A stretch of DNA of 64,000 nucleotides from Octopus bimaculoides (Eukaryota), in assembly GCF_001194135.2 (NCBI RefSeq), contig NC_068994.1, positions 27,329-91,328 of the forward strand, written 5' to 3'. The stretch's first letter is position 1, and each line of letters opens with the position of its first letter. The notes below the pieces were generated by a model, which saw nothing but the letters and a program-made list of their open reading frames with translations, made no database searches and had not been told where the DNA came from. Shown here in pieces: positions 1 through 64,000 of the stretch. A program made the position numbers and the translations under genes.

Positions 1-352
1 CCTTCCAAGCCTGTTTCTTTTGTCTAATAGCCCTGTCTACCTCCTTGTTCCACCACCACGTTACTCTGGGTTGGGAGGGGACCTTACACCACCCACAAAT
101 CTGGTCGGTGGCTTTCAACAGGTTGTCCCGCAGAAATCTCCAATTGTCTTCCACGTTGTATGATGCTATATCCCCTTCTATTTCGTTAAATGCTTCAAGT
201 AACTTGTCTCTAAGTCTCTGTCCGTTTGCAGGGTCTTTAAGCTTCCACACCCTTCTTCTCCAAGCCTGTCTAATTCTGGGCACCCATTTTGCCTTGATCC
301 CAAAGTCGCTAACTACTAATCTATGTTGTGGGGTACATTCTTCGCCAGCTTT
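1..352 (-). mobile_element. RTE-clade LINE fragment (endonuclease end and linker)
   Basis: Minus-strand translation gives GEECTPQHRLVVSDF and RVTWWWNKEVDRAIRQKKQAWK. Confidence 0.8.
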
Positions 353-429
353 TTGTCAAAACATTATATATATATTTTTATACATTTTCTTTTCATCTTA
401 TTTATGCACTTTTGTCTGAACTGTTTTCC

Positions 430-1320
430 ATTCAATGTAAGCATCATCCTACTATTTTTACAACACACTTTTGTAATGTTCTTCATTAGTCATTTTTGAG
501 TTGCTTAAATGTAATTGAAAGTCTGAGGAGAAAATGTGGGGAGGACAGCATAAAAACACATGAATCCCACAGTATAAAATATTTAAGCTGATAGGGTTTT
601 TCTAAGGATGTAGGCAGGACTTGTCAGCACAATCTTTTGGATTTCTGTGAGATATGGGTTTCCTGAGATGTTATCCAGCCATTTCTGACATCCATTTTTA
701 TCATACCGATGGCACCTACAACAACAGGGATGGTTTTCTTTTTAAGATGCCACATCTTTTATATTTCAGTTTCTAGCTTGTATTTATTGAACTTGTCAAA
801 TTCTTACCAGTGGGGATTCAGATATTTATCAGTTTACAAGTATCTTCTTTACTGTCTTTAACAATTATGTCTTGTCAATTATCCTGGCTTGTTCTGTGAT
901 GTTGACAGGAATTTCCCAGAAAATGGTGACATTTTAGCTTGAGATGGAGTTCACATCAGTGTGATAGTGCCTACATATTTTTCAGTGTAAAGGCTACCCT
1001 ACCATATTGTGGCAGTTTTTATATTCATTTGGTGTTAGCACAGAATAGCCTGAAGCAAAGTAATATATTGTTTCACTAAATTGTGGCAGGATTATTTTGT
1101 GTAGAATGGCTTCATCATCTGCACCCATCTCCAAAATTATGAGTTGCTAGACGTTCCGACATGATCATATCCGTAAAGTTTATCCCAAACATACTTATCA
1201 CACTACCAAGTGAGAACTTGTGGAAATTACTTATAATCTTCCAATAGAGATTACTAGAATGTCGTTTTTAATGCTCTGAATTACTTCCTGGCCATTGTTG
1301 CTCAAATTCTCCACTAACCC
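430..1320 (-). mobile_element. Degenerate 3' end of an REL-endonuclease (R4/Dong/HERO-like) LINE
   Basis: Frameshifted remnants KMWHLKKKTIPVVVGAIGMIK and TIFWEIPV, resembling the element at 26-30 kb. Confidence 0.7.
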
Positions 1321-1878
1321 TCTATAGCATGCAAGGGTTAACTTTCCATCAATCCCAGTGATTGATATCCAAGATGCTAAATGACCAATCCTGGTTTGTG
1401 CATGGTTGGTTTTAAGCTCCAGTTTAGACTGGGCTTTGGTTTTTAGAAGTAAGTGTTATAACCATTTGATACTGTAAAGTTGGATGTCCACTACACTATT
1501 CCTTTAGCTATCAATCCTCTTATTCTATACAACAGCTATCATGTAGTTTCTGTCAACCCAATTGTTTCCATAAAGTTTTCGTCATCTCATGGCTATGACA
1601 AAAAAGATACCTGATTGAACGTAGTATTATATCGCTGTGAAATGAACTTCTTCATTACACAGTTAAGCCTGAAACATAATACATACCTACATGCATACAT
1701 TCCCATCAAAACTTCTACCAAGTTTAAATCTGCATCCAAGACTGTGTCATTCCATTTGCTATTGACCATATAAGAAGGTAGAATAAAATTTTGGCAAAGA
1801 ATTGGGTGCCATTTCTAGCAGATCACATGAGTACATAGACTGTCCTTTGCTGATTAGTAGTAGTAGTAGTAAAATTAC

Positions 1879-2042
1879 CTCTTGAAATGTTTTTTTGATT
1901 AATTCTTCTCTTTCCTTTGTGACATCTTTGAAAGTACTTGACACATACAGCCGAACCTCTCTTTGTTTCTTCACCTCATGGAATTTCAACTTTTGTTTCT
2001 TTGCTTTCCATTTGATATTTCTATTTTCTTCCTCTTCTGTTT
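1879..2042 (-). CDS. Exon 14: start of DUF4062-like domain (REVRLYVSSTFKDVTKEREELIK)
   Basis: R.F.SSTF.D...ER..L motif as in NPHP3/TEP1/NWD-type proteins; gtttcag acceptor, GAG|GTAATT donor. Confidence 0.88.
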
Positions 2043-5000
2043 CTGAAACACAGAGATTGGGAAATCTTCCTTTACTAGCTGGTCAAACAGTTAATAGATT
2101 AAAAATGCTCAATAGTCTTGTACTGTATCCTTGGCTACAGCGCCTGCCTTCCATGCACCCATTCCACATAGTTGTAAATAAGAATTCTGTAGAAATACAC
2201 TTTACTGCTTTACGCAACATAATGATTGCATGAGGTAAACCTTTACTTGTTAACTTGGAGCAGATATGTCATTCTGCTTACAGTAGACAACCTCAGAAAT
2301 AAACCTTAAATAAGATGAGCAAATGGGGAAACCTCTACCTAGTCACCCAAGTTGTTAGCAATAGCAGTCAGACTATCTTAAATCACAAAATGCCATCTTG
2401 GAGGGGAAGATCACATTGAACAATGTAGTCTTAGATAGAGAAAAAGACAATGTGTGACGTTTTGAATTCCTTTTATCATGGAGCTTTTCATTCAGGGTTA
2501 GCCTGAAGGCTAAACAATGACAACATTACACAACACAGATCGCTCTATTTGTTACCTCAACATCACTTTACAGTTTAGACAGGGTGCACCACTTATACAA
2601 AATACACTGCTCTTCTTTTTACCTGAATCAACCTCAGATGATATTAACCTTAATCAAATCACTCACTGTTTTATTTACTATATTGACTTTAGCTCCAGAC
2701 CTGAGACTAAACACACCGCTCTAAATACCACATCAGTCTGCATCATCTGGGAGAGCATTAGACAACACACACCATTCTACTGATCTCATCAACAACAGCT
2801 CTATATCTCTTTTGTATTTGCAATCAGTGGCTTAATACGTCTCATCACTATGACATTTAAAGAAGAAACAGAGCCTTACCTCTACATATATCCTTGACAA
2901 AGTTATCTACCATCAACTTATTATTGTCCTTCAACAGTTTAGCCAGTATTTTGTCTAGTTCTGATATCTGAAACTGACCATCAGTCAACCAGGAGCTCTT
3001 AAAAATAAAATTTAAAAAAGAGGAAATTAAAGCAAAAAACAATCAGTTCTTTTCACTGTTAAAAAACATTGTAAGAAATAATTTTAAACAATAATGACTA
3101 CCACAACATTGCTGAACCTGTCAGAAATAGCAGCCAATTCTCCTTCACATCACACCTAACTCTTTAGAAAACAAAGGATGTGTACATCAAAGAAATGGGT
3201 CTAGACATGCCATGCCCAGAAGTCAGGATGTCTGCTGCTAGAATACCTTCCATTCATAAGTCTACTTGAATGAAAATGATCTGAAGTGAATCAACAACAG
3301 CAATAGTAACAGACAAACAGTACAGAAATGACATTATCTCCAGACAGCCTCACAACATCACATATAATAAACACTATATGTCAGACAGTACAGAGTGGGC
3401 TAAATCTAGATAGAGATATATCTGTAGTTATTCATTATATATGTACTACAACCACAATCTCAAACCACCAAACAACAACACAAACCTCTTGTTCAAACAT
3501 TGCCCTACTGTCTTAAAAGAATCAATGAAAGAAGATAAATGAAATCCTGAATGTAATAGAAACAGAGATGAGATGGTCACAGCTTGAAAATATGAACAAA
3601 AACTAAGCAGGATCCAAATGCACATTGATTTTAACCAGTTCTTTCCAAAAACTTCTAAAAAAAAAGCAACAGAAAAATGCAAAAGCCTCAGAGTCAAACA
3701 AAATGGCTAGCATATTCCCAAAACACATAGAACCTGAGAGAATCGGTGCAGCACACATGTACAACTATTGTACCAACACTGTAAAATTTTCAGAATTTGG
3801 GTGCTGAGCAACAATCATAACAATACTAAAGCCCAACAAACATACAAATAAAGTTGTACCTTTCAATTCTCACCATAAAATGTTATTAATTTAACGCCCC
3901 CCCCCCCCGGGGTTCTAAATTGCAACATTGATTCAAGCTGCTATACTCAGTTACCACATTACTCACGTTCCTAACAAAGGAAATACATGATAGTTTCAAC
4001 AACAACAACAAAAAAGCTTTCCCATCTGGACCATTCTATCATCATCATCAGAAAAGTGTTTAGTTCTATTTCTCACTTCTCACCCATATAACATATATAC
4101 AACATCATTATAAGAAACAACTCGCAACACATTGGCTAGCAAACTACTTGTCAGATTGCAAAAGGAATAAAATGCACAAGAACACTTCCAGACTTCAATA
4201 CCGAAAGAGATAGCTACAGCGATCTGGCCACTCACCTATATTATTTCAACCTGTGTTGTATCCTCTGTCTCCAAATGTTGTACTGTCATGATATTGTGAT
4301 GGATGGTTTAGATCCATTGTACCAGTGTTATAACAGTGAACAAGAGAACAATGCAGCTGTAATAACAACATAACGATCCAACAATCAATATTCCAAATGA
4401 ACGAACCAGCCGATACCTTTTCACTTCACTATGAACTCAACTTCAATTAACACACTTCATTCCGAGCACTACTTTTGCCATTTCAGTGGTAGCTTGTCTG
4501 GCCTGGAACTGTGAAAGCCTGGCAATCTAGAGTCAATGAAATCTTGGAAGGCTTGTTTTACGGCATCGTCTAAACTAAATTTTTATCCTATCAAAAAGTT
4601 ATCCAAATTCTGGAAGAAGAGGTAGTCAGTAAGGGCAAGATCAGATGAGTACGGTGGATGATGGAGAACTTCCAATTCCAACTCCTGTAGTTTCGCCAAT
4701 GTCATTTTTGCATTGGATGATCTGGCGTTGTCTTGCAATGAAATAGGAGTGGATCTGTTGACTAATCTAGGCTTGTTTTTTGTAAGTTTCTGCATCATTT
4801 GGTCCAGTTGGCTGCAGTACACTTCAGCCTTGATTGATGAGCCAGGTTTAATGAAATCATAATGGATCACACCTGCACCAGACCACCAAACACTGACCAT
4901 CAGATTCTTTTGATGAATTTTGCTTTTTGGACTGTATTTTGGTGGCTCGTCTTTGTGCAACAATTGTAATGAACGTTTACGGTTGTTGTATTGGATCCAT

Positions 5001-8000
5001 TTCTCATCACGTTATAATTCGATTCAAAAATGATTCAGTTTTGTAACAAGAAAGTAGCTTAATGCAGGCTTCCAAACGTTGCTGTTTCTGATTTTCATTG
5101 AGTTCATGTCGAACCCACTTATCCAACTTTTTCACTTTACTGAGATGAAGTAGGTGAGTCAATATTGTTTGCTTGCTAACACTAAACAACAACGATAATT
5201 CACGGGCATTTTGAGATCTGACTGAACGGTGGCTTCCAGTTTGCCCACCTTTGTTTCTGGTTGACTGCATTGCTCATTTGTGAGGTCAAAGTTACCAGAA
5301 CAGAATTTTGCAGATCAATTTGATACTGTCTGCTGTGTAATAACATTAGAATGAAATACTCTATTAATATTCCAAGCTGTCTGTGATGTTTTATTCCCCA
5401 AAAAAAACTCCTATTTCAAAACTGCACAAATTTCTGACTTATCCATCTCTAAACAAAAATAGTAAAAAACAATTTACAAATACTTTATAAAGTGCAAAAT
5501 GAGTTAGAATAAAGAAATAGATGTATCAGCTTTCTAACAAAAAATAAAGATTGTCAAAATATAATAATGGTGCAAAATGAGCAACTGTCAAAGTTTACCA
5601 TATACCTTACAACAAATTTCATACTTGATGACCTAATAATCAATATGTCCTCCAGGTATGGAATTGTGAATTGACAGTTTGCCAACATTGCATCCATAAC
5701 TCGTTGAAATATTGCAGGTGTGACCTTCAAACCAAAATATTTGTACAATCTTGTGTGTGTATTTACTGTTAGAAGCTTTGAGCATTCATCGTCATTCTTT
5801 ATTTGCAGATATGCCTTAGACGAATCCAATTTCGAGAATATTTTGCCACCATTTAATTTTGCAGAAATATCCTCTCGAGAAGGAAGTGGATAATGACTTG
5901 GCTTTAAACCATAATTTAGACCCAGAGAAAAGTAGTCAGCACACAGCCTAATTTCTTTCTTTCTTTTTTATACATGCAGTAGGTGTTGTCCATTTAGAGT
6001 AATTCACTTTTTTGATAATTTTATATTTTCTCAGTCTGTCTATCTCTTCATCTATGTTTTTTATTTGCAGCAAATGGTGCTTTTCTATTGGATTTGCATA
6101 TTGGCACATTTTCCTTTAACTGAAAACATGCTTCAGTCTTTTTACATGGACCTAACTCATCCAACTGTATTTCAGGGAACTTTTTTTTTTTTTAAATTTT
6201 CTCTTCAATTTCTCAGACATTTAATTTTCGAAGGGAAAACCAATTATGTTTTTGCCGTAAACAATTATGAGGAGATCGTATAAATCAAATAATTCCCGCC
6301 ACTCGGTACCAAACTGATTGGTTGTATTCTTTATGGTGAAAACTTTCGCCTTGCAAGTTTTTCTTTGAAATGTGACATCATTCCTCATTTCACCTACAAA
6401 ATGTAGTTTGTCGCCTGTCACGCCACATATTTTTCACTGTTTTTCTTAACATAGGTTTCCCTATTTTCTTTTACGTGGCGGTGTTAATGATTGAAATGTC
6501 ACTACCAGTGTCCAGTTATAATTTAATATTTATTCCATTTACTTTTATGTATACAAATTTCCTTATTTGGGAATTGGTTTTACTTTCTGCTGAGAGCACT
6601 TCAGAATTTTTTACATTTGACCTTTGTAATTTTGATCTGCAGTGTGAACACATACGTCCAAATTTTTGACAACTGTAACATTTTTGGTTTTTAAAAAGGA
6701 CAATCTTTTCTGAAATGTAGGCCTCCACATCCGTAACATAGATTAGGACCTAGTAATCTTCTTTGGTGATATTTTCTCGGTTGACATATCTGTATTTTTA
6801 CGAAATCCTTTTCTTGAATTTTTCTTACGTCATGTTTCAGGTTTGTCATCCTTTCACTCTTCTGCAACAGTCTGCAGGGTTGAATCTTGGATTGTTTATT
6901 CAAGTTTTGATTAAAAGAATTCTTGCCTGTATTTCTGTATCTTCATTTCCTGTTAGACCTTGTACAAAAATGAGGCATTTAAACATCTCAGTAGTAAGTT
7001 CTTTCAGTTTAAAACTTTCACATGTTCGGTTGACTATTCCTGCATCTATATATATATAAAAATGAGAATGTGTGTCTGTCTGTCTGTCTGNNNNNNNNNN
7101 NNNNNNNNNNNNNNNNNNNNNNNNNNNNNNNNNNNNNNNNNNNNNNNNNNNNNNNNNNNNNNNNNNNNNNNNNNNNNNNNNNNNNNNNNNTTTTTTTTTT
7201 TTTTAGTTAAATTCCAACATTGCATTCAAGTGTTAAATACAGAAGTTTCATCACCAAACATGTTAGACAGCAATTTGATTGTATCCTTAAAATAAATTTC
7301 ACAAAACTTTTTGAGCAATATGAAATTACAGTATCTTTCATGCTCAGATAGAGCTAATCTACATAATAATAACCTTACATTTTCTTCATTCAACCATGCC
7401 TTGCAATCTTCCTTACAAATCTCTTTGTACCTTCTGTAGTATGCTGCAAAAGTTATACTTTACTCTGGGTTATAACTGAATTCTGTTATGGAGTTTGATA
7501 TGCCATCAGGCGAAAACAAACTTACAGCATTTTCAGACTTCTTTGCATATATCTCTAATAATTGTTGTTATTGTAATTGCTGCTGTACTAGTTGCTGTTC
7601 TTGTTGCTTTTGCAACTATATTTTAGAAGCTAATAGGTCTTCCATCATTTGACAAGTTGTATCATGAACAAATTGTTAAATAACCTACGGGAGATTTGAA
7701 ACCCTCATCGCCAGATGTTATATCCTCTGTCTCCAAGGTCATAGTACCACCACTATATTGTGATGAATAGTTTAGATACACTGTACCAGAGTTATAACAG
7801 TAAACAAGATAACGGTGCACCCATAATAACAATGTGACGATCCAACAATCTCTTCACAAACCAACAAGCAATATTCCAAATGAACCAACCAGCTGACCCT
7901 TCTGACCTCACTGCAAACTCAACTTGAACTAACACAACAAACTTCACCCTGACTGCTACTATTGATAATCACTTGGTCCAGTCTATTTCTCACAAGGGGG

Positions 8001-11000
8001 CGTTGTGACTCTCATCACAACAACCTGTATCAACAATCTTCCACAAAACACACAGACATTGTAATATGCAGATTATAAAGCACTTGCATTTTCTGAATGT
8101 AATGGCACAATTGCATAATTATGGATCTGAAGACAAGTTGAACAGGGATGAAGGACTACATTGTTGAGATTAATGAACGAATTTGACTAAGATGAGAGGA
8201 TGTCTTTTGTTAGTTCTGGTGTATTCAGCTTCAAACTGTTGTACACCATCATCAGTAACTCTTTGTTACATCTCCCGATTTGCAGTAAGTCCTTCAAGAT
8301 CTTCAGCAGGAGTGCTATAGGCAACTTGTCTTTCTAATACTTCCGAAGACTACTACATTTACAAAAGCCTTCTATTAGCTCACTAATACCACTTCATGAT
8401 CATTGCTTCATCCTGATGAGATGAACATGCCTGGAAACTTAAATTTGCTTTTCCAAAGGATCTCAAAGGCTTCCAATGAAATGATTTGCTCTCTGTAAAG
8501 TGTCTACTTACCACATTCGTATAACGGAGTCATCAACTATTTGCCATCATCTCAAATAATACCTACTTTTATACAAATGATACACCTTTCACTCTTTCAT
8601 AGTTTTCTGTCCCCAAGTATCATCTTCATGAAATGTAGACACTTCACACTAAATCTGTACTGCTTTCGTGAACAAAGATCTCAGAAAATTCTCTAATGGG
8701 GTCATGTCAATCTGGTTTTCTTCAGTATTACAGAAATATAATCACTAGATACATCAAGCACACAATCTCGTAGTCCATATTAACATTAAAAAGCATGCAA
8801 CTAGAAGAGTCAATCATAAGAAAGGTCCGCACCAGGTTTATATCGTCGTAGACATCATTGTCAGCTGGACGAGACTCGCGTTTCACTCTGACCATAGCAG
8901 CAGACATAAGTGTGCCATAGTGACCATCCCAGTATTTATCATCTTTGCCTGAAATAAAAAAGAGGAGAGAAAAGCAAAGAAATGTGTTCATCACCATCAT
9001 CATCATGCTTTCCATGCTGACATGGGTTGGACGGTTTGACAGGAGTGGGCCAGTTGAAGAGATGTCCAGACTCCAATTGTCAGTTGTGGCATGATTTCCA
9101 CAACTGGATGCCTTTCCTTATCCTAAACGGTTTACAGAATGTGTTGGGTGCTTTTTACATTCCACCAGCGTGGGTGCATTTATGCAACACCAGCATGAGT
9201 GCATTTTATGTGATATGGGCACCTGTAAAAGAGAAGCCTGTATGTATGGGTGACAACAATTTTACTTAGCTTGAAACACATTTTCTCATGTACAGCAAAT
9301 CACCACAACTCCCAAACCCTTGTCATTTTCTCAATGAGGCCCAGTGTTTGAAGATCCTTTCTCAACATTTTGTCCTACATTTTCATGGGTCTGCCCCTTC
9401 CACAGGTTCCCTCCACAATTAGAACTTTGCACTTCTTTATGCAGCTGTCTTCATCCATATGCATCACATGACCAAACCAATGCAGTCTTCTCTCTTGCAC
9501 TCAATATCTGATGCCTCTTATACCCAGTTTTCCTCTTAAATCATTTACACTGTTGTGTGCGCACACTGACATTACGCATCCAACAGATCATGCTAGTTTC
9601 TTTTATTTTAAGCCTTTGCAAGTCCTCTGTAGTCAAAGCCCATATTTTACTACCATATAGCATAGCTCTAGATAAGCAGGCATCATAAAATCTGCCTTTC
9701 ACTCTGAGGGAGAGGCCCTGTGTTACCAACAAAGGTAGGAGCTTTTTGAACTTCATCCAGTCCATTTTTATTCTAGCAGCTATGAGCAGGGCCATCTATC
9801 TGAGAAGAATTGTGACTTATCTGTTTTCATGCTTACTAGGACTTTGTTTTTTGATAAATTAACTCTAAAGTCCTTAGGTTCTAGGCCTTGGTTCCACACC
9901 TGAAATTTCTTCTCTAGGTCAGGTAATGATTCAGCTATAAGAACAAGGTCATCAGGATAGAGGAGCCCTCAGGGGCAGCCAGTCTTGAATTCCTCTGTTA
10001 CGGTCTGGAGGACTAAGATAAGCAGGAGGGGGCTTGCTATACTCATTGCCAACCTTCACCTTACTGACAACATCCCTTTACATGGCTTGTACAGCTCTCA
10101 CTAACCACTCATCTGTCCCTAGCTTCTGCATTGACCACCAGTTAAGGGAGTGGGCACCCTGTCAAAAGTTTTCTCCATTCCAGCAAAAACCAAGTACAGA
10201 GGCTTATTTTAGTTTAACTACTTCTCCTGCAGTTGCCTTACCAGGAATATAGCATCAGTCATGTTTCTGTCTAGCACAAATCCAAACTGCATCTCACCTA
10301 CACTAACTCTCTTTCTTTCCAGTTGTACCATTGTCACATACAATATGGTTTCTAGAAGATTTGGCTTCTATTTCTGGCAGATTTAGCAATCACGTATAGG
10401 TTACCATATTAAATCATTGTAATAGTCATTGGGCTAATTATACTGTATTATTCCACACTGTATTATTCTTTCTAATTAGCTTTCAATAATCTCTGAAAGA
10501 TATCTATTTTAACTATTGTTTTTCATGCAGATAGCACCCCTGAGTAATTAATAGATAAGTATTTAATGCTTCCTTGGCTAACATATCTTAACACTAACTT
10601 AAATATCACATTGAGGTGTGTCAGAGAAAGAGAAATTTTAAATGTTTGTCTCTTACCATATGATTCAATTGCAACACCTCGAACCCCAGGGCCATAGTTT
10701 GAAAATGTGACGCTTACTTCCTGCCACTCATTGTTTTTGTAAATTTTTCCAATTTCTCCAGTTGTGAATTGTTTCATGATCTGAAAATATTGAAATATTT
10801 GACCTCAAAATTACAGGCACAGAATAGTAAGCCTAAAGTTAGATTGCCCCAATAAGGAAGCCATTATGTAGTCACCCTCAAATAATATCTTAATAAAAAA
10901 GAAATGTTGTTAAATAATGATATTCTAAATTCACTCTGTCTGAATAATGCAAGAGATGGTCAAGGTTGAGCCTTTCATAAACGGTTTCTAAAGCAAGGTT

Positions 11001-14000
11001 GATCTGTATTTGAATAACAGCAGCAACAACTAGAAAGGAAATCCTAATGTGAGCCCAGAAGCATTGCATGAATAAAAGGTGTCGAGTTACAATTTAATTC
11101 TTAAAAAGGGAAAAGAAGAGAGAGAACAATTCGAAAAGGTTAACTTGTTGGTTATACCTAAGGATATTGACCAGTTTAGAAACACAGATATACAAAATTT
11201 CAATAAAGTTTTGTTTAATCAGTCAATTTAACATGCTTATGGGTTGCTCTTGAGTACATGTTGATAATAAACAAGAAGATTTTAAAAAAAGAACGAACCG
11301 TTCCATTTTCATCCATTAAAGAAGCCGTCATGGAATAGAATCCTCCACCACACACTCCCTCTCGGTACCACTCAGAGACCTGTTGTTAGGGATAATAACA
11401 GTGTAAATTATTTACAGAGACACAGGATCTTAAATTAAAATCTCATGTAAAAACATGGAATTCCATCCTATGAACTAAAAGATTGGGGCTTTTTTTTGTT
11501 GTCCAAGGGGTGGATTGTTAGGATCATTAAGGAATTGGGCAATTCCTTAGTTAGTTAAGGTTTTATCATATTAGATATTCATATCAGGCTTTCTGTTCAA
11601 GTTGATGTTTCAAGGCAACAATTATTACAACCTCCTTTCTCTCTCCAGTGATTGTATACAAAATAAAAATTTGAGCTTGTGATATTGTTTTTATTTTGTA
11701 GTTAATAATTGTTTCAATTCCAAGAGGATTGCATATTATTTGTAAACTTGTACCTTATTGACGATCTAGTCATATACACTGTACAGTCTATCTCCATGGA
11801 AATTTGTTTCCAATACATTGTTTTTAAGAAACATTCTAAAAAAATAATTTCATGGATGCTGTCAAGATAAACTGCACAACATATAAAACTTGATCATTAA
11901 TTACATACACTAGTGTGTTGGCACTCCATTGCTTACGACATCGAGGGTTCCAGTTGATCCGAGCAACAGAACAGCCTGCTCGTGAAATTAACGTGCAAGT
12001 GGCTGAGCACTCCACAGACACGTGTACCCTTAACGTAGTTCTCGGGAATATTCAGCGTGGCACAGTGTGACAAGGCTGACCCTTTGAATTACAGGCACAA
12101 CAGAAACAGGAAGTAAGAGTGAGAGAAAGTTGTGGTGAAAGAGTACAGCAGGGTTCACCACCATCCCCTGCCGGAGCCTCGTGGAGCTTTAGGTGTTTTC
12201 GCTCAATAAACATTCACGACACCCAGTCTGGGAATCGAAACCGCGATCCTATGACCACGAGTCCGCTGCCCTAACCACTGGGCCATTGCGCCTCCACAAT
12301 TACATACAAGACTATAAACATCATGCAAGATTAATCACCACAGAATTGTTGAAACAATTGTAAACTATGAAATACGAAATAATACTGCAAACTTCAATCT
12401 CCAATTTTTGTTTCTTATACTCTGTAATATGTGGATTTTCTGTTTATTTGGAACTATGGTTTTATAAAGGGATTTCTCCTTTGCAATTTCCAGATAGCCA
12501 CTTTCAGTAGAAATGCTTCCCAAGGGAAATGCCTGGATTATCTTATCACAGCTGACATAAAGTACCAGACAAACTGCTGGACTTGACAAGTGATCAAATT
12601 CTTTTTAAGATGGTACCCAATATGGCCATGACTGACAGCTAAAAGAATCCAAGATAAATAAAAGAGAGAAAAAAACAATGAGGAGACATGTTGAAACATT
12701 TACCTGGATGTCAGGTGATGTATCTAAATAGTCAACACAGAAGAATTCAGTGAGGTCTACTTCCTGTTGTTTGGTACATCTCATGTGGGACGTAATGAAA
12801 GCCTTTTTCATGCCATGACCACTTTCATCTATTGTCCAGTCACCATAGGCATTCCAGTGTACCATACTGTTTTGCTGGCAATATAACACTTACAGGATAA
12901 CCAAAATTTTGCCACAGTGTAGATCACATAATTAAGCACAGAATAATCAAAATTTTATTTCAGGCTAAATAAAATGGCAACCACTGGTTAAACCACATAG
13001 ATTGTCCCCTATTGGTTCCCATCAGTTTTATAATAGAGCATTATTACCTTTAGTTAAGAAATAAAGGTTACTGTTTTGCATCCAGTCTAGTACTATGCAC
13101 ATATCCCAAAATAAGCATAAACCACCACTTGATAACTACAGAGTTAGACAATGATTAAATACTGCTTTATCTCTAGATAACCAGCAGTTTTACTTAAAAA
13201 ATGCAAATGGTGGAGAAAGGACTACAAAACAAAAGAGGTCACATATTCAGCATAGTGTCAGGCAAGCACTCTGAACTTGTTTAACCCACGATATTCAGGA
13301 TTGTTCTAAAAACTGAGGAAGCTGATGATGTAAAAGAAAATGGAAAGAATAGGAGATAGAGTCTTTAACTTGTTTGCATATTAATGACTGTTAAAATTAG
13401 GTCTTATATAGCATATTTTTTATTAAAAAAATGGAGACAGCAGAGCTTGATGGTTCATCTTGTCTCACATACTACTCACCAAAACTGAAAAGAGGCACCA
13501 CTGACAACTAACTGAGACATTTTTGCTCACTGTTACCTTTGCTATTTTTTTTTTTTTTTTCATATCTTTGTCATTTACTTTGTAAACTAGCCATGGAGAA
13601 CTGCTTGATTTGTAATAACCAAACTCAATTTTTCTTGTCTGCATAAATGTGATTTCCTATGGCAAGCTACTTGTATTTCTTTAATACACACACATAAACA
13701 TTGATTTTGCAACTGAGTAGCAAATGAACTTTTTTCTGTGATTCATAAACAGACAATTTGATATTAATTACATATTTTTTGTTAAAGTATGTAAATTTAT
13801 CCTGCAGATATCATGTCCAAGTATTACAAGTCAGTGAATGAACAAATTGCCAAATATATTTCATACCACTTTGACAGTCATTCATTGTAAAAATACATTT
13901 TATAATGTCAATAAGTGTGTATACAATTACAAAAGAATTCGTCATCGGTTAGTCCACAAATGCCTTTGAGGGGCCTCATGCACTCTTCCCCTTTACACTT

Positions 14001-16906
14001 CCTGTTAGAATGGTTTTGGGTAGTGACTTGTGGCACATTGTCTGTAGACTTAATTCAAGTGTCTATCTTATAGCCACTTGGACATTTGAGGTGAGGATCT
14101 TTTCCATACTTATAACTGCCACTTTGACATTACACACTGTTGCAATCATCTTCAAACAGCTCTTAATTCATTTCCAATTGAAATGGAAACACTAATTGAA
14201 AAAGGCTTTGCAAGGGTGGAAAACAAAAGAACTATTACAGCATTGTACTTAATTTTGTTCCCACGAACACTGCCCCAAACTGATAAAATTATTCTTAAAG
14301 AAATATATTTTTGGTTTATATATGGACACAGCTCAGCCTTTTAAACGAATTGATTCTGACCACAAAGAAAGACAATAGGCATATAGCATTTGCCAAATGG
14401 AAACTTAATTACAAATATAGAACAAGGAAAACATTGAATTATATCTCAAAATGTAAAGGCCTTACCAAGAAGACTTGGAGAAAATAGAGACAGCATCAAA
14501 AAGTGAAGAAAGATTTCAAAAGCTTTTGAGAAAGAGGACTTTCATATGTAGCCCTATGAAAATAGAACTTGGAACAAGTTTAATCGGATTAAATTCTGCC
14601 AACATATCTGGAGAGAAACTGGTAGTTGTTATCAAGTAAATGATTTGAAAGTAAGTAGTAAACATTGATAAATTATTTAATAGGGTTGTTGTGAAGAACT
14701 TTTTAGCTTCTGAGGCAGAAGTTTATGCAGCACAAAATTTTAAGTATGAGGAAAAGTGATAAAATTTGTTTTGCTTGTTTCAAAGAAAGACACATATTAG
14801 TAAACAAAAAAGGTTTTGTTCTATAGTAGAATCATTTTCTTTTCTAACATTTGTGCAATAGGTAATGATTTCTGTAATAGATAAAAAGAGGTCATTATTG
14901 GAGAAGTTACTATCAAGGACTTTCTGATTATTAACATCTTAATTGTTCATAAATTTTAGAGAAAATTGAAATTGACAAAGAATTTATTGTAATATTTTGA
15001 GATAGTCATTTTTTTTTTCTTGCACTATTCATTGTTCCCTTCAGATTTATCATTGTTCTTATTTTAGGACATAAAATAAGAACAATAATAAATCTGAAGG
15101 GAAGAACTAATATATAGTGTGTGTTTATTTTGCAAGGCAGAAGAAAAAGTGACTATCCAGAAATATTACAATATCTGTTTCAATACATGATTTCACATCA
15201 GGAATCTTGCAAAGCAAATATACGTGACAATGAATATTTCTTAAGTGAAAAAGTACTGATAATTGAATAGAATATTACTTGACAATAATTTGATTTATTT
15301 TTGAATACTACAATTCTACTTGATAATATTCTACATGCTTGTATTGTCCAATAAACAATAGTTGCTTTGTACATATTTTTCCTTTCTGCCAACTTGGAAG
15401 AGACTGCTTTCATATAAGAAGAAAATATGTAATTATGTTAATATATTGGCAGAGTAACCCAAATCCACTTTAACACCCAACCCACACATTGTGGCTCATT
15501 ACAGCATGCATGATATTTCTATTGGTCACACTTATATACACAAATATAATAGAGATTTGTACTCATCTAAGTACAAATACATAACTACACATCCTGAAAT
15601 GCCTACACACATTTAAAACTTAAACAGACATTCATATAAATAGTTATATCCACACTAGCAGAAATACCCAGGAAGGTGTGCCTATATGGTTGCTCAAACT
15701 ATAAGAAATAGCAACCAAATCTATCATATCACATCCTACTATCTTAACGAAAAAGGATACATGGGCTAAAAGAAATCCTACATATATTAACCTGGAAAAA
15801 ATATGAAATGGTGATTACAGGAGCATCTTTGGTCATGGGTCTAGTGAATCGGTCTGGTGACCTGAGTCGAGATAATGTCAAGTTTAATACTGACTACTAT
15901 ACTATATATATATTATATGAGGTCCTAACTATGCTATAGCGGAATCAAACTGTTCAAACTTAAGTCCCTTTGAACAGAACTAGAATGAATGACCAATCTC
16001 TTACCTCTCCACTTGCATTTTGAAGTAGATTCTGTGACCAGCCAACAATTTTGACTTCCTTTTTCAGTAAGGTATGTTGAATTGGTTTAAAAGATTCTAC
16101 CAAGTACGAACTGTCTAGAAACACCTGTTGTTTGGCTGGCAAGTGTTTCTTCAGAAGAGTGGGGTTAAAAAGGACAAAAGCACAGAGAGCTGTATCTTTG
16201 GAACATATTCTCAAGTGGTGGTCAGTTATTGTTACATATATGTCTGCTGTATGAGCATGACATCCAGGAGATATCTCATACTGTTGGTGAAACTGGGATT
16301 GAACCTGAAATAGCAAAACAAGATCAGCATTTTAGTGGGTTCTGCTATTCTCTGTCAGATCTCAGTCCAAGGTGGAGCATTGTTGTTTTGAAGAGTTTAA
16401 CTAAATATATCGATTCCAGTACTTTTTCTGGTACATTTTAAAATTTACATAAAGGAAATGTAATTATAAAGCAAGGGAACTTAACAATACAAAGATATGT
16501 TCAAAGCACTACCCTGTCACAGTCTGTTAAAGTCTGTCATACCGGCCATGATAAAATATCACAAGGTATAGAAAATACGTATTCGCCTTTATATATTTAA
16601 TCCTTTATATTGAACACTCAATATTTCATCTATTCAATAAGACATTCAATACTTTATTTCATTGTACCATCCATTTTTATATTATATATTGTATATTCCA
16701 TATTCTATATCCCACATTAATTTTACAAGAATATAAATAAAACATAAAAAACAGACAGAGTTGGAACTCTTTTAAACAAAATAATATATTCCTCTATACA
16801 CAATCATACAAAACCCNNNNNNNNNNNNNNNNNNNNNNNNNNNNNNNNNNNNNNNNNNNNNNNNNNNNNNNNNNNNNNNNNNNNNNNNNNNNNNNNNNNN
16901 NNNNNN

Positions 16907-16941
<35 letters not shown>

Positions 16942-19900
16942 GTATATATTAATAATTATCGCCAAGCCAACATGGCAGTCCCAAATATAGGACGAATGCT
17001 GCCGTGGATTAGCTCCAAGAGGTCATCGCCTCTAGCTAGCTATGTGACACACGAATTTGTGCCCTTTATAACCTTCGAACAGGGGAGGTCAGCAGCTGAG
17101 TTAGCATCCACCTCATCTATGGCTAGTTGTACATCTTCTTCACTTATGTCAATGTATTCCATCGTAATTGCCTCACTGGTTATAGGTGAGGCAGCAAAGA
17201 AGTCCACTGGTTCGCTCACTTGTCTGTGTTCCAACAGGATGGTAAAGACACTTTTGAACTGGTCATTCAGTACCTCATTGGAAGAGGGGTCTATCTTGCA
17301 GTGAACTGAGGCTGTTTCTTTCACGTAATGAAAGAAGGCCTTTGGGTTTGACTTAATGTTTTTTATAACCCAGGCTTCTTTGTCTGCTCTCTCCCTCACA
17401 TAGGATTGTTGCAGCCTTTTTTCAGTCTCCATCAGTGTTGTTTTTAGGCGGTACCTTTCACTACTTTTGGGATGTTGGTTGAGTCAATTTGCAACCTTCA
17501 TTTGTCGTCTCATGAGGATCTTCCTCTCCCTTAGAATCTTGTTCATATTTGTTTTAGCCTTGTGCTCTGGGACATATTTCTGGCATATGGCTTGCATAAC
17601 AGACATGAAACATTCTAGTTTCATGCCAATGTCTGGTGTGGAGAAACACCCTAACCCTAACTCTTCTCACAAAACCCACATAACCCAAGAATGGATGTCA
17701 GGCTGTCTTTAAAGTCATGTAACACCAAACTTGCAGCCTCCAAACTCACCAGATTTAAATTCCATAGACTACTATATTTGGATAATTGTTGGAATGCAGA
17801 GTAATCAAGATCCTCTCAATACTATAGCTTCACTGAAAGCCACCATTGTCCAGGTGATGTCTGAAATGATTAAGGACATTTTTTATGACCCCCTTACACT
17901 CTGAGTTCAATTCCTGCCAAAGTCAACTTTGTCTTACATTCTTTCAGGGTTGATGAAATAAAACAGCAGTCAACAACAAGGGGTTGATGATGTAAACAGC
18001 TGTCCCCAGCTGCTAAATTCCAGACCTTGTGAATATTTTTGATGATCTAAGAAATTAGGGAAACTAGCTTTTAGCTCATGAAGCATCTAGTGTTCTTAAT
18101 AAATATATCATCCACATTTCAAAGATATTGTGGGTTTTCTAATCATTTGTTAAAGTACATCATATGTTTCCATACATACACTAAATACCTTTAGTAGAGT
18201 AACAATTCTACTACCATCTATCTTGCAGAAATTGACCAATAGAATGTTTTAAGCTAAGTATTGGCTGCATTCAGTCTCAGCAGTGTGGGAGATCTTGCAA
18301 GATTTAAAGGTATACTCTCTCTGACTATTTTATACTGAAAGAACATGACATGTGTAGGTAAACTGTGATGGTGATCATGAGATGAAGTTTATAAACATGA
18401 TAGAAGGAGCATGACACTCATGACCTTGCATCTTAAGTGGAAAGCAAATGACATTCATGATGTTGATGAGAAAAAGGCGGGTCACGATATCAGGGGTGAT
18501 AATAATAATAATAATATTATAGCTGTTTCTTACCTTCTGTGAAATATTTTCTCCATTGACAGTTATCCGGCCACAATTGACTACTAGGCAGTGCAACCGA
18601 AGAATAAAGTTGCCATTAGAAACATCATCAAACTGAAGAAGATGAAGGCCACAACATCAACGTTAATAATACTTGAGTGTCAAAATATAAGAGACTAGTT
18701 CACATCACACTTTGTTTTTTATTTAAAATACAATCATAATCATCATGTATGTCATATATGCATGTATTTGTATACTAAGAGAGTAAGACACAAAAGAAGA
18801 TTATAAGAAAGAGAAAATGTACAATTCCTTTTGTATTTGTAATCAATCAAATTATTACATATTCATTTCTAAAAAAAAGGATAAGCATCTTACTGTGCAT
18901 ATGTAATGACTGACTGCTAGCCTTCTATTAAAGTGTACCACATGTTCATTACAATGATTATCATATTTTAGAAGTGAATGTAGTAAAATCTGACTTCAAA
19001 ACTCTGAACCTGATGGCAAAGAGGACAAAGGACTGTGATCTCTGGTGATATCAGATTCTCTAAAAGAGCTGCCTTCACCAGTGAAGCTGAGTTCTGGAAC
19101 TATTACTTATTACATTTTTTGACCTGTATTACTGTGACCCTCCCACTGGCTCTTGCAGACTACTAACCCTACTCTCTTGTCCTCCTGCAGACAACTGTAT
19201 CATCTTTACTACTCCTGTTGCTCATCCTTCTCTCTCTCTCTCTCTCCTGACTCATGGATCTTTGCTCATCGACCCTTCAACCCTATCTCTGTTCTGGCAG
19301 TCTGCTTCCCCATCCCCTCATTCTCCTTCCTGTGCAATCGTACAAACAGATTTTTCAACTCACCTCATGCCTTGTGGAACAGTCTAGAAATTTCATCGTC
19401 ATTATCTATTTCTTGCAGCTTATACTGTTCATTTTCTCTTTCTCTCTCTCCTTCCCTTAATACATATGAATAACAATGCAGATCCTTTACAAAAACTTGC
19501 ACTGCTTCCCACTTTTCATAGTTCAATTTCCTTGTCTGTTATCATGAAACTGACTCGACCCCCCTCCAGGCTTTGTAGTCCTGTTAAACTGCATGGCAAC
19601 CTCAAAATAGTACAGGTGGCACATAAAAGGCACCCAATCTATGTTGTAAAGTGGTTGGCATTAGTAAGGGCATTCAGCCATAGAAACCATGCCCAAACAA
19701 AAAACACTGGTACATAATGCAGTCCTTGGACACATTAGATCCTATCAAATTGTCCAACTTGTGCCAACATGGACATTAATTTATGATATCCAAAGGAATT
19801 ATGCAGTTACTTTTCCTGTATCTAAAAAGTGATATGGAATATTTTTAACTGCTTGTTATAGAGTTTGGCATCTAAATAACAATTATTTTCAAGATAAAAA

Positions 19901-20530
19901 AAACCTTTTATACTCAACATTATACACATATGTGCATGTGTGTATTTAATTAAGGTTATTTTAAAGCATGTTAAAGAATAACAACAGGACATTTATTGAC
20001 AGTGTATTCAATACTGAGAGTAAAGCCAAATTTACATCAAAATTTGTGTATTTGGGATTAAAAATGATGCCAGAAATTCAACATTCTGGTGAAACTTTAA
20101 GGCCCCCCACACTTTGTACAATACTTTGTTCTAACCTGCCATCTTAATTGCAGTTATTTGAGAGATGTATCCCTGACTTTCTGTCCAACTTTTAAGGCCT
20201 TCTTTTTTGTTTGGCCTATCTCCTTGAATTCCCTTAATAATTGACAGCCCTCTCCTCATAAAATCAATCACTCAATAACATTTCCTTAATTTCAGACACA
20301 GGATAGGAACAATGAATGAGATCAATGAACTGATTGCTTAAATTTTGGCTATATGTATCTTACATGTATGTTAATGTCACAAGAAAAAGCACCATTTACA
20401 CTTGTGAAGCAGTTGGCAGAAGGAAGGACAGCCTGCTGTGGGTTGCATGGCTAAGAAGACACCACTGCAGCAGTTCTGCATTGCTCTGTATGAAAAGTAT
20501 CAAGTAATCCTTCAGTTTACTGTCAAATCG

Positions 20531-20585
<55 letters not shown>

Positions 20586-23500
20586 GGTGGGCCAAAAGTA
20601 ATGAAAAGTTATGAAATTTTGATTATTTTTCTTGTGATTTAGATGTGAAAAATCACAGATAAATTAAATATATTGTAAATGATGCTAGGCTATTGGAAAT
20701 TTAAAACAAAAAATTAGGAACTTATTAAATATTGAAACATCTTTGTGACTTTTAGCCCATACTGTATAAACTGATATATATATATATCAAACTTAGAGAC
20801 TATATATATATGTGGATATGCATTGGGTCCAAGAGGCATCCCAAATAAGAGAGATGTTTGCGCTGGTATGGTAATGTGATGCATATGGATGAGGACAAGC
20901 TACATAAAGAAGGGCTGATTTCTAACTGTGGAGGGAACTTGTGGAAGAGGTAGGCCCAGGAAGACATGGAACGAGGTGGTGAAGCATGAATTTTGAATAT
21001 GGGGTCTCACAGAAGTGATGAGAAGTGATCATGACCTTTGGCAATTTGCTTGAGAAGACTTGTCAAGCCAAATGAAATTGTAGTTGTGGTCAGAGCCAGT
21101 GACATATAACTGTATCCATGCTGGTGACACATAAAAGCACCCGGTAACACAGAGACACCCACTACACTCTCAGACTGATTGATATTAGGAAAAGCATCCA
21201 ACCATAGAAACCAAGCCAAAATAAGACTGGAACCTGGTGCAGCTCTCTGGCTTACCAGTTCAGCCAAACAGTCTAACCCATGCTAGCATGGAAAGCAGAC
21301 ATTAAATTATGATTATGATTATGATGATGATGATATATATATGTATATACACACACATACTGTATATATGACATCTTGTTCCTCAGCAGCCTCAACATCA
21401 GGGCTTCGAGATGTAAGATACAGAAAGTTATCTTCAGTTCCAGTGATTTGTTGTGTGACTGAAACATTTGCTTTGATACCTCCAAGACATTTCCATCGGC
21501 TTCCTGAAAATATCAAAGACATGAAAACATTTTTATGGATGATATTGAGCATTATTTGATAAGAATAAGAACAACAAAGTAGAAGAAAGGAACTGAGTAC
21601 CATTGGAATGTTCTAATAAATAAGTAATTCTGTATGCACCAAGTTATTCTTTGCCTCCCTTGTATACACTCTCACAAGCAGACATAGATTTTAGGCAAAA
21701 AAAAAAGAAAAAAAAAAAGAAACATTATACAGCTTGCAAGTAATATACATATTATAAATGATTTAGACACTGCAATAGAAGATACCTTATGTAATCTCCT
21801 GAAAGCAACAGAAGCTCAACAGTATAATTGGTAACATTTAAATGTCTTAACAGCTAATTCACTTTTCAACGCAATAAACACTCAACTGTTATTAACTACC
21901 ATACGTATATATTTCATTATCATCATTTAATCTGTGTTTTCCATGATGCATGAGCTGGAGAGTTTGACAGGATCTGATGAGCCACAAGACAGTGTTGCAT
22001 GCCAATGTCAGCTTTGGCATGATTTTTATGGCTAGATGCCTTTCCTAATGCCAGTCACTTGTATACTGGCTGCTTTTTTTGTCACACCAGCATTAGTGAG
22101 GTCACCAAGTAACTTACAAGATGAGTAGAAGGAAAAAAAATCCACTTGACTGAATGGAGGATGTATTTGAGAGAGGGGGAAGTAGCTTTATGCTAAATAT
22201 GATAGAAAGACAAGCACTGGTGTCTTGATACAAAAGCGATACATGTCTACCCTATATCATATAAGAGTAAATAGCAACATCTGGAAAGGAGATAGAAATG
22301 GTGGTGATGAGTTGGTAGAGCATCTCACGATGCAAGAAGGTGAGGATATGAGAGAATACAATAGATCAGCAGCTGGGGATCAGTGGGTAATTTCATAAGA
22401 ACATCAGAGGAGGATAACATACTTAGAAGTGAATGTATTGAGTGATTAACAAAGATGGAAATATGATTGATAAGAAATATCAGTATGGAGGGGGTAAGGT
22501 GGGGGTGAGAGAGATAGAAGTGGTTCAGGAAGTAAGATAGATGAGAAAGTTGGGGAATGATGGGCAAGGTGATGTATAGTGACAGAGATGTACAGGTCAG
22601 AGGTACATAAGGATGGCAATGGGGATGGGGGTGGGGCATTGCTGGCAGACAGGAATGGTGATAAAGACAAGGTATGTTAGGTGTTAGATGTTGCTCAGAG
22701 AATAGGGAGAGATAACTAAAGGCATGAAAAGTGGGTTTCTGGTGAAAAACCATGTGAAAAGGGATAAGAATGAGACAGAGTTGTTAATAGGTAGTAATTT
22801 CAGGTGTGGAGGGAGACAATTGGTTGCTCAAAAATGTGGGGGTGATGTACCAATTCTGCTCTCAAGTGATTACAGCTGCTAAGCAATGCTATACTTACAA
22901 GAGTGATGCAGACAATGTCAAGTGGACAATGCATGATAGAGCAGATAGAGTACAGTCCAGCATGTATAGATATTTTCTCTGTGATAGATGGGTCTTCTTC
23001 AGTACATGAAATCACCAAGCATCTTGGTTCTTTTTCACCTCCTCCTTGAAACTCAGCATCTTGAAATCAGTCTTGACTACTTTGTCCTGTGTCTTCTTGA
23101 GTCTATCTTTTGCACAAGTTCCATCTGCTTTCACCAATCAGCACTTTCTAATCCTTACACATCTCATCGTCAAACCACTGCTTCATTCTTGTATGCTACA
23201 TCTGATTCCACCTAAATTTTTTCTCAGCACATTTACTCTTTGTCATAAATACGCATAACATTACACATCTAACAGAGCATACTAGCTTCATTTCACTCTA
23301 ATCAAGGCAAGTCTTGCCGCATCTCACTCCCATTTGGCATTTATGTTTGTACACAAGCATCATACAATCAGCCATTTCTTCTCTGGCAGAGATTTTTTTT
23401 GTTGTCAACAGAGGTGATAGCTCTCCCAATTTACTCCATCCTATTGTTAACCTTGCAACTCTACTTTCAGAACATCTTCATCCACTGCTAAATAAGTCAA

Positions 23501-26500
23501 CCATCTACTACCATTGGAGAGCCTCCAGGACATTCAAGAAAATCTATTTCTCTGTTAACTTCCCTTTTATTCCACCACACCTATTGTTTGTCCATCACTT
23601 GCACTGGATATACTGTCTGGAGTTCCTGCCTACATATCTAGCATTTACCTGTTTGGAATAGTGTACTTTTTGTTTTGCTCTTTATTAGAACTTTAATCTT
23701 TGTAAGGTAATTTCAAGACTCTTTGATTCTAGGTTTCGCTTCCATGTCTGGAATTCCTTTTCTACAGATGCTATTATGTGTATGAGGTCATCAACATATA
23801 GTAGTTCGCAAAAGCATCTGACTTTGAATTCGTCTTCTATGACCTAGAGGGCTCTGATGAATAGGAAGGGACTAAGAACCAAGCTCTGATGGACTGCTTG
23901 TACTCTAAATTTGTCACTATTTATTACTAATTCTTACTACAGTAAATAGCTCTCGCAAGCTATTCACCTACCCAGGATTCCTCAGAGACCACAAATCACA
24001 GAGTGGTGGACTCTGTCTAAAACTTTCTCCAGATCACCAATAACCAAGTACAGTGGTTTACATTTAGCTAAGTACTTTTGCTTGCATTTCTCTGACTACA
24101 AAAATGATATCAGTAGTGCTTCTCTTTAGCACGAAACCATGCTATATCTCATCTAGTTTAATTTTGTTCCTAATTTTTTGAGCTATAACTAATTCAGTAT
24201 CTTCTATGTCCTTGTCCCATAATTTGATACTTTTGTAATTACTTTTATCTAATGCATCTCCTTTAATCTTGTAACAGCTAACTGTACCAGTCATCGGGTG
24301 TAGTACCTTCCTGTACAACTTGATAAACTATTCAAGTGACTAGGCTATATTCTACTTCACCAGATACTTTAAGCATCTCAGCAGTGATTCTTGATTGACC
24401 ACAGGTTTCCCTGCCCTCATAGGATAGCTGGTCCCATGTTGGGAAATTCTTTTTTTCTCTTATGCTTTTTTTCTGATGAATAGCTTTCCACACTTGCACT
24501 TCCATGCTTCTTTCTTATCAGCATTGCTAAATACAAGTACACCATTAACCACCTATACACACCTCTTTTCCACAAAATCTTTATTTTCTCTGATCAACTG
24601 TCTTGTCATCCAGAACATTTCATGTTGTAGAATAGTTTTTTGCTTCACCATTGCTATGTAAACGTTTTGCCTAGCTTCTCTTCTGACTACCTGATATAAT
24701 TTTCAGTCTTTCCAAGACAATCTCTTTGCTTTTATATCTCCGTCTACCTCACTGATGACCCTTTGTTCTGGCCACATGACTCCTCTTTTGGCCAGGACTT
24801 TGCACCAGCCACAGATTTAGTCTGTAGTTTGTCCTGTAGGAACTCCCAGTTGTCCTCTATGCTATATACCCCTAACACCACCTTAAATTGCTTAAACAAC
24901 AGTTAGAAATAATAGTTCACTGTCCTTCAGACTATATTATACTGCTCAAATAAAGAAAGTATACTTTAGATAATGTGGCCCAAGATATATCTGAATATAA
25001 GTGAGAATGGTCATAGATCTTAGTTTTGTTGGAGGAGAGCTAATTTGAGACTAAACAACATTGACTTACCGAATACATAGGAATAAGAGTAGTTGGCAAA
25101 CTGAGAGTGTTCGCTTACATAAACAACATTGTCAACCAGTGATTGGTAAGAAGGTCCTCCACAGTTAATGGCAACAACCACTCCAATTGGTTGTTTGATC
25201 AACTGACATGGTGAGCCCTGAAGTTCAATTTCTACAGAGAAAAGAAATAAATAAATTTTCCAGTAAACGTTCCTCAATATAATTTCAATAATGTCATTCT
25301 GTGTGTATTTTTAATAATGTCTACCTTGCTAAAAATTTCTACGTCCCTTCCAGTAAATATCCAATAATGTTGCATCATATGCCAAGGGAATTCATTAATT
25401 ATCCACTCTAAACTTTTATAAATCAAAACCAGAATGTGTCACCTTTGTAACCGAAGTGATTTAAATGTTGCCAACATTTCAAGACAACTTTATTTGTACA
25501 AATCTGTGATTTAATTTGGGACCCATTTTTTCCAACCTTAACTAAAGATAAATCCATTTTGGATAACTTCATTGGCTGAACAGCAACTAAATTGAAGTTC
25601 AAACTTACACCATAGTGAATAGAAGTGGCTGATGATCCAACGGAACCTCACCTGACTATAAATGACTCATGGTGATCAACAAAGATTGATCCAACAAGAC
25701 TTGAGCTCAGGCTGTAAAAATGGGATCAATGTATCAAAATTGACATCTTCCAAAATAACTGTTTATAGCATAGGCACAAAGCTTACAGGTTAGAAGCAGT
25801 CAGTTACTTCAATCTCATACTTGACTAGTATTTTGTTCTTGTTGACCCATTTCTAAGTCAATGAAAATAAAAGGATGAAATAGAGAAGGCAAAGGTGATA
25901 ATGTGGTTTAAATTCAGAATGCAAAGAGCTGGAAGAAACAATGTAACATATTTTGTTCAATGCTCAAATGATTCTGCCAATCCAACATTCTTAGCGAGAT
26001 TTGAATAATGGTAATCTCTAGTACAAGAAGTAAGAATATTTATCAAGAATGTTTGCATACAGTTTGGAATGAATGAGTTGCTCAGTGAAAAGGATATAAG
26101 GTTATAGAAAGAGAAATTGTACAAGTGTAAGGTAAGGAAGATGCTTGAAACAAAGTTAAATGGAGGGAATGCTTCTTGCTAATTAACAAGCAATAACTTT
26201 TGAATAATAATAATAATAATAATAGTAATGATAATGATAATAATAATAATACTTGAAGGAAGCGGCCTTTAAACAAAAATAATCCTAAAAACGAACTTTT
26301 ACTGCCATACAAAGCATAGTTTATTCTATGCATGATGTCTCAGTGAAACGTGTGAAAGACAACATCAGAAAGTTTACAAATTCTAAAAAATAAGTGGAAC
26401 AAAACGGTAAGTGTATAAATTGACTAATTACACATACACTCAAATGTCTACACAATCATATATACATTTTAATACCCATTGGACTACACATACATCCCAA

Positions 26501-29500
26501 TGTTTATACAACTATGTGAAATTTACAGGACACATACTCGATATGAAAACACGTCACAAATGGAAGCAAAAAAAAAAACAAAGCAATTAAAAAAATTTTG
26601 AACTAACACAGACAGAGTGAACAATTCATGAGTCTACAAATACCATGCCTGGAGAGTCTACAAATACCATGCCTGGAGATAAATCTATCAACAAAAAAAT
26701 TACAGATTTGTTAGTCTTAAGTAGCTATGCTACAAGCAATGCTTTCATTCAGAGAACTTGGAGGCTGTATTGTCTCAAAAAATTAACCCTAAACAGACAG
26801 ATCTATACTCTAATGTCAACATCCAAGCTCGTTATGCTTCAATGATGAAGCAAAATACAAACCAGATCAATGTCACCCAGATCACCAAGGGCTGCGTCTC
26901 TGAGTGAGGAACCAGATTAGGTACGAAAACTCAGCTACTGGTTCAAATCTTCCTGAAACACAGGAGCTGGAAGTACCTCACAACCAGAATATTCCAACAG
27001 ATGGCCATCTATGCTCGTCATCAAATAACCAAAAGAAAAAGATTGAAAATGGTCTAAGGGAGATAATAAAGAAGTTCTTAAGGTCTTTTATCATGCCATG
27101 TATTTCCCCACAAATAAATCTAATACTGTACAAACCTACTTAAACCGGAGATAGAAACACTCCACATAGTAACAAACTTGCCAACGTCAGAAGAAACATT
27201 ATGAAAAAGAAATTACTGACTGAATTAGAGATTGACCAAATTAAACAATCAGTAAGGGATAAAAGGAATTCAGTTGCAGCTTAAGAAGATATGACTGAGG
27301 AAATAATCATAGACCAGCCAATTGACCCAACTGAACTACATAATCTAAAAAAATTAAATCATGATTGAATGGCTGAAAATTAAAGAAATCAGTATGAATG
27401 AACGTAACACTCTCCTAAAAATGTGCAATTCTAACCAAAACCTGAAAGTAATTGGTAAAATCCACCTTGCACTTAAGGATATAATTTCAGCTAATGATGT
27501 TGATATTACAGATCTCAACCACCTGTATTATGCATCTGCGAAAATCTCAATGATTCTATGTGGTGAGAAGATTAGAAAATGACAACATTCCCCCAAAAAA
27601 GCCTACTTGGCAAGAGCGTATTCAGCACCAAATTCAGCCACTTAGGTCTGACATAGAATGTTTAAGAAACCTTAAGTTTGACAAGACTATCAAACCAACA
27701 AAAGTCCGAAAATTTGATACCATCATAGAAACTATCAAGCAAAAAGTTATGTGCTAAAGCTGGCTGCATAGCAAGGTATGAAAAGTGCGTTAGATTCTTC
27801 AAGGACAACAACATGTTCAAAAGTAGCTCAAAAACTTTTTACAGGAAGATAAGGAAAATACGAGTTACAGTAAAGTCTGTCCCATCAAAAGAAGAAGTGC
27901 AGGAATTTTGGAATAAAATTTGGGCAGAAGAAAAAAAGGCACAACGAAAAGGCCCCTTGGATTGATGGAATATCTACACACTTAGACTCCTTTGAAGAGC
28001 AAAAGTGGGAGGGTATCAAGGCAGAGTATGTAAGATCTGCTCTCAGGAAGTCAAGCAAATGGAAGTCTCCAGGCAAGGATAAAATTCCTAACTTCTGGTT
28101 GAATGCCTTCCCAGAGAGCCATGAACTGATAACAAAAATTTACAACAATGTTTTTGCAACAACTTAGTATGCTTCTCTCTTGGCTACTTAATAGTGTTAC
28201 ATTCCTACTTCCAAAAAATGAAGAAACAAATGAACCCAAAAATTATAGACCCATAACCTGCTTAACAACAATGTATAAAATACTAACATCTGTCTTGACT
28301 GAATATATCTATAGTTTTTTAATAGAAAGTGGCATATTCCCTAATGAGCAAAGAGGATGTAAATGTGGGTCCTATAGTTGTAAAGATCAGCTACCCATCA
28401 ATAAGATAATCTTGGAAGATTGTCACAAAATCTTGTCGATAGCCTGGATAGACTATAAAAAAGCTTTTGATAGTATACCACATAGCTGGATTAAGAAATG
28501 TCTGGAAATGTATAAAATAGCACCTACTCTGCGAAACTCCCTGTCTGTAAGTATGTGATCATAGAGAACCACAATGATTTTGAACAGTGACAATGGCTCT
28601 CTCAATGCTGGAGATGTAAGAATTTCCTGTGGCATTTTCCAGGGTGACTCTCTATTACCACTCCTCTTTTGTCTAGCCTTAATACCTCTCTCAAAATTGC
28701 TCAATGATGTACAATATGGCTATAAAATGTTCAATAAAAATATAAATTATCTCATTTACACAGATGAATTAAGGCTCTTTGCAAAAATGACCAACAACTA
28801 CAGGGCTAGCTAGTGATTGCTAAACAATTCAGTGATGACATCAGGATGCAATTTGGCCTCGATAAATGTGCAAAAGCTACCTTTATCGAAGTAAAAATGA
28901 CAGAAACATCCAACGTTAATCTTGACCAGCAGAATGTCATAAAGGAGTTTGAACCAGTGGAGAGCTACAAATACCTAGGGGTATTTGAAGGTGATGGAAT
29001 CAAACATTTAATGTTGAGGGAAAGGATCAGAAGAGAATGATATAGCAGGGTAAGGGCAATACTCAAGACAGAACTGAATGCAAGAAACAGGATTGAAGTG
29101 ATCAATACTTTAGCCAGACCAGTCGTGACTTACAGTTTCAATATCGTTAACTGGTCAATTACTGAAATATGTAATCTTGACAGAAAAATTATGAAAATTG
29201 TTGACAATGCATAGAATTCACCACCCTAAGGCAGATATAGAATGACTTTACCTGCCAAGAAAAGAGGGTGGTTGTGGACTTTTACAACTGGCATTAACAA
29301 CGAAGATTGCCACAATTGGCTTAGACACCTACCTGAAGAACTCTGAGGATTGGATGTTAAAACCTGTCTCAAAGCATGAAAACAAGAAAGCATCTTACTC
29401 AGTAACAAAACAGGAAAAGAAATATCTGAGTGAATTCCAAATACAACAAATCCCAGAATTGGATGTACTGGAAACAAGCACAGTAGGAGCTAAGTGTATG

Positions 29501-30516
29501 AAAACCTGTGCTAAAACTGCTGCCTTGGATATACTTACTGATAAAAGGCAAGAAAAACCTCTCAACGGTAAATACCCAAAGAGAGCTAATAATACCGATG
29601 TTGACAAAACCCTTACCCATCTATAGTTAGTGTCTTCTGGCTTAAAATCAGAAACAGAAGGGTTTATCATAGCAGCCCAAGATCAATGCCTACCTACAAA
29701 GGACTATCAGGCCAATATATTAAAGAACGGCAGTAGCCCAACATGTCATGTATGTAAACAACAAAATGAAATCATTGATCATGTTGTCTCCATGTGTAGT
29801 TTTCTTGCGCCTACAGAGTATCTCAACAGGCATGATAGAGCAGCCAAATATATTCACCGGATAATTTTCAAAAATCTGGACCTGCCCCATAATAAAAACT
29901 GGTGGGAACACAAACCATCTCCAGTGCTTGAAAATGATCACATCTCACTCCTTTGGAACTTCACCATTCAAACTGATAGAAAGATAGATGCACATAGGCC
30001 AGACATTATATTGAAGGACTTCAGACAAAAATCATGCCTCCTCATTGATATGACTGTCCCAATCAACATAAATGTATCTGTCAAGACCTACCAAAAACTG
30101 AGCAAGTATAAAGATCTTGAAACAGAAATTGGCAAAAGGTAGAACCTTAAGACTAAAACAATACCTGTTGTCATAGGTGCATTAGGAATGATAGCAAAAG
30201 AGGCTGATTGCTACCTAGCTCAGATACCAGGAAACCCCAAAATGGCAGAAATTCAAGAGATAGTGCTCATGGGAACTGCCCATACCCTACATAAAATACT
30301 GTCTATGTAATCTCAAATTTTAAACCAAACTTACAATTTTCTTATGTTTTCTTAAACATTCTCTAGAACAATACTGTGTAAGACCAAATATATGACACCC
30401 TAAGCATAACATCAGCATGAACTTCTAATTTGTTGTCTCTTGAAGTCTCTGGGTGAGACTTGGAGTCAACTTGTACAAATACAAAGCAAAATTCAAACAT
30501 ATAATAATAATAATGA

Positions 30517-30547
<31 letters not shown>

Positions 30548-33500
30548 AAGAAGAAGAAGAAAACAACATTTGAAGAAACTTACTTTGTGTTTGATCAGTG
30601 ATGAGATAAGCAAAAACTTGCACAAGATTCAGACCAAGCAGGATTTCATTTTCTGCCCACTGTCTGTTAAAGATCCAATTGGAGCCAGTTGCTACCAGCT
30701 CTTCTGTTTGTATCTGTGCTACAATCGAACTATTCACTGAAATATATATGACACATCTTCTGTTCAGAATGCCATTGATTCTCCCTTCTCCAATCTCCAC
30801 ACATCCCATAAATAAACCCTCATCACTACCACCAGTAACAACACAAATATCTTTTGATTGGAGTTCAGTCAAATTTGATGTTTCTTCTTTGATATTTGTT
30901 ATTAGAGCAAATCTGGCTGGACCTGGTGGACCACACACCTGAAGAAATTTAGTGACTTTATCCACTTCAAATTTCCATTCACTGCGATGAATGCAACCCT
31001 CTCCAAAACTCTCAGACAAAAGTAACACCCGAGTGGTTCCTTTGGACAATGTGATTAAATATACAGATGCTGAAGTTGCATCTTGCTGGCCACAAGAATG
31101 AGAACAGAGTGCAATTAAGGATGCATGAGGGAGACAGTACGAAAATTCAATCAATTTGGAATGCAAAGAGCCATCATGGTTTGATACAAAAATGGTTTTT
31201 GCCTTATTATTGTTGTTGTTAAGATTTTCTTGGTTATGATATAAACTATAAACAGAGTGTGTACAGCCTTTCACCAACAGTTGACCACTTGAATTAACAG
31301 AAAACTCCCACTGATCTTCACCTTTAATGAATGACTTCTGAAATATATTTCCTTTGTGCCCACTGCGGATGAGATAACATGCACTGACAACTGTGTTTTC
31401 TTGAAGGGCACTGCAGATAATGAGGCTGCAGCCACCTCCATGAATCTTATCATAACAACCATTTACATTGAGTGGGCAATTAGTATATTCTTCACAATCA
31501 TCGCTTCCTTTAAACACGAAGCCATGTCCACAATGTCCATTGACTTTCCAGTTTGACAATAACATCACATGATTTGATCCAGAGAAGCAGTCAACAACGA
31601 GTTCTCCATTCTCATTAGTTATAAAACTATTAGCCGGGATTAAATGACCTGTATTAAAGGTAATTAAAAAAAAAAAGAAAAAAAAGAAAATTAGTATATG
31701 ATTCAATAATTGGTAATAATGATTAATTATTAGCAGTGATGACAGCAACAACAATAATGAAGTAAAACTACATGATGATGCCGTCTTGGCCCTCAAGTTC
31801 TTTCACCATCTGTTTCACATAATTTTTTGAACCTAGCACATTTATACTTCTTTGCATTTCTGAAATCACCTTTATTGTAAACTACTTTCACTCTGATTCA
31901 AAAGTTGGGTCAAGTAATCAAAAAACTCTACATTGACTACAATTGTGCCAAGTTGTTTAGAGGTCACACAAAAGCCCAAATTTATACCCAGTATGCTGAA
32001 CTGAACAATCACTGAGCTAACTTTTTTGTTAATAGTTTTAACCCCCCCCCCCCNNNNNNNNNNATTTTGACCCTGTCAGCTCCATCCATTGCACTCAATC
32101 TCACTTTACTGTAAAACATCACATTTCCTTCCATGTAATTTCCTCAGTCTTCTATTGAGCATAATGTACTACTGAACTCAGACCACTCAGTCAACTGCTT
32201 ACCCATTCAACAATTCATCAATTTCTAACCCATAACCCAAACATCAGCATCTGTTTCTCTTACAAAATCTTGAACCATTATATTCTTTATGGCAATTAAA
32301 CTCATTCAGTTCTTCTATGGATTAATTTGTGCCAAAACTTCACTATATTCCATTAGTAACTATGTTGTTAATCATATTAAATAATATTATGTTTGTTAAT
32401 TTATTAATTATTCAAACAATGTAATGTTAATTGTGATAATTATATAAATAACTAGCTGATGTACCGAAAAAGCAGGGCTTATCCCTTGGTTCAGTTCTCT
32501 TGATTCGCTAATCCAATAACAACAATACAAAGTATGTAGCCCTTAAAATGTTTTTTTATGTACTTACAGAGAATATCGAATTGTCTCACATAGGATCTTA
32601 TTTTTAGGAATTTCTAATAAGTTATGAATAGGCAAATTGTGAAGTCAGTTATGTAATAACATGAAATTAGTTACCCAATAGTAAGAATTCAAATGAAGTA
32701 GCCCTGTAAAGGTCTTTAATGTGTATAGAACTTAGGTGTATATAGAACTTAGGTAGAAATACCAATAAGGCATATATACCAAAATCGTGAAGCATGTTAT
32801 GTAATAACAGGCTAATCAGATATGAGATAATAACAATGCAAAGTAAGTAACTCTGAAAAGGGCTTTTGTGCATTCCCAGAGAATATAACCCTTAGGGGCG
32901 CTAGTGTTGAAATAAATTTACAATGGATATAGAAACAGACTGACATTTAACTTTACAGTAGACATACAAATAAATTTGCATATAGATTTTAAAATAAAAT
33001 AACATGTAGATTATCAATACATTTACAACACTTACAAATATAACAGGTAAATAATAAATACCTGATGATTTGGTGAATCTTATTAAGTTTGCAGAGCTTC
33101 TTGATAAACAACATTTTTGGTCTTTCCTTGTGGGGCATTAATAAACAAATGATTAGGATTGCCAACTCTTGAGCATCTCACATAAAGTTGGACATCGGAG
33201 AAAACTGGTTTGACAAGGTTCAGACCTACCACATCCAAGGACTGCCACTGGGCCTTGTTAATGCTCAGTTTCAATGGGAATTGCAGGTGCTTGTACTGAA
33301 AAGGCATATCCAAGGGAATAAGTGGAATTCTAGGAATCAATACAGGCTCACCGCTTGCTTTACCAGTCAAAAACTGTTGGCATTATCTTCTTTATGCCAA
33401 CAGTCATGTGCCATGGCAAAACTTTGGTGGACTGAGGCCTAAAATTCACTATGCCATATGCCCATGGGCATATGGCGTAGTGGTTAAGAGCGCGTGCTAC

Positions 33501-34275
33501 TAACCCCAAGATTCTGAGTTCGATTCCAAGCAGTGACCTGAACAATAATAATAATAATAATAATGATAACATCGAAAAATACCTTAGGAATGAGAACCCA
33601 GGTTCGAAATTTCCCAAGACACCTGAAGAAGGCTGGAGGGTATATCAGCCAAAACGTTGTGTTAATAACAAACAAGATGAGGAGAAATATCCGTCGAATG
33701 TAAATAATGTACTTAATTATGTAGTTGATAATTATAGTGTTTGAAGTAAACTTACCTTGATAACTTTGAACTATTGAGACTACTGCAAAATGATTGCAAT
33801 TGAAGCCAGAACGCAGCAGAAATATCTGTGCTGTGGTGTTGGACCCTTCTGAGCCATAAGCATTTGATATGAAGACGAGAGAGCAACAGCCACCGTAATG
33901 GCTATTGATATTGAACTTCAATGGAGCATAGCAACGTATGGGCCATTTGCTTTGGGCTGATGACCACAGGCAGCTATATTGTACTAAAAAAGATGAAGAA
34001 TAAATTACTAGGGGATGCCATCTGCAAGAAAAATGATAAAGTTATATGTATAAAACCTCATTAGTTATGCGTTAAAGAAAATATAATATTAATTAGTGTC
34101 TAGTGATTAGAGAATCACTAATTAGCTGTACAATAGTCTATAAGAGTAGGCATGAAAAATGGCACATTTTACTTGACTGAAATAAATTGCTCAGATCAAG
34201 CTGATCTGCAATCAAAGGTATCCAGTCTTATTTTCCAGACATGCTATATACATATACATATATATATACATATAC

Positions 34276-34334
<59 letters not shown>

Positions 34335-37300
34335 TTATCCAGTGTGTCCTGCTTTGTTTAAGATGGTAAAATATGATTTGTGAGAGATTGAGTTGGCTGC
34401 AATTTCTAGCAGATTAAGAATTGCATTGTTAGGCACATGTTTTATAGGGGTCTTCTTTTCATGAAGTGCATGCATCTAACATTGAGGAGCACCCATTTCG
34501 GCATTACATAAAAATCACCAGTGCCAGTGCCACATACACATAGACACCAGTGTTGGTGCCATGTAGATAAGCACTCGTGCTGATGCCACATAAAAAGCAC
34601 TTGTGTTGGTACGATGTAATTAAGCATTCATGCCAGTGTCACATAGCAAGTACCCATAGCAGTGCCATGTAAAAAGCACCCTGTAAAGTGCTTGACATTA
34701 GGAAGGGTATCCAGCCATAGAAACCATACCAAAAACAGACAATTGGAGCCTGTGAAGCTCTCTAGCTAGCCAGTACCTGTCAAACCCTCCAATCCATATC
34801 AGCATGCAAAATAGACATTAAATGATTACGATGATGATGATCTATTTTCGAAGGGATTCCTGTGGTGATCATCTAATATTTTATTCATTCATAGTGTATC
34901 TAGGACTACACTACCTAATATATCTAACATTATAATTATTGTTAAGCTTTAGGCCAATCTCAATCCAGTGGAGCTTATGAGAAAGTAGATGAAGTTCCAT
35001 TGTTATTCCAATAGTATATCAAAGACAACAGTATCTAATGTCTAGTATTGTAATTAGCATTGGGTGTTGTAATTGTTGTTGTTATTTAATCTTGCTTAAC
35101 CCTGACACAGCCAAGCTGTGATCGAAGAGGTTCCAGCCATATCTCTTAAAATTATATTTTGATGAAAGATATTTTGTGAACATTCCACAACCTCTGTTAA
35201 AGTACAGAGCACATGCAACTTTCTGTCTCTGTCAGATACTCAGGTAATTACAGAACCTCAGCAGTTTATTTCATCTGGTTTTAGATGTAATGATGGCTAA
35301 ATGTTATTCTGTAATACAAACAGGTAACATAGCAAGTAATAAATACTGGGTTCTTACCTTATCTGTGATACTGCTGTTCTTATCTCTGCCTCAAATAACT
35401 GTTTTATCTTTAATGTTAAAATATTCTGAAGTTTTAAATTGTTTAGTGTATTGACTGTGGGAAGTACTTGTGATCATGGACAATAAGGAAGGAGGTCAGT
35501 TCACAAAATGCTAGGTCACACTAATCAGATGTGTCATCTGGTGTTATTTAGCCCTGTGTCAGCTCTGACTGAGCAAATATTTGATCAGAGTAATTCCAGC
35601 CGTGAATGTGCATTTTTTTTTCTAAGTCAGTAGTAACCTTGAATTGCATTGTCCAAAACGTCTTTTCCTTTTTCTGTCTGTTTTAAGTTTTATCAGTCAA
35701 ACTCTAAATTCATAATTTCATCTCTAATATCACATTAAAATCTTAGCCATTGATTCATTATTTTTGATTACCCAAGACATTTCTACTTACTGTCTTGCAT
35801 TTGGTTAAATTCCATCTTAGAATTTTCTGTAAAAATGACCTTTGATGTTGACAAAATTTTCTTTTCTGGTTGATTAAAATTTTCTGCAATATTCAAAAGA
35901 TCTGCAGAAAGGGATTCTGTAGAATGTGGTGAATCGAAAGGTTTTCTTCTTACATCAACAGCCAATGGATCCTGTAGTAGTAGAAGTAAATGGAATGATA
36001 AATTTTTGTATGAAATGTTATGTTGTTAGACTATCAGACATTTCAATATTATTATAAACATCAGACTAGTAACTTCACCTTCAGAGACAAACCTTTATAC
36101 CTATATCCATATCTGATATTTATATAAATACCTGATGCAAAAAAGAAAGAAAAGGCCACAGCTGTGCAACTCTTTCAAACTACATGTATTTTGAATACAG
36201 CTTGATATGAAGAAGCTTACAAAACAAATCCAAAGAAGAATATTTCATCACTTTAACATTTGCTTTTTTCTTGATGGCACAGATTGGAGATGTTGTGGTT
36301 TGAGTCACTTCTTATTTGAAGTTACTTTTTGATGAGTCAAGCAATATCTCCCTTTTTAGTTGTTACACAGTTTCTATAAAGACAAAATATTGGAACATCT
36401 AACAGATTAAGACTACCATAAGGAAGAAACAAGAAACCCAGAGAAAGACAATAATGAATAGAATCAGAACATTAATTAACCAATTCCTATATTCCTTCAT
36501 AAATAAAGAAATAGACTACTTATGTAACTCTGAAATGAAAGAGAGCAATTGCTACAGATTACCCAAGATCTACGAAAGCTCAGAAATATAGAGAGCCACG
36601 AGTGAACAAAAGAACCAATACATAAGAAACACTAAGACCTGCTCAAAAATATTAAGATTGCTGCTGTTGGTCTCAATTTGAGACCAGCAGCAGCCACAAT
36701 CTCCAACACTACAACTAAGTCATCTTTTGGATATACTCCTTTAAACCCTTATGTCCATTAATACCCAGATATATATGAGACAGCATGGATTTTCTCAAAT
36801 ATATTCCACTCACTGTCCCATAAGGAACTATCCTTATGAGTTAGAGTTGCCAATTTAGCGTATTTTATGCTAGATCTAGCATTTTTTTTTCAGCATGTAG
36901 CAGAAAATTTTTGAATCTATCATTTAACAGAGAAAATAGCAGATTTAAAAGTTTATTTAGCATTTTTCTCTAAAAAATTATCCTTTTTTCTTTTTTCCTC
37001 CTTTTCTACTTTCTACTTATAGCCAAATTTTAGTACTATCGACTATTATTGAATTTGTCTTTGACTTCAAATGAAAGTTTATCAAGTTATGAATTTTTCC
37101 AGCCCACCCCCACGGCTTGGATACAGAGTGGTGCTGGTGGGGGAGGGGAAGAAGATAACTCATGTCAGCACCTGAACTCACTACACAATAATTTAAATAT
37201 GTTGCAAAGGACGAAAGCATGGAAATTCGTCCTAACAATGCTTTATTCTGTAGTGATGAGTTTTTATCATGACAAGGTTGCCTGATTTACTTTCAGTTTG

Positions 37301-40300
37301 ACTGTTTTAAAATAGCCCTGTGTTTTTTCATGCTTATTTTGGATTATATATCTTGTATAGAAGTAGGGGGGTGGCAGGGTCTCACCCTTTATATTTCTAG
37401 TTTATTTTTGCAAGTATTGTATTTATATTTGTGGTTTTACCAATAGATATTAAATGTAAGATTGGAAGCGAAATATGATGTTCCCAGGTTTATATCAGAA
37501 TACAGTTTAATGATTTCTGCAGATTTTACTTTTCCATTTATAAGTTGGCCACCCTGCACCATGAATCAGTATTGTTCACCTCAAGAATTTGTAAAATTTG
37601 TGAGCAGCAAACATCAGAATTGTTAATGACGAATGTCAGCGGCAAACAGATTTGGTTGTGCTTCCAATTTTATATTTTTAGGTTGTGCTTCCAATTTTAT
37701 ATTTTTATTAATCATTCAATTAATTTTTTTGCTTCCCACTGCATTATAATGAGCAAAGAAAAAACAAAAGTTGTACCAGCAAAAATTCCGAAAGGAATGG
37801 CTTAAGATGTCAGCATTTACTAAGCGGTTGTGTGAAGTACCCAGTGACCGATCTACAGCAAATTGCAGATATTGTAGATGTAATATGTTGTCAAAATATT
37901 CTCTGTTAGTAAGCCACTGTGAAGCAAAGAAACATAAGGCATCAACTCCACAGCAAATGATTCCTCTAACCAATTTTATTAAAACCAAAAATGATAAGAC
38001 ATCTATGCTTGAAGCAAATTTAGCAATGTTTCCTTGTTGTCACTCATCATTTAATAGCTGTGATCACTCAGTAGAGTTATGTAAGAATTATGTCTGATAA
38101 GTGATATTCTATCCAAAGTGAAGATGCATCGTACAAAATGTGCAAATATTGTAAGAAATGTTCTAGCTCCATATTTTGATGGAGATTTGATTTTTGATAT
38201 AGGAGTTAGAAACTTTAGCCTGTTATTAAATGAATCCAAATGATATATCGATAAACAAGTTGTTAGGAATTGTTATCATATATCATAGTGACACTCACAA
38301 AAAAGTGGTAAAAACATATCTCAGTATGGTATCTTTAGAAACATGTGCTGCAGATGGCACTGTAGGTGCCTTAAAAATTGAATTAGTGAAAAAGAAATTA
38401 GATATAAAAAAATTTACTGGCTATAGGCTCTGACAATGTTAGAGTAATGATAGAAGTTAACAATGGTGTTTTCCAGAAATTAGAAGAAGTTCTATCATTA
38501 CTTCTATTTAGATGTGTTTGTCATTCTTTACAGTTGGCAGTATCCCAAATTTAGAATTTTTAGTATCCGAAACCTATGAATGGTCCTCTCATTCTTCAAC
38601 AAGACAAAATACCTACAAACAACTTTACCTTGCTATCAATGATAAAGAACCTTTGAAGATTGTGAATTCTTGTACAACTAGGTGGCTGTCAATGGAACCA
38701 GCTGTAAATGGAATTTTAAGCCAATGGTTTGAATTGCAAACTCACTTCCAAACTACAACTACAAAAGAAAAATGCTTTACGGCACAAACGTTACATGAAA
38801 TGTTTTGCGATTCTAGGAATGAACTTTACCTTTTATTTTCACATCCAGTTTTAAAACATGTTCAGGAAGTGAATAAACTGTCTGAATCAAACAATGTCGA
38901 CAAAACAAAATTACTTGAAGATCTTTCAAATTTGATCAAATCTGTTGCTAATACGATAGTGTTGCCAACATGTAGAATTGATCCTCTTGATCCGGATGCT
39001 TCTATTGAAAAATTTCCGGATCCTAAACCAAATTTAAGCTACAGATTCAAGAGAAAGATAGCAGAAATAATTATCAAGAAGACTGTAACAGCCACCGAAG
39101 AAAACAATATTCGAAAAGGAGCACAACAATTTTTGACTGTGCCTTTAGAAAGAGCTCAAGCACCGTTTGCCAGAAAATATTAATATACTGAGGAAAATCA
39201 AATGATTCTCAGCATTTCAAAGAGCCAATTTTACCTGTCTTAGAAGCAATGCATTTAAATGAAGAAAAAAATTGCTTCAATTGAAATTCAGTTTAATAGC
39301 ATTCGTTTAGTTAAATGGAAAAATACATCTAGTACTGAGGCATTCTGGCTAGAAGTCTTGGAATATAAAAGATGCTAGTGGGGGAAATCCTTTTAGAGAT
39401 GTTGCATTTTAGAGATGTTGACATTGCCAAACTCAAATGCAGGAATATAATTAAAGCAAGTAAATAAAAATGCAAATAAAATAAGTCTTTAGCATTTTTT
39501 TTTTTTTTTTTGTCATATTTAGTGTTTTTTGGCATCTTTCTGGTATTTTTTCTACTGAAATTTAGCATAAAATTCTGATTTTAAGTTGGCAACACTGTTA
39601 CAAGTTTTTATGTTAGTAACCTTTATACTGGTATAACTTACACTTTGGGCCTGGAAGTAATCAAACACAGGATAGAAAAACATAGAAAGAGGATAACTGA
39701 GTGTTTCAAAATGGACTTTAATACCAAGGCTTTGATGGTAAATATGTCAACAAATAAAGGGCACAACCCTGGAGATGAAATTTACACCCTTGTGTGCTAA
39801 CCTAATTATAGGCTTTTTTAGAAGAAAAGTAGAGAAAACTTTTGACCAAAAGTCAAAGAATTATGTCATTGAAAAGTGGAAACTCCTCCTCAAAAACAGC
39901 TTTATTTTGGGGGAGAAATCAAATGATGATCTGCAAATGTTCAATTCTGAACACCCTTCACCAATTTATCAAATTCATGTTACAAACCAGTCGTAGTGAC
40001 TTACCTTTCCTAGACATTCACGTCAAAAAAGATGTGACTCTACATTCACAATGATATATCTTACAAAACACAGACATGCACTAATACTCGAACCTCCACT
40101 ATCACCATCCTTCACACATCAAAAGATGCATTCCATACAGCATGGCAAGATGTATCTGTGCTATAGTAGTTGATCCAAAAATATATAAAATTTGTGTCAA
40201 TGAACTCAAAAGCTTCCCCTTAAAATTACCCCTTGAAATTAATAAATGATAGAATTATGAAGGCAATGAAACTAGACATCATACAACTGAGGACATCTAA

Positions 40301-43179
40301 GAAAAAATGAAAGAAAATACTATTCCATTCATTAGTACATCTAATCTAGGAGTAAACAACATTTTCCACACTATCAGAACAAACCTACCAATACTCCTAC
40401 AAAGCCCCAAAATGAAAAAATCTGCTTGGTGGAAACCTTGTATGAAACAGTAAATACTAATCAAAAACATTTTTTAAAACAGCTCACAAAGGCAAAATTC
40501 ACATCAGATCATAATTCAGAATTTTCTGTGAAGGACTGAGGTGATAACAGAACAGCAACAACATTTTTCAAATATTTGGACAGTGGTTTCCATATAAAAT
40601 TTCAAAGTGGATTTTCCTTCAAAATAAATGTGGATGTGAACTGCAAGACACACAATCTCATATACTGCATAACTGCTCCAACTGCAAGGAAAATCATATT
40701 GTCAAAACCAACAATTCCCTTTGCTAATGTGCAAGAATCCCCAGACAGAAAGAATTATGCAAGATTTTGTTGTGTTTGGTGGGATCATAAAGACATTACT
40801 TATTATGGGCTTCTCCCACAAAAACCTGATCATTAATTTTGATATGTGCTGTTATCAGCTGGTTAATTTGAACCAAAAAATCAAAGAATTGAGGCTGGAG
40901 ATTGCCAACAGAAAAGAAGTAGTGTTTCAACAAGACAACACCCGACCACATGTGTCTTTGGCTAACCAAACAAAGTTACATGAACTTGGCTAGGATTTCT
41001 TACTTCATCCAACGTGTTCTCCTGATATTGTGCCATCCAACTAACACTTGTTTTTGTCTTTACAGAACTCCTTGCAAGGAAAAACATTTAACAATGTTCT
41101 CTAGATGCATTTTGACTCCATCTAAGATGGAGTCAGAATGCATCCAGATAACGTTTTTTTCTTCAAAACCAGTCAAATTTTATGCTCACGAAATATTTAA
41201 TCCTTTTGTTACCATATTTCTGTTGAAATGTTCTGTGTTTCTTTCAAATACTTTAAATATAACAAAGAATTTAGTAAAATAACTTAGTTATCATAAAGCT
41301 AGTGTTAGGAACATAAATTGTGACTAAGGTTTGGTGGAAGATTTTAATTCAAAACTTAGAAAAACAAAACATTTGTACAACACAGACAGAGGCGGTTTCA
41401 GCCAGGTTGGTTACGAAAGGGTTAAATTGCCTGATAGATAGGCAAAAGTCATTAATAATAAAGGAAAATACTTCATTGAATAAAATTTATTGAAGGATCA
41501 ATTATTTACATCCCTTTTTGCATATTAAAAAATCCTCAGAACTTTCCAAACAACTTAATATGTATATATATATAAGATACAAGGTGTTTTTATCAGGGTG
41601 ACTCCAAACAATAGGTATACACTCTGAGTGCACAAATAGGAGGTATGCCACTAAAATTCTGGTGTGAATGTCAGTTGAAGTTTTGTGACTGCTTATCCAA
41701 AGCAACTAAAAGTGGCTTTCACTTGAGCCAGTAGGGTTAGGGTTAGGGTAAAAAAAGGAGAAGCAAATAATTTGGCAAAACTTGACAAGGACATTGAATT
41801 TAATTTAGCTATATAATGAAAGGTTGAGATTGTCTCTGACAATTGTTTCTGGGATATCCCAGCTACTGGAACATCATATCAAGTGAAAACTCCATCATCA
41901 GAGAGAAATAGGTTAAACATATGTAACAGTGGAATAAAAGTTCATCAGTGATGGTTGTTGTGGTTCATTATGTCCAGAGAAGGAGGAGAGATCCAAAAAC
42001 GTCCAGTTAGATCCATTGAGATTTCGTATTCATTAAGTATTCATGATCAGAGAGAATGGTTAGATATAATCTATACTGAGAGAAGATGAATCTTAGCAGT
42101 TTCAAAGCTGGATAAATTCTAAGAAGAGGAATAAATACAGTACACTCTGGTGGAAGAACGGTAGGATAGACAGGAGTTTGGATCAGGTATATACCAATCA
42201 GTACAGCAAAGGGTACTCCTGTCAAGAGATACACACACACACACACACACACATGCATATATATGGATCTCTCCAGATAGTGTATTGGATGTCTTGTATG
42301 TGTCACTGACACAGGTGTCTTTTACATGTCACTGACGGCACTGGCTATGATCATGATTTCACTTAGTTTGAAGTGTCTTGTTAAGTTGAACAAATCACCA
42401 GAAGTATCAGTCACTTGTCATCACCTGCATGAAACTCAACTACTGAAGATTATACTTCACCATCTCATCCCACATGTTCCTGAGTTTACGTCTTGCACAG
42501 GTTCCCTCCACAATTAGAGATTGTCATTTCTTTATGCAGCTGTCCTCGTCCATATCCATTACATAACCATACTAGTGCAGCTTTCTCTCATGCACACATC
42601 TGATGCCTCTTACACTTAGTTTTTCTCTAAAGGTACACTTTGTTGTATGTGCACACTGACATTGAACATCCAGCAGAGCATGCTAGTTTCATCTCTTTTA
42701 AGCCTTTGCTTGTTTATGATAGTTCTGTTGTCCTGTTGCATGGCTCTTTGCACACAGGCATCATACAGTCTGCCTTTCTCTCTGAGGGAAGGGTCTTTGT
42801 TATCAACAAAGGTAGCATCTCTCTGAATTTTTGCCAGGCCAGTCTTATTCTAGCTGTTATACTCTCAGAACATCCTTTACTACTGTTCTCTCTCTCACAC
42901 ACACACACATAGACATATACAAACAAACTTTTCAACCATGTAGCCATACTGTTTCTCCACACATACAGTTTATATATATTGTGTGTATGCATATAAATAG
43001 CGTATAGCTGAATAAATGTTGCGAGCCAAAAATAATAACAAAATACAAGAGTAAGAAAAGGGATCAAATCTCACCATGTCCTCCAGTTGATTCGAGGCCT
43101 GTGATGTTGAGAGTTTCGATTTTGCCTTGTTTTGTGACTTCTCAGTCTGTGCTGGCATTGAACTTGGTGAACATCCCAT
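1879..43179 (-). CDS. Multi-exon gene (3' part outside window): acylation motif + novel repeats + malectin-like + FBA + DUF4062-like domain; NPHP3/TTC41-like STAND-family N-terminal half
   Basis: 14 GT-AG exons: 43179-43075, 35971-35791, 33983-33756, 31648-30584, 25231-25070, 21503-21361, 18632-18534, 16304-16005, 12874-12704, 11379-11299, 10780-10657, 8948-8833, 2997-2880, 2042-1879. They join in matching phase into a stop-free 3057-nt frame, and domain motifs continue across the junctions. Confidence 0.88.
2880..2997 (-). CDS. Exon 13: linker (SSWLTDGQFQISELDK...)
   Basis: tttttaag acceptor, G|GTAAGG donor, phase 0 to 1. Confidence 0.72.
4254..4495 (-). repeat. 3' LTR (partial) of the Gypsy element
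   Basis: Direct repeat of 7716-7960; ends at the TSD; interrupted by a mariner. Confidence 0.75.
4500..5450 (-). mobile_element. Mariner transposase pseudogene nested in the Gypsy element
   Basis: WVRHEL, VWWSGAGVIHY, LQDNAR, HPPYSSDLALTDY motifs in ORFs 5007-5270 and 4583-4963; ends approximate. Confidence 0.88.
7716..8022 (-). repeat. 5' LTR of the Gypsy element
   Basis: Homologous to 4254-4495; followed by PBS and gag. Confidence 0.8.
8030..8700 (-). pseudogene. Possible highly decayed Gypsy integrase zinc-finger region
   Basis: Stop-riddled frame HVHLIRMKQ..SGISELIEGFCKCSS loosely resembles the H2C2 region. Confidence 0.3.
8833..8948 (-). CDS. Exon 12: FBA C-terminus (GKDDKYWDGHYG)
   Basis: Matches G.D..YW.G.YG; strong polypyrimidine acceptor; donor CTG|GTGCGG. 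Confidence 0.85.
8990..10260 (-). mobile_element. RTE LINE 3' portion with (ATG)n tail
   Basis: GLLYPDDL, LLPLLVTQGLSLRVKGRFYDAC...MLYGS motifs. Confidence 0.8.
10657..10780 (-). CDS. Exon 11: FBA domain (WQEVSVTFSNYGPGVR)
   Basis: Matches the FBA motif W.E.SHTF..Y.PGVR; G|GTAAGA donor. Confidence 0.92.
11299..11379 (-). CDS. Exon 10: FBA domain (VSEWYREGVCGGGFY)
   Basis: Matches V.DWY....CG..Y; caacag acceptor, ACG|GTTCGT donor; 81 nt, too short for the ORF track. Confidence 0.85.
11912..12297 (-). mobile_element. tRNA-derived SINE
   Basis: Head GGAGGCGCAATGGCCCAGTGGTTAGG...GGTTTCGATTCCC with A/B boxes. Confidence 0.85.
12704..12874 (-). CDS. Exon 9: FBA domain (FITSHMRCTKQQEVDL...PDIQ)
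   Basis: Matches FBXO-type F.TS...C.K.Q.VDL...PDI; CAG|GTAAAT donor. Confidence 0.9.
14985..15173. repeat. Palindromic MITE-like hairpin
   Basis: Inner 31-bp near-perfect arms 15035-15103 plus imperfect outer arms. Confidence 0.75.
16005..16304 (-). CDS. Exon 8: malectin-like C-terminus, linker, FBA start (NLLQNASGE)
   Basis: atttcag acceptor, GAG|GTAAGA donor; NLL.N..GE matches the start of FBA domains. Confidence 0.87.
16970..17600 (-). mobile_element. CR1/L2-like LINE ORF2 fragment
   Basis: IKNIKSNPKAFFHYVK and LNDQFKSVFT in ORF 17040-17432. Confidence 0.7.
17640..17880 (+). mobile_element. Tc1/mariner transposase C-terminal fragment
   Basis: Translation PPNSPDLNSIDYYIW...LKATIVQVM. 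Confidence 0.7.
18534..18632 (-). CDS. Exon 7: malectin-like (VSNGNFILRLH...ITVNG)
   Basis: NG.Y.VRLH-like motif; cttcag acceptor, AAG|GTAAGA donor, phase 0 to 0. Confidence 0.85.
20583..20765. mobile_element. Tc1-type MITE in a TA microsatellite
   Basis: TIR-like CAGGGTGGGCCAAAAGT and ACTTTTAGCCCATACTG, flanked by TA. Confidence 0.65.
20820..21330 (+). mobile_element. RTE LINE 3' end
   Basis: EGTCGRGRPRKTW motif, shared 3' UTR and (ATT/ATG)n tail. Confidence 0.7.
21361..21503 (-). CDS. Exon 6: malectin-like (ITGTEDNFLYLTSR)
   Basis: Resembles the malectin I.GT.D..LY.T.R motif; ttttcag acceptor, ACA|GTATGT donor. Confidence 0.85.
21915..24870 (-). mobile_element. RTE LINE, degenerate RT and 3' UTR
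   Basis: ELLYVDDL at about 23790-23815; frameshifted RT; shared RTE 3' end. Confidence 0.78.
25070..25231 (-). CDS. Exon 5: malectin-like N-terminus (VVAINCGGPSY)
   Basis: AINCGG malectin-type motif; tctgtag acceptor, G|GTAAGT donor. Confidence 0.88.
26251..30530 (+). mobile_element. Near full-length REL-endonuclease non-LTR retrotransposon (R4/Dong/HERO-like), inactivated
   Basis: NYRPITCL, WIDYKKAFDS, GIFQGDSL, YTDEL, YKYLG; CCHC-like CHVC..H....C; RPDII...LIDM..P; K..KY..L; (AAT)n at both ends; 5' boundary inferred. Confidence 0.88.
30584..31648 (-). CDS. Exon 4 (1065 nt): repeat units 2-4
   Basis: Lies within the 477-aa ORF; tttaatacag acceptor, A|GTAAGT donor, phase 1 to 1. Confidence 0.9.
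32452..33440 (-). mobile_element. Helitron 3' fragment (PIF1-type helicase C-terminus and CTAG end)
   Basis: RIPLIP...QFPLKLSINKAQWQSL...QLYVRCSRV...TKNVVYQEAL; 3' end GTACATCAGCTAG followed by T. Confidence 0.82.
33455..33712 (+). mobile_element. tRNA-head SINE
   Basis: GGCGTAGTGGTTAAGAGCGCG...GAGTTCGATTCC. Confidence 0.75.
33756..33983 (-). CDS. Exon 3: first novel repeat (GGCCSLVFIS...IFLLRSGFNCNHF)
   Basis: ttttttag acceptor, G|GTAAGT donor, phase 1 to 1, similar to the repeats in exon 4. Confidence 0.88.
35791..35971 (-). CDS. Exon 2: DPLAVDVRRKPF...NQMQD
   Basis: ctacag acceptor, A|GTAAGT donor, open frame, phase 0 to 1. Confidence 0.75.
36420..40720 (+). mobile_element. Penelope-like retroelement remnant, split by a hAT insertion
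   Basis: YRLPKIY, TILMS then FYVSNLYT across the hAT, ANLIIG, LPFLDI, CKTHNLIYCIT. Confidence 0.7.
36842..39597 (+). mobile_element. hAT DNA transposon, degenerate transposase
   Basis: TIRs TAGAGTTGCCAA and TTGGCAACACTG; 8-bp TSD TTATGAGT/TTACAAGT; CRYC..H...KKH zinc finger, CTTRWLS, LTLPNSNA. Confidence 0.88.
40720..41180 (+). mobile_element. Mariner transposase fragment
   Basis: CVWWDHKDITYY, FQQDNTRPH, SPDIVPSN motifs. Confidence 0.78.
42300..42880 (-). mobile_element. RTE LINE 3' fragment
   Basis: FREMLPLLITKTLP...DCMMPVC; homologous to 9270-9790 and 56100-56770. Confidence 0.75.
43075..43179 (-). CDS. Exon 1 (start): MGCSPSSMPAQTEK...QLEDM
   Basis: ATG at 43179, MGCxxS motif, strong donor ATG|GTGAGA, phase 0 matches next exon. 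Confidence 0.75.
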
Positions 43180-43899
43180 CTCTTATGACAAAAACTCATA
43201 AATCTCTTCTCTTTTTGATAATTTACTTACTTGTCATTATTTTAATTTTCTCTGCTGATATTGCTTACTGTTGTTATTTACAATTATTAATATGTATGCA
43301 GGGTCTGTGTAAAGTTTATGCAGAAAATCCTGAGGATTTTAAATTAATTCTATACCATAATATTTGAACAGGAGGAAGAAAATGGAAATGTGTTTAGCAA
43401 GAGCATAATAAATGAATATTTAATAAATATAAACTTAATGATCATCCTTATAATTATTGTATATCTTAGTTTCGAATAGAAGCAGTTTCTCTGATTTCTG
43501 TTTTTCCTGTAACTACTTTCAAGTTTTACGTAGACAGTATTGATGATGTTAAAATCATCATATTGTTAAAACTATAATAACAAAAAAAAAAAAAACAACT
43601 ACTGCAATAATTTCTTTTGTTTTTGTTGTTTAGCCCAAGTCAAACCTTGATCCAGCGTACGTGCACACTATGACCACCACATTTCATACACCTATGACAG
43701 AAGGCACTTGACTGTTATTGTTAGCATGTTGAACAACCGCATAAAGATCCCATCATTACTTGTTGAAATTCAAATTATTATTTTGGATGTTACTTCTGTA
43801 ATTAAAATATTTGTTGTTATTTTTTCACATCCACAAAAAACTCTCCAAGTAAACTGGCCAGAATCTGTATCCAAGAATTCATCAGCTGGAAACAGGTTT

Positions 43900-43918
43900 A
43901 TTGGTGTCCAATAGCAAC
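43900..43918. promoter_or_regulatory. Candidate inverted CCAAT pair overlapping an X-box-like half site
   Basis: ATTGGTGTCCAATAGCAAC about 720 bp upstream of the minus-gene ATG; motif match only. Confidence 0.2.
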
Positions 43919-44507
43919 CACAATATTACTAATAATAAATTAGAAAGTTGAGGTACAGGCTCCCCGGATAACTGTTGCAGCAGTCAAATTGGTTGAAGTC
44001 CAGTGAAGCGAGACAAAACATCAGGAAGTGGGGGAGACAGGGAGGATCAACATTGGAATAAGATTTCTTGTTCTTCTGGTTTCTACCAGGCTAACATAGA
44101 CTACCAGCACCACTACCACCATCACAAACACCCATTTTATAATACTAACATCCTCCCACTACCACTGACTCATCTCCATCACCCTAATAATAACACTGCC
44201 CTAGCAACAACAACTTTCCCACTACCATCTCCCTACAAAGAGTGAACTATAACGTAATACAATGTATAAATTATGCATGAATACCAAAGCATCTTAACAA
44301 CTGAATTTGGACAGTTTATATATACACACACAAAGAAATGAGAAAGAAAGTACTGCTCAACACACTCACTCCATCACTGCATCCTATTTGCTACTCTTCC
44401 GAAGTACTTTAATAGTACCTAACAATGAATAAATATATTAATACCTTCTGAACTTCACAATGACATCTTCTTATTGAGCCATGAAAATGCAAGTATTGGC
44501 GGTCTTA

Positions 44508-44787
44508 CGGTACGAGTCCTAAATATCAGCCTTTTCCGTAAAAAGTGTCTTCGGTGATCTTTACTGAAGACCGGCTTTTTCCGTAACACCCGCACGATCT
44601 TCACTACGGCGTTAGGGTTAGGGTTTTAGTGTCAAGGTTAGGGTTACGGACGGAATTCCGTAACCCAAACCCTAACCCCTTCAAAATAAATTGCGCTCTC
44701 TGTATGTTTTTCGCTTTTATGATGTCGTTTCCCTTTTTCTCTCCAACATTTTTTACGGAAAAGGCCGATACTTAGGACTCATACCGT
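44508..44787. mobile_element. Palindromic MITE containing TTAGGG/CCCTAA units
   Basis: About 37-bp TIRs CGGTACGAGTCCTAAATATCAGCCTTTTCCGTAAAAA and its near reverse complement; inner hairpin GGGTTACGGA..TCCGTAACCC. Confidence 0.8.
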
Positions 44788-44799
44788 CGCCATGTTTCT

Positions 44800-44990
44800 T
44801 ATTTCTTTATTGCCCACAAGGGGCTAAACATAGAGGGGACAAACAAGGACAGACAAAGGAATTAAGTCGATTACATCGACCCCAGTACGCAAATGGTACT
44901 TATTTAATCGACCCCTAAAGGATGAAAGGCAAAGTCGAACTTGGCTGAGTTTGAACTCAGAACGTAAAGGCAGATAAAATACCGCTAAGC
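44800..44990 (-). mobile_element. SINE (GGGTCGAT..AAGTACCAG family)
   Basis: Reverse complement of the SINE at 46071. Confidence 0.8.
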
Positions 44991-45465
44991 AGATAGTTTT
45001 TCATGCTGCACTGTAACATCAGGATGAAGACCATTGTCAAAATGGGTGAAGCTAGCTTTTAATAGCCAAACTGGCTAGATAAATTGGTTAGACCTTAGCA
45101 AATCTTTATAAGGTGAGATTAAGGGAAACTCAGGTTTCTTTGCAAGTTATAATTGCTTAGCTTATGCAGTGTTAGGCATTTTTGGATTTATTTTATGTGC
45201 CAGGAATTCATCAGAACTTTTTGCTTGTCAGTTTTAAGATAATTTCTGTGCTACATCTTGGTGAGTACAAAAATCTTATAATATTTATGTGAATTTTGTA
45301 CCCTGCATCTGTGACAGGTTGTGTAGTAATTTTCAAGGGAAGTAACTGAACGTCTTACCAGTATTATCCGTACTACTCTGTTTATAAATAAACCACACAT
45401 GTGATTTGATTGAAGTTAACTGAGGAATTTCAACCATGTTTCGTGGTCTGCTACCACAACAGCTC

Positions 45466-45565
45466 NNNNNNNNNNNNNNNNNNNNNNNNNNNNNNNNNNN
45501 NNNNNNNNNNNNNNNNNNNNNNNNNNNNNNNNNNNNNNNNNNNNNNNNNNNNNNNNNNNNNNNNN
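45466..45565. other. 100-N assembly gap between the two divergent coding segments
   Basis: Exactly 100 N; other gaps at 7091-7190 (100 N), 16817-16906, 32054-32063, 63344-63353. Confidence 0.95.
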
Positions 45566-45674
45566 GACAGACAGACAGACAGACAGACACACATTCTCAT
45601 TTTTATGTATATAGAAGATATATGTATGTATGTATGTACTTCCATCTTTGAACGTGTTATCTTTAATGTTTAAG

Positions 45675-55713
<10,039 letters not shown>

Positions 55714-55747
55714 TCATTAAATTAGAAGCTTTAATATCTGTATAAGC

Positions 55748-55753
55748 AATAAA
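55748..55753 (+). terminator. Candidate polyadenylation signal
   Basis: AATAAA about 35 nt after the putative stop. Confidence 0.35.
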
Positions 55754-55759
55754 GTAAAA

Positions 55760-55965
55760 ACAAAATTGTTTTGATTCACTCGGGGTCCTAAGGAGAATTT
55801 GGGGAGGGGTAAGTAGATTACATTGACCCTGAAAGGATGAAAGGCAAAGTCAACCATGGCATAATTTGAAAGCAAAGATGAACAAAATGCCACTAAGCAT
55901 TTCGCCTGGCATACTAACGAGTCTACCAGCTCTCTGCCATATATCCAGGTATTAGTATTATATAT
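55760..55965 (-). mobile_element. SINE
   Basis: GAAAGGATGAAAGGCAAAGTC...CTAAGCATTTCGCCTGGC, reverse of the family head. Confidence 0.78.
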
Positions 55966-56099
55966 CAATTACTTCAATATGGTGTTATTTCTCATTCAAT
56001 CACATCAGTGTTGAAAGAGTTGTATAAATAGTAGTCTTTTAAATACAATGTTGCGCTATTGAATGCTATTTCTGGTGAGATAGTAAAGCTAGTATTGTA

Positions 56100-56770
56100 G
56101 CAAAGGTTTCAGTCACTTGTCATTGCCTCCATGGGATTCAACATTCAAAGATCATGATATCAGCAATGGCCTTGATTATGATTTCATGACACTGGCAATG
56201 GTGATGACTACAATTTCACTTGGCTTGATGAGTCTTCTCAACCACAACACATCAACAGAGGTCTCGGTCACAAGTCATCACCTCCATGAGGCCCAACATT
56301 CAAAGATCAGGCTTCACCATCTCGTCTACCTCTTCCTCAGATTCCCTCCACAGTTAGAGATCAACACTTCTTTACACACATGTTCTTGTTCATAAAGCAA
56401 CACATGACCAAAAGTGCATTCATCCTTCTTGCACACCACATGTGATGCTTCTGATGCCCAGTTTCACTCTCAAGACACTTACTCTCTGTCACATATGTAC
56501 ACTGACATTGTACATCCAGTGAAGCATTCTGGTTTCCCTGCATTCAAATTTTCACATGTCCTCTGCAGTCACAGCCCACATTTCACTGCCATGGAGCATG
56601 GCTATTCACACACAGGCAGCATACAGCCTGCCTTTCATTCTGAGGGAGAGGCCTATTGTTACCAACAGAGATAGAAGTACACTGAACTTTGCCCAGCCTA
56701 TTCTTATTCTAGCAGCTATGCTCTTGGAAATTCCACCTCCACTGCTGACTTGCTCACCTAAATAATGGAA
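56100..56770 (-). mobile_element. RTE LINE 3' fragment
   Basis: IVDSFHYLG..SSGGG.SKSIAARIRIGWAKF...LSLRMKGRLYAACV. Confidence 0.82.
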
Positions 56771-59700
56771 ACTATCAACTATTTCTAGGTTTCCCCTCTG
56801 GCATTTGATGGAGTCCATTTTCTTTACATTTCTAGTGTTTATTGTATCTGTACTTCTGCCACACACACACGCACATACATTTGAGAATCGAGATATTGTT
56901 GGAGAGAAGTGTGTGCAGATGGATAATGGTATGCTTGCACTTAGTGATGTGGACAAGAAAGAGGCATGGAAAAGCAGCTTCTAACCAGAAGCTTGTGGAG
57001 ATTCTCGTCTCTTTTGAGGCGAGTTAATGTGATCAAGATTGAAATTCGTTAAGTGCTGCACATATATTTACATACACATTAAAGGTTATGATAGCGGACG
57101 CTTGTGCAATGCAATGTTTGCTGGGATCGAGCTGGAAACCATGTGGTTACGGAGCGAACTTCTAAACTAGAAATTCATACAAGTTGTTAACAGTAACTTC
57201 ACTATTGTCCAATGACGCTGCTAACTACTTGTGCTATGTAAATGTTAAAGTAACTGCCTAGGGACTGGAGTAGAGAGGGGGGGGGAGGAAGCAGTGATCT
57301 TTTGTAACTCACCTGTCTGACATACTTCCTCTGTCATCAGCAAACAATAGAAGGATTGTCAAATATATTTCCACAAAAGTCAATTACACACTTAAGAGAA
57401 AGGAACAGAAACGATAAGAATGTGATAGGGGTGGGGGAGGCGCCGCCCTACATTTTTGTTCAGCCATGTGTCTAACAGTCACCTTCAATGAAGCATTTTG
57501 TCATTTTTGACATTTCTACATGTGTCTGTCTGATCAATAATCTTGTCAAGTTTAATTAGTTCCGACAAATATTATTGCAAATTGCATACGTGGGTTGCTG
57601 TTGCTGTTTAGAGAGTCTTGAGTATATTGGGATTGTTATTTGGTCTGGATTCAGACTAAAGCGAGCCGAGTTAATACAAGAATTATAGTTATTGTTTAAT
57701 AATCTGGCAAATCTTATACAGATGATCAGTTGATGCTTAATTCTAGGTTAATCATGAACACTTCGAACGCTCTATGAAAGATTGAATACCTGTTTTATTG
57801 ATTTCATTGTGCCAGAAGAAAGTGTTTGCTACTTAATCATGTTGTTCTTTTTAAGAATGTATTGTATCGATATATTACAAATATATAGAAACACACATGC
57901 ACACGTTCACAATCAGGCACATACGTACATACATACATACACATATACGCATGCTTTAGTCTCTCTCCTTATGTGTATGCAGGAATGTCTATGTACAAAT
58001 ACACACGTGTATGTATGTATGTATTAATAATATTCAAAATACGTACGTTAGTATATATACACAGATGCATTAGGGAGAACTCGATGCAAGAGTGCAGCAG
58101 AATTACCATAAGCCATTTTCATAAAAATATATATCTAGATATACTTATGTCCAAAATCACTATGGATATTTACCCTGGAATAGATCTGATTTCATCATTT
58201 AAAAAATAATTTATCAACGGAAAAGTTACAAGTAAAAAGACACTCTAATCACAGCACACTAAACTTATTAAATACAAATAACAGAGGACTTTTGTAATCA
58301 CGGTCTTTTTAAAAATTCAATCCATGGCTCAATCGTTAAGTGGAAAATTTTGCAATCGTAAGACCTCAGTTTTGATCCAACTGAATGGGAAGTTAGTTGT
58401 CTTTTACCATTGGCTCATGCCGATACTAAAGACAATAGAAAACATAATAGAAACTCACGAGAGTGAGGTTTACAAAGCTAAAAAGAGACCAAGAAAAACA
58501 AGGAATATAACAATAAAAATTCAAACAAGGATGGAAAATCACCCAGGCTAATTCCTTGTTAGTCTTGCCGCTCACAGTCGCCTTTCGTTAAATACACTAG
58601 AAAATAACACTTCCTTCTCCAGTCTTATTTTCTTCATATGAAAAAAATTGTGGGAAGCTTAATCAGAGATAAAAAAAAAATGTTTATCTTCAAATCTTTC
58701 AGGTAAGTCCATGACACCACTTCTTTTGTGATGGCCACGGGGTGATAGAAGACTACGTGTTCTTCGTTGCCAAACAAAGATGACGGGTCGATAGCTGAAT
58801 TCATCCCACACGTAACAGTAGCTTTTCAATGCAAGCCCAAAGTCGGTGATGCTTGGGTCCTGTACAAGATGATTTCGTTGCCCTGTGCGCATCTCGAACA
58901 AATTCAGCAGTTGGCACTTCTGTTCCTGTAGAGCTTTTGTCGAATAGAAGATGCCTTTCTACCAGAGCACTAGTATACCAAAGAATTTTGGAAGTTCTCC
59001 ATTGTTACCGAATTGAGAGTCATCAGGAAAAGAAAATGCCCAGTTTCTCCTCATCGACGGCCAGGATAGCTTACAGGCAATTGTCTCCTCCACTAACCGT
59101 CTATAGAACACGAGTTCGCCTCCGTTTTCGTTGCCTCAATAGTGAAGGCGTTAACATTCAGTTACGTTCGCCTCCTTCACTGTCTGGTTGTTCTTATGTC
59201 GATATTATCAGCAAGCATTGCACATATATCAAATAAAATACTTTTAACAAAACAGAATATACAGCAGGCAAAACAAGATACACAGAACTACGCTCGGCTG
59301 TGCTGTGGAAGAACGTAATAACAATAGAAGAACGGGAAAATAACATTAATGTTTTTGAAAGAAGGGCGACGAACAGATTACAAAGACAGGGTGGAATCTA
59401 GTGAAGAAGAGGTCAGAGCGAATGGAAATCAACAAACGAAAGGGTGGGGACATGTATCGAAAAATATGAAATATAGAAATATAAAAAAAAATATGAAAAT
59501 GTAAGTCCTAAAATGGGGAAAGCCATCTGGGGCAAAACAGGGCATTTCACACAGCCCTAAACATCTTTCAAATACCTTCTACCTGCCAAGCAATTACAAA
59601 CGCATATTGTTATTTGAAACATTCACCTAAATCCGGTTGGTCAATTTTATTATATAAATGATAGTTTAAAGAAAAGAAACTGACGACAACTTGGCCGTCA

Positions 59701-60140
59701 GGCAGGGGAAAATAAAGATCAATGGTGGACACCAGAGTAAAATGATCGATAAGAAACGATACACGTTACTAAGACTTGCAAGCAGCGCCTGTTGCCGCTG
59801 CGACTGCTGCTACAAGCAGCAGCACACTACAATCGTTGCTACTACAATTCCTATTGCCGCTGCTGTTGTTTCCGCTGTGAGTACTTAGCGACTGTTGTTA
59901 GGATAAGGATGTAAACACACACACACACACACACGTTATTGCAACTTATGACATATCAGGACACAGACGCAAAAGACTGTGCATAATACCAAACTTAATG
60001 TATGTGTGTGTGTGTGTGTGTCATGATATTTGAATATCATGAGATTAAAATACATTTATCCTCATATGTTAAATTCAAATTACGACAAACGTAAATAAAC
60101 AAACGAAGTTTGCTTTTAGAAGCGTTGAGATGTCTTTTAG

Positions 60141-60431
60141 AAAGTTAAAGAAGTGATTTTAAATTCTCAATCGCAGAATAATGCTAATAATATAGCCTGA
60201 ACAGGATAAACTATCCCTATTTTGCAGAGATAAGTGTAGGTGGCTAGCTGTGGACACGAACTCACATCCCCGTGATTACATGTCACGATGCTTTGACCGA
60301 TTAAGCTAAACTACCCACTACAAATTCCTCTGCAAATTTAAGATGTTGCAAAATAGGGGTAGTTTATCCTGTTCAGGCTATATTATTAGCATTATTCTGC
60401 GATTGAGAATTTAAATCACTTCTTTAACTTT
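60141..60431. mobile_element. Inverted-repeat element (85-86 bp arms) enclosing a tRNA-like sequence
   Basis: 60141-60226 is the reverse complement of 60347-60431 apart from about 2 differences. Confidence 0.85.
60241..60316 (-). tRNA. tRNA-Thr(TGT)-like pseudogene or cassette
   Basis: A box TAGCTTAATCGG, anticodon arm CGTGA-CATGTAA-TCACG, B-box-like GAGTTCG; acceptor and T stems imperfect. Confidence 0.45.
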
Positions 60432-60569
60432 ATCCTCGTTTATCACGGGAATTTGATTCTAAAAACACCGTGTTAAATAAATCGCTGATAAATGCGAAAC
60501 AGAATATAAGAGGGAAATAGGTTTCATCCGGTGACCCCTTGTTGTTTCCCTAACCCTAACCCAAATAAC

Positions 60570-60810
60570 ACCTTGAAGGTACGGCAGCTCGGAAAACTCA
60601 CTCTGATCGTTCTGATAAGAAAAGAACTCCTGAATTTGTTGGTGAGATCCAGGTGATGTTTGACAAGGATCCCTCCAAGTCAGTCAGGGACATGAGAGTG
60701 TCTGAGTTTCTTATTAGACAGGTAATGCATGCACACATTTGGCATTCCTCATACAAGATGAGAAAGGGCCAATTTTTATCCCAAGCCATCAAGACAAGAG
60801 AAAAGTCCTT
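60570..60810 (+). mobile_element. Tc1/mariner N-terminal fragment
   Basis: RTPEFVGEIQVMFDKDPSKSVRDM...SYKMRKGQFLS. Confidence 0.6.
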
Positions 60811-60839
60811 AATGCTCACATGGGGATGTGGGGTATAAT

Positions 60840-61920
60840 TATCCAGTCTGGGAAACGTACAAAGAACAATTTCATAACCACTAACAATGAAGTCCCACCC
60901 CTATATGACCTTCGTAAAGAAAAGAGCTACACAGATCATGTACTTGGGCCACCTACCCGACCTGTTTGTAGTGCTAACAACCACAAAATATATTTTCTCT
61001 CGCAATTCCTACGACCCTTAATAGAATTATCTGCAGATGTATGTGATAGTACAGAAGACCTCCTTAGCAGGATCCGCGAATGCAACAACACATGTGACCT
61101 CAGTGACCACATCGTTGGTAGCATGGATGTGGTATCCCTGTATCCTTCTATTGATGTAGACTTTGCTATACAGTTAGTTTGTGAGAGTAATATGATATTT
61201 AAAAATGTGGATGTATATGAACTCGGCCTCTTCCTGACCCTGACTTGTACCGACGAATATCTGTCATGCAATAATCTTGTATATGCTTGTCCCACCCAGC
61301 GATGTCCAGTACTACCGAAATCAACATCCTCGTGGCAGACTTAGAGTAATGAGGAACGTATCCCCACTATGCCAACCACAACAACGACAACAACACATCC
61401 AGCACCATATATTCCGAATGCAACGTTCCGGATACACACAGCATGATAGAACCAGGGTGTACAATGGAACGAAAACAAAATTCGAACGCATCCTAAGAGA
61501 TGCTGAAAACGGTATATGGCCCCTGTACCGCAACAAGTTCTGGAATAGGTTAGAGGGGGAGGCCAACAAAAGAAATAAGAACGATACTTGGTATGATAAC
61601 AAGAAGTTTCACAGTGTAATGTTTGTTGATGCTACACCTATGAACGTATTAAGTAAGGCATTCAAGAAAATCCTGCACACAACTGGCCTTAAGATCAAAG
61701 TTGCAGAAAAGACAGGTAGGACTATCAAATCTGTATTATGTAGATCATATCCGTTTGATAGAATCATCTGTCAAAATAATTGTGCAGTATGTCCTACCAG
61801 ATCAAGTGCCAAGAAGGAGCTTGCGCGACTAACCCAGAGTCATACATTGGTGAGACTTCTAGGAGTATCAATGATAGGCTCAAAGAACACCTGGACAACT
61901 ACATTGAAAAAAAACAAACA
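60840..61920 (+). mobile_element. Penelope-like element (RT and GIY-YIG endonuclease), frameshifted and internally deleted
   Basis: PTRPVCS, GSMDVVSLYPSID, YQIKC...YIGETSRSINDRLKEH. Confidence 0.88.
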
Positions 61921-63403
61921 AACTCCATCTTCACACGTGTGCGTGTGAGCGCGTGTGTATACATGCATGTGTGTGTGTGTGTGTATACAACCTTCGACAA
62001 GGTAACAGTCATGTATACAACTTGAACAGAGACATATCAGTGCATAAACATACGTTCATATGTACATGTGTATGTATGTATGTGTGTGTGTGTGTGTGTT
62101 TCCGTGCTGCTTTGTTCATCTCTCTCTCTGTCTCTCACACACCACCTGCAGCATAATTGAGAAAGGAAGAGTTGCGGAAAGCTAAGACAGAGAGAATGAC
62201 GGTAGGAGACGGAGAAGGAAAGAACAGAAGGGAGAGGGGGAGAGTGTCTGGTGAGAAATGAAAGAGAGATAGAAATTTGAGGGAAGAAATAGACACAAAG
62301 AACAATGGAAGGAGAGAGGGGGGACGGAAAAGGGGGAGGAGAGATCAAGTGTTGTTTCGTTGCCTAGCAATAGAAAAGTCACTCAATCAGCCAGGTATTT
62401 ATCGATCTTTGATTAATTATGTAACAAAAATATAGCTATGGACGTTGTTGGTGTTTACTCCAGATCAGTCGGGATCCTGGCACTATGATCAAAGAAGTTT
62501 CAGCCATAAACACCCCAGACACAGTGAATCTGGGACATCATTTAATGTATAGTGGTTAATCTCAGTAGCTTTAGTTTATGGCTGGTCGTGGTCTCCCGTG
62601 GTGAAACCATCTGATAACGACTCCGTTCAGAAAGCTGGAATAGAAGATGCCATTCGAAGAAAGACCACTGTACAATGAATAGTCACAAAACCAAGCTGTA
62701 GCTTTCAAATGCCTTTTACTCCAGATCACAAATATATACAAGCTGAATAAACCGCGAAAGGGATTTAGAAGTGTTCAGCTTCTGTGTATCCTGTATCATA
62801 TCCGTTCAATGTCTGTTAGCTGTTGCGTGTGTTATGCAAGAGCTAATGAGGTCAGGTCCTTGCACTCTGCTGTCGCGATGACAAAGAGAAAGGACTGAGT
62901 GCCGGAACCTCAGAGTTATACGCTGTGCCACCTAGTAGTGAGCTATTTAGACAGCTAGTCAGGGGAGGTAACTGCGCCTACAGCACCCCGACTCTTAAAC
63001 CGCAAACGGTCAAACAAAACGAAGGCAGGCGAAACGTACGTGCGCAACAGAAGGGCACAGAATAATGAAACACGGCAAAACAGTTGTATAAACAATGCAA
63101 GAGTACAAACATGGAAGAAACATGCAGAAAAACGTGTCTGTTCTTGTAGAAAACAAAATGTATGATAGACAGAATCCGAACTATAGCAGAACAATTGAAA
63201 ATATACATTGCAAATGTGTAAAAAGAAACATTCATCAAAGAAAGATGTCCAATCAAACAGAACGAAGTATGATACAAAAATCTTGTTGAAAGATGTGTGT
63301 GTATGCTGCGTATGTATGTATATATATATATATATATATATATNNNNNNNNNNGTAAAAAAACCAAAAACAAAATCAAGAGATTTGGTGAATAAAATTTG
63401 AAA

Positions 63404-63774
63404 ATAAGCAACAAAAATTCAATAGGTTATAGCAGTACGAACGTTTCGTACAAGCTCCATTTATTCATGTAGTGAGAACACCACAGAATGTACAATGAAA
63501 ATGTACTCTTCAGCTGCATAATGGAATTCCATTTTAGAAAGACATTTTGAAGATGGTTGCAACTGCTGAACAGCAGCATAGTCGAGATGATGTTTTCTTC
63601 TCTTACTCTTGTTTTTTGCAAACATCTTCAAAATGTCTTTCTAAAATGAAATTCCATTATGCAGCTGAGGAGTACATTTTCATTGTACATTCTGTGGTGT
63701 TCTCACTACATGAATAAATGGAGCTTGTACGAAACGTACGTACTGCTATAACCTATTGAATTATTGTTGCTTAT
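63404..63774. repeat. Foldback element: 157-bp inverted arms with a 57-bp loop
   Basis: 63404-63560 is near-perfectly complementary to 63618-63774; (TA)n nearby on both sides. Confidence 0.88.
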
Positions 63775-63775
63775 C

Positions 63776-63817
<42 letters not shown>

Positions 63818-64000
63818 TAGTGTTTCTTTGTAAGTAAACGTGTGAAAATGCACAATGATACAGAAAGAGATGAAATATGAGTGCGGTGTCTATAACATAC
63901 ATAAGTCTATTCTCCGGAACAGTCACTGGTGAGACAAAGTTAAGAAGTGTAAATAGTCTGAGACAATTTCTTCGGCCAATGAACCGATCTGCCAGAACGT

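What the first reader, a model, noticed from the sequence alone, without database searches (positions are those of the whole stretch)
1879..43179. Candidate cytosolic glycan-sensing STAND receptor: acylation motif + novel repeats + malectin-like + FBA + DUF4062 in one protein
Seen: 14 exons splice in phase into about 1019 aa carrying these modules in order, with no signal peptide or transmembrane helix. Established: malectin binds glucosylated N-glycans, FBA domains of Fbs1/FBXO2-type proteins bind the N-glycan core, and DUF4062-type domains precede the NTPase in NPHP3/TEP1-like STAND proteins. I know of no described protein with this combination. Inference: a membrane-anchored, NLR-like switch with two lectin-type modules that could detect glycans exposed to the cytosol by ruptured lysosomes/phagosomes, retrotranslocated glycoproteins or microbes.
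Basis: partly seen in the sequence, partly recalled or inferred. Interest (0 to 1): 0.92.

Follow-up and report, generated by a model that had tools for sequence, protein, structure and literature searches.

The report
Membrane-tethered lectin-domain STAND protein gene, octopus
The 14 exons are real and form the front half of one octopus gene for a roughly 1,940-residue cytosolic NLR-like protein with a lipid-anchor motif, a domain of no known fold, two lectin-type domains, a TIR-like domain, a NACHT ATPase and TPR repeats; the family is conserved in several invertebrate phyla, is in databases only as 'uncharacterized', and its proposed glycan sensing is plausible but untested.

Summary
On the minus strand, 14 GT-AG exons (43179 to 1879) splice in phase into 3057 nt, 1019 aa, with no stop. 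The product is 100% identical to the first 1019 residues of Octopus bimaculoides RefSeq XP_052828708.1 ('uncharacterized protein LOC106883700, partial'). The three assembly gaps are intronic and hide no exon.

Profiles confirm a malectin-like domain, an FBA domain (E=2e-31) and the first strand and helix of DUF4062. The MGCSPS start fits the MGxxxS myristoylation pattern, which most full-length orthologues share. The 'novel repeats' belong to a compact all-beta domain of about 430 aa with no Pfam or PDB match.

The gene runs off the left edge of the window. Orthologues and the RefSeq model continue with the rest of DUF4062, then NACHT and TPR. The last nine coding exons (TPR) lie misplaced on the plus strand at 45.7-55 kb, after a gap.

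Full-length orthologues exist in cephalopods, bivalves, echinoderms and amphioxus, plus a 994-aa annelid model. All are uncharacterized.

A 2026 preprint shows DUF4062 is a TIR-like NADase family, which suggests the effector. N-myristoylated FBXO27 is a precedent for sensing glycans on ruptured lysosomes. The proposed function remains inference.

The parts
43075..43179 (-). Exon 1 (aa 1-35). It holds the start codon and the MGCSPSS dual-acylation motif (Gly2, Cys3, Ser6), followed by a Ser/Lys-rich disordered stretch.
   Evidence: A stop codon lies immediately upstream of the ATG, and the donor GACATG|gtgaga is in phase 0. It is the only MGxxxS-type start on the minus strand upstream of exon 2 in this contig. 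It matches the start of RefSeq XP_052828708.1. Orthologues start MGCSAS, MGCGTS, MGCGSS, MGSGGS and MGTKVS.
35791..35971 (-). Exon 2 (aa 36-95/96), a disordered tether.
   Evidence: Phase 0 to 1. 93.9% nt identity to O. vulgaris with no indel, against 89% in the flanks.
33756..33983 (-). Exon 3 (aa 96-171). It is the first unit of the novel all-beta N-domain (SKWPIRCYAPLKFNINSHYGGCCSL...).
   Evidence: tblastn with P0002. Phase 1 to 1, donor score 7.7. 98.2% identity to O. vulgaris. hhalign shows a repeat with exon 4, E=4e-9.
30584..31648 (-). Exon 4 (aa 172-526, 1065 nt), the rest of the N-domain.
   Evidence: It sits in a 479-codon open frame. There is no Pfam match. 49 homologues were found. 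AlphaFold2 gives pLDDT 85 for this exon alone and 89.8 (pTM 0.89) for the whole domain of a homologue. Foldseek finds no PDB match.
25070..25231 (-). Exon 5 (aa 527-580), the start of the malectin-like domain (VVVAINCGGPSY).
21361..21503 (-). Exon 6 (aa 581-628), malectin-like (ITGTEDNFLYLTSR).
18534..18632 (-). Exon 7 (aa 629-661), malectin-like (GNFILRLHC...ITVNGENISQK).
   Evidence: 100% nt identity to O. vulgaris.
16005..16304 (-). Exon 8 (aa 662-761). It carries the end of the malectin-like domain, the linker and the start of FBA (WSQNLLQNASGE), so it physically joins the two lectin-type modules in one exon.
12704..12874 (-). Exon 9 (aa 762-818), FBA. It includes His791 at the position of Fbs1 Phe177.
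11299..11379 (-). Exon 10 (aa 819-845), FBA (VSEWYREGVCGGGFY).
10657..10780 (-). Exon 11 (aa 846-886), FBA (NYGPGVRGV).
8833..8948 (-). Exon 12 (aa 887-925), the end of FBA. It holds the GKDDKYWDGHYG loop, with Tyr892 and Trp893 at the positions of Fbs1 Tyr279 and Trp280.
   Evidence: An older gene model reads through this donor to a stop (P0076).
2880..2997 (-). Exon 13 (aa 926-964), a linker predicted to be helical.
   Evidence: Present in the O. vulgaris, O. sinensis and O. bimaculoides models. 95.8% identity with no indel.
1879..2042 (-). Exon 14 (aa 965-1019), a charged linker followed by the first strand and helix of the DUF4062 (TIR-like) domain (REVRLYVSSTFKDVTKEREELIKKTFQE). It ends at a phase-0 donor, so the gene continues beyond the left edge of the window.
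   Evidence: The continuation is seen in O. vulgaris and in RefSeq.
45676..54960 (+). The last nine coding exons and the stop codon of what is almost certainly the same gene (helical region plus TPR, about 437 aa). They lie on the opposite strand just after gap 45466-45565. RefSeq annotates them as a separate gene, LOC106883692. The tblastn pieces are 45676-45768, 47080-47283, 47731-47946, 48515-48658, 50051-50182, 51509-51634, 52340-52492, 53091-53330 and 54781-54957; the bounds were not refined to splice sites.
   Evidence: The two exons compared one by one are 94-95% identical to residues 1443-1508 and 1734-1813 of the single O. sinensis model. The O. bimaculoides 'partial' model stops at exactly the residue before these exons begin.

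Best explanation
What it is (near certain). The window holds the front 1019 codons, and on a misplaced piece the last roughly 437 codons, of Octopus bimaculoides LOC106883700. This is a single-copy member of a conserved invertebrate family of STAND NTPases of about 1,900-2,000 residues. The domain order is:
- an MGCxxS acylation signal;
- a disordered tether of about 95 residues;
- a novel all-beta domain of about 430 residues with an internal repeat of about 50 residues;
- a malectin-like domain;
- an FBA (Fbs1-type) domain;
- a charged linker;
- a DUF4062 TIR-like domain;
- a NACHT domain;
- a helical domain;
- TPR repeats.

How it most likely works (inferred). Gly2 is myristoylated and Cys3 palmitoylated, which holds the protein on the cytosolic face of membranes. 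The three beta-sandwich modules form a ligand-binding head. By homology, the FBA and malectin-like parts recognise glycans. Glycans reach the cytosol only when lysosomes, phagosomes or endosomes rupture, or when glycoproteins or microbes enter. Binding of such clustered ligands relieves TPR/NACHT autoinhibition and drives nucleotide-dependent oligomerisation. Oligomerisation brings the TIR-like domains together. They then hydrolyse NAD+ or nucleate a signalling assembly, giving a damage or infection response.
For: Shown:
- The exon model is identical to RefSeq.
- Exons are 96.6% identical to O. vulgaris with no indel, against 88.5% in flanking intron. dN/dS is 0.26 and there are no stops.
- An intronless decapodiform contig of 6,023 nt carries one 1952-codon ORF with the whole architecture. 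An in-frame TAA lies 12 nt before its MGCSAS start.
- The domain order is collinear in amphioxus, mussel, annelid, starfish, crinoid and sea urchin.
- FBA scores 109 bits, E=2e-31, and matches the Fbs1 sugar-binding domain at E=7e-22 with Tyr-Trp of the glycan loop kept.
- Malectin scores above Pfam's cut-off. A family profile matches the four malectin sequences in the PDB at E=4e-5 to 1e-2; the only other match is a chance-level E=0.7.
- The DUF4062 domain of the homologue matches the TEP1 TIR-like crystal structure at E=4e-17. The catalytic Glu1008 position is a Glu in 'SVTQLE', and the same motif is in both octopus sequences.
- There is no signal peptide or transmembrane helix.

From the literature:
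- DUF4062 is a TIR-like NADase family and is activated by concentration or oligomerisation (bioRxiv 10.64898/2026.05.01.722283).
- N-myristoylated Fbs3/FBXO27 needs both its lipid anchor and its glycan binding to accumulate on ruptured lysosomes (PMC6389600).
Against: - No binding, acylation, localisation or enzymatic data exist for any member.
- Of the four Fbs1 chitobiose-contact residues (numbering from my own knowledge of Mizushima et al. 2004), Phe177 is His791 and Lys281 is Asp894. FBXO44 has the same fold and does not bind glycans.
- The malectin match is weak (24-30 bits), and I did not map its sugar-contact residues.
- In the preprint, human NPHP3, NWD1 and NWD2 showed no NADase activity in vitro; only TEP1 did. 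Octopus has Lys at the positions of TEP1 Arg908 and Arg976.
- In most STAND proteins the carboxy-terminal repeats, here TPR, are the sensor. The lectin-type head could therefore be for targeting rather than sensing.
- Exon 1 could not be found in the 25 kb upstream of exon 2 in O. vulgaris.
Confidence: 0.4

Rival explanations
1. An NPHP3-like trafficking or ciliary scaffold, not an immune sensor. The myristoyl group serves UNC119-type cargo delivery, as in vertebrate NPHP3. The TIR-like domain is catalytically silent. The beta-sandwich modules bind proteins.
For: The back half has the same plan as NPHP3 (DUF4062, NACHT, NPHP3-type TPR), with partial TPR_NPHP3, NPHP3_N and NPHP3_hel matches. 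Some pipelines name members 'NPHP3'. NPHP3 was inactive as an NADase in vitro. The family appears as a conserved gene with one or very few copies rather than a lineage-specific expansion, and it is under purifying selection (dN/dS 0.26). That pattern is more typical of housekeeping genes than of arms-race immune genes.
Against: TPR_NPHP3 scores 65-82 bits against a cut-off of 100. NPHP3 has a coiled-coil N-terminus, not lectin-type domains. The catalytic Glu is retained across the family. No named hit came from vertebrates, arthropods or nematodes, which would be odd for a core ciliary component.
Confidence: 0.2
2. The TPR repeats are the sensor and the lectin-type head is the output or address. 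The TPR array detects a peptide or protein cue. The head then tethers the activated oligomer to exposed glycoproteins or glycolipids, acting as an adaptor in the manner of lysophagy factors, with or without NAD+ hydrolysis.
For: In the usual STAND arrangement the carboxy-terminal repeats sense and autoinhibit; the preprint describes this for APAF-1. The window's plus-strand exons encode a well-conserved TPR_12/TPR_10 array. FBA domains in Fbs proteins act as substrate-recruiting modules.
Against: There is no ubiquitin-ligase, LIR or other adaptor module next to the head. Placing three ligand-binding modules in front of a TIR-like domain resembles the 'integrated sensor domain' layouts seen in other STAND proteins (my own knowledge).
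Confidence: 0.2
3. A chimeric or artefactual model: the lectin-domain exons and the DUF4062 exon belong to separate genes, or the locus is a decaying pseudogene.
For: An older model of this species ends by reading through exon 12 to a stop 60 codons later (P0076). The link from exon 12 to exon 14 depends on a short, weakly scored exon 13. The assembly around the gene is disturbed.
Against: Exon 13 is conserved without an indel and is present in three octopus gene models. One decapodiform transcript spans everything. Six other phylum-level lineages have the same collinear protein. dN/dS is 0.26 with no stop codons.
Confidence: 0.03

Closest known systems
Fbs3/FBXO27, the N-myristoylated lectin-type F-box protein
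   Same: It is a cytosolic FBA domain on a protein with an N-terminal myristoylation signal. In FBXO27 the lipid anchor and the glycan binding together bring the protein to ruptured lysosomes and endosomes (PMC6389600).
   Different: The octopus protein has no F-box, so it is not an SCF ubiquitin-ligase subunit. Its output would be TIR-like/NACHT oligomerisation. It also carries two further beta domains.
Fbs1/FBXO2 sugar-binding domain (PDB 1UMH, 1UMI, 2E33, 2RJ2)
   Same: Clear homology (E=7e-22, 81 bits). Pfam FBA covers profile positions 7-175 of 175. Tyr-Trp of the glycan-binding loop is conserved, and the Phe177 position is aromatic or His throughout the family.
   Different: Phe177 is His and Lys281 is Asp in octopus. 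The domain is internal to a 1,940-residue protein. Glycan binding is untested.
Malectin (Pfam PF11721/CBM57; PDB 2K46, 2JWP, 6S7T, 9IKP)
   Same: The Pfam match is above the gathering score (30.2 bits on the isolated region, 24.2 on the whole protein, cut-off 23). A family profile finds the four malectin sequences in the PDB at E=4e-5 to 1e-2 and nothing else below E=0.7. The AxNxGG and LYxTxR motifs are present.
   Different: Animal malectin is an ER-lumenal, membrane-anchored protein with a signal peptide. This domain is cytosolic. The similarity is remote and the sugar-contact residues were not verified.
The DUF4062-NACHT STAND proteins NPHP3, NWD1, NWD2 and TEP1
   Same: A DUF4062 (TIR-like) domain sits directly before a NACHT NTPase and a helical domain. 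The TPR array is NPHP3-like, and like NPHP3 the protein starts with a myristoylation signal (NPHP3 myristoylation is from my own knowledge). The catalytic Glu of TEP1 is conserved.
   Different: A sensor-like head of about 900 residues (novel domain, malectin-like, FBA) replaces the coiled coil of NPHP3 or the TROVE/vWA of TEP1. TPR_NPHP3 scores below its cut-off. No vertebrate member was seen.
Oligomerisation-activated TIR NADases (SARM1, plant TIR-NLRs, bacterial Swarozyc)
   Same: The proposed logic is the same: sensor domains control assembly of TIR or TIR-like domains, which then consume NAD+.
   Different: The domain here is of the DUF4062 type, not a canonical TIR. Activity has not been shown for this family. 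The proposed ligand class (glycans) would be new for such a switch.

Membership tests
FBA / Fbs1-type sugar-binding domain (PF04300) | Profile match above the curated cut-off over the whole domain | tested here: met
   109.4 bits against a cut-off of 32.4, profile positions 7-175 of 175, E=2.2e-31. The matching pieces are collinear over four exons. PDB FBXO2 matches at E=7e-22.
FBA / Fbs1-type sugar-binding domain (PF04300) | Glycan-contact residues of Fbs1 (Phe177, Tyr279, Trp280, Lys281; numbering from my own knowledge of Mizushima et al. 2004) | tested here: inconclusive
   From the alignment: His791, Tyr892, Trp893 and Asp894. Tyr-Trp is conserved in all members but the sea urchin. The Phe177 position is His, Tyr or Phe in all members but the sea urchin.
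Lectin-type F-box proteins (FBXO2/6/17/27/44) | An F-box that binds SKP1, N-terminal to the FBA domain | tested here: not met
   No F-box match in the window's protein or in any orthologue.
Malectin domain (PF11721) | Profile match above the curated cut-off | tested here: met
   30.2 bits (E=5e-7) on the spliced region and 24.2 bits on the whole RefSeq protein, cut-off 23. The family profile against the PDB finds malectin chains at E=3.9e-5 to 1e-2. The margin is thin.
Malectin (the ER protein) | Signal peptide and carboxy-terminal membrane anchor, lumenal location | tested here: not met
   Hydrophilic N-terminus with an MGC start. The highest 19-residue hydropathy is 1.46.
Malectin (the ER protein) | Glc2-binding aromatic and Asp residues | not tested
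   I did not map them. The alignment is too gapped to do so safely.
DUF4062 TIR-like domain (PF13271) | Profile match above the cut-off | tested here: inconclusive
   Inside the window there are only profile positions 2-23 of 82, scoring 17.8-18.1 bits against a cut-off of 24.7. With the off-window continuation of the same RefSeq protein the score is 45.1 bits.
DUF4062 TIR-like domain (PF13271) | Catalytic Glu (TEP1 Glu1008) | tested here: met
   The TEP1 chain 11gz_A aligns to P0002 at E=3.9e-17. The chain offset was fixed by Arg908, Arg954 and Arg976 all landing on Arg. Glu1008 then aligns to the Glu of 'SVTQLE'. The same motif is in O. vulgaris DNA and in the O. bimaculoides RefSeq protein. 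This part of the gene lies outside the window.
DUF4062 TIR-like domain (PF13271) | NAD+ hydrolase activity | not testable with these tools
   Needs an enzyme assay. Only TEP1 among the four human members was active.
STAND / NACHT NTPases | NACHT P-loop domain with a Walker A motif | tested here: met
   It lies outside the window. NACHT scores 33.8 bits against a cut-off of 26.7 in the RefSeq continuation, with 'ILGESGCGKS'. The exons are present downstream in O. vulgaris.
STAND / NACHT NTPases | Carboxy-terminal repeat array | tested here: met
   TPR_12 scores 112 bits and TPR_10 51 bits in P0089, which maps to plus-strand 47080-54957 of the window.
Animal NLRs (NACHT-LRR) | Leucine-rich repeats at the carboxy-terminus | tested here: not met
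   TPR, not LRR, in every member.
NPHP3 orthologue | NPHP3-specific TPR, N-terminal and helical profiles above their cut-offs | tested here: not met
   TPR_NPHP3 scores 65-82 bits against a cut-off of 100. NPHP3_N and NPHP3_hel are below their cut-offs.
N-myristoylated / palmitoylated proteins | Met-Gly start with Ser or Thr at position 6; Cys3 for palmitate | tested here: met
   MGCSPS in the window. MGxxxS is found in cephalopod, amphioxus, annelid, mussel and starfish orthologues, and is internal to the crinoid model. An upstream in-frame stop in a transcript fixes the start codon. The modification itself cannot be tested here.

The most novel reading that the evidence does not exclude
This family may be a conserved invertebrate sensor of breached endomembranes. 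A lipid tether would keep it on the cytosolic face of membranes. Three carbohydrate-binding-type modules, one of them a fold not yet seen in the PDB, would read out lumenal or microbial glycans that become exposed. The signal would be converted through NACHT oligomerisation into NAD+ consumption by a DUF4062 TIR-like domain. That would be a glycan-triggered TIR-like STAND, linking galectin/FBXO27-type damage sensing to TIR-type NAD+ signalling in a single polypeptide.
Probability: 0.25. Interest if true: 0.85.

Novelty: new variant of a known kind. Interest (0 to 1): 0.62.

Why it matters
Sensing of 'glycans in the wrong place' in the cytosol is known from galectins and FBXO27, which feed into autophagy. 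TIR-type NAD+ hydrolysis is known from SARM1, plant and bacterial immunity and, very recently, TEP1.

A single conserved protein that joins lectin-type heads to a TIR-like/NACHT switch would connect these two themes. It would also give DUF4062-NACHT proteins, whose ligands are unknown even in humans, a tractable candidate ligand class.

Apart from function, the roughly 430-residue N-domain is a confidently predicted fold with no Pfam or PDB relative. The finding also exposes a local assembly and annotation error that splits the octopus gene in two.

Tried and rejected
- Word-index protein searches with the big exon and with a rough malectin/FBA/DUF4062 concatenate found nothing. Identical and near-identical proteins are nevertheless in the collection, as shown later. 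This is a limit of the method, not evidence of novelty.
- Scanning concatenated intronic ORFs joined by X runs against Pfam returned nothing at all, not even known transposon pieces.
- The spliced protein cannot be submitted to the exhaustive search or to structure prediction. I therefore used single exons and database homologues.
- My codon-usage exon finder was weak. It missed exons 6, 8 and 10 and mis-set three acceptors, which I corrected by reading the sequence and with homologues. A first placement of exon 3 at 33973 was out of frame and was corrected to 33983.
- Self-BLAST and pairwise Smith-Waterman alignment of segments within the big exon gave no significant repeats. The repeat became significant only when exon 3 was included (z=4.2; hhalign E=4e-9).
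- Exon 1 was not found in the O. vulgaris locus by blastn or tblastn.
- The profile search with full-length family members was swamped by TPR proteins.
- I considered the plus-strand TPR exons to be a head-to-head paralogue. I rejected this after they proved 94-95% identical, in the two exons compared, to the tail of the single O. sinensis gene, and after finding that the O. bimaculoides 'partial' model stops exactly where they begin.
- I considered the 'MDIGIK' start used by an older model. It is an isolated 18-nt piece with an in-frame stop just upstream, and it is not conserved in O. vulgaris.
Full report

The gene is on the minus strand. I started from stop-to-stop ORFs, splice-site inspection and Pfam matches to single exon ORFs. 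The FBA fragments were collinear along the profile at positions 33-84, 111-158 and 152-175, and DUF4062 matched at positions 2-23. This gave an in-phase model that I later completed with homologue-guided tblastn.

The final model has 14 exons (43179-43075 down to 2042-1879). Every internal splice junction is GT-AG, and the total is 3057 nt, 1019 aa, with no stop. It is also 1019/1019 identical to the N-terminus of RefSeq XP_052828708.1, 'uncharacterized protein LOC106883700, partial [Octopus bimaculoides]'. The window is therefore O. bimaculoides, and NCBI's pipeline reached the same exon structure independently.

**2. The assembly gaps**

The gaps at 7091-7190, 16817-16906 and 32054-32063 fall in introns 12, 7 and 3.

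- A decapodiform homologue (P0002) aligns to the window without a missing segment, over residues 106-932 and 993-1025.
- Against the orthologous O. vulgaris locus (L001), one collinear alignment spans the 32-kb gap.
- The 16.8-kb gap sits between collinear blocks, with exons 7 and 8 in the right order.
- The 7.1-kb gap lies inside a 3.7-kb block (4092-7808) that is absent from O. vulgaris and contains transposon fragments.

No coding sequence is interrupted or hidden.

**3. Is it one functional gene?**

Exons 2-14 are all present, collinear and free of indels in O. vulgaris. Nucleotide identity is 96.6% in exons against 88.5% in the 200-nt intron flanks. dN/dS is 0.26, and the O. vulgaris copy has no stops.

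Exon 8 carries both the end of the malectin-like domain and the start of FBA, so those two modules are physically joined.

The link from FBA to DUF4062 runs through the short exon 13. That exon is conserved and is present in the O. vulgaris, O. sinensis and O. bimaculoides models.

The strongest evidence is a 6,023-nt contig assembled from run SRR27666071. It carries one uninterrupted 1952-codon ORF (P0002) with the whole architecture. A gene with this many introns can only give such a contig from mRNA; that step is inference. An in-frame TAA lies 12 nt before its MGCSAS start. P0002 is 73% identical to a cuttlefish protein, so it comes from a decapodiform cephalopod.

**4. The modules**

(a) *Acylation motif.* MGCSPS fits the MGxxxS/T N-myristoylation pattern, with Cys3 available for palmitate. 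It is the only such start on the minus strand upstream of exon 2 in this contig. Orthologues begin MGCSAS (decapodiform), MGCGTS (amphioxus), MGCGSS (Capitella), MGSGGS (Mytilus) and MGTKVS (Patiria). The crinoid model contains an internal MGAEVS, and the sea-urchin models lack the motif.

There is one caveat. Collinearity with O. vulgaris stops at 36043, and exon 1 was not found in the 25 kb upstream of exon 2 there.

(b) *N-domain (aa about 96-526, exons 3-4).* It has no Pfam match in octopus or in five orthologues.

- An exhaustive HMMER search found 49 homologues. All those with names come from invertebrates.
- The 'novel repeats' are real but modest. The exon 3 unit matches exon 4 residues 54-108 (z=4.2; profile-profile E=4e-9, probability 96%). 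A weaker third copy scores E=1.6e-3.
- AlphaFold2 with homologue alignments gives an all-beta model. For exon 4 alone pLDDT is 85 and pTM 0.75. For a homologue that includes the exon 3 equivalent, pLDDT is 89.8 and pTM 0.89. Exon 3 is therefore part of one compact fold.
- Foldseek against the PDB finds nothing at E<=0.001. The only local matches (107-171 columns, TM <= 0.22) are to beta domains of phage tailspike and baseplate proteins.

(c) *Malectin-like (aa 544-697).* It scores 30.2 bits, E=5e-7, on the region and 24.2 bits on the whole protein, against a cut-off of 23. A profile of eight family members matches the four malectin sequences in the PDB at E=3.9e-5 to 1e-2. The only other match is at E=0.7. 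The assignment is real but remote.

(d) *FBA (aa 751-908).* It scores 109 bits, E=2e-31, and matches the Fbs1/FBXO2 sugar-binding domain at E=7e-22. The octopus residues at the Fbs1 contact positions are His791, Tyr892, Trp893 and Asp894, for Fbs1 Phe177, Tyr279, Trp280 and Lys281. The Fbs1 numbering rests on my own knowledge. No F-box is present.

(e) *DUF4062.* Only the first strand and helix are in the window (17.8 bits, below the cut-off). The same RefSeq protein continues to a full match of 45 bits, followed by NACHT at 33.8 bits.

(f) *Localisation.* There is no signal peptide or transmembrane helix.

**5. The rest of the gene, and an assembly problem**

Exon 14 ends at a donor. In O. 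vulgaris the next exons (rest of DUF4062, Walker A, helical domain) follow over another 40 kb or so. In this window they lie beyond the left edge.

Unexpectedly, the plus strand at 45676-54960, directly after gap 45466-45565, encodes the last 437 residues or so (TPR_12 at 112 bits), ending in a stop.

- The two exons I compared one by one are 94-95% identical to residues 1443-1508 and 1734-1813 of the single 1868-residue O. sinensis model. That is the same level as the front half against O. vulgaris.
- The O. bimaculoides 'partial' protein ends ('...DEFGDT') exactly one residue before this piece begins in O. sinensis ('...DEFGDTCNVVRETTSAIW').
- RefSeq annotates the piece as a separate gene, LOC106883692.

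The simplest reading is that the 17.8-kb contig between the gaps at 45.5 kb and 63.3 kb is misplaced and inverted. That step is inference.

**6. Distribution and prior knowledge**

Collinear proteins of about 1,900-2,000 residues exist in Branchiostoma, Mytilus, Patiria, Anneissia, Strongylocentrotus and decapodiform cephalopods. There is a 994-residue model in Capitella and fragments in Solemya.

All are labelled 'uncharacterized', 'FBA domain-containing', 'TPR repeat-containing protein DDB_G0287407-like' or, wrongly, 'NPHP3'. No named hit came from a vertebrate, an arthropod or a nematode.

Full-text searches for the domain combination and for six gene identifiers found no paper on the family.

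**7. How it probably works**

A 2026 preprint (10.64898/2026.05.01.722283) reports three relevant things:

- DUF4062 is a TIR-like NADase family.
- In human NWD1, NWD2, NPHP3 and TEP1 it sits next to a NACHT domain.
- TEP1 is active, its activity depends on Glu1008, and activity rises with protein concentration.

The TEP1 crystal chain aligns to the family's DUF4062 at E=4e-17. Glu1008 aligns to the Glu of 'SVTQLE', which is present in both octopus species.

A review (PMC6389600) states that Fbs3/FBXO27 is N-myristoylated. It also states that the lipid anchor together with glycan binding is needed for its accumulation on ruptured lysosomes.

Putting these together, the best-supported model is a membrane-tethered cytosolic protein whose three-module head binds exposed glycans, or another clustered ligand. 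Binding would trigger NACHT oligomerisation and proximity activation of the TIR-like domain.

Every step after 'the domains are there' is inference. The main weaknesses are:

- the partly substituted FBA pocket;
- the thin malectin score;
- the in-vitro inactivity of NPHP3, NWD1 and NWD2;
- the possibility that the TPR repeats are the true sensor.

The rivals are an NPHP3-like trafficking scaffold and a TPR-sensing protein that uses the lectin head as an address. The chimera or pseudogene reading is effectively excluded.

**8. Verdict**

The functional reading is plausible, has a good precedent, and is untested.

The protein is already in RefSeq, but split and unnamed, and the family is undescribed in the literature I could search. 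I rate it a new variant of a known kind: a TIR-like/NACHT/TPR STAND protein with an unprecedented lipid-anchored head of lectin-type domains that includes a domain with no known relative. Interest is 0.62.

Noticed in passing
window 45466-63353, chiefly 45676-54960 (+): The last nine coding exons (helical region plus TPR, ending ...VLVNSN and a stop) of the same gene lie on the opposite strand, right after a 100-N gap and next to the gene's own first exon. RefSeq calls them a separate gene (LOC106883692, 437 aa) and marks LOC106883700 as 'partial'. Most likely the contig between the gaps at 45.5 kb and 63.3 kb is misplaced and inverted.
   Followed up: yes
window 4092-7808 (intron 12): A 3.7-kb block absent from the O. 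vulgaris orthologous intron. It contains a mariner-type transposase fragment (4586-5011, minus strand, PF01359 E=1e-24), a reverse-transcriptase fragment (5557-5967, minus strand), zinc-knuckle-like ORFs near 6519-6942 and the gap at 7091-7190.
   Followed up: partly
window 36093-36110 (-): The 'MDIGIK' start codon used by an older O. bimaculoides model (UniParc UPI00071DF381, 922 aa) is an 18-nt piece 121 nt upstream of exon 2. An in-frame TAA lies just before it, and it has no counterpart in O. vulgaris. It looks like a gene-predictor filler start, not a real alternative N-terminus.
   Followed up: partly
L001 (O. vulgaris OX597827.1) 27406-27651, 38381-38524, 45814-46116, 50343-50438, 79477-79599: The O. 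vulgaris annotation CAI9733595.1 (1126 aa) skips five exons that are intact and conserved in its own genome. They are the equivalents of exons 3, 6, 8 and 10 and the exon carrying the catalytic-Glu motif 'LEIQHAV'. The model ends in a spurious tail.
   Followed up: yes
window 36044-45465 against L001 1-25050: Collinearity between the two octopus assemblies stops about 70 nt upstream of exon 2. Neither exon 1 nor anything else from the 9.4 kb upstream of exon 2 in the window is found in the 25 kb upstream of exon 2 in O. vulgaris, apart from dispersed repeats. The cause could be a large insertion, a rearrangement or an assembly difference; it is unresolved.
   Followed up: partly
window 28148-28555 (+) and 29630-30139 (+), intron 4: Reverse-transcriptase (PF00078, E=3e-10) and zf-RVT fragments on the opposite strand, which are retroelement remains inside the intron. 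A dispersed repeat of about 400-500 nt at 9283-10316, 42446-42875 and 56186-56866 also has many copies in the O. vulgaris locus.
   Followed up: no
window 60739-61948 (+): Two overlapping long ORFs (201 and 223 aa), with long ORFs on the opposite strand as well, and no Pfam match. Their nature is unknown. They may reflect a composition effect or an unclassified repeat.
   Followed up: no
whole window: No tRNA genes and no Rfam family reaches its gathering score.
   Followed up: yes
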